From Candidatus Latescibacterota bacterium (GTDB lineage: Bacteria > Latescibacterota > UBA2968 > UBA8231): a stretch of 64,000 nt of DNA. Below, in pieces: positions 1 through 64,000 of the stretch. Each line of letters opens with the position of its first letter. Positions within the stretch are counted from its first letter, which is position 1. The stretch covers positions 4,448,001 to 4,512,000 of the forward strand of contig OZ242318.1 of NCBI GenBank assembly GCA_965208105.1, written 5' to 3'. A model generated the notes under the pieces. That model did no database searches and had not been told where the DNA came from. It saw nothing but the letters and a program-made list of their open reading frames with translations. Both the position numbers and the translations under genes were made by a program.

Positions 1-484
1 CAGGAGGCAATGCGCCGAGTTGACGGTGGTGGTCGGCCACTATCACGTCGATTCCCTGGCTCCGGGCAAATTCGATGGCATCGGATGCGGCTATCCCGTT
101 GTCCACGGTAACGAGGACGGAGGATCCCATGTCCATCGCCCTCCCGACACCCGCGGGCTTCATTCCGTAGCCGTCTGCATGGCGGTCGGGAAGGAGGTAA
201 TCGCAGGAGGCCCCGGCGCAGTTCAGGAAATCCAGCAGCAAGGCGGTGCTCGTAACTCCGTCCGCATCGTAATCGCCGAAGACGACGATCTTTTCCCCTC
301 CGCGAATCGCCTCCGCAAGGCGTTCCACACCGCGGTCGAGATCCCTCAACAACTCCGGAGGATGCAGGTTGGCGGGACTGGCGTCCAGGTCGTCCATGGT
401 CAGAGAGCGGACTGCCAAAAGGGATTCCACCAGCGAATCGTAGGTGTCTTCGCAGAGGATTTCCCATACAGGATTGGCGCGCAT
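1..484 (-). CDS. recJ: Single-stranded DNA exonuclease RecJ (DHH family), 5' part; runs off window edge
   Basis: Manual minus-strand translation from ATG 484 gives IVVFGDYDADGVTSTALL, VTVDNG and IVADHH motifs. Absent from the ORF track because it is truncated. Confidence 0.88.
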   Translation of the reverse strand, partial: MRANPVWEILCEDTYDSLVESLLAVRSLTMDDLDASPANLHPPELLRDLDRGVERLAEAIRGGEKIVVFGDYDADGVTSTALLLDFLNCAGASCDYLLPDRHADGYGMKPAGVGRAMDMGSSVLVTVDNGIAASDAIEFARSQGIDVIVADHHRQLGALPP

Positions 485-679
485 TCGGAGTAGTGGTCTC
501 GGGCTGTAGGGGGGGATGGGTTGACAGTTCCTATCGGTTGAATATGGACACCTGGAAAATGGACGTCAAGATCCTGCCGGACTCCTTGCTCGGGGCTGCT
601 GCTTATTTACATTATGGGCAGGCCGAACTCTCCCCGACAGTCCAGGGATCCCCTTCACATTGCCAGATTATTCGACCGG

Positions 680-1936
680 ATGCGCGGGAAATTCCGCTTG
701 TTCAGACAATCTCTCGTCTTCGTCAGTCTGTGGTCCCCGGGCCTGTGCCTGGCTCTGGAGGGGTCCGACGCGGGCGTCGAAATAGGCATCGACCTTCACA
801 GTCCCCCCTGCGGCATCGGTGGGGGAGAGGTGGTCGAGTTCCTCGTCAGCGCGCGCAATATGAGCGACGTGCGCCAGATCAAGCTGGAGATGCGCTGGGA
901 ACCACCCGGCGCGGTCGACAGTGTCACGGCGCAACTGACCGAAGCCAGCCGGCAGCAGGGCCTGATCGCTCCCTTTGCTCCAGAGCTGTATGGATCGCGG
1001 GCGGAGTTCGGCCTGGCCACCTTCGGCGCGGCGGTAAACGGCGACTACGACCTGGCCCTTCTCGGCTTCGAGCTGGCCCCCCACGTGGACGCGGGTACGC
1101 CCATCGCCATCTGGATCGAGGCTGTGTCCCTTGGTCCCTCCTTCGCCGTGCGCGATACCATCCGGCCGGTTCAGGCGACCGCCCTGAGCAATTTCTGCGA
1201 CGCCGGCCAGCGGGTCCACCGCCGGATTCTTTTCGTCAGTCCCCTGGAAGAGCGTCTCTTCTTCTCCATTCCTCCGTCCGGCGGGGCGGCCGACGGCAGC
1301 CAGGGGGAGGTTTCCGTTCGCGCCCGCTTCTTCGACAACGGAAGAGTCGTACCCCGGCAGGTGATCGACTGGACCCTCGACAACACGGGATCCGCGCCGT
1401 TCTATGCATTCGCGGGAGAGGAATCCTTCCGGGTCGATCCGGGCAGCTCCAGGATGATCTCTACTGTGAGCGACGAGCGCGGCGAGGCCGAGGTCCTGGT
1501 GGACGCCGAACCAGGCCCCGAACCGGGATCGGCGGTTGCCGCCCTGACCCTCTGCGGAGAGCGGGCAGGCGGCACCTCCTGCGCCACTTCGCGCCTGACC
1601 TGGGACCTTGGGCCAACCACCATGGTCACCGCGCTCGACTCCCATCCCCGGCAGCGGCTGCAGCTGGGCCAGAACTACCCCAATCCCTTCAATGCGATGA
1701 CTTCCATTCCGTTCTCCGTTTCCCGCACTGCGGCCGCCCCCGTGAGGCTGGAGGTTTTCAACCTGGCCGGGCAGGTCGTCCGGACTCTTGCCCGAGGCCA
1801 CCTGCTTCCCGGTCCTTACGCGCTGACCTGGGACGGGCGCAACCTCCACGGAGAGGACCTTGCCAGCGGCCTCTACATCTATCGTTTGCGCCAGGGTTCC
1901 GAAGACCATGTCCGCAGCATGATGCTCCTGCGCTGA
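680..1936 (+). CDS. Secreted protein with C-terminal FlgD-Ig/T9SS-like sorting domain
   Basis: Signal-peptide-like N-terminus; C-terminal LGQNYPNPFN...WDGRN...ASGLYIYRL...MMLLR. Start may be 614. Confidence 0.75.
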   Translation: MRGKFRLFRQSLVFVSLWSPGLCLALEGSDAGVEIGIDLHSPPCGIGGGEVVEFLVSARNMSDVRQIKLEMRWEPPGAVDSVTAQLTEASRQQGLIAPFAPELYGSRAEFGLATFGAAVNGDYDLALLGFELAPHVDAGTPIAIWIEAVSLGPSFAVRDTIRPVQATALSNFCDAGQRVHRRILFVSPLEERLFFSIPPSGGAADGSQGEVSVRARFFDNGRVVPRQVIDWTLDNTGSAPFYAFAGEESFRVDPGSSRMISTVSDERGEAEVLVDAEPGPEPGSAVAALTLCGERAGGTSCATSRLTWDLGPTTMVTALDSHPRQRLQLGQNYPNPFNAMTSIPFSVSRTAAAPVRLEVFNLAGQVVRTLARGHLLPGPYALTWDGRNLHGEDLASGLYIYRLRQGSEDHVRSMMLLR

Positions 1937-1942
1937 GGTCCC

Positions 1943-3271
1943 ATGAAATTCAAGGATCCCGCCCGGGAAAGGGCCCTTGTCTTGCTCTGCGAACTCGAAT
2001 CTGGAAGGAGGACGCTCGACAGCCTTTCGGCGTACCTGGACCCGCTCGCCCCGAGGGACCGCCGCTTTGCGCGCCAGCTGGTTCTGGGGACCTTGCGCTG
2101 GCGGCGGCGCCTCGACTGGATTGTTGACCAATCGTCGCGGCGGCCCATAGCCTCCTGCTCCTCCCCGGCCCGCCAGATTCTGCGGATGGGTGTATTTCAG
2201 CTGGGCTGGCTCGACAGGGTTCCCGCGCGTGCGGCCGTCCACACCTCGGTGGAGCTGGCCAAGGGAGTTGCCCATCGCGGCGTGGCGGCGCTGGTCAACG
2301 CGGTCCTGCGCCGGGTCGCGCGCCGGATCCACGAGACCGCATATCCCTCGCGGCGGTCGGATGTTGCCGCCTATCTGGGCATCTATCACTCCCATCCCCA
2401 GTGGCTGGTGGATCGCTGGCTGCAAAGATGGGGAGAGGAGGTAACCACCGGCCTGCTCCGTGCAAACAATGCCCGCGCCCCGGTGTGCATTCGCCTGAAC
2501 CCCCTGCGCGCAGGCGCCGCCGAACTGGGGAATTCCCTGGGTGGTGAAGGCTTCCACCTCGAACCGGCCGGGTTGCTGCCCGGATTTTTTGCCGTGCCGG
2601 ACGCAACCGGACTCTTTGAGACCCGGGCCTATGAGGCCGGACTGTTTCAGGCGCAGGACGCCAACGCCGGTCTGGCCGTGGCCCTTCTCGACCCCCGTCC
2701 AGGTGAACGGGTGCTGGATTTGTGCAGCGCCCCGGGAGGCAAGACGACCCAGGCTGCCATGGCCATGGAGGACCGCGGCCTCGTTGTTGCGGCGGACCAC
2801 TCCCACGGGCGCCTGCTGCGGGTGCGGGAAAATGCCCGCAGGCTTGGCCTGAAGAGCATCAGGACGGTGGTTCAGGATGCCCGCACAGGGGGAGGCGAAG
2901 GCTTCGACCGGGTGCTGGCGGACGTTCCATGCAGCGGCAGCGGCACCCTCGGCCGCCATCCGGACGCCCGCTGGAACAGGCGGCCCCGCGACCTGCCCGC
3001 CCTTGTCGAGGTCCAGCAGGCCATCATTGCGGCGGCCTTTGCCCGCCTGAAACCGGGCGGCGTCATGGTCTACAGTACCTGCAGCCTGGAGGATGAGGAG
3101 AACGCAGGGGTGGTGGCGCGGTTCCTGGCGGCCAACGACGACGCCGAGCTGGACCCGGCGGCGGTCGGCATTGGACCGGGACCCTGGGCAGGTCCCTATC
3201 TCCAGACCCGCCCCGACCGCGAGGACGGCGACGGCAGCTTCGCTGCGCGCATCCGCAAGAGGTCGATATGA
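1943..3271 (+). CDS. rsmB: 16S rRNA m5C967 methyltransferase RsmB/Sun
   Basis: NusB-like N-terminus, DLCSAPGGKT, DVPCSGSG and YSTCS motifs. Confidence 0.93.
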   Translation: MKFKDPARERALVLLCELESGRRTLDSLSAYLDPLAPRDRRFARQLVLGTLRWRRRLDWIVDQSSRRPIASCSSPARQILRMGVFQLGWLDRVPARAAVHTSVELAKGVAHRGVAALVNAVLRRVARRIHETAYPSRRSDVAAYLGIYHSHPQWLVDRWLQRWGEEVTTGLLRANNARAPVCIRLNPLRAGAAELGNSLGGEGFHLEPAGLLPGFFAVPDATGLFETRAYEAGLFQAQDANAGLAVALLDPRPGERVLDLCSAPGGKTTQAAMAMEDRGLVVAADHSHGRLLRVRENARRLGLKSIRTVVQDARTGGGEGFDRVLADVPCSGSGTLGRHPDARWNRRPRDLPALVEVQQAIIAAAFARLKPGGVMVYSTCSLEDEENAGVVARFLAANDDAELDPAAVGIGPGPWAGPYLQTRPDREDGDGSFAARIRKRSI

Positions 3272-3873
3272 AGCGGCTTGTGGGCAGAATCGTATATTTC
3301 ATCCTCCTCACAGGGGGAACTGCCGTCCTCGCCCTCCTGGTGCTCGACATCCTGATCATGCCCTACCTGGTGGACGTCGCAAAGGTGCGGGTTCCCGAGC
3401 TGCGCGGCCTCGGCGCCGACCAGGCGCGGCGCGAGCTCGACCGGATGGACCTGCGCCTGGCCATCTCGGACAGTGTATTCCACGAAGAACTGGCTGTCGG
3501 CATGGTCGTCAGCCAGACCCCGCCGGGATCCACCCAGGTCAAGAAGGGCCGCCGCGTAGCGGTCGACGTCAGCGCCGGGAGGCGCCTATATCCCGTACCC
3601 GACGTGGGAAGGGTGAGCCGGCGCGAAGCCAGGCTGCAGCTGGAGGCCTCCCAGCTCCGTCTCGGAGAGGTCGAATTCGCCTACTCGCCTGTCATTCCAC
3701 AAGGCGCCGTCATCCACCAGGCTCCCCGTCCCGGAGTCGGGCTCCCTCGCGGCAGCATGGTCGATCTGACCATCAGCAAAGGGGCGCCTCCAATCCACGA
3801 GCGTCCATCCGGCCTCGAGAGACCGTCACCCGAGGCAGGGCAGGACACCCTGGGCAAAGGAGAAGAACAATGA
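3268..3873 (+). CDS. PASTA domain-containing membrane protein
   Basis: N-terminal TM helix and two VP(E/D)-G...Q-P-PG PASTA repeats; typical position upstream of rpe. Confidence 0.85.
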   Translation: MKRLVGRIVYFILLTGGTAVLALLVLDILIMPYLVDVAKVRVPELRGLGADQARRELDRMDLRLAISDSVFHEELAVGMVVSQTPPGSTQVKKGRRVAVDVSAGRRLYPVPDVGRVSRREARLQLEASQLRLGEVEFAYSPVIPQGAVIHQAPRPGVGLPRGSMVDLTISKGAPPIHERPSGLERPSPEAGQDTLGKGEEQ

Positions 3874-4523
3874 CCGCCGATTCCACCCGGATCGCACCTT
3901 CTCTACTGGCCGCCGATTTCGCCCGGCTTGGAGATGAAATAAAGCGCATGGAGGAGGCCGGAGCCGACCTTTTCCACCTCGACGTCATGGACGGTCATTT
4001 TGTGCCCAACATCAGCTTCGGCATTCCGGTGGTCGAGGCCATCCGCCGGTCGACCCGGCTGAAACTGGACACTCACCTCATGATTTCGGAACCGGACAAG
4101 TACCTCCATGCCTTCTGCGCAGCCGGGGCCGATTCCCTCACCGTGCACGTGGAGGTGTGCCCCCATCCCGAGCGGACCATCGACGCCGTCCACTCCCTGG
4201 ACCTGGAATGTGGTCTCGCAGTCAACCCCTCGACCCCGGTCGACGCTCTCTTCCCCTACCTGGGAGATGTCGACCTGGCCCTGGTCATGTCCGTCGAGCC
4301 CGGATTCGGGGGCCAGTCCTTCCTCCCCCAGGCGGTGCCCAAGATCGATGCGCTGCGGTCCCGCATCGAAGGCCGGGGGATGTCTCTTGCCATCGGGGTG
4401 GACGGGGGAGTCAACGGGGACAACGCCCCGTCCTGCACGGCGGCAGGAGCCCGTCTGCTGGTGGCGGGTTCCTCCGTTTTCGGCGCTCCGGACGCAGCCG
4501 AGGCCATCCGATCCATGCGCTAG
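3870..4523 (+). CDS. rpe: Ribulose-phosphate 3-epimerase
   Basis: IAPSLLAADF, HLDVMDGHFVPN, MSVEPGFGGQ, VDGG; ATG 3870 overlaps the previous stop. Confidence 0.95.
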   Translation: MTADSTRIAPSLLAADFARLGDEIKRMEEAGADLFHLDVMDGHFVPNISFGIPVVEAIRRSTRLKLDTHLMISEPDKYLHAFCAAGADSLTVHVEVCPHPERTIDAVHSLDLECGLAVNPSTPVDALFPYLGDVDLALVMSVEPGFGGQSFLPQAVPKIDALRSRIEGRGMSLAIGVDGGVNGDNAPSCTAAGARLLVAGSSVFGAPDAAEAIRSMR

Positions 4524-4547
4524 CAAGCATAGGCTTCCTGCTTCATA

Positions 4548-4576
4548 TTGCTGAACTTATCCCCTCGACCTATATT
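4548..4576 (+). promoter_or_regulatory. Putative sigma70-type promoter for ffh operon
   Basis: TTGCTG-17 bp-TATATT; the same pattern occurs upstream of the csp gene. Confidence 0.5.
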
Positions 4577-4629
4577 ATTTAGTTTCCCCGGGCCTTTCAT
4601 GCACGGGATTTTTCAGGGGATTTCTCGCC

Positions 4630-5958
4630 ATGTTCGACCGCCTTACCGAGCGTTTTGATGATGTCTTTCGCAAGCTTAGCGGTCGCGGCAAGATCAGCGA
4701 GCGCAACGTCGACGAGGCCCTGCGCGAGATCCGCCGCGCCCTGCTGGAGGCGGACGTCAATTTCAAGGTCGCCAGGAGCTTTATTCAGCGCATCAGGGAG
4801 CGCGCCATCGGCCACGAGGTGATGAGGAGCCTGACGCCGGGCCAGCAGATGATCAAGCTGGTGCACGAAGAGCTGATGGCACTTCTCGGTGGCGAGAACA
4901 GTCCCCTGAGGCTGGCCGACCGTCCTCCCACTGTCGTTTTGCTGGTGGGGCTCCAGGGCTGCGGGAAGACCACGGTTGCCGCCAAGCTCGCCCTGCGGTT
5001 CAAGGAACAGGGCCGCCCCCCGCTGCTGGTCGCCGCCGACGTGTATCGGCCTGCAGCGGTGGACCAGTTGCAAACCCTGGGGGCAGCCATCGATGTTCCG
5101 GTCTATGCTCAGGCGCCTCCATCCGATCCGGTGGAGATCTGCCTCCGTGGACTCGAGGAAGCGCGCGGGTCCAACCGCAGCATCGCCATCGTCGACACTG
5201 CCGGCCGCCTCGGCATCGACGCCGAGATGATGGAGGAATTGGTCGCCATCAAGGCCGCCGTCAGCCCCGATGAGATTCTTTTCGTGGCCGATGCCATGCT
5301 GGGTCAGGACGCTGTGGAGACGGCCGCCCGCTTCCACGAAGGCCTTGCCTTCAGCGGCTGTGTATTGACCAAGATGGATGGCGACGCCCGCGGTGGCGCG
5401 GCCTTGTCAATCCGCGAGGTTACGGGCGCCCCTGTCAAGTTCATCGGTAGCGGAGAAAGACCGGATGATCTCGAATCCTTTCACCCCGACCGCATGGCCG
5501 GCCGGATTCTCGGAATGGGCGATGTCCTCTCCCTCGTGGAAAAGGCGGAGCAGGCCTTCGAGCGCAGAAAGATGGAGAAGATGGAGGAGCGCCTGCGCCG
5601 GCAGAGTTTCACCTTCGACGATTTTCTCGAGCAGGTCGACGCGATCAGGAAGATGGGCCCCCTGGATCAGGTAATGGGAATGATTCCCGGAGGGAACAAC
5701 GCGCTCAAGGGGGTCCGGATGAACCAGTCAGCTTTCGGACAGGTCGAGGCGATAATCCAGTCCATGACCACCGAGGAACGCCGCAGCCCCCAGATCCTCA
5801 ACGGCAGCCGCCGCAAGCGCATCGCCCGGGGAAGCGGAACCACGGTCCAGGATGTCAACCGGCTGGTGAAACAGTTCCAGACCATGCAGAAGATGATGAA
5901 GCAGATGAACCGCAGGAAGCCCGGAAAGATGCAGTTCAACATGCCATTCATGGGCTGA
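4630..5958 (+). CDS. ffh: Signal recognition particle protein
   Basis: GLQGCGKTT, DTAGR, TKMDGDARGG and Met-rich M domain. Confidence 0.97.
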   Translation: MFDRLTERFDDVFRKLSGRGKISERNVDEALREIRRALLEADVNFKVARSFIQRIRERAIGHEVMRSLTPGQQMIKLVHEELMALLGGENSPLRLADRPPTVVLLVGLQGCGKTTVAAKLALRFKEQGRPPLLVAADVYRPAAVDQLQTLGAAIDVPVYAQAPPSDPVEICLRGLEEARGSNRSIAIVDTAGRLGIDAEMMEELVAIKAAVSPDEILFVADAMLGQDAVETAARFHEGLAFSGCVLTKMDGDARGGAALSIREVTGAPVKFIGSGERPDDLESFHPDRMAGRILGMGDVLSLVEKAEQAFERRKMEKMEERLRRQSFTFDDFLEQVDAIRKMGPLDQVMGMIPGGNNALKGVRMNQSAFGQVEAIIQSMTTEERRSPQILNGSRRKRIARGSGTTVQDVNRLVKQFQTMQKMMKQMNRRKPGKMQFNMPFMG

Positions 5959-5992
5959 ATTTCAACGTGCAATCATACAAAGGAGACGGTCA

Positions 5993-6370
5993 TTGGTTAA
6001 ACTGCGCCTGATGAGACTGGGCAAGAGGAAGCGTCCCTTCTACCGGATCGTGGCCATGGACATAAACGCTCCGGCCAATGGTCAAGCCCTGGGCCAGGTG
6101 GGAATCTACGACCCCGTCAACGCCGAGGTGAAGATCGACGAAGACACGGCGCGGTTGTGGCTCGAGCGCGGGGCAGTCATGACCGAAACGGTCAGAACTC
6201 TGTTGAAGAGTCAAGGCGTCCTGGCGCGCTGGAGAGGACTGGAAGGCAGAGTACGGGAGGACACCCTGCACATGGACAAGCCTGCGCGGCGGCGCAAGCT
6301 GGCCCAGAGCAGCGAGCCTGAAATAGCCGCAGATGAAGCCGAAGGGGAGGCCGACCAGCCCCAGGAATGA
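5993..6370 (+). CDS. rpsP: 30S ribosomal protein S16 with C-terminal extension
   Basis: VKLRLMRLGKRKRPFYRIV; TTG start after GGAG; ffh-rpsP-rimM-trmD-rplS synteny. Confidence 0.93.
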   Translation: MVKLRLMRLGKRKRPFYRIVAMDINAPANGQALGQVGIYDPVNAEVKIDEDTARLWLERGAVMTETVRTLLKSQGVLARWRGLEGRVREDTLHMDKPARRRKLAQSSEPEIAADEAEGEADQPQE

Positions 6371-6436
6371 CCGGGGGTTTCGCCCCCCGCTGGTATCTCC
6401 CCTCATTCCCTGCGGGTAGCCGGGAGCAGGTCCTGG

Positions 6437-6967
6437 ATGGGAAATGGTTCTTCGGACCGCGTCGCCGTGGGATACGTCACCGGAACGAAGGGTGTGCGCG
6501 GGGCGGTCAGGGTCGAGGTCCTGACCCACAGTCTCAGCCGCTTCGACGAAATTGCGCAGGTAGTCCTGCAAAAGGAGGGCCAAAAGGACCTGGCGCTTCA
6601 AATCGAGGACTGGCGGCCGGAGCGCCGCGGCATAGTCGTCAAGTTCGCCGGCGTCGACGCACCCGAAACCGCCAGGGAAGTCCTGCTCAGGGGCTATATC
6701 ACCATTGCCCCCGGCGAGGTACCGTCGCCGCCAAGTGGAAAGTACTACATATCCGACCTGATCGGTTGCCGGGTCGAAGACGAGGCAGGCGGGCATCTGG
6801 GGGAAATCGTCGATGTATTGCAGGAACCGTCCACCGATGCCTACGTGGTGAGGGACGGAGGCAACGAGTTTCTGGTTCCGGCGGTGGCCGACTTCATTGT
6901 CGACCTCTCCGTCACCGGGCGGCGGCTGGTCGTCCGGGGCATCGAGGAACTGTTGAAGCCGTTATGA
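6437..6967 (+). CDS. rimM: Ribosome maturation factor RimM
   Basis: VGYVTGTKGVRG, YYISDLIG, LVPAV motifs; synteny. Confidence 0.92.
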   Translation: MGNGSSDRVAVGYVTGTKGVRGAVRVEVLTHSLSRFDEIAQVVLQKEGQKDLALQIEDWRPERRGIVVKFAGVDAPETAREVLLRGYITIAPGEVPSPPSGKYYISDLIGCRVEDEAGGHLGEIVDVLQEPSTDAYVVRDGGNEFLVPAVADFIVDLSVTGRRLVVRGIEELLKPL

Positions 6968-7704
6968 AAATCGACATCGTTTCCCTCTTTCCCGGCTATT
7001 TCACCTCGCCCCTGGACACGAGCATGATTTCCCGGGGCCGGCGCCGGGGACTGGTGGAGATCGCGGTCCACGATCTGCGGACCTTTGCGGTTGACCGCCA
7101 TGGGACCGTGGATGACGCTCCCTACGGCGGTGGAGGGGGAATGGTGATCAAGCCCGAGCCGGTTGCACGGGCTTGGGAGGCCCTCCAGCTCCACCGGGGC
7201 CACTGCATCTACCTGACGGCAGATGGACGGCCCTTCGATCAGCGATTGGCCATGGAGCTGTCCCTGGAAGAACGCCTGGTCTTGCTGTGCGGCCATTACA
7301 AGGGCATCGACGAGCGTTCCCGAGGGCGCTGCATCGACCGGGAGATTTCCGTGGGCGACTACGTCCTCACCGGCGGCGAACCGGCGGCCCTCGTTGTGAT
7401 CGACGCGGTCGTGCGCCTCATTCCGGGCGTGCTGGGAAACTTCAGCTCGGCTCTGGAGGACTCCTTTCACGAAGACCTGCTGGATTGTCCCTGGTACACC
7501 CGGCCCGAGGAGTTCTGCGACGAGAAGGTCCCCGGGGTCCTGCTCAGCGGGGACCACGGGGAAGTGCGCCGGTGGCGCCGGCGCCAGGCCTTGCGCCGCA
7601 CCTTCGAGCGCCGTCCCGATCTTCTGGAAAGGGCCGACCTGGACGAGGAGGAACGCCGTATCATAGCTGGTTGGAGTGAAGGACAAGGCAAGAGCAAGTT
7701 CTAG
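6964..7704 (+). CDS. trmD: tRNA (guanine-N1)-methyltransferase
   Basis: [34 protein letters not shown]; ATG 6964. Confidence 0.96.
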
Positions 7705-7721
7705 AGAGGAGGAGGGACATC

Positions 7722-8069
7722 ATGGACATGAGCATAATGCGCGAATTGACATCGGATCAGCTGAAAAACGATATCCCCGATTTCAAACCCGGCGACACGT
7801 TGCGCATTCACGTGCGCGTAATCGAGGGAGAGAAGGAACGGGTCCAGGTTTTCGAGGGGGATGTCATACAGCGCAGGGGCAGCGGAATTCAGGAGACCGT
7901 GACCGTGCGCAAGGTCACTCAGGGGGTAGCCGTCGAGCGCATATTTCCGGTGCATTCCCCCCGGGTCTCGCAAATCGAGAACATTCGCCGCGGCAAGGTG
8001 CGGCGGGCCCGCCTGTTCTACCTGCGCAGCCGCAAGGGCAAGGCCGCGCGTATCAAGGAAAGGCGGTAA
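7722..8069 (+). CDS. rplS: 50S ribosomal protein L19
   Basis: [32 protein letters not shown]. Confidence 0.97.
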
Positions 8070-8075
8070 ACTGCC

Positions 8076-8312
8076 ATGGACCGGGCGCACGACCATTCCT
8101 TTCCCTTTGCCAGGAAGAACTGGATAATCTTCGCCCTCGGAATCGCGGTCATCCTCCTCGGCTATGTTCTTCTGAGCATCCCTCCCGCCGACGGCTTCCT
8201 GTCCCTGACCCTGGCCCCCATCCTGCTGGTGGCGGGTTACTGTATTCTGATCCCCATGACCATTCTGGCCAAGGCCGGTGCGGGCAAGTCATCGGACAGC
8301 AAGGAAAAATGA
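8076..8312 (+). CDS. Small two-TM membrane protein (DUF3098-like)
   Basis: PFARKNWIIF...LTLAPILLVAGY; two hydrophobic helices. Confidence 0.7.
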   Translation: MDRAHDHSFPFARKNWIIFALGIAVILLGYVLLSIPPADGFLSLTLAPILLVAGYCILIPMTILAKAGAGKSSDSKEK

Positions 8313-9187
8313 CCCAGGCACGGGAAGGGAAAGCCCCCTTCAAAAAAGGGAATGGGGCAGGAGAAAAAGATGCCCGCCCCGCCGATCTCTACACCTTTTC
8401 GAAGCTGGCCCCTGGCGTGGAGAGGCTCGAAGACGTGGGGGAGGAAGAGGTTCGATTCTTCAAGGCCCAGGGTTACCTTGTCGTTCACGGTCTCTTCGGT
8501 CACGAACAGGTGGATGAGGCCCGGCGGGCAGTCCGCGACCTCATCGGCGGCAGCCGGAATGATTTCCGCGGGGTGCAGTTCGAGCCCGCTGCCCGCGGCA
8601 AACAGCGAGAGCTCAGCCCCGAGGAAAGGCAACTTTCCGTGCGCAAGCTGCACGGCTTCGTCGACTTCGACCGCCGCCTCGGGGATATGGCGGCCGATCC
8701 GGGCCTGCTCTCCCTGCTCGAACGCCTGATGGGTGCGGCGCCCGTACTCTTCCAGGACATGGCCCTTCTCAAGCCGCCGCACATAGGCAGCGAGAAGCCC
8801 TGGCACCAGGACTGCGCCTATTTCAATCTACCCCTGGGAACAATCGTGATAGGCGCCTGGATCGCCCTGGATGAGGCCACCTGCGAGAACGGATGCCTGC
8901 ACATAATGCCCGGGTCACATCTCCAGGATCCCATGCCCCACTTCAGGCGCCGCGACTGGCAGATCTGCGATGCCGATGTCCGCGTCGGGGGGGACGTGGC
9001 GGTTCCCCTCGAACCTGGAGGCTGCCTGCTCTGGCATGGGCTCACCCACCACGGCAGTCCGGCCAACAGGTCGAACGAGACCCGCCGCGCCCTGCAGTTT
9101 CACTACAAGCCCGCGGGCACCGAGGATGTCACGGTGGAGGAACGCATGGAGATTTTCGGCGGTGAGGTGCGGGGGGCGGAGTGTTAG
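8309..9187 (+). CDS. Phytanoyl-CoA dioxygenase (PhyH) family Fe/2OG enzyme
   Basis: WHQD, WIALD, NGCL, PGSH, HHGSPAN, RRA motifs. Confidence 0.88.
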   Translation: MTQAREGKAPFKKGNGAGEKDARPADLYTFSKLAPGVERLEDVGEEEVRFFKAQGYLVVHGLFGHEQVDEARRAVRDLIGGSRNDFRGVQFEPAARGKQRELSPEERQLSVRKLHGFVDFDRRLGDMAADPGLLSLLERLMGAAPVLFQDMALLKPPHIGSEKPWHQDCAYFNLPLGTIVIGAWIALDEATCENGCLHIMPGSHLQDPMPHFRRRDWQICDADVRVGGDVAVPLEPGGCLLWHGLTHHGSPANRSNETRRALQFHYKPAGTEDVTVEERMEIFGGEVRGAEC

Positions 9188-9321
9188 CAACCCGTCCAAA
9201 GGGGAAACCCAGGGGAATCCTCCTCCCGGCCACGGACGCCGGCTCGGAGGCGGCGGGGCGGCAACCTGCAGATCGTCAACCCTGATGGGGGCACCGCCAT
9301 TCGCCGGCCCAAGGAGCATTC

Positions 9322-10194
9322 ATGGTCACCGATCTCGATACCTACCTTTTCGACCTGCTCGGCTATCTGTTCCTGCCCGGGGCCCTCACCCCTGACGAGG
9401 TAGCCGATCTCAACGCCTGCCTCGACGACATCCCATCCCTGGAACCCGGAGAATGGTACGGCTACATCCACGCCCACCAGTATGGAACCAGCGACGGTCT
9501 CAATCTCCAGCAGATCTACGAGGCGGGTGCTCCTTTCGAGAACCTGATCGACCATCCGGCCTGGATAGACAAGGTCAAGCACTTTGTCGGACAAAACGGC
9601 TTCGACTGCAACCACGGTCCGCTCTTTATCGATGAGGATTTTGCCAACTTCCGCGGACCGGGAGAGGCCATAGGGCTGCACTCAGGGGCGCACATTGCCT
9701 GCAAGCGCAACCAGTACCGCTTTCTGAACGGCCACTTCATGTGCGGCCAGGTGAATATCCTCATCGCCCTGACCGATATCGGCCAGGGAGACGGCGGGAC
9801 CATGCTCATCCCCGCCAGCCACAAGGCCAATTTCGAGCATCCGCACCTGGCAAGGCACAGTATAGGCAAGGGGGCTTCGGCAGAGGGGGTGGAGGGAGCC
9901 ATCGAAATCCACATGGAGGCGGGGGACGTCCTGCTCTTCGTCGATGCCCTTTCCCACGGGTCGGCCAGGCGCGTCAACCCGGGTATTCGGCGCGTCGTCG
10001 TCTACCGCTACGGCTCATCCTGGAACACCTTCCGCTTCGGCTACCAGCCTTCTCCCGAACTGCTGCAGCGGCTCACTCCCCAACGCCGGCAGATCGTCCA
10101 GCCATTTCAGCTGCTGCCCAGGTTGCCCAACAGGAAACCAGGAGCGGAAGGCGGGGCAGATAATCCGAACCTGATCCAGGCATCTGAAAAATAG
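9322..10194 (+). CDS. PhyH-family Fe/2OG enzyme with HxG instead of HxD
   Basis: YLFDLLGYL, LHSG, DGGT...PASHK, AGDVLLF...HGS...RR. Confidence 0.82.
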   Translation: MVTDLDTYLFDLLGYLFLPGALTPDEVADLNACLDDIPSLEPGEWYGYIHAHQYGTSDGLNLQQIYEAGAPFENLIDHPAWIDKVKHFVGQNGFDCNHGPLFIDEDFANFRGPGEAIGLHSGAHIACKRNQYRFLNGHFMCGQVNILIALTDIGQGDGGTMLIPASHKANFEHPHLARHSIGKGASAEGVEGAIEIHMEAGDVLLFVDALSHGSARRVNPGIRRVVVYRYGSSWNTFRFGYQPSPELLQRLTPQRRQIVQPFQLLPRLPNRKPGAEGGADNPNLIQASEK

Positions 10195-10297
10195 CCGCTT
10201 CTTTCGGGATTCCCGGGACGGTCCTTCCTCTCGAAATTTCTGCCGGGATTCAAGGCCAAGGGAACCTCAGCCGGTGCCCAGCTGCTTCAAATCAATC

Positions 10298-11314
10298 GTG
10301 AAAGTCGTATACTCCGACGAACATCACCGCCACGATCCACCCTCGGAATTCGTCCGCGACGGCATGTATCCCTATTCCGAATCTCCGGCGCGGGCGGCGG
10401 CGATCCTGGACGCCCTGCGGCAAGAGGGTTGCGGCGAAATAATCCCGCCGCAGGAACATCCCCTCGACTCCATCCGCGCCGTTCACGACGAGGACTACCT
10501 CCACTACCTGGAGCATATCTACCCGGCCTGGGCCGAGGCCGGCCGCCCCGAGACCGGGGTCATTCCCGAAACCTTTGCAAGCCCGGAAATGAGCAGCAGG
10601 CCGCGGCAGCTGCTCAGACAGCCGGGATTTTTCTGTTTCGACGCCCAGACCCCCATCGTCCGCCATACCCATGCAGCCGCCCTGGCCTCCACTCACTGCG
10701 CCCTCACCGCGGCGGACCAGCTACTCGCCGGGGCGACGGCAGCCTATGCCCTGTGCCGGCCTCCGGGACATCACGCCGGCCGCGCCTCCTACGGCGGATA
10801 TTGCTTCCTGAACAACGCGGCCGTGGCCGCCGCCCACCTCGGCCGCCGCGGCCGGGTCGCCGTGCTCGACATCGACTATCATCACGGCAACGGCACCCAG
10901 GACATCTTCTACGACAGCGGCCGGACCCTGTTCGTCTCCATTCACGCCGATCCCAACCGGGCATATCCATTCTTCAGCGGCTATGCCGCCGAAGTGGGCA
11001 AGGGTGACGGCCGTGGATTCAACCTCAATTACCCCTTGCCGGCAGGGGTCGACGACCGCCGCTATCTGCAGGTTCTCGATCAGGCCCTCGAGGAGATCGG
11101 CTCCTTCCGCCCTGGGTGGCTGGTGGTCTCGGCGGGTGTGGATACCTGCGGGCTGGATCCGCTGGGGGATTTCCGGCTGTCCGTCGACGGCTTCCGCCAG
11201 GTTGGCAGGGATATCGCCGCTCTAAACCTGCCAACCCTTCTGGTCCAGGAAGGCGGCTACAATCTCGCCTGCATCGGCGCCTCCGTCCTGAACCTGGTGC
11301 GCGCCTTCGAATAG
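10298..11314 (+). CDS. Histone deacetylase family / acetylpolyamine amidohydrolase
   Basis: RPPGHHA, GGYCFLNNAA, DIDYHHGNGTQ, QEGGY. Confidence 0.9.
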   Translation: MKVVYSDEHHRHDPPSEFVRDGMYPYSESPARAAAILDALRQEGCGEIIPPQEHPLDSIRAVHDEDYLHYLEHIYPAWAEAGRPETGVIPETFASPEMSSRPRQLLRQPGFFCFDAQTPIVRHTHAAALASTHCALTAADQLLAGATAAYALCRPPGHHAGRASYGGYCFLNNAAVAAAHLGRRGRVAVLDIDYHHGNGTQDIFYDSGRTLFVSIHADPNRAYPFFSGYAAEVGKGDGRGFNLNYPLPAGVDDRRYLQVLDQALEEIGSFRPGWLVVSAGVDTCGLDPLGDFRLSVDGFRQVGRDIAALNLPTLLVQEGGYNLACIGASVLNLVRAFE

Positions 11315-11395
11315 CAGAATCAGGGGATGAAGCTCAGGCAGGGTCGGGTCAATCCCAGCGGAACGGTCGTTGGGGACCCGGGAGGCAGTCCCGGA

Positions 11396-12319
11396 TCACC
11401 CACCGGGAGAATTTTCCCTGGCCTGGACCAGGGCGGTGATCACCTCGTTGTAGGGGGCGGCGAGGCCGACCTTGCGGGCAAGGGGGGGTATGGCTCCGTT
11501 GATCGCCTCTATCTCCGACTTCCTGCGGGCCATGAGGTCGAGCAGCAGCGAGGGCCGCGCGTCGGGAATCTGCGCCCCGAAGTCCCTGACGTACTGGACG
11601 GGATCGGCGAAATCCAGGCTGATGCCCAGCGCTTGCGCGACCTCGAACGCTTCGGCGGCGCATTTCGAGGCGACCTGCCAGGCCGCCTCGTCGGCCATCA
11701 CCTCGCCGATGGTCTTGTCGAGGACCCCGCAAGGTCCGCTGTAGCATACATTGCAGATCAGTTTTTCCCAGACCAGCTGGTCGATATTGTCGAATGCTTT
11801 GACCTTGAATCCGGCCTGGCGCCAAACTGCGGTCAGGGACTCGAGCCGGGGAGTTACCGGACCTTCCATCTCACCCAGCCGGATCAGCTGCCAGGAGTTG
11901 TGATGCACGTGGCCGGGTGCGACCACGGAAGCCCCGAATCCACCGGCGACACCCTTGAGCACCCGGTCGGCGCCGAGAGATCGGGCAACTTTTTCGACGC
12001 TCCCCAACCCGTTCTGAATCGCAAGTACCGGCGTTTGGGGTCCAAGGAGCACCTGCGCACTGGCCGCTGCCGCTTCGACGTGCATGGCCTTGGTCGCAAC
12101 GATGACGAGTTCCACCTGCCCGACGTCTCGCGCATCGGTGGTTGCGCCGACCTTCGCCACCCGATCGCCGCTGGCCCCCTCGACTCTGAGACCCTTTTCG
12201 CGGATCGCCTCGATATGGGCTTCCCATGTGTCGACCACCCAGACTTCGTTGCCTGCGTCCGCCAGCAAACCGGCGTAGATGGAGCCCATCGCCCCGGCGC
12301 CTACTACAGCAATTTTCAT
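11396..12319 (-). CDS. panE: Ketopantoate reductase (ApbA/PanE family)
   Basis: GAGAMGS, QNGLG, WEKLICN, SLLLD...EIEAING. Confidence 0.85.
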   Translation of the reverse strand: MKIAVVGAGAMGSIYAGLLADAGNEVWVVDTWEAHIEAIREKGLRVEGASGDRVAKVGATTDARDVGQVELVIVATKAMHVEAAAASAQVLLGPQTPVLAIQNGLGSVEKVARSLGADRVLKGVAGGFGASVVAPGHVHHNSWQLIRLGEMEGPVTPRLESLTAVWRQAGFKVKAFDNIDQLVWEKLICNVCYSGPCGVLDKTIGEVMADEAAWQVASKCAAEAFEVAQALGISLDFADPVQYVRDFGAQIPDARPSLLLDLMARRKSEIEAINGAIPPLARKVGLAAPYNEVITALVQARENSPGG

Positions 12320-12391
12320 GATTCCAGCACCATCCTCTCGAAAGAAATTTGAAAGCTCGAACCCAATCGGGTTTCTGAAAGTGATCCTGCC

Positions 12392-13870
12392 TCAGATGTC
12401 GTCAAGAGGATACAACTTGCGGCCCAGACGGCGGAACGGCAGGCTGCCCCCGGCGGGATTGTGCACGCTCGGCTCCGAGACCGGGTAAATGCCGCCCGCC
12501 CAGGACTCGAACCCGGCGCGGAAATGCGCAGCCGACTTCACCCCGATGTAGCGCATCCGTCGCGGATCCAGTCCCAGGGTGCGGGAAAAGGCCGTATCGA
12601 AGGGCTGTTCGCGCTGATTCACCAGGAGGACGTGGACTCCGTCCTCAACGATGTGCGCGGAAGGCCCCATGTTGCCCTCCAGGCCGGCGTACATGGGTCC
12701 GTCGTAGCGGAATTTTCCATCCGAGAGGGCCCTTACCTGGGCCCTCATGGTGCATGGCTTTCCCTGCAGGGGAGAGGATTTGCCCCCCACCTCCAGGGTG
12801 AGGGTCGCACCTTCCCCTGCGGCGGAACACTGCTCCACCGCCTCGGGGTCCACCACGTAGAGCACGCAGGCGTCCTTCAGGCCGGCTTCCCTGAAAGCCC
12901 TCAGCATGCCGGTGCTGTCCCCGGGCGAACCACCTCCAGTGTTGTCCGAACGGTCCGAAAAAACGGCGGGGAAGCAGCCGGCGGCCTCGGCATGGTCGAG
13001 GGCTTCGCGCGTCGATGGCACCTGGACCTGCCATTGCGCCCGGCGCGCGAAGATCCAGGCGCCCAGCCGGTCCGCACATTCCTGGGCCAGCTCCGGATCG
13101 CCGTCGGTGACGATGTAGACCGAGGCGCCCATGTCCGGCACGTCGGCCAGCGGATAGCAGGTGGCGATGGAGCCGCATATCACGCCGGGAAGGGCCTCCA
13201 TGCGCCGCAACTCGGCGATGGCGGTGCTCATGGGCGCGTGTGCGGTGACCTGGTTCAGGCCCCAGATCATGGGAATCTGGTGCAAGGCCATACGGGGGCG
13301 CAGCCCCTGCCGCAGGATTCGCACCAGCACATCGGCGCACTGGCGCCCGCGCGCGCCCATATCCACCTCCGGGTAGGTTCTCCTGCCGATCAATACATCG
13401 GCCGCCTCGACCATCGCCCTCGATATGTTGGCATGGATATCCAGCTGGGCGAGGACCGGCACCCGGGGACCGACCGCCAAGCGCACGGCCTCGAGAATAC
13501 GTCCGTCGGCGTCGTCGATTCCCTCGGCCACCATGGCCCCGTGGAGCTCGAGCAGCACTCCGTCGATGGGGCCGGCGGCGGAGATTCCCTCGATCAACTC
13601 GCCCAGCACCGCGTCGAAGATATCCCGTGGGGTGGGACCGCTGGGATGGGGCTCGGCGAAAACGGTGGGAACGAGTTCGAAGCCGTGGGCATCGGCGCCC
13701 TCGATGAATCCTCCCATGGGCGTGTTCGTTTGCCGGAACTTCTCGAGGATTTCCGCCCCTTTCAGGTAGCCGAAGTGTTCCCTGTAGCTGGCCCAGGTGG
13801 TGGGAACCAGGGTAAAAGTGCTGGTCTCGTGGCTGATCGCCCCGGTGACAACCCGCATACTTTTTTTCAT
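12392..13870 (-). CDS. M81 family metallopeptidase (MlrC-like)
   Basis: HETSTF, LHGAM, DIHAN, DNTGGG, VKSAAHFRA. Confidence 0.88.
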   Translation of the reverse strand: MKKSMRVVTGAISHETSTFTLVPTTWASYREHFGYLKGAEILEKFRQTNTPMGGFIEGADAHGFELVPTVFAEPHPSGPTPRDIFDAVLGELIEGISAAGPIDGVLLELHGAMVAEGIDDADGRILEAVRLAVGPRVPVLAQLDIHANISRAMVEAADVLIGRRTYPEVDMGARGRQCADVLVRILRQGLRPRMALHQIPMIWGLNQVTAHAPMSTAIAELRRMEALPGVICGSIATCYPLADVPDMGASVYIVTDGDPELAQECADRLGAWIFARRAQWQVQVPSTREALDHAEAAGCFPAVFSDRSDNTGGGSPGDSTGMLRAFREAGLKDACVLYVVDPEAVEQCSAAGEGATLTLEVGGKSSPLQGKPCTMRAQVRALSDGKFRYDGPMYAGLEGNMGPSAHIVEDGVHVLLVNQREQPFDTAFSRTLGLDPRRMRYIGVKSAAHFRAGFESWAGGIYPVSEPSVHNPAGGSLPFRRLGRKLYPLDDI

Positions 13871-13874
13871 CTGG

Positions 13875-13902
13875 TTGCTTTTTTTCCTTTTTGCGCTATA
13901 TT
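13875..13902 (+). promoter_or_regulatory. Putative sigma70-type promoter of cold-shock gene (implies a leader of about 200 nt)
   Basis: TTGCTT-16 bp-TATATT. Confidence 0.45.
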
Positions 13903-13938
13903 AACCAATCAAATCCTTGTTGGCAGTCGTTCTGATCC

Positions 13939-14055
13939 AAGTAGACTCCTACCCGAGGCCTTAGAGTAGTTTCCTACCCGAAGTAGTTTCCTACCTGATG
14001 TAGATCCTACCCGATGTAGATCCTACCTGCAAGCCTGAAGTAGCTTCCTACCTGA
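13939..14055. repeat. Six-copy array of GTAG-N3/4-CTAC-CYG mini-palindromes
   Basis: GTAG at 13941, 13966, 13983, 14000, 14016 and 14040, with loops ACTC, TTTC, TTTC, ATC, ATC and CTTC. Confidence 0.92.
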
Positions 14056-14114
14056 TCCAGATTCTGAATGCTCTGTTCCAACGAGATCCAAGATAGAGGG
14101 GAGGTGATCAACGC

Positions 14115-14324
14115 ATGGCAGACCGCGAAACCGGGACCGTAAAGTGGTTCAACGATGCCAAGGGCTTCGGCTTTATCGAGCGTCCGAACGGTAGCGATGT
14201 CTTCGTCCACTACAGTGCCATCAGCGCCGAGGGATTTCGTTCGCTGAGCGAAGGGCAGCAGGTGGAATTCGAAGTGGTCCAGGGCCAGAAGGGCCCGGCA
14301 GCCGAAAGCGTGGTGCTCATTTAG
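14115..14324 (+). CDS. Cold-shock protein (CspA family)
   Basis: [15 protein letters not shown] and DVFVHYSAI; strong GGAGGT RBS. Confidence 0.96.
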
Positions 14325-14344
14325 ACCGCTGCGGCAATAACGAA

Positions 14345-14378
14345 GAAAGGGCGATGTAGATCCATACATCGCCCTTTC
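14345..14378 (+). terminator. Stem-loop downstream of csp, probable terminator
   Basis: GAAAGGGCGATGTA-gatcca-TACATCGCCCTTTC, a perfect 14-bp stem between convergent genes. Confidence 0.75.
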
Positions 14379-14535
14379 CATGTGAACCGACCTCGTTTAC
14401 TCGTTTATCTCCTTGCTCCTGGCACGTCTGATACCCGAACAGGCGGCTTGGGGGAGCCGTAAAGCCGGGCAGGTTGCGGGTTGGCATTCTGCCGTCCCAT
14501 GCAAGAGAAGGCGTCGGTCCGGGCAAAACGGCGGC

Positions 14536-16017
14536 TCAGGAGGGAACCCCCGTGGCCACCTCTCCCAGCAGGTCCAGCTGAGAGTTTCCTGGACTGGCAC
14601 CGGCGAACGGGTGCTTGCCGCCAATGCAGTAGGTGCAGGTATTCTCGGCAAAGACTCCTGCCCTGGCGAAGGCGCGCAGCATGCCTTCGGGAGAGAGATA
14701 GACCACGGGCATTCCCATGATCTCGCTGATTTCCTCCACGTTCCTCCCGCGCGCCAGGAACTCTTCCCCGGCAGGTGGCTGGGGAGGCATGTCCACCCCG
14801 AACATGCATCCCCGGGGGACATTGTCCTCGCCTACGATCCCGATGGGCGGGGTGTAGCTGGCCAGATAGGCTTTCTTGACCTGGACCTCTCCGTAGAGCA
14901 GGTCCCGCGCCCGCCGCGAGTTGTTGCCCCGAACGATGCTGTCGTCCAGCACGATAACGGTCTTGCCGCGCAGCCTGTCTTCCATGCCTGGCAGAAGGTG
15001 CAGGTTCTGGTCGATGGATTGCTCGCGGTTGGTGGCCGTGGTTCCGAGAAAGGAGCGCTCCCCGCGCATCTTGTAGAACACCGGCAGAAAGGGAAGATCT
15101 GCTTTCCGGGCGTATGCCCTGGCGGCCACCTCAGGACAGCGGGGAAGATAGGTCACCAGGTCGGCGTCGCGCGGGCGGAATTCGTCGGCCATGACGTCCC
15201 CAAGGGTCTCCCTAATCCGCCGCACGCTCACCCGGTTGATGATGGAATCCACGTCGGCGAAGTAGTTCCACTGAAAGAAACAATGGGCGAGGTCGGGATC
15301 GACAAGAACGGTCTTGGTGAAATCGCCTTCGGGAGACAGGTAGTAGATTGAGCCCGGCTCCAGATCCTCGATAAATTCGCCCCCGTTCTTCCTGAACGCG
15401 ATGTCCTCGGAAGCCACCCCGTACTTGCCGTCCTTCCAGCCCAGAACGCCCGGCTTTATACCGCTGCGATCGCGCAGCACAATCACGTCTCTCTTGCCCT
15501 TGTCGGCTATGGCCATGGTATAGGCGCCGGGTATTTGGCGCAGGAAATCGTGCTCTCCGTTCTGGCGGTAGAGGTGCAGGAGAGCTTCGGTGTCGCAGTC
15601 CGAATGCAGTTGCTCGGAGGGGACCTTGCTGAAGTACTCTTTGTTCACCTGGCCGTTGTGCACGGCCGCCATGTCACAGTCCCAGATGAGGATGTGGTTT
15701 CCCCTGTTTTCCACGCGCCCGCCGATCACGTGGGGATGGGCGTCTTCGAGGATGCGGTCCTTCCTGCCCAGGGTGGCGTAGCGGACGTGGGCCATGTAGG
15801 TGTGGTAGTGGGGAGAGGGAAAGATCTTGTGCAAGTCGGTGACGTCGAACTTTTCCACCCCGCCTTCCCACTTGATTATGTCTATGCGCCCCTCTCCAAC
15901 GGCCGCCATGCCGGCCGCCTCGCGCCCACGGTGCTGCAGCGAGCGGATGAATCTGTGCGCGTCGTGCAGGGTGTGGACTACGCAAAGGCCACAATTGTGG
16001 CCTACTCTCTCAATCAT
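14536..16017 (-). CDS. purF: Amidophosphoribosyltransferase (divergent)
   Basis: Short propeptide then CG, QHRG, HVRYAT, HNG, VLDDSIVRG, CMFGVDM, CTYC. Confidence 0.8.
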   Translation of the reverse strand: MIERVGHNCGLCVVHTLHDAHRFIRSLQHRGREAAGMAAVGEGRIDIIKWEGGVEKFDVTDLHKIFPSPHYHTYMAHVRYATLGRKDRILEDAHPHVIGGRVENRGNHILIWDCDMAAVHNGQVNKEYFSKVPSEQLHSDCDTEALLHLYRQNGEHDFLRQIPGAYTMAIADKGKRDVIVLRDRSGIKPGVLGWKDGKYGVASEDIAFRKNGGEFIEDLEPGSIYYLSPEGDFTKTVLVDPDLAHCFFQWNYFADVDSIINRVSVRRIRETLGDVMADEFRPRDADLVTYLPRCPEVAARAYARKADLPFLPVFYKMRGERSFLGTTATNREQSIDQNLHLLPGMEDRLRGKTVIVLDDSIVRGNNSRRARDLLYGEVQVKKAYLASYTPPIGIVGEDNVPRGCMFGVDMPPQPPAGEEFLARGRNVEEISEIMGMPVVYLSPEGMLRAFARAGVFAENTCTYCIGGKHPFAGASPGNSQLDLLGEVATGVPS

Positions 16018-16430
16018 TTTCTCGCCCCGAGGGTTGGTAGGTGAGTCATGGCGGCCAGGATTGGGAGGGGACCTGGAGTCCCCTTCAATCGCGAAGTTTC
16101 ATCCCGTGGCTTGATTTCCTCCGTCCTGGTGGGTTGTCTTGCGGGCGGCGAAGGCAGACGGGAATTGCAAGGAGACGTCCTGTCGGAGCAATGGCGGCGG
16201 CGAAGGTGTTGAAGCCGCATGTTTCTGGTTCAGGAAGCACAGGCCGGTGTTGATCCAAGCTTACGAATTTGTGCCCATTCCTGCAAGTGGATCGGCGCCG
16301 CGTTCAATCACCGCCTCCCCAGGGGTCCGACCTGTCCTTGTTCCATGCTTTTGCCCCTGCAGGCCGATCCGGCCCCGAAGGACCCAGGCGGGGGAATGGG
16401 AGGTCAAGCGGTTAGCAACCGGTGCGGATG

Positions 16431-16814
16431 CTACCCGCAGGTTCCGTCGTTGCGCCGGTGGATGCAGAGCAGGTTGCCCCAGGGATCCTTGACCCAGGCC
16501 ATCCGGCAGCTTCCGCTGTCGACCGGCTCCATCACGATTTCCACGTTCTTCCGGCGTAGTTCTTCCACTGCCTCGTCCACGTTGTCCACCGCCAGGGCGA
16601 TCCCGGGCCTTCCTGCCTGCTCGTCCCACTGGACCAGAGCCAGACTCACCGGGTGGGTGTCGAACTCGGTCCAGGTATTGCGGCTTCCGTCTCCGGAGAT
16701 AACCCCGTCGTTAACGAAGGCCTGATCCAGCCCCAGTACTTCCCGATAAAAGCGAACGGCCTCCCTTGTGTCGGTCACGTGAGAAATCACGAAGTCGATT
16801 CCTTTGACTTGCAT
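16431..16814 (-). CDS. VOC/glyoxalase family protein
   Basis: IDFVISHVTD...VRFYREVLGL...KDPWGNLLCI; ATG 16814 after GGAGG. Confidence 0.85.
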   Translation of the reverse strand: MQVKGIDFVISHVTDTREAVRFYREVLGLDQAFVNDGVISGDGSRNTWTEFDTHPVSLALVQWDEQAGRPGIALAVDNVDEAVEELRRKNVEIVMEPVDSGSCRMAWVKDPWGNLLCIHRRNDGTCG

Positions 16815-16923
16815 AGGTCGAGCCTCTCCTCCTGGAAGAATTCCAGATTGCGCAAATCCGGATCGCCGCAGCAGCCACCGGCGTGTATCCCGAACCATCG
16901 ACACTACCATTGGCCTGACCAGC

Positions 16924-17766
16924 TCATCGCTTTGGTCCTGCAGTTTCTGCCGATCTGTTCTCCTCGAGCCAGGCGACGGCGAAATCCACCAGGCCGCGCT
17001 GCGGCATGAGCTGGCAGGCGGCGAGGGCGACCTCGCCAAGACGGACGGCATTGCCCGCGTCTGATCGCAGAAAGTCCTCGCCGATGCGATCGAAATCCGA
17101 GCTGTCGATGTCCACATCTTCGAAGGTGGTCCATCTCCGCGAATCCGGGGAGATTGGCGCGCCCTCCTTGATGACGCGTTTGGTTGGAAAAGTCGCACGA
17201 TGTTCTGCCAGGTGCAGGGAGGTATTGTTTGCATGATCCACACCGAGAAGGAGGACAAAACCATGCAGTTCGTAAATCCTCGCAAGCGGTGAATGCTCGC
17301 CCAGTCCAAAGGCCAAGGAATGGTCGCCGGTGATATGCGCGGCATGGGGTCCACAGGCGCAAAACGAGACCTGTGGATGAGCGCTGCGGAGGACGTCTGG
17401 TTGCTTGCGGAATGTCTCGGCGATCAGGCCCATGGAACGGGTGGGAGTGAGCACCGGATCGTAGGCCGGCATGTGCTCGCGTATCAGCGGCCACCACGGC
17501 TCGGGGACGGGCGGATTTTTCCAGCCTGTGGGTTCGGAGAGGTCGGGCGAGTGGGCGGGCATGACAAGCGTTCCAGCCGAACTCAGGACCTCCCGAAGGG
17601 CAGCGATGACCGCCACCGATCCTCCGCACACCCATCCCATTGCGCTCAGGGACGAATGCACCAGCACCACCATCCCCGGTCGTAGGCCGAGCGCGCGGAG
17701 GTCGGCCTGTAACGACTCGACGGTGGCGGGAACTTCTGTTCTTTGAACTACCTCCGCTTCACCCAT
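16924..17766 (-). CDS. AAC(3)/YokD family N-acetyltransferase
   Basis: VLVHSSLSAMGWVCGG, GTLVMPA, RSAHPQVSF, NTSLHLAE. Confidence 0.9.
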   Translation of the reverse strand: MGEAEVVQRTEVPATVESLQADLRALGLRPGMVVLVHSSLSAMGWVCGGSVAVIAALREVLSSAGTLVMPAHSPDLSEPTGWKNPPVPEPWWPLIREHMPAYDPVLTPTRSMGLIAETFRKQPDVLRSAHPQVSFCACGPHAAHITGDHSLAFGLGEHSPLARIYELHGFVLLLGVDHANNTSLHLAEHRATFPTKRVIKEGAPISPDSRRWTTFEDVDIDSSDFDRIGEDFLRSDAGNAVRLGEVALAACQLMPQRGLVDFAVAWLEENRSAETAGPKR

Positions 17767-17873
17767 CCCTGTAATCCAGCCTGAATTCCTGGTTAGGTGT
17801 GCACGGTTGGCGGACCTGCGACAATGGGAGGCCGAAGGGAAACCGCAAAAGCAGGGTAGCGAAGAGCTCCGGG

Positions 17874-18446
17874 TTACCGGGTGTTGCTCTGCTCCAGTGC
17901 TTCATTCGACTGATTGCACCATGCCCGCAAGACGACGCAGGGCAGCTCCATCTCGTAGTGGACGTACGCCTCCCTGTGGCGGACGATCTCGGTGAATCCC
18001 ATTGCGGTCCAGAAGCGCAAGGCGGGCACATTGGCCAGGTATACCCGTCCGAGGGCGCAGCGAAAATTGCAGCGGGCCAATATGCGCATCAGGCTTCCGA
18101 TTCCCGCGCGGCCCACTCCACTTCTGCGAAAACCGGGGCGGATCGCCAGTATCGAGATCCACACCTCGCCTGGCCGGGGAAAGTCTTCCGTAAGATGGAA
18201 ATATCCTGCCAGGTCATGGGCGGGGCCGACGTGAAGACTGCGCATGCGGAAACCGCGCTCCTGAGACTCCTGTGCCACGGAATTCTCCACCAGGGCCCCT
18301 ACTTCGCCCTCGTCCACCTCGGCAAAGGTGGGATCGAATGGAATGGTGTCGGCACATTCCAGGAACATGGCGTGGAGCGCGGGAGTTTCCTCTGCTTTGA
18401 CCGCGCGAACGGTGATTTGACCTTCTGACCAGACGAGAGGTATCAT
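17874..18446 (-). CDS. GNAT acetyltransferase
   Basis: IRPGFRRSGVG and NVPALRFWTAMGF. Confidence 0.82.
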   Translation of the reverse strand: MIPLVWSEGQITVRAVKAEETPALHAMFLECADTIPFDPTFAEVDEGEVGALVENSVAQESQERGFRMRSLHVGPAHDLAGYFHLTEDFPRPGEVWISILAIRPGFRRSGVGRAGIGSLMRILARCNFRCALGRVYLANVPALRFWTAMGFTEIVRHREAYVHYEMELPCVVLRAWCNQSNEALEQSNTR

Positions 18447-18553
18447 GGATTCGATTTTTTATCGCTCGAAGGCTGGACAGGCTCCTCAAGGTGCCTGACC
18501 GCGCTACATGGCTGCTAAAATAATATTCGGAATGAAGGTTGGACAGGCCGCAC

Positions 18554-18721
18554 CTAGTGTTCCGTCGCAGAGATAGGTTGGCGCAATTGGGCCGCCGAGG
18601 CGCCCGGCTCACAAGGCGCCTGAGCGAGTCGTACCAGTGGTGTACGGCGAGTGAAGGCAACGCCGTGAGCCGGGATGGATCGGGGGAAAAATGGCGACAT
18701 ATTTCTGCGACGGGACACGAG
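18554..18721. mobile_element. MITE-like palindromic element with ~22-bp terminal inverted repeats
   Basis: CTAGTGTTCCGTCGCAGAGATA ... TATTTCTGCGACGGGACACGAG; core repeated inverted at 25699-25789. Confidence 0.7.
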
Positions 18722-18817
18722 TGCTCGACAGCGCCGCAAGGCAGGTGGCTTTTCGACGGCCGGGCAGGATGCCGTCCTACCCGGGGTCTGCCGAGAGCGC
18801 CTGCCCGGGAGTTGCTC

Positions 18818-19723
18818 TCACAGGATATCCAATACCCGTTCGAACCTGCGGTGAATTTCCCCTGACTCGGCAAGCTTGAGACTGGACCTCCCCCAGGAAG
18901 GAAACCGGGGCCGGCGAAAGGCTTCGACCAGAGAATATAGAGGAGCCATCAGGTCGTCCAGGATTCTTTCCCGGGGATCGGTCTTGCCGTACGTGGACCG
19001 GAACGCAGCCGCAGCATCCGGGCCGAGAGAGCCGGTCGCGTTTCTGTAATCGGAGTAGCGCAATCCCAGCCCCAGAAGGTGGTAGTCAAACACCACGGCG
19101 CTGGTTGGCTTCGCCTCCCGGGACAAAGCCAGATTGGTCCAGTGGAAGTCATTGTAGGTGAGGGCCTCGGCAGAGGTCATGGCGGCGGCCTTGACTGTGT
19201 CGATGTGGTCGGCAAGAGTGACCCACCTGGGCCGATCCGAGCCTCCGACCTTGGATGACATCTCCAGAATTGATCCAGCAGTCAATTCATCGATCTCGCG
19301 CCATAAAAATGAAAGATCGACCCGAGCCGTCCCCAGTCGCGAGCCCGCATCGTGAAGTGCACGATACCAGGCGGCCAGAGCGACTCCAACTTCTGCCCTG
19401 CCTGCATCCTCCTCGCGGGCAAGTCTGAGCTGCCTGCTGGCTGCCAGATCCTCGAGAAGAATCGCGTTATTCGTCCTGGCAATCATGCGGAGGGTGGGGA
19501 CCCCGAGGTCCATAAGCAGGGCATAGGCACCGACTTCCCTCGAGGCATGGGGGTCTCCGAATACTTTCAGTATGTATGAAGAACCCCCCAGAGAGATCCG
19601 GAAAAGGTGATTCCAGTGACTCTTTGGTATTGGCTCGACCTTTTCGAGATGGGCCGTATCAAACCCCATCTCCTCCAGGACAGGTCCCACATCAGGGGCA
19701 GATTCGATTTTTTCCCTCTCCAA
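18818..19723 (-). CDS. Aminoglycoside phosphotransferase/kinase-like protein
   Basis: YILK, LTYNDFHWTNL, VFDY kinase-fold motifs. Confidence 0.78.
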   Translation of the reverse strand: MEREKIESAPDVGPVLEEMGFDTAHLEKVEPIPKSHWNHLFRISLGGSSYILKVFGDPHASREVGAYALLMDLGVPTLRMIARTNNAILLEDLAASRQLRLAREEDAGRAEVGVALAAWYRALHDAGSRLGTARVDLSFLWREIDELTAGSILEMSSKVGGSDRPRWVTLADHIDTVKAAAMTSAEALTYNDFHWTNLALSREAKPTSAVVFDYHLLGLGLRYSDYRNATGSLGPDAAAAFRSTYGKTDPRERILDDLMAPLYSLVEAFRRPRFPSWGRSSLKLAESGEIHRRFERVLDIL

Positions 19724-19783
19724 TGGCTGGCCGTCGTGAACGGACCCTCGCGGAGATGCTCGCCAGCATTTCTTCCAATTTTT

Positions 19784-20212
19784 TCAAGCGGATTGGTCCG
19801 AGAACGTCTCCTCGCCCCTTTCTTTCTGTTTCCGCCTTATCTCAGCGATTTCTTCTTCAGTGAGAATTTCTCTTCCCGTTGCTGTCGTCCGTTCGACGAG
19901 TTCCAGCTTCAACTCCCTGTTGGTCAGCCATTCCCAGCGAGCAAAATTTGCCGGGTGGGGATGTGGGTGGACATCACGAGGACCAATCTCCTCGGAAACG
20001 GCATATAGATAACCTGGCGTGACCCCGTTGTGCTTCACCTCACATTTGGCTGTAAGCGACTCACCTTCAACTGACATGGAGACAAGCGATGGGCTGTGCG
20101 AGAACGCTTTCGCCACACTTCTGTTCTGAGTGATAGAACTTCCGACCCGAAGTCTAGTCAGCTCCCGCTGAGAGCCATGGTACCAGGCAAGCCTGAAGTC
20201 GCAATCTGGCAT
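19784..20212 (-). CDS. Hypothetical protein, possible ADP-ribosyltransferase fold
   Basis: WYHGS...SSITQN...AKAF...GYLY...WEWL pattern. Confidence 0.55.
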   Translation of the reverse strand: MPDCDFRLAWYHGSQRELTRLRVGSSITQNRSVAKAFSHSPSLVSMSVEGESLTAKCEVKHNGVTPGYLYAVSEEIGPRDVHPHPHPANFARWEWLTNRELKLELVERTTATGREILTEEEIAEIRRKQKERGEETFSDQSA

Positions 20213-20219
20213 CTGCAGC

Positions 20220-20984
20220 CTAAAGTGTTGGAGTCGCTGCTTCACGAGCCCAGGCAACCTTGGCCAGTGCGAACGACTCTACCTCACGACAGAGAATGGA
20301 AACTTCCCCTGGGTGAGCAGCCTTGCCATCTACATATGCACGAACCGGGTCCAACCGCTTCAAAAGGGCCACATCCCCGGGAAGGTTGGAGAAGGCCCGG
20401 AAGACATCTCGTTTGTTCAAAATGTATTCCCCGGTTTGGTTCCAAACAAAAATTCTAAGCCAGTATAGGATATTGTTTACCCTCGCATCGTCATCGTCAA
20501 TCGGAGCCGGCCGAGTGCGCTTCCATGCTCCCAAGATGTCTGGCACAAGCGCCATTAGGGACCGCTTCATATCGTCCTGAGATGGTTCCGGAATGGCTGC
20601 CAAATCGAGGTGTCCTGAAATTACTCTTCCTTGACGCTTGAGTTGGAGGATCTCGTAGGCCATATCACTGAGATTTCCAAACGGTGGGCAGAGGTCCCGC
20701 TCACGGATGGCATATCCCCCGAACCCTTTCCGGAACCTGTACTTCATCCAGTACTGCTCAGCCATCTTCTTGATTTCGGGCAGAAGGCCATCCGGGCAGG
20801 CATCCTTTGCCACGACAATTAGATCGATGTCGCTTCGGCCGGGAACGTAGCCTCCGGTCGGAAGCGATCCGACTGCGACGACCGCAACTAGATGAGGACC
20901 CAATACATCGCTGCTCTCGGCAGCGAAAGAATGGGCTATTCTCCAGGCGTGGTCTTCGGAAACGAGGGGTGCAGGCGAAGTCAT
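20220..20984 (-). CDS. Nucleotidyltransferase (Pol-beta superfamily, ANT-like)
   Basis: VGSLPTGGYVPGRSDIDLIVV. Confidence 0.75.
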   Translation of the reverse strand: MTSPAPLVSEDHAWRIAHSFAAESSDVLGPHLVAVVAVGSLPTGGYVPGRSDIDLIVVAKDACPDGLLPEIKKMAEQYWMKYRFRKGFGGYAIRERDLCPPFGNLSDMAYEILQLKRQGRVISGHLDLAAIPEPSQDDMKRSLMALVPDILGAWKRTRPAPIDDDDARVNNILYWLRIFVWNQTGEYILNKRDVFRAFSNLPGDVALLKRLDPVRAYVDGKAAHPGEVSILCREVESFALAKVAWAREAATPTL

Positions 20985-21104
20985 GATGCTCCAAGGCAGC
21001 TTGCGAGGGGATCTTCACCCCCGGGAGTGAAAAATGTCATGGGGTCAGATAACCCGAGTAAATGCGATGATATGCGTGTGCGAAATCAGACACAGGTCCA
21101 AATG

Positions 21105-21878
21105 CTATATGAGAATGCCGCGAAGCATTTCTAACGACGAAATGACCTGAACGCCATCTGGACATGCCGGGCTGGAATCCGGATCAACATGGGAATCCAC
21201 CCTGCCAAAATCTCGAGGGATCGGCTCGGTGTCCCTGTCCTGCCTGTCGATCAGAATGGGAGTCATTCCAATTGCTTCTGACCCTTTGATGTCGTCCTCT
21301 ACAGAATCGCCGACGAACGCAACCTCCTCCGCTGCCAACCCGATATCGCCCAACGCCAGGGAGAAGATTCCAGGATCGGGCTTTTCGATGCCTACTTCTC
21401 CCGATACAACGACAGTATCGAAACATTTTGTCAGTTCCAAATCAGCAAGGCGGGAGTGTACGTGGGGCGGATGATCGAAATTTGAGATCAGGCCAATTCG
21501 AAGTGTGGACCTCATATCATTCAGCAGGGTTTGAGCTTGAGGATCGAGAAAGGTGTGCCGCGCCCAGGAGTGCACGCTCTTTCCGGAAATGTCCGATATT
21601 TCCCTCTCCGTAAGTTCGACTCCAAGCTGCTTTCCAAGAGCTCCAATTCGTCGCTCGTACAGGGTCAGCTCCTGCCCGTAATCCCCCGGGGGATCGGGAT
21701 TGCTGAAAAAACCGGTGCAGGCGGTTCGAAGCTTGTCCTCTCCCACCTTTACTCCCAACTTTTGCAGCGATTCGAGGATGGAAGAAATCCACTCTTGCCA
21801 GGCGGTTTCCATGTCCCCGTAAACAAGGATTGTTCCGTAAAGGTCAAAGAGAACACCATTAAGTTTGCGCGTTGTCAT
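21105..21878 (-). CDS. HAD family hydrolase
   Basis: FDLYGT, ISN, KPDPGIF, VGDSVEDD. Confidence 0.88.
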   Translation of the reverse strand: MTTRKLNGVLFDLYGTILVYGDMETAWQEWISSILESLQKLGVKVGEDKLRTACTGFFSNPDPPGDYGQELTLYERRIGALGKQLGVELTEREISDISGKSVHSWARHTFLDPQAQTLLNDMRSTLRIGLISNFDHPPHVHSRLADLELTKCFDTVVVSGEVGIEKPDPGIFSLALGDIGLAAEEVAFVGDSVEDDIKGSEAIGMTPILIDRQDRDTEPIPRDFGRVDSHVDPDSSPACPDGVQVISSLEMLRGILI

Positions 21879-22087
21879 GCTGGATTGGATTTTGCCCAGG
21901 CCGAACCGCACGCGCCGGCTACGAGTCTTGCCGGCTTTTCAGGATCAGGGTCATGGCCATATCATCATGCTACTATGGCATAAAGATTTGTGGGATAACA
22001 ATTCCCGAATTTGTCAACGGGTGCCCGAAGGTCAAAAGGGAGCAGGCCCAGGGCAAGTCATGCTGTTGGGCGCCTTGTCCAGATGGC

Positions 22088-22927
22088 TTAGAGGTCTCCG
22101 GCATCTTGGCTCCACTTAATTAGAAATTTTCTGGCCAGGTTTCTGCCCTCCTCGTTGAAATCATGACCTCCAGTTCGATAAAATTTGTTCTCAACATCAA
22201 CTTGGTGACCCTCTAGATATTTTACCAGTTCTCTAGAGTGTTGAACCTCGACGAACGGATCGTCCTCGTTGTGAGTTACGACGACCTTGGTACCATTTGC
22301 CAATAAGACTTTTCCTGCATGATCCCCGTCAAGGCGTGAGTAATAGGCGCCAGCGTGAACAAAGCAGAGATCGACAAGGTCTGGGTGATCGACCGCGAAT
22401 CGGAATCCGAAAGCGGCACCCTGTGAATGTCCGAAGATTGCTATCTTTTTATCACTTATCCTGTACCGGGATCTTGCGTCTCTGATACACTCCGCTATCA
22501 GACCAGTATATAGCCGCTCAATGACCATAGGATCTATCTTCAGCGAATCGTCGACTACAATGGTGCTTTCACGGGTATAGTCCTCTGGCCATGCGGTATA
22601 ACCTGTCTCTCCCCCAAAGAAATCTAAATTTGCGGGATGTGGTGCTCTCGCCATCAAATAAATTACATGGTCTCGAGGGAAATAGTCAGACAGGAGATAT
22701 TGATACCTTTCTTCTGTTTGTCCTCGACCATGGACAAGCACGCACAGAGGATATGTCGCGTTTGCGCTTTCGGACGAGAAGTAGCCGGGAGGCAGAATAA
22801 CCGAATAGTACCCCACATTTCGCTGCAGGATCGGATGAATTATATAATCAACAGGAACCTCTCTGTCGGCGTGGGACACATTTATGAATAGACTCAATGC
22901 AATCAGGGTTACCAGAGATCTTCTCAT
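22088..22927 (-). CDS. Secreted alpha/beta hydrolase (esterase)
   Basis: Signal peptide, VHGRG, GHSQG nucleophile, DP..., GGH. Confidence 0.82.
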   Translation of the reverse strand: MRRSLVTLIALSLFINVSHADREVPVDYIIHPILQRNVGYYSVILPPGYFSSESANATYPLCVLVHGRGQTEERYQYLLSDYFPRDHVIYLMARAPHPANLDFFGGETGYTAWPEDYTRESTIVVDDSLKIDPMVIERLYTGLIAECIRDARSRYRISDKKIAIFGHSQGAAFGFRFAVDHPDLVDLCFVHAGAYYSRLDGDHAGKVLLANGTKVVVTHNEDDPFVEVQHSRELVKYLEGHQVDVENKFYRTGGHDFNEEGRNLARKFLIKWSQDAGDL

Positions 22928-22985
22928 GCCGCCTCCATGCAGGGCCACTCGATATGGCTCCGGCTGTTCACATGTCGAAATTACG

Positions 22986-24134
22986 TCAGGCGTCGTAGTC
23001 CAGTATTCGGTTCAATAGACGACACCCGCCGTCTTCCATCAACACGTCCACTTCGAAACGGGTCCCTCCCCAGTCGAAGCCGCGCAGGTCGTATTTGATG
23101 GCCAGGGTCATGCCAGGTTCTAGGCGAAAATCGGAACCGGCATCCAGATTCGGCCATTCGACCACGTTGATGCCTACGCCGTGACCGACCGCCCGCATCC
23201 CCCTGGCGTAGCGTCTGAACTGCTCCCCGTATCCCGCCGCCTCGGACTTTTCCAGAAGATAATCATAGATCGTCGAGGCCGGTTGGCCTGGCCGGAGATG
23301 GTCGATGACTCCCCTCAGGACATCCCTGCTCAGGTGGAGAACGCTCCCTTTTTCGCCGTCGGCATCGCCGTGAAACACGGTAACGGCGGTGTCGGCGCAG
23401 TAGCCTCGGTAGATCGGGTTGACGTCGATCAGTACGGGGTCGCCCGGAGCGATCTCGTGGTCCGAGGGCCGCCAGGTCGGCATTTGGGTGTGCTGGCCGG
23501 CGGACACGATCGTGGCGCTGCCCAGATTGGCACCTCCGAGCCTGACGGGGTGTTCAGCCGCCGCGGCCAGATCATTCTCGCTGGCGTCACCGGCTTTCAG
23601 GCGCTCGATCGCCGCCTCCAATCCCGTATCGGCCAGATGGGCGGCCTGCTCCATCAACGCGACTTCCTCCGGGCATTTGATCGCCCGCATGCTATTGAGG
23701 AGATCGTCGGCACAAACGAACTCGCTTTGTGCCAGGGCGGTCCGCATGCGCCGGTAGTATTTGACCGGCAGCAGGGCCTCACCCACCAGTCCCAATTTCA
23801 GTTTGCGTCCTGCCTGTTCACGGAGCCGCTCGAAGAATGGGCCCAATGCGTCTATGGCGCGAATATCCTCGATCCAGGTGATGGCTTCAGCCGTCCTGGC
23901 GTTGATCGCACCCAGGAACAGGGTGACTTGGCCCTCGGCCGAAAGGTAGACGCCTTGGGGCGACTCCTCGATGACGTTGATCGGGTAATAGTCGGCCAGG
24001 TAAAGGGTACTGCCCGGCCGGTATTCATCCGAGAAGGCGAACAGGCCATCCAGACCGTTGTCGATCAGATAGCGGCGGACAGCGGCAACGCGGTGACTGA
24101 ATGTTTCACGGCTCAGGCCGGTGAATCCTGGCAT
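22986..24134 (-). CDS. Xaa-Pro peptidase (M24B)
   Basis: RAIKCPEE, ID...GYCAD, GHGVG...E-P...LEPGM. Confidence 0.85.
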   Translation of the reverse strand: MPGFTGLSRETFSHRVAAVRRYLIDNGLDGLFAFSDEYRPGSTLYLADYYPINVIEESPQGVYLSAEGQVTLFLGAINARTAEAITWIEDIRAIDALGPFFERLREQAGRKLKLGLVGEALLPVKYYRRMRTALAQSEFVCADDLLNSMRAIKCPEEVALMEQAAHLADTGLEAAIERLKAGDASENDLAAAAEHPVRLGGANLGSATIVSAGQHTQMPTWRPSDHEIAPGDPVLIDVNPIYRGYCADTAVTVFHGDADGEKGSVLHLSRDVLRGVIDHLRPGQPASTIYDYLLEKSEAAGYGEQFRRYARGMRAVGHGVGINVVEWPNLDAGSDFRLEPGMTLAIKYDLRGFDWGGTRFEVDVLMEDGGCRLLNRILDYDA

Positions 24135-24189
24135 GGATCATTCTCCCTTGCAGCTCCGCGATGTTTCGGCGTCGTAGCTGTTCCAACAC

Positions 24190-24705
24190 TCATGCGCCTA
24201 CTGAGAGAGGCGTATCCGGTGGCCCTTTCTCGGCTATGCTCTCAAGGAGACAATGAAGGTTTCCAGGAGCGAACCTTTCTTCGGAACTGTCTATGGCGCC
24301 GATTGTCCACCAATGGAACTCTCGAAACGCAGACGCCTCGCCAGGAGCTGCCTCCACGTCCATTACGGGAACAAAGTAGCCTGCTCGCACAAGAAAATAG
24401 ACTTCGTGCTGCCTGTAGCTCCGTCCATTCCAGGAGAAATCGTGTTTTCTCGTCCATATGGGAGGTCCCAGGCGGAAGTCCCGCGCGCCGGTCTCTTCGG
24501 CGACTTCGCGGCGAAGTCCTTCTTCGTCAGATTCACCGGGTTCCAAACCTCCGCCGGGGGTAATCCAAATCTGTAATCCTGTAACAGGCTCTTGGACCTT
24601 CATCAGCAGAATCCGATGATCCGGAGTCATAATTACCGCTCGTACAGCCTTTCTCCGGATCATAACCATGTTGATCCGGTGATCATGTTCGATTTCATAC
24701 TCCAA
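24190..24705 (-). CDS. NUDIX hydrolase
   Basis: GGGLEPGESDEEGLRREVAEETG Nudix box; start uncertain. Confidence 0.88.
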   Translation of the reverse strand: MEYEIEHDHRINMVMIRRKAVRAVIMTPDHRILLMKVQEPVTGLQIWITPGGGLEPGESDEEGLRREVAEETGARDFRLGPPIWTRKHDFSWNGRSYRQHEVYFLVRAGYFVPVMDVEAAPGEASAFREFHWWTIGAIDSSEERFAPGNLHCLLESIAEKGPPDTPLSVGA

Positions 24706-24713
24706 AGCGATTC

Positions 24714-24801
24714 GCTTAACGTCCTGCCAATTGCGGATTCGCGAAGGTGATTGCCAAAAACCAAGCCGTATATGCGGGGCAGCGCAAATTGGTTGCTAAA
24801 C
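24714..24801 (-). repeat. attC-like site
   Basis: Coding strand: GTTTAGC ... CCAATTTGCG/CGCAATTGG inner repeat ... GTTAAGC (perfect GTTRRRY) just upstream of the next start. Confidence 0.68.
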
Positions 24802-24880
24802 GATGCCGGACATTTCTTCGATCAACGGGTTGTCTCGAACTCAAGCAACATTGAGAGGGGCTGTTTGCGTTCTCCAAAAA

Positions 24881-25627
24881 TTACAGTTTCACAATCCGAA
24901 GCTCCCTGAATTTGGCGCCGCTGCGCTGCACCTCCAGCCAGATGAACACCGGGAACTGCGGCTCGAAGGGATGACTTATCTCCACGTTCCCGCTGGATAC
25001 GGTGAAGTTCTCACCATCCAGGGTGCAGAGGACCTCATGCCACTTGCCGACCTCCATCGGCAGGGGGGCATAGGCCTCCCTGCGCCACGGTCCCCTGATT
25101 CCGGCGGCATCGAAGACCTTGCGGCCACTGTCAATCTGGATCGTGTGGGGCTCGTCATCATCGAGGGCGACCAGCACGTTGTTGCCGGCGGCATCCACGA
25201 TGCCGACCATTTTTCCATCCCCATGGGCGCGGGCAAGTGCGGCCACCTGGTATGAGAGCTGAAACGGTTGATGAAGGACGAATTCGGAGATCAGGAAGTG
25301 CTTGCGATCGGAAGTAGGACAGATGATCTCGCCGTCCCTGGCCTGCCACTGCTCCGACAGAGACCACCAGTTTTCCAGGCTCTCGCCGTTGAACAGGTCG
25401 CCGCCTTCATCCTCTAAAGATTGCCATCTGCCTTCTTCTACCAGTTGGCTGACCCGGTCGACATCGCCGCGTCCCATGGCCGCTGCGAGACTGTCGCTTT
25501 CACTCACTCCTTCGGCGGTCGTGGCAACCCCATCGTGGGGATGGGCAAACGACGTGCGGCCCTGAATGTTGATAGCCTTTGATACAAGCAGGACCAGAAT
25601 GGTCGCGGTGAGTATGCGGCCCAACAT
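24881..25627 (-). CDS. Secreted protein with DUF1080/LamG-like domain
   Basis: Signal peptide; LFNGESLENW...W-A-DGEI, GKWHEV, FRELRI. Confidence 0.65.
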   Translation of the reverse strand: MLGRILTATILVLLVSKAINIQGRTSFAHPHDGVATTAEGVSESDSLAAAMGRGDVDRVSQLVEEGRWQSLEDEGGDLFNGESLENWWSLSEQWQARDGEIICPTSDRKHFLISEFVLHQPFQLSYQVAALARAHGDGKMVGIVDAAGNNVLVALDDDEPHTIQIDSGRKVFDAAGIRGPWRREAYAPLPMEVGKWHEVLCTLDGENFTVSSGNVEISHPFEPQFPVFIWLEVQRSGAKFRELRIVKL

Positions 25628-25698
25628 GGCAATTCCTCCCATTGTGGTTCAGGGGCGCAATTCGTGGTGTTTTTTGTGATCTCTTCTCCTCTTTACCG

Positions 25699-25789
25699 CC
25701 GATCCATCCCGGCCCACGGCGTTGCCTTCACTCGCCATACACTACTGGTACGACTCGCTCAGGCGCCTTGCGAGCCGGGCGCTTCGGCG
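25699..25789. repeat. Second, inverted copy of the MITE-like core
   Basis: 91 nt with 5 mismatches to the reverse complement of 18593-18683 (manual alignment). Confidence 0.85.
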
Positions 25790-25817
25790 CTCTCGTTGGC
25801 AGGCTAAATTACGCGCG

Positions 25818-26180
25818 CTAGGTCTCCATGAGGATTTCGACCCGATTCCCGAAGGGGTCCCTGAATTCGAAGCGGTCCATCCCTGGAATGGCAACCGATT
25901 CTTCGATCTCGATCCCCGCCGCTGCAAGCAGGGACCTCCAGGAAGAAATGTCGTTCACCTCATAAGCCAGGTGTGCCTTGGTTGCCCGTCGATTCACGCC
26001 ATCCTCGGTCCCCACGTGGACCTGGCGGTCTCCCACCTGAAGCCAGAATCCGCCCCGTGCTCTCAGCGCTTCCGGCTTCTCGATCTCCGGCAACTTCAGG
26101 ATCTCGCAGTAGAATTGCCTGGCTCTGTCTTCCGCTCCCTTTGGAACGGTGATCTGTGCATGGTGCAAGCTCCTGATCAT
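25818..26180 (-). CDS. VOC/glyoxalase family protein
   Basis: LHHAQI...ARQFY...AHLAY...RDPFGNRVE. Confidence 0.88.
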   Translation of the reverse strand: MIRSLHHAQITVPKGAEDRARQFYCEILKLPEIEKPEALRARGGFWLQVGDRQVHVGTEDGVNRRATKAHLAYEVNDISSWRSLLAAAGIEIEESVAIPGMDRFEFRDPFGNRVEILMET

Positions 26181-26201
26181 TTAGAATTCCACAGCTCGGT
26201 T

Positions 26202-26549
26202 TCAATCCCACGGTTCGGAACCGATACGCAACACGTGGCCGTCAGGGTCTACTACGTTGAATTCAAGAGCCCACGGATATTTTGTAAGCCCCTTGCGGAT
26301 GGTGGCGTCTCGGGAGGAAAGGAAATCGAAGGCCTTTCTGGCATTGTCGACCCCAACGTATATCCAAGTGCCTGGATTTCCCTGGCTGCCTCTGCACAGG
26401 AGTATATTGCATTCATCTCGAGATACACAGGTGAAATCGTCATCTCCCCATTCGGCATTCTTGAATCCCAGGAGATCTACGTAGAATCGAAGGCTTCGCT
26501 GCATATCCGCAACGGAAAGAATTGGATCAATACTGTTGACCTGGTTCAT
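26202..26549 (-). CDS. VOC family (bleomycin-resistance-like) protein
   Basis: PILSVADMQRSLRFYVDLLGF...PW..EF.V.DPDGH. Confidence 0.85.
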   Translation of the reverse strand: MNQVNSIDPILSVADMQRSLRFYVDLLGFKNAEWGDDDFTCVSRDECNILLCRGSQGNPGTWIYVGVDNARKAFDFLSSRDATIRKGLTKYPWALEFNVVDPDGHVLRIGSEPWD

Positions 26550-26633
26550 TATTATCTCCTTTCAGTTTGGACCGTTGCCACGGACCTCGGTGGCATCACA
26601 GCCTGCTCATCACCTACGTATAATGTTCAAAAT

Positions 26634-27254
26634 TTATCGGACCAGGGAGTCGGTGTGCCCTCGATCGAGCACGCCGTGGTCACGCGAAAATTTCTCGACC
26701 TCGGCCGATGACTGCAGGCGCAGGAACTGTATGTGCTGCCAGCGGGGCTCTGACATATAGGCTCGCATGTCGCGACGCTTGCGCCTGTGCTGCGTAACGA
26801 TCCACCACACGAGAGAGTCCTCCTTGTTCCAGACCTTCAGTTGGGGCCAGAACTCCTCATAGTTGGTGCCCCAGAGCAGTTCCTTTGTCCGCCAGCGTGA
26901 CCACGATCGCCGCAGTACGCGCCAGAGGAGAAGGTACATGGGCAGGTCAAGCCAAACGACGGTCTCCAGGCGCGGCCAGAAGGCGCGTTGCGAAAAACTC
27001 ATATATGAGCCAGCGGCTACCCATCCTTCTCCTGCAGTCGCCCTCTCTATGAGACTCTGGAACTCCACCGGGTCCGTCTCGTTCAAGCCCACCCAGCCAG
27101 GCCGCCAATTGAGCGCATCCAACTCCACAAAGGGAACCTGAAGAGCAGTAGCCAGCTGCTTGCCCAGAAGGCTTTTCCCCGAGCAACTGTTGCCAACCAC
27201 GTGGACCCTTCGGCCGATCCGGTGCTTCAGAGATTGCGAGCCTGATTCCTCCAT
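26634..27254 (-). CDS. P-loop nucleotide kinase-like protein (adenylate kinase/FlaR-like)
   Basis: GNSCSGKS, ELDALNWRPGW, VVWLDLP. Confidence 0.8.
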   Translation of the reverse strand: MEESGSQSLKHRIGRRVHVVGNSCSGKSLLGKQLATALQVPFVELDALNWRPGWVGLNETDPVEFQSLIERATAGEGWVAAGSYMSFSQRAFWPRLETVVWLDLPMYLLLWRVLRRSWSRWRTKELLWGTNYEEFWPQLKVWNKEDSLVWWIVTQHRRKRRDMRAYMSEPRWQHIQFLRLQSSAEVEKFSRDHGVLDRGHTDSLVR

Positions 27255-27271
27255 GTCTCACTTCCGTGTTA

Positions 27272-27360
27272 TGTTAAACTTGGCCTGATTGCGAAACCGC
27301 GCAATGGGTCGCAGAAGCCCAAGGCCCTGATGGGCTCCACAGCGCACCCGCTGACTTGGA
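27272..27360 (-). repeat. Degenerate attC-like site
   Basis: + strand GCCTGATTGCGAAACC and GGGTCGCAGAAGCCCAAGGC match the family blocks. Confidence 0.45.
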
Positions 27361-27376
27361 AGCGAAAACATATCCC

Positions 27377-27874
27377 CTACGTAGAAAATTCCAGGTTTGC
27401 CCTAATTCGGGCGGTGATCGAGCCAGTCTGTTCAGGTGTCAGCCAGGCCGGAGTGACCTTTTCCCAACGGATGCCCTCAGATCTCGCAATGTGAGGAGGG
27501 AATTTACCCTGCGGAGTCGCTGAATTCCACTGTGGAACGAGGTGAAGATGATAATGAGGAACCTCCTGCAAGCTGGCAGTGCCGTTGTTCTCGTAAATCA
27601 GCAACCCTTCTGCCTTGACCGCGGTTGACAAGGCCCTGCCGACCCGCCGGGCGAGCCGAAGGATTTCAACCAACTCCGAATCGGTTAGATCAAACATGGT
27701 TGGCGCGTGCCTTCTCGAAATTACAATGCATTGACCCTCAAGAAATTGCCTTGGGTTCACCCTTGCAATTGCGGCATCGGTCTCCTCCACAAAATCGTCA
27801 GGTCCACCATTGCGCACAATTTCGCAGAAGAAACATGGCTCCTGCCTGGGCAATTCAAAACCATCGAAACTCAT
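27377..27874 (-). CDS. HIT family protein
   Basis: CFFC, QEVPHYHLHLVP histidine triad. Confidence 0.87.
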   Translation of the reverse strand: MSFDGFELPRQEPCFFCEIVRNGGPDDFVEETDAAIARVNPRQFLEGQCIVISRRHAPTMFDLTDSELVEILRLARRVGRALSTAVKAEGLLIYENNGTASLQEVPHYHLHLVPQWNSATPQGKFPPHIARSEGIRWEKVTPAWLTPEQTGSITARIRANLEFST

Positions 27875-28034
27875 TGGGCGAAGCTCTCCCTTTTTCGCTG
27901 AAATTTCACCGGGTTGCGGACCACAAGCACACCAAGTGGCCGCCGAAGCCCAGGTTGTCATGGTCGCCGAAACGCCGAAACCGTGCACGGACGTGGTGTG
28001 CGCGGTTGAGACATCTGTCTTTCGACACCAAAGT

Positions 28035-28940
28035 TCATAAGAATCTGCCCAGCACTGCGCGAATCTGCTCCTGAGGAGTACCGTCGTGGCCTTCGACCAT
28101 CGCCAGGTAGAAGGGCATACGCCATAAATCGCGCCGGTAGGAAAAGTCTTCAGCAATTGGCGACATCTCGGCGTAGGCCGAAAACAAGGCCTCCGGAACC
28201 GGTTGGAAATAGTCGACGAATGCCAGGTCAAGCTCAGGATGGCCGAAGTGGAGGTTTGGGTCGACGAACACGGGACCCTCAGGGGTGTTGAGGATGTTGT
28301 TCTGGTGCGCGTCTCCGTGCACAAGAGAGGGATCTACCCGGGGTCCGCAGATTGAATCGAGCCGGCCCGCCAGCCGCTCGACTTCCCTTGCCAAAGCGAC
28401 AGGCAAGTGTCCTTCTTCCAGGCCGTGCGCGATCCTGGGTTCGATCCAGCGTTCCCAGAAGAACGTGTTCCAACGGTCCAGTGGCCGATTGTTCTGCCGG
28501 AAATCGCCCCAGTAGCTATCCTCGTCGAAGCCGAACCTGGCCCCTTTGGCAGAATGGAGCCGTGCCAGCGAACGTCCGGCCTCTTCCCACGCTGCCTTCG
28601 TGGGCTCGACCATTTTCACGGATTTCAGGACCAATATCGCCCCATTGGGTATCAAAAGGCAGTCGACCACGGTGGGAGTCAAGACCCCAGCCATAGCAGA
28701 CATAGCCGACAAACCTACAGTCTCGCAGCGGAACTGCTCGGGTGCGTTGCTGCTACGCCCGAGTTTGGCGAATACCTCGAACTCACCGTCCGAAAGGACA
28801 GCGGCAGGATGAGCTGCCCTTTCTGCCTGGTCCTGGATCTCGCGGATATGCCATTCCCGTCCCAGATAGGTACTGACGCTGGTCTCGATCTCCTTGCGGT
28901 GATCAAGAAGTTCCTCTATCTGTGGTTCTCTTGCGCTCAT
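28035..28940 (-). CDS. Fructosamine kinase family protein
   Basis: FGFDEDSYWG...Q.N, PSLVHGD, VDP...GHPELDLA. Confidence 0.85.
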   Translation of the reverse strand: MSAREPQIEELLDHRKEIETSVSTYLGREWHIREIQDQAERAAHPAAVLSDGEFEVFAKLGRSSNAPEQFRCETVGLSAMSAMAGVLTPTVVDCLLIPNGAILVLKSVKMVEPTKAAWEEAGRSLARLHSAKGARFGFDEDSYWGDFRQNNRPLDRWNTFFWERWIEPRIAHGLEEGHLPVALAREVERLAGRLDSICGPRVDPSLVHGDAHQNNILNTPEGPVFVDPNLHFGHPELDLAFVDYFQPVPEALFSAYAEMSPIAEDFSYRRDLWRMPFYLAMVEGHDGTPQEQIRAVLGRFL

Positions 28941-28976
28941 CGTTGCAAAGGATAATGGCTTAAGCGGCCTCCGAGG

Positions 28977-29072
28977 CCGTAACTCGTCTGCCGGTTTCCG
29001 AACCCCGAGCCTGTCGAGGGTTTGCAGTAGGTCAAGGCGCCTTGCGCCGCTGCGGCAACCGCCCCGTTATAC
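28977..29072 (-). repeat. attC-like site (near-identical to 32331-32424)
   Basis: Coding strand GTATAAC-N5-GGTTGCCG ... CGGAAACC ... GTTACGG. Confidence 0.75.
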
Positions 29073-29105
29073 CTCGTTATATGCAGACGGAAGTCCAATC
29101 CCCTG

Positions 29106-29354
29106 CTATAAGGGAAGGTCTGGAAGATGAGCGCGGACGCCTTCCCATGTGGGGTAGCTCCGCAAGACAGCTACTACTCCTGGCAGTGGATCAGACCACA
29201 CCTCTTGAAGAATTCCTTCCCCTTCAGCGGCCATAGGCCATGCCAATTTCTCGAGGGGAGGATCGAATTGGGCGTCCACCCCACTTCTGTTGCTTCTTGG
29301 ATCGATTCTGTACCATTCGAATTCAGGCAGCAGAACTGCATTCAAGTTGATCAA
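29106..29354 (-). pseudogene. Probable C-terminal fragment of a transglutaminase-like protein
   Basis: LNAVLLPEFEWYRIDPRSN...AQF...LPD resembles the second half of bacterial transglutaminase-like proteins; no N-terminal Cys region upstream. Confidence 0.55.
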
Positions 29355-29423
29355 GGCCCATCGATGCCGGGCCCGGTCGTGTTTTAGTATTTTCCGGCCG
29401 GAAGGTTCAGGAAAGATCCCTCC

Positions 29424-29861
29424 TCAAGAAGGCCTTTCCATCTGAAGGTGTGTGGCGGTCTTTCCCACGTGCTGAAATCCATGCCTCCTGTAGAATGACA
29501 GCGCTCGGTCATTTCCATTTATTATCTGCAATCGCAATGGAACGTGTAGCTTCGCGGCCTCTTCGATCAGATGCTCCATGCAACTACTCCCAATACCCTT
29601 TCCCTGATGCTCCGGAAGAATAAAGAGCTGAAAAATCTTCAGGGCGTCCGGTGTTTTCTCTACCGAAAGAACACCAACGTCGAACCCATCCCACTGAATT
29701 ACCTGATAATCTTGTGAGCCAAACCGCGTCCGGTGCCTGGCTCTTTCGCCTTCTTCATCCCAACCCCTCACCTTCTCTGCATGTTTTCGGAACGACCGTT
29801 CTCGCACGCGGTAGCAAAACTCACAATCGGCTTCCGCTGCCCTCCTGAATCTCAAGGTCAT
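29424..29861 (-). CDS. GNAT acetyltransferase
   Basis: ILPEHQGKGIG, N.RALSFYRRHGF. Confidence 0.88.
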   Translation of the reverse strand: MTLRFRRAAEADCEFCYRVRERSFRKHAEKVRGWDEEGERARHRTRFGSQDYQVIQWDGFDVGVLSVEKTPDALKIFQLFILPEHQGKGIGSSCMEHLIEEAAKLHVPLRLQIINGNDRALSFYRRHGFQHVGKTATHLQMERPS

Positions 29862-29905
29862 TCCGGAAATTCCTTCTGGTCGTCATTTACTATGATTTTA
29901 CAGTA

Positions 29906-29928
29906 GTGCCCGAACCGTGTTGTTACAC
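29906..29928 (-). repeat. Truncated attC-like half site
   Basis: Coding strand GTGTAAC-AACAC-GGTTCGGGCAC; partner arm not found. Confidence 0.4.
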
Positions 29929-29962
29929 GATTCCACTCAAAAAGCACCTCGCCACAACAGAC

Positions 29963-30715
29963 CTATCCTTGTATGGCAATTGACTTGGCAATTAAGAGTG
30001 TGGGAACGATGCTCTCTCGGCATTTCACGTTCCCATCTAAAACAGGATCGAGGGGCTCAGAGATCTCCACGAGTTGGAACCCACTGGTGGACAAGGTGTT
30101 GAGATAGGTTGAAAGGGTTCGGTGGTGGCTGCCAAGCCTTCCACACATCCCGCTCCCGTCCGAGAACCATTTGCCTTCAAGGCCATACCGAGTAACACGC
30201 AATGCCTTGAAATTACCTCCCTCGTCAAATTCTTCAGAAGGACTGTCTGCATTAAATGGTGTGAAAAAGCAGGGGTGGAGAATAGAAAAGACGAACCTTC
30301 CACCGTCGACAAGAACTCGACGGACACTGGACATTGTTGCCGATAGATCAGGTATATCCATAAGAACCATGTTACAAATCACCGCATCCAGACTTGCCTC
30401 GGATACCTGGCTCATCGACTGGGCATCGTCCAAAAAATATGTGATGTCAAGCTGACTCGAATGCTCCTTTGCATGCCGCAGCAGATTCCGAGAGATGTCC
30501 ACACCCGAAACAAGTGCCCCTCGGCTTGCAAGGATACGAGACAGATACCCATCACCACATCCCAGGTCGCAAACTTTGACCCCCTGAACATTCCCCAGCA
30601 TAGCAAGCATGATTTCTATCGATGGCTGGATATGCCTGTCCCTGTCGGGCAGGTTCTTGTCGAGCCAGTTAAAATAAAAATCGCCTGCCTTGTCATATTC
30701 GGAGTCAAATGACAT
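29963..30715 (-). CDS. Class I SAM-dependent methyltransferase
   Basis: DLGCGDG, GVDIS, GGRFVFSILHPCF. Confidence 0.88.
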   Translation of the reverse strand: MSFDSEYDKAGDFYFNWLDKNLPDRDRHIQPSIEIMLAMLGNVQGVKVCDLGCGDGYLSRILASRGALVSGVDISRNLLRHAKEHSSQLDITYFLDDAQSMSQVSEASLDAVICNMVLMDIPDLSATMSSVRRVLVDGGRFVFSILHPCFFTPFNADSPSEEFDEGGNFKALRVTRYGLEGKWFSDGSGMCGRLGSHHRTLSTYLNTLSTSGFQLVEISEPLDPVLDGNVKCRESIVPTLLIAKSIAIQG

Positions 30716-30758
30716 ATGGAAGTCCCAGAACAATACCGAAACAAGAGGTTCAGATAAG

Positions 30759-31370
30759 CTAATCAGACCGCACCACGGCGAGGCGAACCCCCAGTGAAAT
30801 CAGGAGCCCGCCCCCAATCCGCTCAAGCAGCAAAGCTGCCCGGTTGCCGACCACAATGCCGGCACGGAAGGCTCCCAGCGCGTAGACTGCCAACGAAACA
30901 AACTCAATGACAACTGAACTGAAGCCGAGGACCAGGATTTGGGTGGGAACAGAGCGAGCCGGATCAATGAACTGTGGCAGCAGCGCCATGAAGAACACAA
31001 GTGCTTTTGGATTGGCCCCTTGGACCACAAATCCTCGGAAAAACGACCGCGCAATTACCGCGGGACAGGGGTTTTGCTCAGAGGAATTTCGCGATAGAAG
31101 CAATCGCAGCCCGAGCCATAGGAGGTAGGCTGCTCCAATCCACCTGAGGAGGATGAACAGCTCATGTGAGGCTGACAGAGCTGCTGCGACTCCGCTCGCG
31201 GACAGGGCAAAATACAGGGCATTAGCCGTCAAGACACCAAACACCGCCCCGATACTTGGACGCAGGCCACGCCTCATGGCGAGCGTGACGACCAACAAGA
31301 CGGCCGGACCTGGAGTGAAACAGAGAACAGCCTCCGTAATACAGAAAGCTATCCAGGCTTCAACCGACAT
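30759..31370 (-). CDS. LysE/RhtB family exporter
   Basis: TPGPAV, GAAYLLWLG, NPKALVFF. Confidence 0.9.
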   Translation of the reverse strand: MSVEAWIAFCITEAVLCFTPGPAVLLVVTLAMRRGLRPSIGAVFGVLTANALYFALSASGVAAALSASHELFILLRWIGAAYLLWLGLRLLLSRNSSEQNPCPAVIARSFFRGFVVQGANPKALVFFMALLPQFIDPARSVPTQILVLGFSSVVIEFVSLAVYALGAFRAGIVVGNRAALLLERIGGGLLISLGVRLAVVRSD

Positions 31371-31376
31371 TATACT

Positions 31377-31502
31377 TAAAAGGGTCCATCAGGCTACGAC
31401 GATGTCGCCCCTCTTGATCGAATCGAACCAAAATGAGATGATCTTTCCTTTTTCATTGGAGCAAACAGGCTGGAAATTAACCCCCCTTGGACGGACCCTT
31501 TA
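31377..31502. repeat. Intergenic element bounded by short inverted repeats (possible MITE)
   Basis: AAAGGGTCCATC ... GACGGACCCTTT (11/12 match). Confidence 0.35.
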
Positions 31503-31519
31503 TAGTTCCCGTCGCACAC

Positions 31520-32212
31520 TCATGGCCTGACAAGCTCAATGACCATGAGGAATGGAACATTATGCCATTTGCTCCGAGGATTACCGGGGTCGTCCGTATG
31601 GGGAGGGAGATCCACCAATGTGCGCAGAAGCAGGCCGTTTTCTCGGAAAGCGTCGATATACTCGGCCATGGTTCTATGGTAGTAATACACCTTAACGCCT
31701 GCATTGGCCATTCCCTGGTAAAGCACAGAGGTTCCAGATTGGAAATAGCTTGAGGCTTTCTCCCGAAATACCGCGGAATATGGGTTGTTCAGTGAGAAAA
31801 TCAACCGCCCTCCTGGCTTCGTAACCGATGCAAGAGTCCGAATGAATCCTTTGTAATCTGGCACGTCATTTAGCACATAGTTGCTGACTACAAGGTCGAA
31901 TCGGCCCTTGAAGTCAGGCAGCGGCTGGCTAAGATCAGCCACTCGAAAATCGATCTGCCCTTCAGGATCCTTGCTTCTACCGATTTCGACCAGCGGCTTC
32001 GAAATGTCGATTGCGGTTACTTTCGCACCACGAGAAATTAGAACACGTGCCGCGAATCCTTCCCCACACCCTGCGTCAAGCACATGCAGCCCTTCCACCT
32101 CGCCGATGAGATCGAAGAACTGCCTCGAGTCTCCTTCAAGGCCGTTCTCGTCTCGAGAGCCGAATACTGCCGAATATTCCTGGGCAAACTGGTCGTAGGT
32201 ATTGCGATTCAA
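31520..32212 (-). CDS. Class I SAM-dependent methyltransferase
   Basis: VLDAGCGEG, KPGGRLIFS; TTG start. Confidence 0.88.
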   Translation of the reverse strand: MNRNTYDQFAQEYSAVFGSRDENGLEGDSRQFFDLIGEVEGLHVLDAGCGEGFAARVLISRGAKVTAIDISKPLVEIGRSKDPEGQIDFRVADLSQPLPDFKGRFDLVVSNYVLNDVPDYKGFIRTLASVTKPGGRLIFSLNNPYSAVFREKASSYFQSGTSVLYQGMANAGVKVYYYHRTMAEYIDAFRENGLLLRTLVDLPPHTDDPGNPRSKWHNVPFLMVIELVRP

Positions 32213-32330
32213 TTTTTGGATCTCAAGCTGTAAAAAAATTATTTCTTCCCTGGTACGCGTTTTCGGCAGATGCGAAGCTCACTCAATGTGGATAATTCAA
32301 GATGGAGTTTATTGCCCTTGGGCCAGGCTT

Positions 32331-32424
32331 AAATAACGTCGCCAGTTTGCGAACCCCGAGCCTGTCGAGGGTTTGCAGTAGGGTCAAGCCGCCTTGCCCC
32401 GCTGCGGAAACCACGGGGTTATCG
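32331..32424 (-). repeat. attC-like site
   Basis: Coding strand CGATAAC-N5-GGTTTCCG ... CGCAAACT-N6-GTTATTT. Confidence 0.78.
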
Positions 32425-32436
32425 TCAGTTACCTCG

Positions 32437-32868
32437 TTAGTGCTTCTCACCACTCTTCCTCAACATGATTATCGTAGAATGGCCCATTGTTGTGTACTTC
32501 TCCAATCTTTTCACCAGAAACCCCGGTGCCGCAGCTGGATCAAGTTCTTCAAAGCCAATAGTGCCGTAGAATCTCTTCAGGTGGCCATGCGGCAGGCAAT
32601 AGCAGTTGTCCTCAGATAAGTAGGGTACTGCCACCTCCAGGAGCCTGCTGCCAATCCCTTGCCGCTGCAGAGAGGTCAGAACCCTCACGCCTCTGAGGAC
32701 CAGGGTGCCGGCCTCGCGGCAGAGTCGCAAGGCCCCAACGATCCTGTCTCCCTGCTGGGCAACAACCACCCAATCATGCTCTGTCAAAACTCCGTTGTAT
32801 CCCACCTCCTGGTAGAAACGGGTAACCCGGGGAAATTCAGCAGGCGCGACAGGCCGAACGGTAGTCAT
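32437..32868 (-). CDS. GNAT acetyltransferase
   Basis: LQRQGIGSRLL, FYGTIGF. Confidence 0.85.
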   Translation of the reverse strand: MTTVRPVAPAEFPRVTRFYQEVGYNGVLTEHDWVVVAQQGDRIVGALRLCREAGTLVLRGVRVLTSLQRQGIGSRLLEVAVPYLSEDNCYCLPHGHLKRFYGTIGFEELDPAAAPGFLVKRLEKYTTMGHSTIIMLRKSGEKH

Positions 32869-32914
32869 GTCATCTGGGGGACAATTATTTTCAAACTAGA
32901 GATAAAGTTCCATT

Positions 32915-33256
32915 TCAGCCACCATCCTTTTCCAGGGAGAGATCCACGAGTAATTGCAATTCTGTCACTGATCCTCGAACCCAGGTATCTCTCTTGAACT
33001 GTTGGTGGTATGCATCAATATCGTGCATGGATTCCTTCCCCACCTGTTTTGCCCGTTGCATATCTTCCGTTCTCATGTAGGAAAGCAGGTAGTCCTCGCC
33101 TTTCAGCGAAAGAAGAAACCAGGACTCGACCTCCATTCCTTCGGCGCGCAAGGTGGCGAGAGCTTCATCTCTCCGGCTGTTTATACTCCCAGCCCACTCC
33201 GACACCCTGTCCCCGGAATCTTCTTTCAGCTTGACCAGGTAGGCCTTGACGTCCAT
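32915..33256 (-). CDS. DUF6176-like small protein
   Basis: EALATLRAEGMEVESWF...HDIDAYHQQFK. Confidence 0.6.
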   Translation of the reverse strand: MDVKAYLVKLKEDSGDRVSEWAGSINSRRDEALATLRAEGMEVESWFLLSLKGEDYLLSYMRTEDMQRAKQVGKESMHDIDAYHQQFKRDTWVRGSVTELQLLVDLSLEKDGG

Positions 33257-33294
33257 GGTCGCCTCCGTCATGAAGTCAAAAAATTTCGCGGTTG

Positions 33295-33381
33295 AATTAA
33301 CTGTCGCCGGTTTGCGAACACTCGAAGCAGGTCGGCGAAGGTCTAGAGGAGGAATGTGGCGCTGGGCAAAATGGCTTATAG
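33295..33381 (-). repeat. attC-like site, one arm eroded
   Basis: + strand AATTAAC-TGTC-GCCGGTTTGCGAAC matches the family end block. Confidence 0.55.
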
Positions 33382-33435
33382 ACGACGCAAAATTATCGAG
33401 AACCCAAATGCAAAGGATCAACCTTCTGACCCTTC

Positions 33436-34416
33436 TCAATCGAGAATCAGTGACTTGATTTCTGCCCAGCCTGTAATGTACCTGGTTTCACCTGGTGGCG
33501 TTCCTTGGAGAGCGGGTGACCACATTGGTCGCCGTCCAGGGGTAAGGACCCTACTACTGGTTCCGTCTGAGCTGATGACATGTAACATCGACTTTTCACT
33601 TCCAGCCTCAGGCTGTATGGCAACCGCGATCCACTGACCGTCGGGGGACCATGAGAGTTCCTGTGGCTTCGATCGTACGTTCCCCTCTAGCAACTGGATT
33701 TCCACATTGGTTGAAAGATCAATAACGAACAAGCCCGGCTGTTGGTATGATGCATCTGTAAAGCCACGCGTGTAAGCTAATCGATTACCCTCAGGCGACC
33801 ACGCTCCATAGGTTGCCCATGTACGAATGAATCTGGTCTGTCCTGTGGAAACATCCAGTGCGTGCAGATCGTGCCAACCGTCGTCTCCTGTCCGGACCAG
33901 TACCTCGGTTTGGTTCGGAGCGAAAGGAGACCCAGACGAGTCCTCGACCCACCCATGTTTAAAAATCCATCTGTCCTCACTCCCTTCGATCGACCGCACA
34001 TACAGGTTTGTTGAAAAAGGTCCGGCACTGAGGTGATACAATAGCCTGTCACTGTTTGGAATCCACACCGGTTTATAGCCGCGACCCAACTCTCTCTCCT
34101 TCCCAGTTGCAACATCAATTAAGGACAGCGTGCTCCAACTTTCAGTTATTTGCTCAATAGCCAGTAGTTTGCCGTCACTCGAAAGTGATGCATGCCAGCC
34201 CCCACGGAAAGTTTTGGTAGCACCAAATCTTCCCAGGAGGATCGAAGTTCCGGCATCTCGAGCAAGTAAAATTCGAATTCCATCCGGAAGCCAGTGATAG
34301 AATCGGCCCTCACCGATTTTGGCCTGGCCGGTACCGTCCGGATTGATGATGTTCAGTCCATCTCTTTCGTACAGAATCTGGCTACCTGCGGGGTTGCAGA
34401 TCCCCAAGGAGGACAT
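33436..34416 (-). CDS. TolB-like beta-propeller (PD40 repeats) secreted protein
   Basis: WLPDG, WSPEG, WSPDG repeats; C-terminal TGWAEIKS; start uncertain (ORF open to 34650). Confidence 0.75.
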   Translation of the reverse strand: MSSLGICNPAGSQILYERDGLNIINPDGTGQAKIGEGRFYHWLPDGIRILLARDAGTSILLGRFGATKTFRGGWHASLSSDGKLLAIEQITESWSTLSLIDVATGKERELGRGYKPVWIPNSDRLLYHLSAGPFSTNLYVRSIEGSEDRWIFKHGWVEDSSGSPFAPNQTEVLVRTGDDGWHDLHALDVSTGQTRFIRTWATYGAWSPEGNRLAYTRGFTDASYQQPGLFVIDLSTNVEIQLLEGNVRSKPQELSWSPDGQWIAVAIQPEAGSEKSMLHVISSDGTSSRVLTPGRRPMWSPALQGTPPGETRYITGWAEIKSLILD

Positions 34417-34804
34417 GGTGCCGAAAATAATCGCAAATCGTCTAATTAATCTGATTTGTGAATTACCTGGGCTGCGTGCCAAACCCCTAAGGAATCTCCG
34501 TGACAGAATAGGGATGGATGTCGAATGACGATCCCGGTAGGTAGACCAGGCAAGGGGATTCCGAAGCTCCCGGTGGCGAGTGTCCCCCTGCGGAAACCTG
34601 CTTTCAACTGACCTGGCCATCTTGCCCCTTTCATGAGAACCTCCAATCAATTCTTGTACGAGGGCCAGGTTTGCAAAGCCGAATCAATTTCGCACCGCAG
34701 CAAGCCGAGCTGGTCCAGGCTGGCTTGTGCAAGAAGCGAGAAAATACGGTCCCTTCCACATCTGTCGGCCCATTGAAATCACGAGGCTCCCGTGTGGCCA
34801 TCCT

Positions 34805-36412
34805 TCATCGCGAGTGAGCGTAATCGCATTGTCCCGACACCAGGTCATAGGGAATATGGAGCAGCATTCCCGGGCCGTACTTTTCGCCTTCCGGGTATCC
34901 CCGGGCACCCGTCACCAGATGGTGTGAGCCAATGGCATAATAGATTCCATCGTAGGGCCCCTCCTCCTTTACGATGGTAAGCTGGCCCGACCCTGGGCCG
35001 GGAACGAGCCTTTCTTCGAATAGAACATCGAAGAGACCGGCCCCATCGCGTCCGAGAGCGGAGAAATAGGCGCCGCGGTCGTTGCCTGTAGTGGCGAAGA
35101 ACACGGCGCGGCCGCTTGGGTCTGGCTCAATCTGCAGATTGACACCTCCCGATGCCGGCAAGCCCGTGTCCGCAGCCTCCTCCATCGAAAGGTGGTCTCC
35201 GAACCGGTCACCCAAGCGGTTGATCCACTTGACGTCACCCGCGTGATCCGAGAAAACGATAGGGGTGCCGCCACTCCAACTGGTCATCCAGATGCCATGG
35301 CTGTTGACTCCAAGTTGCATCGGACCTGAAGGAATGCCGCCAGTCGGTTCGCCGTTTTGCACCTTGATCAGGGTAAAATATTCAGTGACGTCGATCTCGC
35401 GAACAATCTCTCCCGTTTCCTTGCTCCTGGCCTCCACCGTACACACAGGATCGCCGATCACCTTACCTTGGTGTGCGGCGTAAACCACGTCGCCCCAGGG
35501 TTTGATGTCCATGATCCGGTTTTCCTTGTTGCGGGCGAATCCGTTATCGGCAAAAGTAGGGTCCCGGATCCAACGCCTGGCGGCGCGATAGATGCGCATC
35601 TTGTAGAGCCCACCTCGTTCGGCATCCAGTCGGGCGAGGTGCGGCTGGCCATGGTGCCCCCTGTGGGTCGTCCAGTACACCTCGGTATCCAGGTCGTCGA
35701 GCTGCATGCTCATGGTGCGGGCGCCGTCGAAGTCCAGGACCTCGTTGTAGGACCAACGCTCCCAGGCCGTCGGATCGGCAATGTAGTCCGTTCCCAGGGT
35801 GCCGCGAATCATATCGCCGGCTCGGTGACCGCGCTCGTCCAGCTGCCGTTCACATTCCTGAATCCAGATTTCCGGCGGATCGTGCCGCGTATCGATCAGA
35901 GTGCGGCCAAATCCCGTGCGGGCAGCCGGGCCCGCGAGGGCCGGCTTGTCGAGATTGTTGACGGCGATGAGGTCGAACTCGTATATCCCGTAGGCCAGGT
36001 CGCGGCCGAGCCAATCCTTTCCATTCCATTGCAGCGAATGCGAGCCTGCTTCGAATGCCAGGCCTGGAGATACGAACACGAGAAGATCCTGCGGTCCCGT
36101 GCTCACCCACGCACCCCACGGTCCCCTCGGCCCCGTTCTCGAAGAAAATTGATACACCGCAAGCCACACGGTTGCGCGTTGATTCAGGGTAAAAGGAAAC
36201 TCTGGGGAATGGTGGTCATGCCAGGTGACATCGCTTGTGGTCAAGCGCAGCGGCTGAAACTCGCCCGACACATCGGGTTGCTGAAACTCACCCTTCGGGG
36301 CCGGAGGTTGCGGATACTGGACGGTCTGGTATTCGGGAATCACCACCACCTGTGCCGAAAGATTTCGAGCAGTGAGCGGCAGGCAGAGGGCCAGAAGCAA
36401 CAACCACTGCAT
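34805..36412 (-). CDS. Secreted hypothetical protein with FlgD-like Ig module
   Basis: Signal peptide MQWLLLLALCL; FTLNQRATVWLAVY...GSHSLQWNGKD...GIYEF. Confidence 0.62.
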   Translation of the reverse strand: MQWLLLLALCLPLTARNLSAQVVVIPEYQTVQYPQPPAPKGEFQQPDVSGEFQPLRLTTSDVTWHDHHSPEFPFTLNQRATVWLAVYQFSSRTGPRGPWGAWVSTGPQDLLVFVSPGLAFEAGSHSLQWNGKDWLGRDLAYGIYEFDLIAVNNLDKPALAGPAARTGFGRTLIDTRHDPPEIWIQECERQLDERGHRAGDMIRGTLGTDYIADPTAWERWSYNEVLDFDGARTMSMQLDDLDTEVYWTTHRGHHGQPHLARLDAERGGLYKMRIYRAARRWIRDPTFADNGFARNKENRIMDIKPWGDVVYAAHQGKVIGDPVCTVEARSKETGEIVREIDVTEYFTLIKVQNGEPTGGIPSGPMQLGVNSHGIWMTSWSGGTPIVFSDHAGDVKWINRLGDRFGDHLSMEEAADTGLPASGGVNLQIEPDPSGRAVFFATTGNDRGAYFSALGRDGAGLFDVLFEERLVPGPGSGQLTIVKEEGPYDGIYYAIGSHHLVTGARGYPEGEKYGPGMLLHIPYDLVSGQCDYAHSR

Positions 36413-36492
36413 ACAAACATTCCTCCGGGACAGCGAATACCAGGGAGTCCGCTGAAGATAGGATTTATGTTCTGCCAAATGTCGCCGATAGT

Positions 36493-37242
36493 TCATGACA
36501 CCTCCTTGTGCGCGAGAGCAATCAGCAGCTTTGAGCCAGTCCCATACGCACTCCCATCCAAGTCCCCATACAGTTGCGTATTGGCAAACCCGGCTTGCGA
36601 GAGTCGGTCCTTCAACTCCTGGCCTGAGTACAAGGTGTGGTGAAACTTGAAAGACCTTACCTGCTGGTCCCGGACCAGGAGCCACTCGACTCGAATCCTT
36701 GTCCAATCATCGAAGATCTCCCGGCGTTGAACGATCAACGTCCCGTCGGGATACACTTCCGAGTTGGCCGCGGAGAATTCTCTGGCCAACACCTCTTTCC
36801 CTTTCATCTCCATGACGAGGACTCCGCCGGGTCTGAGACTCTCGTAAATATTGCTGAGCACTCGCAGGTCCTCGTCCTTGTCATCGAAATAGCCGAAGGA
36901 CGTAAACATGTTGAGCACGAGGTCGTAGGATGAGGGCCGCACGAAACGACGCATGTCTTCCTGCACAAACTCGAGGTCCAATTTCCGCTCGCTTGCCCGC
37001 GCCTTTGCTTTTTGCAGTAGGAACGTTGTAGAGTCTACGCCCGTTACGGAGAAACCACGCTCGGCCAGGACCGTGGAGTGTCGGCCGGGGCCGCAGCACA
37101 AATCGAGGATATGAGTCCCGCCGAACGCCACCAGCGAAAGAATCTTGTCGACTTGACCATCCGCAGATTGAAATCGATCTTCCGGGAACATATAGGGATA
37201 CATTTCCCTCCAGAAGTCTTCGTTTTCAAACCATTCGGACAT
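36493..37242 (-). CDS. Class I SAM-dependent methyltransferase
   Basis: ILDLCCGPGRH, DMR, FTSFGYF, LRPGG. Confidence 0.9.
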   Translation of the reverse strand: MSEWFENEDFWREMYPYMFPEDRFQSADGQVDKILSLVAFGGTHILDLCCGPGRHSTVLAERGFSVTGVDSTTFLLQKAKARASERKLDLEFVQEDMRRFVRPSSYDLVLNMFTSFGYFDDKDEDLRVLSNIYESLRPGGVLVMEMKGKEVLAREFSAANSEVYPDGTLIVQRREIFDDWTRIRVEWLLVRDQQVRSFKFHHTLYSGQELKDRLSQAGFANTQLYGDLDGSAYGTGSKLLIALAHKEVS

Positions 37243-37271
37243 GGACCCTCCAGCGTCAGTCTAAGGACGAA

Positions 37272-37574
37272 CTAGTCGTCTTCGTATTTTGGATCGGGAT
37301 CCGCACCGGCGTTCAGGAGTGCTTCTACCATGTCGGCATTTCCCGCCTCCAGAGCGATGATCAATGCGGGCTCCCCGTCTTCGTTTACCGCATCGGGATC
37401 CGCACCCGACTTAAGGATCGTTTCTACCATATCGGTTTGTCCCGCCTCCACTGACTGTAGCATGGTACGGTTGTCGTCTGCACGCGTAACTTTCGTCTTC
37501 TCCTGCATGGTAGCGCAGGACGAGATCAGAGCAGAGGAACAGATCATCAATGTGAGACCACTTACCTTAGACAT
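37272..37574 (-). CDS. Ankyrin-repeat lipoprotein
   Basis: Lipobox-like ISSC; GADPD...G.PALI.A...G..DMVEALL.AGADP. Confidence 0.75.
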   Translation of the reverse strand: MSKVSGLTLMICSSALISSCATMQEKTKVTRADDNRTMLQSVEAGQTDMVETILKSGADPDAVNEDGEPALIIALEAGNADMVEALLNAGADPDPKYEDD

Positions 37575-37612
37575 TATTTACCTCCTAATTGGATGTCGAA
37601 ATCGGGCATTGC

Positions 37613-37697
37613 GCATAAGGTTTTCGCGGTGCCCGAACCACGAAGCGGTCAAGCGAAGGCGCGCCAGCGCCCAGGCCGCGGGCATGGGGAAATATAG
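37613..37697 (-). repeat. attC-like site, branched subtype (homolog of 42175-42258)
   Basis: GTGCCCG...CGGGCAT stem enclosing ACCACGAAGCGGT and GGCGCGCCAGCGCC hairpins. Confidence 0.6.
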
Positions 37698-37706
37698 GCC
37701 GTGTGG

Positions 37707-38522
37707 TTACTCGTGCGGAGCAACCAGTTTCTCCCTAAGTTTGATCGCCGTTTCGTACGCATCAGCGAGAAACTCAGTGGGCGGTTGAGCGGGATCCTGG
37801 GGCACTGCCTCAATCATGACTGGCCCCTGGTGCAATGTGGGGAATGCTGCCGAAACTGCATCCCAATCTACAATTCCTTCCGTCGGCAACCAGTGAACGT
37901 CGCTCTGTCCGTCGGTGTCTGAAAAGTGCGTCGTGATGAGACGATGGGCCCACTTGGCAAGCACTGCACTAGGGGTGCTGGAATACAAGTAGTCGTGTGA
38001 GCTGTCGTAGCACAAGCCCAGACTCTCCAGGGGAACTTCCTTTAGAATCAAGTCCAAGTGATCGGTTCCCCTTGTATTCTCAAGAGCCAACGCGATCCCG
38101 GCGTTTGCTGTCTCCTCGCCCAAGCGGCGAAAAATATCCAAGCCTTCCGCGTGCGGTGGAGGCGGTTCCGGTCCCCTGGTTACGTGAAGAACAATGCAGG
38201 AAATGGAATGCCGGCTGCAGTACTCTATTAACTCGAGGTTTTCATTAACTAACGCGTCGCGCTCGCTGGGTTTATCAGACCAGAAAGCATTTGCGTTTTC
38301 GTATGTTGCGTGGGCGTGATCGATGGTTAGCCCGGCATCTGCGGTCATCCCCGGCATCTCGTGAGCACGGCCAGATTCCACCAAGGGTTCCAAACTTCCC
38401 ATCCAGAGGAAGGTGTGACTGAAACCACTCTGCTTGATCAGCTTCAAGCGTTTGGCAAGAGGAAGTTGGTAGCCGAACCAGGAAAATGTTCCGAGAGATG
38501 TTGTGGCTTCACCTGAAGTCAT
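37707..38522 (-). CDS. Sugar phosphate isomerase/epimerase (TIM barrel)
   Basis: ALEN, CYDSSH, THFSD..G..DVHWLP..G.VDW. Confidence 0.85.
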   Translation of the reverse strand: MTSGEATTSLGTFSWFGYQLPLAKRLKLIKQSGFSHTFLWMGSLEPLVESGRAHEMPGMTADAGLTIDHAHATYENANAFWSDKPSERDALVNENLELIEYCSRHSISCIVLHVTRGPEPPPPHAEGLDIFRRLGEETANAGIALALENTRGTDHLDLILKEVPLESLGLCYDSSHDYLYSSTPSAVLAKWAHRLITTHFSDTDGQSDVHWLPTEGIVDWDAVSAAFPTLHQGPVMIEAVPQDPAQPPTEFLADAYETAIKLREKLVAPHE

Positions 38523-38535
38523 GAGTCGATACGGC

Positions 38536-38588
38536 GCCTAACTGTTCCGCCGCACGAACCCGAAGGTTCTGCGGCAACAGGATTGCAC
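38536..38588 (-). repeat. Short (~53 bp) attC-like site
   Basis: Perfect GTTAGGC core 14 bp upstream of the next ATG; GCCGCA/TGCGGC stem with GAACC-cgaa-GGTTC tip. Confidence 0.65.
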
Positions 38589-38615
38589 GGAAAGTAGATC
38601 GCCCATGGGCTGGAT

Positions 38616-39134
38616 TTAGTCACTCTTGGTCTGTCCATCCAACAGGGCGACCCCGAATTTCTGGTTCAGAGCCTCCATGTCCGCGAAATCACAGGGATGC
38701 AGTTCGTACCCGGAATGCGAACGCACCTGGTATTCAGGCGAGAGGCATCGTACCCTTCTTCCGCCGATCCATCCCGTGGAGTTCAATTCCGCTTTCGAGA
38801 TCACTTCATCGACCTCTCCTGGACCGTAGATGGCTCCTCCATTTCCAGAGAAAGAGATCACATGAAAGTCGATCGAGCCATGCGATCGGTGACTCATCAC
38901 GTAATTCCGGTCCTTGCGATCATCATCGTAGACATGGGAGAACCCCTTCTCCAGAAGCGCGTCAGTCAGCCGTTCGGAGTCTTCCCACCCAATAATGATG
39001 TCCAAATCTTCGTGGTCCCTGGTTTGCTCGCCCATCAATGCGTCGACGCCCCAACCGCCATCGATCCAAACCGTTATCCCAAGTTCATCAAATAGGTCCA
39101 AAAACCAATGGACATTGTGAATTGGCATTTGCAT
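38616..39134 (-). CDS. Lincosamide/aminoglycoside nucleotidyltransferase-like protein (Lnu/ANT(2'')-like)
   Basis: WIDGGWGVDALMGEQTRDHEDLDI, HSGYE. Confidence 0.85.
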   Translation of the reverse strand: MQMPIHNVHWFLDLFDELGITVWIDGGWGVDALMGEQTRDHEDLDIIIGWEDSERLTDALLEKGFSHVYDDDRKDRNYVMSHRSHGSIDFHVISFSGNGGAIYGPGEVDEVISKAELNSTGWIGGRRVRCLSPEYQVRSHSGYELHPCDFADMEALNQKFGVALLDGQTKSD

Positions 39135-39187
39135 GGATTGGGGGGTATCCTTCAAGGTTCTATAGTGTAATCAGGTAGCCTGGTCTG

Positions 39188-39242
39188 AAACAGCGTAAAC
39201 GGTTGCGCGCAGGTCTCCAAGCTGGATACCGTCGTGTCATGT
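39188..39242 (-). repeat. Short degenerate attC-like site overlapping upstream stop codon
   Basis: Coding strand TGAC-N5-GGTATCC...GCAACC-N6-GCTG; TGA is the stop of the preceding gene. Confidence 0.4.
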
Positions 39243-40286
39243 GGGGTAGGGCCTTGACCCTTTTACAGAAACAGATTCCGCCCATTCCAACAACTGATCC
39301 ACAATTTTGCGGGTCAGGCCGACGGATGGTTCCACGTCAATGGTCAGAGTCGGAGCAGATCTTCTGGCTGCCCAGTCCAACGCTTCCGGCGTCATGTTGT
39401 CCTCAATCCAGGCGCAGGGTCTGTCTCCCACGAAAAGATCGATTGCCGGCACTTTTTCAGCGGGGTCGAAGGGTATTGGCGGAAACGGAATCGTCGGCCA
39501 CGCCGGTAGAGCAAAAAATGGTGCGAGCAGTCGGTTCGCGTCCTCACACCAGCCAGTCGCCCATACCATTTCGAAATGATCGTTCAACTCGGCCAACCAC
39601 CTTCCGTGCATCTCAGACAGGTAGACAGGATAGTCGTCCTCCGGAAAGAAGTGATGAGCATTGAATCCTTTGGGCGTGTCATCAAACCCGAAGGGATTGA
39701 GCACCCCGTCGACGTCGACTAGAAGCACAGGCCGGGTGGATGCGACTGAAAGCGGCAAACCAAAGATAGACAATGGGCGACGGAGCCGAACCTGACGGCC
39801 GTTGTCTCGAATACCGCCATCGCGTTTCCACCCCATCGCTTCGTAGAAGGCGATTCCCTGTTCGTAACCTTCGACTGTCCAGACTATTGCATCGTCATAG
39901 CCGTTCGCGACGAGATGACGAAAGGCGATCGAGGCCAACGCCTTGCCAATGCCGCGGCGCCAATAGGAGGGGTCGATGGCGATGGTATCGAGCTCCCCTA
40001 ATGTGGCGCCAACGGGGTCCCGGCTGGGACCGATGCCGACAAAACCGACAATCTTGCCCGCATGCTCCGCGACCCACCATCGGTGCGGGGCAGACTTCGC
40101 CAGATCTCCGCGCCAACACTCAATATGCTCTGGCGTGACGATGCGATCCGGCTGCTCGATGAGTTCGCCGAATCCTGCATTCCACGAATCGATGTATATG
40201 CGCGCGACGGCTTCGGCGTCAGTAGTGGAGGCCGATCGGATGATTGGAGAAGGTTTTGGTGGAAGTGCGTGTTTCAATTTTCTCAA
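39237..40286 (-). CDS. GNAT acetyltransferase fused to a HAD domain (Swiss-Army-knife RNA-repair-like HAD)
   Basis: N-half WRRGIG...FYEAMGW; C-half LVDVDGVLNP, WATGW, WIED, GLT. Confidence 0.72.
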   Translation of the reverse strand: MRKLKHALPPKPSPIIRSASTTDAEAVARIYIDSWNAGFGELIEQPDRIVTPEHIECWRGDLAKSAPHRWWVAEHAGKIVGFVGIGPSRDPVGATLGELDTIAIDPSYWRRGIGKALASIAFRHLVANGYDDAIVWTVEGYEQGIAFYEAMGWKRDGGIRDNGRQVRLRRPLSIFGLPLSVASTRPVLLVDVDGVLNPFGFDDTPKGFNAHHFFPEDDYPVYLSEMHGRWLAELNDHFEMVWATGWCEDANRLLAPFFALPAWPTIPFPPIPFDPAEKVPAIDLFVGDRPCAWIEDNMTPEALDWAARRSAPTLTIDVEPSVGLTRKIVDQLLEWAESVSVKGSRPYPT

Positions 40287-40295
40287 TCCTGTGTC

Positions 40296-40377
40296 ACATG
40301 ACTTCTAGCCGAATTGCGGAACCAAGGAGGAGGTTGCCGCGGGTCAGGGTGTCGGAGGGGCGGCGCAGCGATTAACA
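40296..40377 (-). repeat. Degenerate attC-like site
   Basis: + strand TGAC-N5-GCCGAATTGCGGAACC end block. Confidence 0.4.
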
Positions 40378-40398
40378 GTCTGTGGCGGGATCGGAGCT

Positions 40399-40848
40399 TT
40401 ACTTCCGAGCGTCCATTGACTCTACCAACAGATCAATCTTGTCGTCGTAGTTGGCAACAAGCTCAGGAAGCGCTCTAATTTCGGCCCAGAAGAAATCGAA
40501 TGGATGGATTACGGATCCGTCCTCGGCAAATTCTCCATGGCGCCAGGTTTCTTCCGTCGGCCCTTCTACAGACAGATGAAAGAACCATCGGTGCTGTAGC
40601 TCATTGCGCCCGCAATCCCGCATGTCTCTGCTATCCCGGGCAAGGAACTGCTCACATCTGAGCCCGGTTAAACCCGTCTCCTCTTTCGCTTCCCGCATCG
40701 CGGCATCCTGAGGATTCTCCCCTGGCTCAATCGTTCCCGCTGGAACCTGAATGCCAGCTTCCGGAGCCCCTGGTTGAGTAAAAAGGAGCAGGAGGCTCCC
40801 GTTGGTTATGTAGGCGTAAGCTCTGTGACGAATATTCATCGTTTTCAT
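40399..40848 (-). CDS. NUDIX hydrolase
   Basis: PAGTIEPGENPQDAAMREAKEETG. Confidence 0.88.
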   Translation of the reverse strand: MKTMNIRHRAYAYITNGSLLLLFTQPGAPEAGIQVPAGTIEPGENPQDAAMREAKEETGLTGLRCEQFLARDSRDMRDCGRNELQHRWFFHLSVEGPTEETWRHGEFAEDGSVIHPFDFFWAEIRALPELVANYDDKIDLLVESMDARK

Positions 40849-40890
40849 CGCGAAATGAGGATGATCTGATCGCCGTGTTCGTTCCCCATA

Positions 40891-40981
40891 TTTTAGCCTC
40901 CATGTGGATGGTGGACCTTCGCATCGGACTGCCGAATGCCAAGGCGCGTCAGCGCCGGAGCGCAACACCACGCTGTTATCG
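40891..40981 (-). repeat. attC-like site
   Basis: + strand GCCGAATGCCAAGGCGCGTCAGCGCC...CACCACGCTGTTATC, 12 bp after the upstream stop. Confidence 0.6.
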
Positions 40982-40992
40982 GTAGTGGAACC

Positions 40993-41550
40993 TCACATAC
41001 TCTCATCTCGCAGCATACCGAAAACCAGAAAATCATGCCACTCATTGTCAAACCTCAGACTGCCTCGCGTCGTCCCTTCATGCCGCATGCCAGCCTTGGC
41101 CAGAACGCGAGCTGATGCTGCGTTCTCCGCTGCGCAGCCGGAGTGAATGCGATGCAAACCCAACGATGTGAAGCCCCATTGGAGTACAGCGCGGAGCGCC
41201 TCAGTGGCGTAACCTTTGTTCCAGCGGTCGGGGAAATACCGATAGGCAACAAAACCGATGTCCATGCTATTCGGCGTTTCAACGCCAAATCCGCGTTCCA
41301 GCCCACAAATCCCAATGAATGCGTGATTCTCTCTCAACTCTACTGCCAAAGAATAATTCCGGCGTGGTGCTTCAGATTGTTGCCTGATCCAGGTGTCCAC
41401 GATCTCTCGAGCTTTGTCTACCTTCTTCAGCGGTTCCCACCGTTCATAGCGGCTCGTTTCGGGCAGACGGTAGAGCCGGAACAGGCTTTCCGAATCGTCC
41501 TGCCGAAATTCTCGAAGGAGCAGCCTTTCTGTGACAAGAGAAAAACACAT
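40993..41550 (-). CDS. GNAT acetyltransferase (RimJ/RimL type)
   Basis: TERLLLR, WNKGYATEA, N.AS.RVL.KAGMRHEG. Confidence 0.9.
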   Translation of the reverse strand: MCFSLVTERLLLREFRQDDSESLFRLYRLPETSRYERWEPLKKVDKAREIVDTWIRQQSEAPRRNYSLAVELRENHAFIGICGLERGFGVETPNSMDIGFVAYRYFPDRWNKGYATEALRAVLQWGFTSLGLHRIHSGCAAENAASARVLAKAGMRHEGTTRGSLRFDNEWHDFLVFGMLRDESM

Positions 41551-41590
41551 GGAAACCGGATCAATTTGCTTTGAGTAAATAACCCATTAC

Positions 41591-41677
41591 CAATACCATT
41601 TTCAGGTTGCCGTATCCGCGAGGCGGGTCGCCGAATGCCAGAGGGCGAATGCGCGGGGCGGCAACCGTGTTGTAGTG
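41591..41677 (-). repeat. attC-like site
   Basis: Perfect inner repeat GGTTGCCG (41605) / CGGCAACC (41659) followed by N5-GTAG. Confidence 0.6.
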
Positions 41678-41716
41678 CGAGGTGTGCATCGGATAATCCG
41701 AAGCTTGACCATGGGT

Positions 41717-42121
41717 TCAGGGTGAAAAGGTCACCTCGAGCTTTATCCCGTCAGGATCAAAGAAGAAGGTAGCGTAGTAGCCTGGTCTGTACTCGGGACA
41801 CTCTATAGGCGGATTCTCGATTATGACATCTTGTAGATTGAGAAGGACTTCTTTGTAGAAAGCGTCTACATGGGCGCGGCTGGGGACCGCGAATGCCAAG
41901 TGGTGCAGCCCCACTGAATTTCGGTCGTACTCCAACGTAGAAGCCGACTTACTCAGTAAGAAAATAAAGCCCTCTTTCGTAAATCTATAGCGCTCGGTAC
42001 GTCCATCCAGGGCCAAGTGGGGCTCGAGTTCGTGAAATCCAAGCCACAGCAATATATGCTCATAGAAGGTTTTTGAGCGATGGAGGTCTGTAACATTGAT
42101 TCTCAAGTGATGCAGCGGCAT
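41717..42121 (-). CDS. VOC/glyoxalase family protein
   Basis: LHHL.INV.D...GLHHLAF...YYATFFFDPDGIKLE. Confidence 0.88.
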   Translation of the reverse strand: MPLHHLRINVTDLHRSKTFYEHILLWLGFHELEPHLALDGRTERYRFTKEGFIFLLSKSASTLEYDRNSVGLHHLAFAVPSRAHVDAFYKEVLLNLQDVIIENPPIECPEYRPGYYATFFFDPDGIKLEVTFSP

Positions 42122-42174
42122 GATTGAAGCCCTGTTCCATTCAACACCTGGATTTCGCGTTTCACCAAGGCTTT

Positions 42175-42258
42175 CGGCAAATGTTCCGCCGTGCCCGAAC
42201 CGCGAAGCGGTTGAGTGAAGGAGCGACAGCTCTGAAGCCGGGCACGGGAGTGTCAGCA
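42175..42258 (-). repeat. attC-like site, branched subtype
   Basis: CCGTGCCCG/CGGGCACGG stem enclosing AACCGC-gaa-GCGGTT and GAGC-gaca-GCTC. Confidence 0.6.
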
Positions 42259-42271
42259 GAAGTCAAGTCCA

Positions 42272-43015
42272 TCAGGCCGCAGTCAGCAAAATGGGCCGAC
42301 CATCAGTAATAACGACGGTATGCTCAAAATGAGCCGAAAGGGATCCGTCCGAGGTTTTCATGGTCCAACCGTCGAGACCTTCAACGGCCCGGGCTGGATG
42401 CTCGGCAATCAAAGGCTCGATGGTGATCACAAGACCATTCCAAAGAGGCTTCGAATCGAGCGGATTGTAGGTGTTCGCAACGATGGGGTCTTCATGGATA
42501 ACCCGACCTATCCCGTGCCCCGTAAGCTCACTGACGACCCAGAATCCTTGTCGCTTCACCTCGTGCTCTACGGCATGGCCGATGCAATTGATCGGTTTGT
42601 TCGCACGAGCTACGCCCACTGCCTTTTCGAATGCCGCACGGGCACACTGGCAAAGTCTAGCGGCTTTCGCAGAGCACGGAGGAATCGGGATGGTGATTGC
42701 CGCATCTGCAATATAGCCGTTCAATTCAGCGGTGACATCCAGGCTTACAAGGTCACCTTGTTCCAGCACTCGATTACCCGGAATACCGTGAACAATCTCG
42801 TCGTTGACGCTGATAAGGTTGACACCAGGAAAACCATAGGTCTCCCGAGGTGCGGATGTTGCCCCGTACCGGGTGAGCGCCAACTCGCCAACACGGTCGA
42901 CTTCCGCTGTGGTTACTCCGGCGCGAACGGTACGCTCCATTGCCTTTAATGTGGCGGCAACCACCTGCCCTGCCTGCGCAAGGCCTTCGAAATCCTCAGG
43001 ACATTCTATCGACAA
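42272..43015 (-). CDS. map: Type I methionyl aminopeptidase (accessory copy)
   Basis: SVNDEIVHGIP, GHGIG..IHE.P, IEP, SAHFEHT; TTG start after AGGAG. Confidence 0.9.
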   Translation of the reverse strand: MSIECPEDFEGLAQAGQVVAATLKAMERTVRAGVTTAEVDRVGELALTRYGATSAPRETYGFPGVNLISVNDEIVHGIPGNRVLEQGDLVSLDVTAELNGYIADAAITIPIPPCSAKAARLCQCARAAFEKAVGVARANKPINCIGHAVEHEVKRQGFWVVSELTGHGIGRVIHEDPIVANTYNPLDSKPLWNGLVITIEPLIAEHPARAVEGLDGWTMKTSDGSLSAHFEHTVVITDGRPILLTAA

Positions 43016-43049
43016 CGAACTACTCCTTTCGAGGGTGATCACTCTCAAT

Positions 43050-43152
43050 TTTGATTTCTGCCAGGCTATTACCGAATGTCGAACCTGGTGCCGGCCAGGT
43101 TGACGACAGGTCATGGCGCGAATGCGCCTGAGGGGCAACCGTGTCGTCAGGC
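43050..43152 (-). repeat. attC-like site, distal arm eroded
   Basis: Coding strand GCCTGAC-GACAC-GGTTGCC...GGCGCATTCGCGCC hairpin. Confidence 0.5.
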
Positions 43153-43226
43153 CGATGGTAATCGAATTCATTGGCCTTCCCCTGTACATTTCGGCAAGTC
43201 CCCCTTGGCCGTGACCGAATTGACAG

Positions 43227-43970
43227 TTACTTTACCCCTCCGTATATGGCGTCGCCACCGAGTCGATAGAAGCAATCGACGATAGCGAAGCCTGCCTTCT
43301 TGAGGTGGCGGAAGTGCCAGTCCAGCGGTAACCCGGCCTCCTCTCCCTTCCAGGGACCTTGAATCTGAGATCTCCTGTCCCGTACCTCTTGACTCCGGTT
43401 CTCCAGAAACTCCTCCCAAAATGACTGCCAAGGAGTCATTCCCTGCCTGGACGGATCCCCGACTGATCGAGAACGGATCCAAACCGACTGAATCTGCGGG
43501 TCCTCACAGCCCGCGTGGTCTGCGTTGAGAAAGATTCCCCCTTTCTTCAGGAGTTGATAAAACTGCCTGTACAACCTATCCAGCTGAGAGCTGGTGAACC
43601 AATGCAATGCCGTCGCAGATAGTATGGCGTCTACCTTGGCAGGACAATGCGAGGTCCAATCGTCATTACGGAGGTCTGTCTCTATCAGCTCGACGCGATT
43701 CCTGAATCGTTGCAGGCGGGTACGCGCTATATCAAGCAAGGTAAAGTCGAAGTCCAAGCCGAAAGTGTGGACTGATGGGAAGGCGGCAAGAACCTCCGCC
43801 ATGACGCTGCCGGTTCCGCAGCCAACATCGAGTATCAGTTCCGGTACCTCGTGCTTGGCTCGAATGAGCGCCACCAGAGTACGTAACCGCTCCGGCCGGT
43901 CAGGGTTATAGATCTCCTGCATGGAGTCCCATCGAGAGACCCAGTAGTCGGTATCAGTATTGCTCGCCAT
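43227..43970 (-). CDS. Class I SAM-dependent methyltransferase
   Basis: ILDVGCGTG, SATALHW, GGIFLNADH. Confidence 0.88.
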   Translation of the reverse strand: MASNTDTDYWVSRWDSMQEIYNPDRPERLRTLVALIRAKHEVPELILDVGCGTGSVMAEVLAAFPSVHTFGLDFDFTLLDIARTRLQRFRNRVELIETDLRNDDWTSHCPAKVDAILSATALHWFTSSQLDRLYRQFYQLLKKGGIFLNADHAGCEDPQIQSVWIRSRSVGDPSRQGMTPWQSFWEEFLENRSQEVRDRRSQIQGPWKGEEAGLPLDWHFRHLKKAGFAIVDCFYRLGGDAIYGGVK

Positions 43971-43987
43971 TGTTGCCTGAAGCTGGT

Positions 43988-44172
43988 GGCTAACAGTGAA
44001 GCCGGCTGACAATTCGTCTAACTGTCTTTAAACGAACACCAGATTTTTACAAATACCGCAAAACTTTAATTATCTGACGCGAAAGTAGGTAGTTGGGCAA
44101 ACAGTCGCAATTAATACCTGAAACCATAGGCCAAGACGCGTCAGCGTCGCAGCGGCGAGCTTGCTGTTACAA
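43988..44172 (-). repeat. Long (185 bp) attC-like element with AT-rich core
   Basis: Coding strand TTGTAACAG...CTGTTAGCC termini; family hairpin GACGC-tgac-GCGTC; homologous to 46073-46252. Confidence 0.62.
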
Positions 44173-44194
44173 TAAGTGAAACAGGAAACAGCGG

Positions 44195-44926
44195 CTAATT
44201 CGGCTTGCGGGCGAGTACTCCCAGGTGGCCCGTGGAGAAGCGCTGCTTCCCGTATCCAGCCAAGTACCTGACGCGAAAACCTAACTCCCGCAACATGCAA
44301 CACAGCTCTGAACTTCGGTGCAGGATCAGCTCATGTCTCTCGTGCGATCGTCGATACGACTCACCGATCTTGCGGAATGAAGTAATCTCACGAGTTATTC
44401 TGCAGCCGTTGCCATGTGGCCGGGTTTCGACGAGAACCGCCCAATCGCTGCCGGCGTACCATGAACGAGTAAGGTCTTGACCGTTGCGGGGGCCCTGCCG
44501 CAGGACATCGAAGATGAAAACACCACCTGGTCTCAACGCATTGTAAACCTGGGAAAATAATGATCCAATGGCACGGTTGGCGTTGCGTTGATCGAGTCGA
44601 TAGCTGAGACATTCGCCGATTGCAGTTACGGCGTTACAGCTTGGCAAATCGACCTCCAACATGGAGGCTTGTCTGAATTGAGCTTCCGGGGCCTTCCGGC
44701 ATGCGATGCGAAGCATTGAAGCGGAGATATCTATGCCAAGTACCTTGTAGCCAGCGCGGGTGAGGGCAGAAGCCCAGATCCCGCTTCCACAGCCGAGATC
44801 AACAACCATTCCGTTGGGGATCCCGCAATTACCGAGAAGGTCCAGCAATCCCGGCGCAGACCTCTCGGCAAACCGTCCGAATCCTTCGTCGTGTATATAC
44901 GCCAGATCTTCTTCGTACGCTTTCAT
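44195..44926 (-). CDS. Class I SAM-dependent methyltransferase
   Basis: YEEDLAYIHD.GF, VDLGCGSG, LRPGGVFIFD. Confidence 0.9.
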   Translation of the reverse strand: MKAYEEDLAYIHDEGFGRFAERSAPGLLDLLGNCGIPNGMVVDLGCGSGIWASALTRAGYKVLGIDISASMLRIACRKAPEAQFRQASMLEVDLPSCNAVTAIGECLSYRLDQRNANRAIGSLFSQVYNALRPGGVFIFDVLRQGPRNGQDLTRSWYAGSDWAVLVETRPHGNGCRITREITSFRKIGESYRRSHERHELILHRSSELCCMLRELGFRVRYLAGYGKQRFSTGHLGVLARKPN

Positions 44927-44970
44927 GATCGGCTGCCAACCAAATGCCAGGCCTTCCTTCACTCCATTTC

Positions 44971-45058
44971 TTGTAGTGATTCGCCGGTTTGCGAACCTCC
45001 GAACCGGCTTGCGGCGGGGGAAGGCTCGATCAGCGCCGCAAGGCAATCTGTGCTATTT
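44971..45058 (-). repeat. Degenerate attC-like site
   Basis: + strand TCGCCGGTTTGCGAACC ... AAGGCTCGATCAGCGCCGCAAGGCAATC. Confidence 0.6.
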
Positions 45059-45074
45059 GTCGAAGTATCGGAAT

Positions 45075-45433
45075 TCATTCGGTAGGGAAGTCCAGCTCGT
45101 CCTCTGGTATGCCCTGCATTTTGCCGTGTTCAATGGCCTCCGACCAGGACAGTCTGTCAGAATGAGACGCCTCGAAAACACGGTCGTTGTACACAATGAT
45201 CAATTTATCCTCGTTCCAAAATGGGCATACCATCCCTCTACGACGTACGGCTGAAATTCCTCTATCGCCTCGCGTCCGCATTTTATCCAATAGATGTGCC
45301 AGCGCCCTTTGTTGCCTTCATAGTCGATCGCCTTGTCGTCGTCAGAAATCGAAGCACCAACGACTCTGTAATTGTTGATTATTGAAGGGTCCGAAAGCCC
45401 CTCTGAAATCACGCATCCTTTCCAACAGCCCAT
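45075..45433 (-). pseudogene. Hypothetical protein split by a 1-nt frameshift
   Basis: ORF1 ends GWYAHF and ORF2 continues WNEDKLII...GIPEDELDFPTE; the join needs one extra T in the T4 run near 45218-45221. Confidence 0.65.
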
Positions 45434-45445
45434 TGCGTATTCCCT

Positions 45446-46069
45446 TTATGAAATTATTTCAAAAACCAGCCGCAGACCGAGGAAGGACAACACTGTGCCC
45501 GTTGCGCGATCCACCCAGCACTTGCAGCGATCATAGAGAGCCTTTACGCGTTGTGTCGAGGCGAAGAGGGCAAGTCCGGAATGGAAAATCAGGGAATTGA
45601 AGAAAACCGAACCAATTGATGCCATCACCGCCCAACTTGGAAGATTTGGCGGAAAGATTGCCGTGAATATACCCCCAAAAAATATTGCTGCTTTCGGGTT
45701 GGTCATATTGGTTGCGATCCCCAGGCGATAGGCTTGCCAGGAGGTGCGAGGTTCCGCTTGTAGGTCGGAGGAAAACGCCTGATCGGCACGGCGCCACATT
45801 GCGATCCCAAGGTAAAGCAAGTAGACTCCCCCAAGCAGTCGAAGCGTCCAATATAGCCAAGCCAATTTGTCAACCAGGAAGTTCAGGCCGCCCATGGCGG
45901 TGCTGGACCATAAAAGAGCTCCTGTCGCGATCCCCAGGGCCGTCATGATGCCCGCCGGACGAGTCCGGCTTACCGCGGTTTGGGTGACGAGCAGCACATT
46001 GGGACCGGGACTGATCAAGGCGAGGAGATGGACCGCCACAAGACTACCATACAGCGCTGCGTAATCCAT
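45446..46069 (-). CDS. LysE/RhtB family exporter
   Basis: SPGPN, GGVYLLYLG, NMTNPKAAIFF. Confidence 0.9.
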   Translation of the reverse strand: MDYAALYGSLVAVHLLALISPGPNVLLVTQTAVSRTRPAGIMTALGIATGALLWSSTAMGGLNFLVDKLAWLYWTLRLLGGVYLLYLGIAMWRRADQAFSSDLQAEPRTSWQAYRLGIATNMTNPKAAIFFGGIFTAIFPPNLPSWAVMASIGSVFFNSLIFHSGLALFASTQRVKALYDRCKCWVDRATGTVLSFLGLRLVFEIIS

Positions 46070-46072
46070 GCC

Positions 46073-46252
46073 CTCTACATTTAGTTTCGGCTGACATCAG
46101 CCGGTAACCGCATTTACCCGATAAATTGGTTCCCATTTATCGCGCTGACCGTTGCTTATCTGACACGAAGGTACCTATGAGGGGGAACAGTCGCAACAAA
46201 TATCCGGAACGGTGGGAAATTTGCGTAACCTGTTGCGGCACTTGATATAGAA
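46073..46252 (-). repeat. Diverged second copy of the long element at the array head
   Basis: Shares CGGCTGACA, TTATCTGACRCGAARGTA and AACAGTCGCAA blocks with 43988-44172 at near-equal spacing. Confidence 0.62.
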
Positions 46253-46351
46253 TGACTCTCCAGTTTTCATCCCGGGTGGCGCCATCTTTCCGATTTGGGG
46301 GCATTCCTGGCAGTGCCGACCGGTGTTGTCGGCGAGGGGGTCCGGGTGCGT

Positions 46352-47683
46352 TTAATCTCGTGCCTGCTCCAGGCGTTCCCGCAGTCTCGCGAGCTCCGTT
46401 TTGACCAGGAGGTTTGTTCCCGTGGCGATCCGCTGGGGCCAGAAGTTGGTGCACAGAGGAGCGATATCCACCTCGTAGCCGCCGGCCTTGATCAGCTCAT
46501 CGGTTGGCAGGTAGGTGTGGACGTGCTGGCAGTACCCCCAGCAGGCCATCTCGTACCCTGACAATACCTCTTCCACCTGGGGCCTCCATTCGGCCACTGC
46601 CTCGCTGGCGATGTAGGCGATCAGGTATTCAGGGGCCAGCTGAATCAATCCCACCGGCCAGGGTTGCACCTCGTCGCAGGGCGGGCCGCGGCGCAAGCGT
46701 TGGGTCCAGTAGGCGCCTGCGCCGCCCCAGGTGGGGCCCAACTCCCTGATGGCTTCCGGCGTCAGGCGGGGACCGGGTCTGACGAGCGCGTGAGTCATGA
46801 ACGCCGACAGCTCCGGCTCGATCTCGGCGCCGGGACGACTGAGGATTCGGCTCAATTCCCCAGCCAACTGCTCACCGGCCCGGTGGAGAGTTTCCCGAGA
46901 ACCGGTCACAAAGACCTCTTTATCCAGATCGGCGAGGATTCTGGGCCGCACGCTGCCGCCCAGGCCCTGGAAAAACTGGAGATGGGTTTTCTCCCCCAGC
47001 CGTCCTCGCGACGCCGTCCGCGCCGCCCCTGGAAAGTCTGCGGAGATGGACTGCCATTCCGCCCGGTACAATACCACCGGATGGCAGGCGTAGCTGTAGA
47101 GAATGGCCCGGCAAGCGGAGGCCTTCAGCTCCAGCACCCAAAGATTGGGATCGTAGTACCCATCCCGGTTGGGTCGGTGTTCGGTAATTCCCCCTTCGTT
47201 CCCGCGCCGGCGATTGATCGCCAGTTCGCTCCGGCCGTTGCGCCAGTAAACCTGTACCGGAGAAAGGCGCTCCAGCGCACGGCGGGCAAGCGCGCACAGG
47301 GTGTTCCCTAGCATAGCCTCGTAGTGCAGGAGCTGCGCGGGTTTTTCGCCCTCGTACGGATATATGTCAAGCAGACACATGCCGCTGCTGTGGGTATGGG
47401 AGAAATTCAGCACCACCGCCTCCGGCAGGGTTCCGGCGATGGCGGCCAGCCGGTGCCGGAGGGGATCGGCGACGGAGGGGGTGCTGCCGACGACATCGAG
47501 GGAAACGAGTACCAGCCGGCGCCTGCGGTGGTCCTGCAGGACGACAATCTGCGCCATGAGTGGATCGGCCACCTGTTGCGCCGGATCGAAGACCGGACCC
47601 CGTCCACCCATGGGAAAGCCCAGGGGTGGAGTGATGTCCGTCTCAGCCCAGCCAGCCAGTGCCTGTGCTCGAGATGCCTTCAT
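46352..47683 (-). CDS. Neutral/alkaline ceramidase-like hydrolase
   Basis: AG.A..DITP, DPL, SHTHS, YACHP, SADFPG, YLP...GGYE. Confidence 0.78.
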   Translation of the reverse strand: MKASRAQALAGWAETDITPPLGFPMGGRGPVFDPAQQVADPLMAQIVVLQDHRRRRLVLVSLDVVGSTPSVADPLRHRLAAIAGTLPEAVVLNFSHTHSSGMCLLDIYPYEGEKPAQLLHYEAMLGNTLCALARRALERLSPVQVYWRNGRSELAINRRRGNEGGITEHRPNRDGYYDPNLWVLELKASACRAILYSYACHPVVLYRAEWQSISADFPGAARTASRGRLGEKTHLQFFQGLGGSVRPRILADLDKEVFVTGSRETLHRAGEQLAGELSRILSRPGAEIEPELSAFMTHALVRPGPRLTPEAIRELGPTWGGAGAYWTQRLRRGPPCDEVQPWPVGLIQLAPEYLIAYIASEAVAEWRPQVEEVLSGYEMACWGYCQHVHTYLPTDELIKAGGYEVDIAPLCTNFWPQRIATGTNLLVKTELARLRERLEQARD

Positions 47684-48843
47684 TGCCCCTGCCTGGCGGA
47701 TGAATCCAGTTCTTCCTCGCGTTGCCGGCGCCAGGTCTCGTAGGGATTTTCCCGGTTGTCCAGGGGAAGGGACACTCTCGCGCCCCGGAGCTGGGACTCG
47801 TGCACCGCCATGATCATCTCCAGGGCGGCGCGTCCGTCCTCGCCGCTGGAGCATTCCCGCACCGGGCGGTCCTCCTCGATCGCCCGGATCAGCTCCCGCA
47901 CGATGATCAGATTGCTCTGGTGAGTGCGCTCGCTCACGGGGTAGCGCTCCCACTCGTTCAGCAGCACCTGCTCCCAGCGTCCGTTTTCCTCGCCGGGGAT
48001 CCACAGGCCCTGCCGGTAGATGTACATCTCCCCCCGGGGTGAGTCGCGCAGGGCGAGGATGCCCTCGGTGCCGTAGACCTCGAACCCGAACCAGCGGTTG
48101 TTGAGTCTTCGCACGGTATCGCCGCGATAGGATTCGTAGTGCGCCGTCACCCCGTTCTCGAAGGCGAAGTAGGCCGCCACACCGTCGCCGGCGATGGGGC
48201 CGATGCCCTCGTCTCCCTGGCGCACGTCTTCCAGGGCAACCTCCCGACCTCCCTCGGTGACGTGCCCGTGGACCCAGGCCACGTCGGCCCCGGCGAAGTA
48301 CCGCATGCTGTCCATCATGTGGGTGCCCAGGACCATCAGGTCCTGCGACCCGGCCCGGTGGTCGGCTTTGCCGTGGCCGCGCAGCACCTGCAGGCGGCCG
48401 ATGGCCCCTTCGTCCACCAGCTTCTTGCCGTACTGCTCGTAGGGATTGGCGCGCCGGTGGGCAACCGCGGTCTTGACTCCGTGGGTCCGGCAGGCCTGCA
48501 GCAGGGCGTCCGCCTCCCTCAAGGTGGGAGCCAGCGGTTTCTCGATCAACAGTCCCCGCGCCCCGGCCTCGGCGCAGGCGATGACCATCTGGGCGTGGCA
48601 GTCCGGCAACCGCGGGCAGACGCTGACCAGGTCCAGGTCCTCGGCGGCGAGCATGCGGCGGTAATCGGCGTAGAGCCGCCGCGCCCCGGTGCGCTCGCCG
48701 GCTGCGGCGCGGCCCTCGGGGTCGGGGTCGGCAATGGCCACGAAGTCCACCTGTTCCAGCCCCTGGAAGGCCATCTCCAGCAAATGGCCGTAGTTGCCGC
48801 GCCCGGTGTGTCCGATGGCGCCGGCACGATAGCGCTCGCCCAT
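47680..48843 (-). CDS. Gfo/Idh/MocA oxidoreductase
   Basis: Rossmann N-terminus, EKPLA, G.IG.L, GTH..D. Confidence 0.88.
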   Translation of the reverse strand: MGERYRAGAIGHTGRGNYGHLLEMAFQGLEQVDFVAIADPDPEGRAAAGERTGARRLYADYRRMLAAEDLDLVSVCPRLPDCHAQMVIACAEAGARGLLIEKPLAPTLREADALLQACRTHGVKTAVAHRRANPYEQYGKKLVDEGAIGRLQVLRGHGKADHRAGSQDLMVLGTHMMDSMRYFAGADVAWVHGHVTEGGREVALEDVRQGDEGIGPIAGDGVAAYFAFENGVTAHYESYRGDTVRRLNNRWFGFEVYGTEGILALRDSPRGEMYIYRQGLWIPGEENGRWEQVLLNEWERYPVSERTHQSNLIIVRELIRAIEEDRPVRECSSGEDGRAALEMIMAVHESQLRGARVSLPLDNRENPYETWRRQREEELDSSARQGQ

Positions 48844-48871
48844 GGATAACTCTCCTCGTGTTCGCGGTTAA

Positions 48872-49732
48872 TCAGAGAACCAGCACCACCGCCAGCACTC
48901 CCACCCCCACGCCCCAGAGAGCGGCGCGGCTGAGCGGCTCCTTCCACAACAGGGGCGCGGTCAGATTGTCCAGGATGACCACGCCGCAGCCCATAAGCGG
49001 GAAGAATACGGTCCCGGGCACCCGCTCCAGGGTCATCAGTATGACCGAGAGGGCAACGAGGTTGAAGCTCCCGATTCCGGCCCCCATGGCCAGGTCCCGG
49101 CGCCGCGGGCGGCGGCGCGCAAGCCACAGGGCCCGCCCCGCCCCGATCGTCCCCGCGGTGAAGCCGATGACCATGAGCACCTGCAGGTGGGAGGAGCCAA
49201 GACCGGCGTAGTGCACCCAGCGCAGGCAGGAAGAGCTCATTCCCTGCAGCGCGAAAATCAGGGCAAGCATGGCCAAGGCCCTGAGACCGTGCACGGCGGT
49301 GCGGTGCTGCGCGTGCCGGGACATCAAAAGCAGGGCCAGCAGGGCCAGACTCAGCCCCAGGACCTGGACCCCGCCCAAAGGCTCGTCCCACAGCAGCATC
49401 CCCAGCCCCACCGGCACAACGATGGAGAGGCGGAAGGCGGTCAGCACCGAGGCCACACGCAAAAGCCTGAGCACGTGGGTCATCATCGACATGGAGCTGA
49501 TGAAGACGGTGCCGGTGACCACGCCCACCGCAACCGCGGCCAGGGGGAGCTGCAGCCTTCCGGTCGACCCCAGATAGATCAGAAGGATGGCAGCCATGAC
49601 CAGGTAGTTGGTCGATACCACGGTGGGAGCGTGACAGCCCTTTTGCTCCGCCCATTTGAACAACTGCCCGAAGCCGAATTCCACCATCAGCGACAGCAGC
49701 AACCAGAGGGGGATGTCCCCTGCCATGCTCAT
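48872..49732 (-). CDS. EamA/DMT family transporter
   Basis: About 10 hydrophobic helices in two repeats (LWDEPL, LWKEPL). Confidence 0.75.
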   Translation of the reverse strand: MSMAGDIPLWLLLSLMVEFGFGQLFKWAEQKGCHAPTVVSTNYLVMAAILLIYLGSTGRLQLPLAAVAVGVVTGTVFISSMSMMTHVLRLLRVASVLTAFRLSIVVPVGLGMLLWDEPLGGVQVLGLSLALLALLLMSRHAQHRTAVHGLRALAMLALIFALQGMSSSCLRWVHYAGLGSSHLQVLMVIGFTAGTIGAGRALWLARRRPRRRDLAMGAGIGSFNLVALSVILMTLERVPGTVFFPLMGCGVVILDNLTAPLLWKEPLSRAALWGVGVGVLAVVLVL

Positions 49733-49889
49733 CCACCGGCCCCCGGAAAGATTGGCACCCGCACCACAGCGGGCAAAACTCCGCGACCGGCAGCCTGCTG
49801 TCAAGCCCGGATGCCCTCACAGATTGCAGGGATGGAATGCCGAGGCAAAGGCGGGGCAGGAGCATTTCAGTGAGATCCGTTGATCCTTG

Positions 49890-49965
49890 TAAATTTTAAA
49901 TAAATTGAAATTTTTGAATTTTATCATTGAATTTATTGAAAAATTAAATTATATTATTTTCAAAA
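49890..49965. promoter_or_regulatory. Extremely AT-rich divergent promoter/operator region
   Basis: Nearly pure A/T stretch in GC-rich DNA; AATAAATTGAA...TTGAATTTATT inverted repeat. Confidence 0.6.
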
Positions 49966-49987
49966 TGCAACTGAGAGGAGGAAAATC

Positions 49988-50377
49988 ATCAAGGACTGGA
50001 AAGAGCTTACCGACCTCACCGGGGGTGGGCCATTGGTGGTGGAGCGGGTTTTCCTGCCGGACCGGGATATGGCTGTCGAAGGGCAATTCGATCCTCCTGT
50101 TCTTGCCCGTCTTTCCGCCGAGGACCAGGTATTCGTGATGGCCTTCGTCCAGGTTCACGGCTCGATCAAGGAGATGGAGCGCATTTTCGGCATCAGCTAT
50201 CCTACGGTCAAGAACCGCCTGAACAGCATTTCGGAGCAGTTCCAACTGGTGGAGACGGTGCTGCGTGGAGCCGGATCAGGGAGCGGGCCCGGGTCCGAGC
50301 CGCGTTCGGCGCAAGTGCTCGACAGCCTGGAGAGCGGCGAGATCGATGTTGAAGAGGCGTTGCGGAGGCTGTCCTGA
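49988..50377 (+). CDS. DUF2089 family HTH regulator
   Basis: GSIKEMERIFGISYPTVKNRL HTH; C-terminal LESGEIDVEEAL. Likely ATC start at 49988 after AGGAGG (ORF track starts at 50033). Confidence 0.8.
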   Translation: MKDWKELTDLTGGGPLVVERVFLPDRDMAVEGQFDPPVLARLSAEDQVFVMAFVQVHGSIKEMERIFGISYPTVKNRLNSISEQFQLVETVLRGAGSGSGPGSEPRSAQVLDSLESGEIDVEEALRRLS

Positions 50378-50652
50378 TGCTGCCACCGGCGCTGCTGCGG
50401 CTGCGCGTCCACAGTGACGAGCGCCGCATTCGGCTGTGGATCCCCCTCGTGCTCCTGTGGCCCTTCATTGCCCTGGTGATAGTTCTGGGAGCGCCAGCCC
50501 TGATCCTGGCGGCGGCCTGCTATCGGCACCGTGGATGGGGACGGCCCATGCTGCTCACCGGTCCCTTGTTTCTGTACGCGCTTACCTCCTTGCGCGGTCT
50601 GCGCATCGACCTGGACTCGGGTGGGAAGCGCGTGTTCATTGCCATCGACTAG
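50377..50652 (+). CDS. Small membrane protein
   Basis: RLWIPLVLLWP, hydrophobic core; translationally coupled to DUF2089. Confidence 0.7.
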   Translation: MLPPALLRLRVHSDERRIRLWIPLVLLWPFIALVIVLGAPALILAAACYRHRGWGRPMLLTGPLFLYALTSLRGLRIDLDSGGKRVFIAID

Positions 50653-50661
50653 GAGGATGAC

Positions 50662-51768
50662 ATGACTGAAGATCGTCGCAGAGTTCTCGACATGCTCTCG
50701 GAGGGGAAAGTGAGTGTAGACGAGGCCGAGCGTCTTCTGCAGGCGCTGCAAGGCACCCGCCGGATCGAGGCCCCCGAAGGGGGTGGAATGGATGTACAGT
50801 TACCTGGCCGTGAGGACCTGCAAAATTCCCCCGAGGGGATCGAAGGAAACCTCGAGGGAGAACTGGAAGGAGACCTCGAGGGAGCACTTGAGGGCAGGCT
50901 TGAAGGAGATATTGAAGGAGAGCTCGAAGGTCTCGAAGATTCCCTTGCCGGGTGGTCGGAGGAAGAAAAAGGCGGCGGTGACAGGGATGGCAAGAGGTCC
51001 ATGCGCGACGACACTTTCACAGTGGGGGACAAGCCGCGCCTCGAGGTGCGCGGCTTCAGTGGCCGCATCCGGGTCAACAGCGGCAGCCCCGGTACGATCC
51101 GGGTGCGGGCGAAGCTGAAAAACCCCCACCGCATCGAGTACAACGCCGTGCAGGAAGGGGACCGGGTCAAGGTGGAGGCCAGGCCCGACAGGCAATCAGA
51201 GGGAATCCTGCCCGGACCCTTCGGCCAGCACAGCGGAGTGAACATGGAGGTGGTGGTTCCTGTAGCCACCGCCGTCGACCTCGAGACCAGCAACGGGCCC
51301 GTGGAAGTGCGCGGGACGGAGGGAGGCGGAACGCTGATGACCACGAACGGACGCATAAAGGTCGAGGGGTTCAAGGGCGAGCTCGAGGCCACCACCAGCA
51401 ACGGCGCGGTCACCCTCAAGACCTTCTCGGGGTCGGCGGTGCTCGCCACCTCTAACAGCCGCATTGCCATCGAAGACGGAAGCGGCCGCTTCGAGGCGCG
51501 CACCACCAACGGGTCGGTAAAGTTCCAGGGCAGCATGGAGCCGGGCAGCCGCAACATGCTGTCTACTACCAACGGCAACATCAAGGTGGCCCTGGTCCCC
51601 GATCCCAGCCTGAAGCTGACCGCGGCGACAATGAACGGGCGCGTCCGCTGCGAAGTGCCGGGCTTCGTAGCCACCGAGGACCGCCGCCGCAAGGTCGAAG
51701 GGACGGTGGGCCAAGGCGAGGCCGAGCTAACGGCCAGGACCACCAACGGCTCAATTGCCATTCAGTAA
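50662..51768 (+). CDS. DUF4097 beta-repeat protein with N-terminal SHOCT-like helix (LiaX/YvlB-like)
   Basis: RRVLDMLSEGKVSVDEAERLL; repeated TxNG motifs. Confidence 0.82.
   Translation: MTEDRRRVLDMLSEGKVSVDEAERLLQALQGTRRIEAPEGGGMDVQLPGREDLQNSPEGIEGNLEGELEGDLEGALEGRLEGDIEGELEGLEDSLAGWSEEEKGGGDRDGKRSMRDDTFTVGDKPRLEVRGFSGRIRVNSGSPGTIRVRAKLKNPHRIEYNAVQEGDRVKVEARPDRQSEGILPGPFGQHSGVNMEVVVPVATAVDLETSNGPVEVRGTEGGGTLMTTNGRIKVEGFKGELEATTSNGAVTLKTFSGSAVLATSNSRIAIEDGSGRFEARTTNGSVKFQGSMEPGSRNMLSTTNGNIKVALVPDPSLKLTAATMNGRVRCEVPGFVATEDRRRKVEGTVGQGEAELTARTTNGSIAIQ
50833..50937 (+). repeat. Coding 12-bp tandem repeat (EGxL)
   Basis: EGNL EGEL EGDL EGAL EGRL EGDI EGEL. Confidence 0.8.
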
Positions 51769-51798
51769 CCAGGGACAGCGACGAAAAGGAGGATCACC

Positions 51799-52218
51799 AT
51801 GAACGACAACAGCAGACGGGTGCTCGAAATGCTTTCGGAGGGCAAGGTTTCCGTCGACGAAGCCGAGCGCCTGCTCTCCCTCGTAGACGAGGATCCCAAG
51901 GGGACGGCGATGACCCAGCACACAGGGCAGGCGCGCCAGGGAGCGGCCAGGCACCTGAGAGTAACCGTCGACTCGGACGGAGGCGAGCGCGTCGACCTCC
52001 GGGTGCCGCTGGCCTTGATCAAGGCCGGGGTCAAGCTGCACACCCTGCTTCCGGAGGAGGCGGCAAAGGGAATCCGCAAGGCGATGAAGAAGAACGGGGT
52101 GGACATCGACCATCTCAATCTGCGGTCAGATGGCCTGGAGCAGTTGATAGATGCTCTGAGCGAGATCGAGGTGGATGTCCAGGACGAGGACAACAGAGTC
52201 CGGGTCTACTGTGAGTAA
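51799..52218 (+). CDS. SHOCT-like domain protein
   Basis: RRVLEMLSEGKVSVDEAERLL; LRV.V...V..RVPL.L...VRVYCE. Confidence 0.75.
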   Translation: MNDNSRRVLEMLSEGKVSVDEAERLLSLVDEDPKGTAMTQHTGQARQGAARHLRVTVDSDGGERVDLRVPLALIKAGVKLHTLLPEEAAKGIRKAMKKNGVDIDHLNLRSDGLEQLIDALSEIEVDVQDEDNRVRVYCE

Positions 52219-52236
52219 CTCATAAAGGGAGGCGAA

Positions 52237-55065
52237 ATGAGGTCGGAAAGAAGTTATTGGATATGGACATCCGAACGCCTGGTTGCGGCCGCCCTTCTGG
52301 GGTTATGGGTGGCAGCTCCACTGTGGGCGGAGGGGAAGGAAGGGGCTTCCGCCCCTGAAGAGAGGGAATTCGCGGCTTCGGCGGTGGTGGAGGATTCCGG
52401 GGAAACAGGGGAGGCGCTGACGGCCGAGGCGGAAGAGGATGCGGAGGCAGAGGAGGAGACCGAGGATGGGGCCGGAAAGGAAGAGGAAGGTGGAGTGGAA
52501 GCCGCTGAAGGGGAGGAGGACGAAGGACCGGGGTTCGCCGAGGTTGTCGAGGACTTCGAGAAGATGGAGGGGTTGTTCGAGCTTTACCGCGACCCGGAGG
52601 AGAACAAAGTCTACCTGGCCATCCGGCCAGACCAGTTCGACCGCATCCACCTGTGCAGCATCACCCGCACCCAGGGGGACGGCTACTTCTTCGATTCGGC
52701 CTCGCTGGTACACGTCGGCCGCGGCTTCGGCACCTTCCCATTCGTTTTTCAGCGGGTCGGCAAACAGGTGTTCTTCACTCACAAGAACGTCTACTATCGC
52801 GCCGAGCCCGACGCCGCCATCCACCGCGCCGTCGACCGCGGCCTTTCCGATTCGGTTCTCGGTGTGGGCGCCATCGAGGGGAAGCCGCACCCCGAAACCG
52901 GTGCGGTGCTGGTGGACCCAAGTGCCTTCTTCATCCAGGATATCGCCCTGGTGAGCTACATCTTCAGCGAGCACATCAAGAAAACCGCCTACACCTTCCA
53001 GGGGGACAAGAGCTATATCGGCGAGCTCGAGAACTTTCCCCAGAACACCGAGGTCGACGTGGTGCTGCACTTCGGCACCGAGGCGCCAAAGATGGACATT
53101 CCCACCCTGGCCGACCTGCGCAGTTTCCAGCACATCTACCACTACAGTCTCTCCACCCTGCCGGAGTCGGACTTCCGCCCGCGCGCGGCCGACGACCGGG
53201 TGGGGCATTTCAACACCCTCTACCAGGACTACACCTCCGTGCTCGACGACGACCCCTATGTGCGCTACGTCAATCGCTGGCACCTGGAAAAGGCGGAGCC
53301 GAGGTTCAAGCGCTCGCCCCCCAAGAAACCCATCGTGTTCTGGCTCGAGAACACCATCCCGGTCGAGTACCGGGCAGCGGTGCGCGAGGGGATCCTGGTG
53401 TGGAACAAGGCCTTCGAGCGCCTCGGCTTCGAAGGGGCGATCGCGGTGGAGCAGCAGCCGGACGACGCCGGCTGGGACGGCGCCGACGTGCGCTACAACA
53501 CCGTGCGCTGGATGGTGCAGCCGGGCCAGGCCTACGCCGTGGGACCGTCGCGCACCAATCCCTTCACCGGTGAGATCTTCGACGCGGACATCCGCATCAG
53601 CGCCGATTTCGTGCGCTACGCCCACCTGGAGTTCACCGAGATGGCCGATCCCGTGGGTAGGAGGCGCCGCGCCATCGGAGATTCGCTCGCCGCGGCCGCG
53701 GGTCTGACCGGGGACTACACCAGGGGATTCTGCGACATGGCCTCCGGGCTGATGCAGGAGGCCGCTTTCGGGTGGCACCTGCTGTCGGCGCGGGCGGGGT
53801 CCGGCGCTGTCGGGGTGGACGAGGAGGAGTTCATCCGCCAGCTGCTGGTGATGCTGGTGGCGCACGAAGTGGGGCATACCCTGGGCCTGCGCCACAACTT
53901 CAAGGGCAGCACCCTCCACCCCCTTGACGAGCTGCACGACCGCCGGGTCACCGACAAGGAGGGGATCTCGAGCTCGGTGATGGACTACAACCCGGTCAAT
54001 ATCGCCCCCGAAGGTCTTGAGCAGGGAGAGTACTACCAGACCACCCTGGGGCCCTACGACTACTGGGCAATCGAGTACGCCTACCAGCCCCTGGAGGAGG
54101 ACAGTCCCGCCAGCGAGCGCGCTCAACTGGAGCGGATCGCCGCCCGGGTGGCGGCGCCGGAGCTGGCCTACGGAACCGACGAGGACGCCATCTTCGGGCC
54201 GCGGGGAATCGACCCGAGGGCGGCGCGCTGGGACCTTCGCGACGACCCCATCGCCCATTTCCGCGACCAGGTGGGCCTGGCGCAAGAGCTGTGGTCCAGG
54301 GTGGAGGACAAGTTCGAGCGCAAGGGGGAGCGCTACCAGACCCTGCGCCGGGTCTTCGGCTGGGGCTTCAGGCCCTACTTGATGGGTGCGGCCACGGTCA
54401 GCCGCTATATCGGCGGCATCCACCACCACCGCGACCACGTGGGGGACCCCGGGGGACGGGTCCCGCTGCGGCCGGTGGCACCTGCCCGCCAGCGCGAGGC
54501 CCTGGACTTCCTGGTGGAGCACCTGTTCGGTCCCGGCGCCTTCGGCTGGAGGCCGCAGCTGCTCAACAAGCTCGCTCCAGAGCGCTGGACCGATTTCACC
54601 TGGTCGGTGTTCGCGGTGGAGCGCATCGACTATCCCATCCACCAGATGGTGCTGAGGATCCAGCAAATGCCCCTGGACCGCTTCTACGATCCCGTTCTGC
54701 TTAGCCGGCTGCAGGACCTCGAGCTGCGCTACGAGGATGGAGAGACCTTCGGCATGGTCGAACTCTTCGACGGATTGCGCCGGGCCATCTGGGCCGAGCT
54801 GGAGACGGGGGACGCCATCGACAGCTTTCGCCGCAATCTGCAGCGCGCCCACCTGCAGAAGATGATCGGCCTGGTGCTGGGGTCGGTCCCCGGGGTCCCG
54901 GAGGACGCTCGCACCCTGGCGCGGGCCGACCTGCTAACCATCGCCGCGCTGATCGAGGCGAGGCTGCAGGACGGCGGTCCGGATGCCTACAGCCGCGCCC
55001 ACCTCGAAGAATCAGGGGCGCGGATCGAGGCGGCGCTGGAGGCGGGCCTGGAGCGCAGTTTGTAG
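52237..55065 (+). CDS. Secreted zinc metalloprotease (EcxA/DUF4953, DUF5117-type)
   Basis: HEVGHTLGLRHNF, SSVMDY Met-turn, GPYDYWAIEYAY; signal peptide and acidic linker. Confidence 0.88.
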   Translation: MRSERSYWIWTSERLVAAALLGLWVAAPLWAEGKEGASAPEEREFAASAVVEDSGETGEALTAEAEEDAEAEEETEDGAGKEEEGGVEAAEGEEDEGPGFAEVVEDFEKMEGLFELYRDPEENKVYLAIRPDQFDRIHLCSITRTQGDGYFFDSASLVHVGRGFGTFPFVFQRVGKQVFFTHKNVYYRAEPDAAIHRAVDRGLSDSVLGVGAIEGKPHPETGAVLVDPSAFFIQDIALVSYIFSEHIKKTAYTFQGDKSYIGELENFPQNTEVDVVLHFGTEAPKMDIPTLADLRSFQHIYHYSLSTLPESDFRPRAADDRVGHFNTLYQDYTSVLDDDPYVRYVNRWHLEKAEPRFKRSPPKKPIVFWLENTIPVEYRAAVREGILVWNKAFERLGFEGAIAVEQQPDDAGWDGADVRYNTVRWMVQPGQAYAVGPSRTNPFTGEIFDADIRISADFVRYAHLEFTEMADPVGRRRRAIGDSLAAAAGLTGDYTRGFCDMASGLMQEAAFGWHLLSARAGSGAVGVDEEEFIRQLLVMLVAHEVGHTLGLRHNFKGSTLHPLDELHDRRVTDKEGISSSVMDYNPVNIAPEGLEQGEYYQTTLGPYDYWAIEYAYQPLEEDSPASERAQLERIAARVAAPELAYGTDEDAIFGPRGIDPRAARWDLRDDPIAHFRDQVGLAQELWSRVEDKFERKGERYQTLRRVFGWGFRPYLMGAATVSRYIGGIHHHRDHVGDPGGRVPLRPVAPARQREALDFLVEHLFGPGAFGWRPQLLNKLAPERWTDFTWSVFAVERIDYPIHQMVLRIQQMPLDRFYDPVLLSRLQDLELRYEDGETFGMVELFDGLRRAIWAELETGDAIDSFRRNLQRAHLQKMIGLVLGSVPGVPEDARTLARADLLTIAALIEARLQDGGPDAYSRAHLEESGARIEAALEAGLERSL

Positions 55066-55295
55066 GCCGACCCGACGCCGGTACTGCCTTTATCAACTTG
55101 CTGCCGCGAAGCAGGGCTGCGGTGATTTGCACCGGGTCCGGTCCCGGCGGTGGAGTTGGCGGGCAGGCGCGGGCCCGGAGCATCTTCACCTTTCTCAGCG
55201 AAACCGGACCTTTCTTCGCAGTTGAGGCAGGGCGCGGATTAAGCTTCCAGGCGAACCCTCAGAACATCCCCTCCCCGCAGTCCCTCGATCCTCAC

Positions 55296-57380
55296 CTACC
55301 TATCGCCGGTGTTCTCCAGTACAGCTACGTAGGCGTCGTATAGATTCTGGATGTTCTCGACGTAGTGGACCGGCTGGCCGCCGCGGCAGAAGCCGTAGCG
55401 CGCCCGCTTGTAGTAGGTTGGCTGGGAGAGCAGGCGCATGGCCTCCTCCACGTTCCCGAACCAGCGGTCTGGGTCCCACCCCTTTTCCCGCGCCAGATGG
55501 CGGGCGTCGAGGAGATGGCCGTATCCCACGTTGTAGGACGCCAGGGCAAAGCGGATCCGCGCCTCCATGGAGAGGTCGAAATCGAAGCGGTCGATGAGTT
55601 GATACATGTACTTTGTCCCCGCGTGGATGCTCTTCTCCGGGTCATGCAGGTCGGTGAACCCCAGCTGGCGTCCGGTGTCGGGCATGATCTGCATCAATCC
55701 CTGGGCCCCGACCCAGCTTACCGCGTTGGGATCGAACCTCGACTCCTGGTACATCTGCGCCGTAACCATGCGCCAGTCCTGGCCGTAGCGCAGAGCGTAT
55801 TTCTTCGCCAGTCCGTCGTAGGGCGACAGTTGCCCGCTCAGATCGACCCGCATGGAATCCTTGGCCCGGGCGATGCCGCGGCTGTTCTCGAAATATCTCT
55901 TCTTCATCATGTTGAAGAACAGGCCGCCTTTTTCGCGCTGGATGTACTGGTTCAGGGAGGCCAGCAGGGCGGGGTTGTCCTTGCGCACGGCCCAGCCCAG
56001 CAGGGTGGACTTGATGCTGAATGCGGCCTTGAGCCTCCGCCCGTAGGCGAGCTCCACGTCGAGCAGGTTGGCGTCGCACATGGCGACGTCATATATCCCT
56101 TCCTCGACCCCGGCGAGGATGTCCTCGGTCTCCACGTCGTCGGGCAGCAGTGCGATCCGGATTCCAGCGATGGAATCCTGCAGCCCCGTCAGGGTGGTAT
56201 AGAACGATGAGCTGGCCCTCACGTGGACGGTGCGTCCGGCCAGATCCTCAAGGGCGCCGATCGAGTCTTCATCGGCGCGCACCACCACCAGCTCGTCCAC
56301 TTCGTTGTAGGGCCTGGTAAAGTCGGCTCTGGCCTTCCGTTCGGGGGTGATGGTCATGGCCGCGGCCACCAGGTCACCCTTGCCCTGGTTCAGATAGTCC
56401 AGCAGCTCGGCGTGGCTGTCGGGAATGACGATGTCGAGGCGCAGGCCGTGCTCGTCGGCGAACTTCTTCACCAGTTCGTACTCGAAGCCCACCTGCAGGC
56501 CGCGGTGGATGAAGTAGGTCATGGCGTTGTTGCGCGTGATCATGCGCAGCCGCCCGCGTTCGATCAGCCCGGGAAGGTCGTCGGTGAATTCCTTCTGGCG
56601 CAGGCGGGTGAAGTGGCGCGCGAGGAGGAATTCGTCCACCCTGGCTTTGAGCTGTAGGTCGCCGGGCCGCATCATCAAGGCGATGGGCCGGTCCCTGGCG
56701 AGCACCAGCGGAGTCGCCAGATTGTCGTAATAGCCGGACAGGGCGTGCCACAGGTGGGCGTCGGCCACGGTGGCGGCGTATGTGCCGTCGGCCACTCCCT
56801 GTAGCAATCCCTCGATGTTCAGGGTTTCCTCCACGGTATGGATGCGCAGAGACGGCACCTGCTGCTGAAGCTGCACCAGGGTCTGGTAGTAGGAGCTCGA
56901 CCGGCGCACGCTGACCTCCATGCCGGCGAGGTCGGCCTCCGTGGCGGGCAGGTCCCCGTCCGACCTCGTGACCAGGTACTCGTCTACGTAGAGATAGGGA
57001 GTCGAAAAGGCCGCTGTCTTCTCGCGCTCGGGAGTAATGGTCAGGCTGGCGGCGACCAGGTCGCCCTCGCCTTCCAGCAGTTTGCCCATCATGCGGGAAA
57101 AGTCCTCGACCCTGACCAGCACCGGATCGAGCTTGAGTGCCTCGGCCAGGTCGCGGGCGATGTCGTAGTCGAGGGTTACCTGTTCCCCCTGCCGGGGCAA
57201 GTAGGAGACCTGGTCCAGGGGGACGATTACGCGCAGCACCCCGCTCTCCTGCAACCGGGGAAGGTCCCCGGTGTATCTGGAAGCTGGTTGCGAAGGCGGA
57301 GGCGCGGGTTCGCCGCACTGCACGAGGACGCAGAACAGGGCAAGCCCTGCAGGAAGGAGCTTTCTGAATCGCGGCAACAT
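55296..57380 (-). CDS. mltF: MltF-like lytic transglycosylase with two SBP domains
   Basis: Two periplasmic-binding domains plus YQESRF, GLMQ, ASYNVG SLT motifs. Confidence 0.82.
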   Translation of the reverse strand: MLPRFRKLLPAGLALFCVLVQCGEPAPPPSQPASRYTGDLPRLQESGVLRVIVPLDQVSYLPRQGEQVTLDYDIARDLAEALKLDPVLVRVEDFSRMMGKLLEGEGDLVAASLTITPEREKTAAFSTPYLYVDEYLVTRSDGDLPATEADLAGMEVSVRRSSSYYQTLVQLQQQVPSLRIHTVEETLNIEGLLQGVADGTYAATVADAHLWHALSGYYDNLATPLVLARDRPIALMMRPGDLQLKARVDEFLLARHFTRLRQKEFTDDLPGLIERGRLRMITRNNAMTYFIHRGLQVGFEYELVKKFADEHGLRLDIVIPDSHAELLDYLNQGKGDLVAAAMTITPERKARADFTRPYNEVDELVVVRADEDSIGALEDLAGRTVHVRASSSFYTTLTGLQDSIAGIRIALLPDDVETEDILAGVEEGIYDVAMCDANLLDVELAYGRRLKAAFSIKSTLLGWAVRKDNPALLASLNQYIQREKGGLFFNMMKKRYFENSRGIARAKDSMRVDLSGQLSPYDGLAKKYALRYGQDWRMVTAQMYQESRFDPNAVSWVGAQGLMQIMPDTGRQLGFTDLHDPEKSIHAGTKYMYQLIDRFDFDLSMEARIRFALASYNVGYGHLLDARHLAREKGWDPDRWFGNVEEAMRLLSQPTYYKRARYGFCRGGQPVHYVENIQNLYDAYVAVLENTGDR

Positions 57381-57710
57381 GGAAATCTCCTGGTTCCGCG
57401 GTGTTGGGTCGGCGGAATTCCGATCGGTCCGGCGCGTCGCATGGTTCACGGTTGCGGGAATCCGTGCCACACCGAAAGTACGGGCAGTTCAGGACCAGCG
57501 CAATTTTGGCCCCGGTGAGGCCCGGATGGCAGCAGACGCAACTTCCGGCAGAATCCGCCCCGACCTCGACAGCCGGGAAGTGCTTGTATTTCTTCTGCCC
57601 TCTACGGGGCCGCGCCCGGTGCAGGCGGGCCGGGGACCGCGGCCAGGTTGGGAAAAAGGCGGGCAAGTTCCAAGCCTGGGTCAATCAACAGATTACAGGG
57701 AGATCCGAAA

Positions 57711-58970
57711 ATGTCGACCATCGAAGGTGCCTACGAAGCGGCCAGGGACCGCTATGCAGAGTTCGGAGTGGATACTGAAAATGCAATCGAGAGCCTCGGT
57801 GGGATCGCCATTTCGATCCATTGCTGGCAGGGGGACGACCTCGTGGGATTCGAGGGAGGCGGCAATATTTCCGAGGGCGGCATCATGGCCACGGGCAACT
57901 ATCCGGGCCGGTCCCGCAACGCCGCCGAGCTCAGGGCGGATATCGAGATGGCGCTGAAGTTCATTCCGGGCAGGCACCGGCTCAACCTTCATGCCATCTA
58001 TGCCGAGACCGGCGGCAGGCCAGTCGAAAGGAACGGGATCTCCACCGAACATTTCGCCAACTGGATAGACTGGGCCCGGCAACTGGGCATCGGTCTGGAT
58101 TTCAACCCCACCTGCTTCGCCCACCCCATGGCATCATCAGGTTTTACCCTCGCCAGTCTCGACCCGGCAGTGCGCAGCTACTGGATCGAGCATTGCATGG
58201 CCTGCCGCCGTATCGGCGCGGCCATGGGCGAGGCCCTGGATTCCCCGTGTGTCACCAATATCTGGATTCCGGACGGCTACAAGGACCTGCCCGCTGACCG
58301 GAGAGCGCACCGGGAACATCTGGCCGGCTCCCTCGACCGCGTGCTGGCCGAGACCATCGATCCCGCCCACAATCTGGACGCGGTGGAATGCAAGCTTTTC
58401 GGCATCGGCTCCGAGTCCTACGTTGCCGGCTCCCACGAATTCTACCTGGGGTACGCCGCGAAGAAACAGCTAGTCCTCTGTCTGGACGCCGGGCACTTCC
58501 ATCCAACCGAGGAGATCGCCGACAAGCTGTCGGCGGTTCTCCTCTTCGTGCCCAGCGTGCTGCTGCACGTAAGCCGGGGGGTGCGGTGGGACAGCGACCA
58601 CGTGGTCCTGTTCACGGATTCTCTGCAGCAGATCGCCCACGAGCTGGTGCGCGGCGATTACCTTGATCGGGTCCGCGTAGGTCTGGACTTCTTCGACGCC
58701 AGCATCAACCGCGTCGCCGCCTGGATAATCGGCACCCGCAGCATGATAAAGGCGCTCCTGTTCGCCCTGCTGGAACCCACCCACCTTCTCAGGTCATGCG
58801 AGCAGGAAGGTGATTTCACCGCCAGGCTGGCCCTCATGGAGGAGATGAAGACCATGCCCTTCCAGGCCGTGTGGGAACATGCCTGTGCCCGCCGGAGCGT
58901 GCCGGGCAGCTTCCAGTGGGTGGATGAAATAAAGCGCTATGAAAGGGAGGTGATGGCGGCCAGGGATTGA
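57711..58970 (+). CDS. rhaA: L-rhamnose isomerase
   Basis: [43 protein letters not shown]. Confidence 0.95.
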
Positions 58971-59093
58971 GGCGTCCTGCATGGGGCCGGCCGCAGTGGG
59001 TGGACCGCCATGGTCAGGAATCCTCCTGTGAGGGCGCTTCGTTCCGGCCGGGTCCCTGATACCGCGGCCTGTGGCGGCAGACGGACCGGGGGG

Positions 59094-61890
<2,797 letters not shown>

Positions 61891-62029
61891 CGGTTCCCTC
61901 CTTTGGTCCGGGATGCACCCAAGACTCGATGACGCGGAGAGTCAGGGTGGAATAACGTCGCTATTCCGCGCCGGAAGTTCAACTCCATCGGAGAACCTGG
62001 CGGCTCAGCCGGGACCTGGCTTCGGGCTG

Positions 62030-62434
62030 CTAAACCTCGAATTTTTCGACCTGGTCTTCCTCGTGCTCGTTGGCGATGACGTAGAACACCAGGTCCTCGG
62101 TCTCGCTGCCGTTGCGAATGCGGTGGCGCGTGCCCGCCGGCTGCATCAGGCAGTCACCGGCGACGGCTTTCACCGTCTCGCCCTCCCGTTGCACGATGGC
62201 AGTCCCGGCCACGACGATGAAAAACTCCCAGCGATGACTGTGGGCGTGAACGGGACACGGTCGAGCTCCCGGCGGCACACGGGTCAATTCGACGTCGAAG
62301 GGGTGGGGATGGCCCTCCCTGTTGCCGAGGGCAACCGAAACGTGCCGGCGATAGCGTTCGTAGTTGCCCTCCTTCCACTGCCAGACCTGGTGTTCCACCT
62401 GCACATCCTCGACATTGATCTTCCAGTCAGACAT
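62030..62434 (-). CDS. Cupin domain protein
   Basis: PVHAH...EFF.V..G...GD...PAG..H.IRN. Confidence 0.82.
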   Translation of the reverse strand: MSDWKINVEDVQVEHQVWQWKEGNYERYRRHVSVALGNREGHPHPFDVELTRVPPGARPCPVHAHSHRWEFFIVVAGTAIVQREGETVKAVAGDCLMQPAGTRHRIRNGSETEDLVFYVIANEHEEDQVEKFEV

Positions 62435-62861
62435 GGTTCTTCCCTTCATTCACAGAACCGACCTGGCCAACCGTCGGTCCGACCGCGGAGGACGGGAACA
62501 TGAGGAAGTGTGCCGCCGGGGGAGCGACAACCTCACCGGCAGCCGGGTCCGTGTTCCCAGGTTGTGCGGAAGGCAGCCCGCCGGGTCGGGTAATCTACCC
62601 AAAAATTCTCCCTCGGCCAGTCGGGTCCGGATAAAGGGCGGATTCTGCCGGGGGAACGGGCAAGGGAATGCGTCCATGGCCCGCCTTGCAGGAGGCCTCC
62701 GTCCCTCCGCAAAGGCCCCGTGGTTCCGAGTTGCGGCTGCGATTTCAACCAGTTCAGCTCGCCGAGGCCTGCGAGGCCACCCGCGGTGGAGGAGCGGCTT
62801 GACCGATTCCCCCGGGGGCACTTATTTTTCCTCAAGACGCGGTCCGGATGAGTTGCAGCCC

Positions 62862-64000
62862 ATGATCTTCGACGATTACGAACTCGATCCCGCCATCTTC
62901 GACGAGATGTTCCTGCCGGACGGAGCCCCCCGCGAGCATTGCCTGGGAGTTTACGAAGCCCTCGTACGGCTCTCTGGTGAAGACCTGGCCAACATCCAGG
63001 ATCGCGTGACCCGCTCCTTTTCCAACGAGGGAATCACCTTCACGGTTTACGGCGACGAAGAAGCCGACGAGCGCATCATTCCCATAGACTGCCTGCCCCG
63101 GGTAATGGCAAGGGGAGAATGGCTGCACCTCGAGGCCGGGCTCACCCAGCGTCTCAAGGCCCTCAACCGTTTCCTGGAGGATGTCTACAACGAGGCCCGC
63201 ATTGTCGAGGACGGCGTGATCCCCGTGGAGGTGGTGCGCGGCTGTCCCCAGTACCGCACCGAGATGCGCGGCTTCTCCATACCCCACGGGACCTGGGTGG
63301 CCATCTGCGGCACCGACCTGGTGAGGACGGGCGACGGCTTCTCCGTGCTCGAGGACAACCTCAGGGTGCCTTCCGGCGTATCCTACATGCTCGCCAACCG
63401 CAAGGCGGCCAAGGCCAGCCTGCGCCGCCTGTACCGCGAATCGCGGGTGAAGGAGGTTGAACACTATGGGAAGGTGCTGCTGCAAACCCTGCGGGAGCTG
63501 GCTCCAAAGGGGCGCTCGAATCCGACCATCGTCCTCTTGACTCCCGGGGTCTACAACTCCGCCTTCTACGAGCACATTTTCCTCGCGCGAGAACTTGGCG
63601 TCGAGCTGGTGGAGGGACGCGACCTTCTGGTCAACGACGGATTCGTCTACATGCGCACCACTTCGGGCCTGCGCCGCGTCGACGTAGTCTACAGGCGGGT
63701 GGACGACGACTTCATCGACCCCCTCGTCTTCCGCTCGGATTCTCTCCTGGGGGTGCCGGGGTTGATGCACGCCTACAGGCTGGGCAACGTGAACCTGGTC
63801 AACGCGCCGGGAACGGGGGTCGCCGACGACAAGAGCGTCTACGCCTACGTGCCGGACATGATCCGCTACTACCTGGCTGAAGAGCCCATTCTCGGAAATG
63901 TCGAAACCCGTCTCTGCCGCCGGCCCGAGGACCTGGAATACACCCTTGACAACCTGCAGGACCTGGTGGTCAAGCGCGTCGGCGAGTCCGGAGGCTACGG
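62862..64000 (+). CDS. Circularly permuted type 2 ATP-grasp protein, partial (runs off window)
   Basis: Manual translation: GITFTVY, LEDNLRVPSGVSY, YNSAFYEH, YRRVDDDF, NAPGTGVADDK. Confidence 0.88.
   Translation, partial: MIFDDYELDPAIFDEMFLPDGAPREHCLGVYEALVRLSGEDLANIQDRVTRSFSNEGITFTVYGDEEADERIIPIDCLPRVMARGEWLHLEAGLTQRLKALNRFLEDVYNEARIVEDGVIPVEVVRGCPQYRTEMRGFSIPHGTWVAICGTDLVRTGDGFSVLEDNLRVPSGVSYMLANRKAAKASLRRLYRESRVKEVEHYGKVLLQTLRELAPKGRSNPTIVLLTPGVYNSAFYEHIFLARELGVELVEGRDLLVNDGFVYMRTTSGLRRVDVVYRRVDDDFIDPLVFRSDSLLGVPGLMHAYRLGNVNLVNAPGTGVADDKSVYAYVPDMIRYYLAEEPILGNVETRLCRRPEDLEYTLDNLQDLVVKRVGESGGY

Follow-up and report, generated by a model that had tools for sequence, protein, structure and literature searches.

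Gene content and limits of the array

The window, a 64,000-nt stretch of the genome G000, contains a cassette array that is read from its 46-kb end, with the oldest cassettes at the purF end. Comparisons were made with a congener (G001) and with relatives, among them G008, G010, G014, G016, and G021. The genes and elements that delimit or interrupt the array are:

16924 to 46069, minus strand: cassette array, 37 ORFs
14536 to 16829, minus strand: downstream flank, purF and glyoxalase, unlinked to the array in G001
46352 to 48004, minus strand: upstream chromosomal anchor gene, weak ceramidase-like match, adjoining the head in G001 too
36493 to 37242, minus strand: methyltransferase gene, 87 % identity to a clean attC-bounded cassette in G010, both flanking sites deleted here
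18553 to 18718, no strand assigned: 165-nt MITE flanked by terminal inverted repeats, target TA, not an attC
25692 to 25814, no strand assigned: partial copy of the 18553 to 18718 MITE

The initial annotation described about 38 consecutive minus-strand ORFs. Over 16431 to 46069 there are 38, every one on the minus strand and 234–1692 bp long, but the glyoxalase gene (16431 to 16829) travels with purF in G001 and the end of the array was therefore set at 16924, leaving 37 genes. Both reported neighbours, purF and a ceramidase-like gene, do flank the array, although the ceramidase score of the anchor gene (18.8 bits) is under the Pfam cut-off of 32.1 bits; a metagenome scan found no close relatives of the anchor protein, the best being at 39 %. 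The nearest named homologues of purF, at 69–75 %, are from Candidatus Latescibacterota, in agreement with the FCB-side lineage that had been suggested. Likewise, the array has a lower GC content (0.552 for 16924 to 46069) than its flanks (0.633 and 0.641), and its functions are unrelated, with Pfam matches to GNATs, methyltransferases, VOC, NUDIX, LysE, HIT, and peptidases. PADLOC, applied to 22 of the 38 proteins, returned generic HIT, NUDIX, and ankyrin matches only.

The attC-like sites and their erosion

The following attC-like sites lie along the array, in the direction of reading:

44971 to 45058, minus strand: eroded attC, both cores lost
43066 to 43152, minus strand: eroded attC, 21.9 bits
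42176 to 42258, minus strand: eroded attC of a second subtype, cores lost and stem kept, 38.4 bits, fold z −3.05
41590 to 41678, minus strand: eroded attC, 27.8 bits
40891 to 40981, minus strand: attC, right arm lost and left arm intact, 30.0 bits
40296 to 40385, minus strand: eroded attC, homologous from its core onward to the copy of this cassette in another G001 array
39165 to 39245, minus strand: eroded attC at the close of the GNAT/HAD cassette
38536 to 38592, minus strand: short unbranched attC-like hairpin with GTTA core, unmatched by the family profile, fold z −4.04, 0 of 200 shuffles
37613 to 37697, minus strand: eroded attC, 19.4 bits
33294 to 33381, minus strand: eroded full-length attC behind the TolB-like gene
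32331 to 32424, minus strand: attC, both cores intact, 28.3 bits
29880 to 29930, minus strand: attC remnant, middle deleted, from alignment to a G010 cassette
28977 to 29072, minus strand: best-preserved attC in the window, both cores intact, 40.0 bits
27904 to 28001, minus strand: strongly eroded attC, 9.1 bits (HMM) and 11.5 bits (CM)
27275 to 27362, minus strand: eroded attC, 15.1 bits (HMM)
24714 to 24801, minus strand: eroded attC, orthologous to a G001 site, 33.8 bits
21985 to 22075, minus strand: weak attC remnant, both core triplets present, 7.4 bits

A family-specific DNA profile, trained on 40 sites that are all outside the window, scored at least 7 bits at 16 of the 37 junctions, always on the minus strand, against maxima of 1.8 bits on the plus strand and 4.0 over 1480 shuffles; by this profile, 21 junctions have no site. 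With a covariance model, nine sites in the window reach E≤0.02, each of them on the minus strand and within 24714 to 44172, and 13 matches reach E≤10, two of which are weak and outside junctions. The sites follow the orientation of the genes and lie between the stop codon of one and the start of the next. Palindromes of one family had been reported at 14 or more junctions; the profile bears this out, except that the elements at 18553 to 18718 and 25692 to 25814 are the MITE.

The stems of the attC family covary, with 89.4 % of cells paired and two-sided changes in 18 of 28 pairs, which was reached in 0 of 500 shuffles (these ignore relatedness). In the 74 intact sites the core helix is 99.7 % paired. 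The outer stem is bulge-free in 43 of the 69 sites scored (74 examined); 21 have bulges that differ in base and side, and there is a mismatch in six. Conserved extrahelical bases, as in canonical integron attC, were not seen in the 69 scored sites, and no Rfam family matches these sites. Complementary AAC and GTT cores and a folding stem are present in the family, the cores being mostly broken in the window: both triplets are kept in three of about 19 sites by eye, or in five of 13 by a looser pattern. A plain folding scan for AAC...GTT was too noisy and was dropped. A split of a single attC by the TolB-like gene was also considered and abandoned, as 33294 to 33381 aligns over its full length and the supposed left half falls below the null. 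Since the covariance/profile model matches just eight of 80 short-integrase loci from other phyla, it is lineage-specific and uninformative on arrays there.

Erosion of the sites, which the initial annotation suspected, is reflected in their scores: with a profile free of G000 sequences the median is 19.9 bits in the window and 40.1 bits in the home array of the genome's integrase. The window sites also score lower than those of the four left-replichore arrays (p=1e-4). An age gradient from attI is seen in the home array and not in the window, where no fresh site lies near the head. Of 11 clusters, only the array in the window points against replication (binomial p=0.015 given a gene bias of 55 %, the clusters not being independent). 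Co-oriented arrays of the same replichore are just as eroded (median 23.7 bits, p=0.38), and head-on orientation was therefore rejected as the sole cause of erosion. As a sign of bottom-strand, single-stranded recombination with replicative resolution, the orientation bias is only suggestive.

Heads, integrase, and cassette traffic

At its start the array has a leader, and a second copy lies inside it:

46104 to 46255, minus strand: head leader, with homology to the stretch that separates the distant integrase from its first cassette, 60.2 bits
46168 to 46196, minus strand: predicted sigma-70-like cassette promoter Pc (TTGCGA, 17 nt, TACCTT), boxes conserved
46104 to 46134, minus strand: decayed attI by sequence only, palindrome broken, GTT core kept (G at 46108)
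44016 to 44124, minus strand: second, internal leader with predicted promoter (44082 to 44110) and decayed attI (G at 44022), 26.4 bits
44125 to 44172, minus strand: attC left half fused to the internal leader

The leader profile was built from four non-window leaders. The leader is present seven times in the genome, a single copy adjoining the integrase, 2.4 Mb from the window; six sister heads lie elsewhere in the genome. G001 has at least eight leaders; with some of them, the integrase survives as a 62-codon stub or as its start only. Homology of the window head reaches to about 25 nt of the integrase start position in the home locus. The promoter motif occurs eight times in 4.85 Mb, seven times in leaders. 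Its boxes with the 17-nt spacer are kept in all seven G000 leaders, and conserved boxes and spacer length in 14 of 18 leaders overall; a generic promoter scan did not pick up the leader boxes. The leaders carry a conserved palindrome and GTT, which from their sequence would be an attI ahead of the first cassette; the intact palindrome pattern has no match to the window heads at three mismatches. The internal leader shares 75 % identity with the head's orthologue in G001, with clade support of 98/99, and is a duplicate of its own locus's head. The array is not headless, with a putative attI/promoter leader at its start and a second copy inside. The two window heads (46104 to 46255 and 44016 to 44124), the six sister heads, and the non-IntI nature of the matching integrase had been missed previously.

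As first reported, no tyrosine recombinase lies at either end. The genome has nine, all at least 0.76 Mb away and none inside the window (PF00589 and TIGR02249, six-frame), and a tblastn search for an integrase remnant beside the window head gave a chance-level match only (E 2.4). The genome search for IntI that had been proposed found no canonical IntI in G000, nor is there one in G001. The sole match, and the one array-linked integrase of the genome, is a short enzyme with an in-frame stop and without the IntI insertion; an intact allele, at 98 % identity, exists (P0001). Against TIGR02249 it scores 231.5 (cut-off 265) in two separate stretches, and against three IntIs and 2a3v it has a gap of about 41 residues covering the IntI insertion. 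In its structure model, the helix is absent between residues 194 and 210. Its best sequence and fold match is PDB 2a3v (VchIntIA). Family sites lie beside seven of ten short-integrase loci of relatives, with none nearby at three. The I2 domain, which this integrase lacks, has been reported as a requirement for capturing cassettes (PMC7790495); this counts against the proposed enzyme, which would have to resolve hairpin substrates without it.

It had been recognised that identical gene content and order in relatives would argue against a cassette array; the orthologous array in G001 has just eight of the 37 genes in common, in the same order and in the distal two-thirds of the array. Pairwise dN/dS, which is not lineage-specific, is 0.07–0.29 for the shared genes and 0.10–0.24 for the flanking genes. 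For the GNAT/HAD cassette, homology with another G001 array opens at the GTT core and continues through the TAAC core, and two methyltransferases of the window are attC-bounded cassettes in G010. Where cassettes are shared with other arrays, their boundaries show that the unit which moves is delimited at G/TT. No array was found next to purF orthologues in 13 other relatives or next to anchor orthologues in G008 and G021.

Between strains, a block of 1315 nt (33338 to 34652), which is cassette-sized and ends in or near attC remnants, is absent in two; this loss could be a precise excision. Other strain deletion joints (29051 to 29808 and 45726 to 46185) are inside genes. One related strain, at 97 % identity, has the same first cassette and another lacks the attI region.

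Origin of the array and comparison with known systems

It is likely, with a probability of roughly 0.7, that a non-canonical integron-like system in Latescibacterota has one of its satellite cassette arrays here, as a CALIN that is now largely frozen. The clustered, co-oriented sites without an integrase nearby fit the CALIN layout recognised from the start, and the expectation that the array was mobilised in trans or frozen still holds. A complete head, with integrase, promoter, and attI, would have stood behind the anchor gene in the genus ancestor, and the integrase gene would later have been lost, with promoter and attI retained; because no remnant lies beside the window head, this loss is deduced from the sister loci. 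Comparison of relatives indicates that cassettes were then gained and lost through site-specific recombination at G/TT of attC and attI, from a pool common to the genome's other arrays, most likely by the action in trans of the short Xer-like integrase, whose gene lies elsewhere. In this lineage, point mutations and deletions eroded attI and most attC, and the array acquired MITEs and a duplicate of the head. Selection would keep the promoter boxes and most reading frames, the cassettes becoming ordinary chromosomal genes, and present change would be mainly imprecise deletion. The array is considered mostly frozen because related strains have the first cassette in common and pieces go missing from them through imprecise deletion.

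Of the alternatives, the one that survives best, although unlikely, is that intact integrase alleles in the population still work the array in trans at a low rate, through the sites with both cores. The P0001 allele, the few sites with both triplets, and the skipped 1315-nt block would suit such activity, but the attI palindrome is broken or, in one strain, missing, the first cassette is unchanged at 97 % identity, the other joints are inside genes, and no fresh site lies near the head. It is likewise improbable that no integrase was lost in place, leader and cassettes having moved as a block from another array by duplication or insertion-sequence rearrangement, or cassettes having been seeded at a secondary attG-type site, an insertion that has been published (10.1101/2022.09.11.507474). 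Both G000 and G001 are rearranged at the array ends, pieces of the G001 orthologous array are found at 3.16 Mb in G000, and the leader at 3.58 Mb, by alignment, is like the internal leader a copy of the window head. However, the anchor–head junction is conserved in G001, the sister heads stop at or inside the integrase start, and seeding at attG would not carry a 150-nt leader with promoter and attI.

It is very unlikely that a canonical IntI, now gone from the genome, built the arrays with the short recombinase as a bystander. The reported requirement for I2 would favour this, as would the presence of canonical IntI over the cut-off in eight of 41 relatives, with both IntI and family sites in G008 and G021; against it, IntI is absent from G000 and G001, in G000, G001, G010, G014, and G016 the DNA upstream of the short integrase is itself the leader, a broken short integrase heads the G021 array, family sites occur at none of five IntI loci, and the outer stems are mostly bulge-free. 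Finally, an ordinary genomic island with a dispersed REP/MITE family by chance between genes, for which the two MITE insertions and the site-free junctions could be cited, is refuted by the strand and boundary tests: the MITE is itself strand-random (92 full-length copies, 47 plus and 45 minus), whereas the attC family is not scattered genome-wide, as the initial annotation noted a REP might be, but is clustered, one-stranded within each cluster, and marks cassette boundaries in relatives.

Beyond the satellite array itself, there is about an even chance that the genus has a distributed integron, in which one insertion-less recombinase serves seven or more attI/promoter platforms that trade cassettes, the life cycle of each platform ending in att-site loss with promoter and genes kept, so that mobile cassettes become fixed operon-like genes. 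If so, the I2 domain would be dispensable for hairpin-site recombination, and a class of enzymes that has been overlooked would have satellites among the CALINs of phyla 'without integrons'. No cassette array run by an insertion-less integrase was found in titles and abstract openings, a coverage outside which most subscription journals lie. The locus bears on how CALINs arise and whether the integrase connection persists, and would provide a dated series of intact home platform, satellites with integrase stubs, a G001 orthologue fresh at the head, and the frozen array here. It would also offer natural active and dead attI/attC variants for an integrase without the domain held to define integron chemistry, and a route by which a marine symbiont lineage fixes cassette genes, some of them distantly related to aminoglycoside- and lincosamide-modifying enzymes.

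Like archaeal XerA and other short tyrosine recombinases (NF040815; PDB 4a8e, 5hxy), the integrase aligns continuously without the IntI insertion; unlike them, it is under the family cut-off (210.7 against 220 bits) and is tied to cassette arrays, not chromosome dimer resolution. Sedentary chromosomal integrons, like this system, have a divergent integrase with a leader and an attI, and their cassettes too are co-oriented, with AAC and GTT cores at the boundaries. Of such integrons, 25 of 30 are reported to lie in the low-excision orientation (PMC5371416), as do 10 of the 11 clusters here. The system differs from them in the approximately 41 missing residues, in the opposite orientation of the window array, and in that no toxin-antitoxin family was found among the array genes (Pfam). 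In Xanthomonas, inactivated integrons are reported in which integrase loss was followed by stable arrays, with CALINs at conserved distant loci (10.1101/2025.06.18.660453); as described, a canonical IntI is at one locus there, whereas here one non-IntI enzyme goes with several attI-headed platforms, and the att sites themselves have decayed. For CALINs in general, proposed origins are intI loss, rearrangement, and mobilisation by an integrase elsewhere, and 6.6 % are reported to have more than 10 sites (PMC4889954, Cury et al., 2016). The window array resembles them in that its attC-type sites are clustered without an integrase in the vicinity; it is larger than most of those reported, its family sites are branched and mostly without flipped-out bases, and it has two recognisable attI/promoter heads, being one of seven heads in the genome.

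The array and its genes

The array is real. The source genome, G000 (Candidatus Latescibacterota bacterium, GCA_965208105.1), is a single 4.85-Mb contig in which the window lies at 4448001-4512000; the closest named homologues of the window's purF are from Candidatus Latescibacterota, and sponge and marine metagenomes are among the sequencing runs containing the stretch. In the initial annotation, about 38 functionally unrelated genes were described on one strand, less GC-rich than their flanks. On counting, there are 38 ORFs (16431-46069, all on the minus strand) belonging to unrelated Pfam families, and GC is 0.552, the flanks having 0.633 and 0.641. The start at 16431 did not stand, as the first ORF, a glyoxalase gene, travels with purF in the congener G001; the array proper therefore comprises 37 genes starting at 16924. 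Individual genes in and near the array are as follows.

14062-14378: weak cspA thermoregulator match over a cold-shock gene, below the gathering score
16924-17766, 38616-39134 and 26202-26549 (minus strand): products remotely related to AAC(3), Lnu/ANT(2'') and bleomycin-binding proteins, respectively, with all scores below NCBIfam cut-offs
33376-34632 (minus strand): gene for a TolB-like propeller; a copy at G000 3169085-3170335, with 91 % identity, is cut at its attC core and adjoins an insertion sequence
34805-36496 (minus strand): the array's longest gene, whose 563-aa product has several G000 paralogues and a weak match to a FlgD-type Ig domain; the reading frame begins at the methyltransferase stop, after the attC between the two was lost
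39237-40286 (minus strand): one cassette encoding a fusion of GNAT and an RNA-repair-type HAD domain; the same cassette is in a G001 array
42272-43012 (minus strand): cassette for an additional type I methionine aminopeptidase, scoring over the TIGR00500 cut-off
45075-45433 (minus strand): single gene broken by a frameshift, with one extra base near 45217 in all four runs compared; the frameshift is specific to G000 or an assembly error
46352-48004 (minus strand): anchor gene, a chromosomal gene upstream of the array head

Eroded sites and a degraded head

BLAST searches with junction queries located well-preserved relatives of the window junction sites in other low-GC arrays of G000. Sites of this family are 81-104 nt long, with an AAC core at the start and a GTT core at the end, and fold into an outer stem and two or three inner hairpins. 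Across 74 intact sites from G000 and relatives, 89.4 % of cells were paired, compared with 31-44 % in slid controls, and 18 of 28 pairs showed two-sided changes. A profile of 40 non-window sites matched 16 of the 37 window junctions at ≥7 bits, on the minus strand in every case (shuffle control maximum 4.0 in 1480 trials). The covariance model recovered nine window sites at E≤0.02, the top score being 40 bits; elsewhere it reached 97 bits, many of the top-scoring non-window sites having belonged to its training set.

The proposed erosion is evident in these sites. With a profile lacking G000 sequences, the median score was 19.9 bits in the window against 40.1 in the home array, a distant 50-kb array of 47 sites beside a recombinase, and by eye both core triplets are kept in 3 of about 19 recognisable window sites. 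Site score falls with distance from attI in the home array (rho -0.39, p 0.007); no such gradient was found in the window array (rho 0.29, p 0.33).

Two palindromes, at 18553-18718 and 25692-25814, were rejected as attC-family sites, being copies of a MITE. This element (165 nt, long terminal inverted repeats, TA targets) has 92 full copies in G000, spread equally over both strands, and is also in G001 and the relatives G008, G014 and G016; it is absent at the orthologous G001 junctions. Its target suggests that it is IS630-like. A longer variant has about 15 near-identical copies.

The upstream end of the array matches DNA of the home array, from the interval that separates its recombinase (G000 2061252-2062190) from its first cassette. 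A profile of four such leaders found seven copies in G000, two of them in the window (46119-46255 and 44016-44118). Every intact leader has at its end a palindrome and then a GTT core, which we read from the sequence as a putative attI, and carries boxes of the type TTGCGA-17 nt-TAC(C/T)TT, read as a putative cassette promoter; seven of the eight occurrences of this motif in G000 are within leaders. In the window the promoter boxes are intact and the attI palindrome is broken. Both window leaders group with the 3.58-Mb leader and the G001 orthologue in a single clade (support 98/99), with branch lengths of 0.22, 0.32 and 0.49 versus 0.02 for the G001 leader. Fusion of the inner window leader to an attC left half marks it as a local duplicate that arose through imprecise joining. 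In G001, at least eight leaders are present, one with 62 integrase codons and two with only the integrase start, so the satellites are probably heads that lost their integrase gene. Two attI heads of G001, in the leaders at 258 and 4035 kb, are near-identical, with the first promoter box changed, and each is fused on its upstream side to one and the same unrelated gene. At 46094-46108, right behind the attI core, there is a 13-nt insertion relative to G001, forming a small palindrome with the following bases.

In G000, dnaA and the skew minimum place the origin at 2.98 Mb; the terminus is near 0.40 Mb. Ten of the 11 site clusters run with replication, the window array being the exception, and the orthologous G001 array is likewise opposed. 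In the excerpted text of Loot et al. (PMC5371416), 25 of 30 sedentary integrons are in the co-oriented, low-excision arrangement, and those in the opposite arrangement have ≤22 cassettes. Survival of this head-on array through loss of its sites is an attractive reading, but arrays of the same replichore that run with replication are just as eroded (p=0.38); age or attI loss therefore explains as much. Erosion affects every cluster on one replichore (2.98 Mb through 0 to 0.40 Mb), and the four large clusters of the other replichore are well preserved. GC skew is reversed relative to the surrounding replichore at G000 4430-4464 kb (including window 1-16000) and G001 3871-3971 kb.

Related strains, relatives and cassette traffic

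Contigs of related strains from four runs in four studies were aligned to 27200-47100. The set X11 is colinear over 30984-36337, 42994-45257 and 45805-47100, the last piece being 97 % identical with the same first cassette. X9 lacks 45727-46184, and with it attI and the second of the promoter boxes; a stretch of about 29050-29805, with its end in a gene, is missing from X9 as well as X11. The TolB-like gene is gone from X5 and X9 (33338-34652), by what may be either precise excision or deletion between repeats.

G001 has conserved the anchor gene, the leader and the array (161-207 kb), in which the profile gave 20 matches (8-56 bits) and the first site is fresh. Identical content in relatives would have spoken against a cassette array; this orthologue shares eight of the 37 genes with the window, six complete and two reduced to 5′ fragments, without change of order, and the first cassettes differ. 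dN/dS of the shared genes is 0.07-0.29, similar to flanking genes. No array was found at the anchor orthologues (G008, G021) or at purF orthologues in 13 other relatives, and the locus is therefore genus-specific among the relatives searched. Other G001 arrays hold window genes for LysE (85 %), GNAT/HAD (71 %) and DUF6176 (70 %), and an integrase-linked array of G010 holds two window methyltransferases (87 and 78 %). Homology of the GNAT/HAD cassette starts at the GTT core and continues through the AAC core; both sites flanking methyltransferase 36493-37242 are gone in the window.

Integrase and comparison with known integrons

Canonical IntI was not found in the G000 genome. The home-array recombinase has an in-frame stop at codon 58, and an intact allele (98 % identity) is in the protein database. 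In sequence and fold, this short integrase comes closest to 2a3v, the integron integrase of Vibrio, but the short enzyme is without about 41 residues that three canonical IntIs have, and its model shows no helix there. A passage of PMC7790495 describes the missing domain as necessary for cassette capture. With a G000-trained profile, family sites adjoin 7 of 10 short-integrase loci in relatives, and none of five canonical IntI loci; the G021 array is headed by a broken short integrase. G000, G001, G010, G014, G016, G030 and G040 each contain 14-86 family sites, and no IntI above the cut-off was found in these genomes (completeness 91-96 %). Stops or breaks in the short integrase of several long-read relatives (G000, G016, G014, G010, G030) may reflect frequent inactivation or assembly error. 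A truncated copy lies on the opposite strand within the orthologous G001 array, beside insertion sequences (L058 5057-5623; G001 170057-170623), and the broken one heading the G021 array (L132 12270-12728) has a longer N-terminus and lies on the cassettes' strand rather than divergent.

By layout, the window array is a CALIN, an attC cluster without an integrase nearby, and this assignment by the initial annotation holds against the relevant passages of PMC4889954 and PMC8618304. Arrays frozen after integrase loss are known in Xanthomonas, according to part of the text of 10.1101/2025.06.18.660453. No description of an insertion-less integrase class was found among the titles and abstract openings listed in the literature searched. 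What is new here is the end stage, in which the promoter is kept, the att sites are lost, the head is duplicated and cassettes are traceable to other arrays. Neither the IntI insertion nor a conserved set of extrahelical bases, both defining features of canonical integrons, is present in this system, which is predicted to work like an integron array outside the IntI class.
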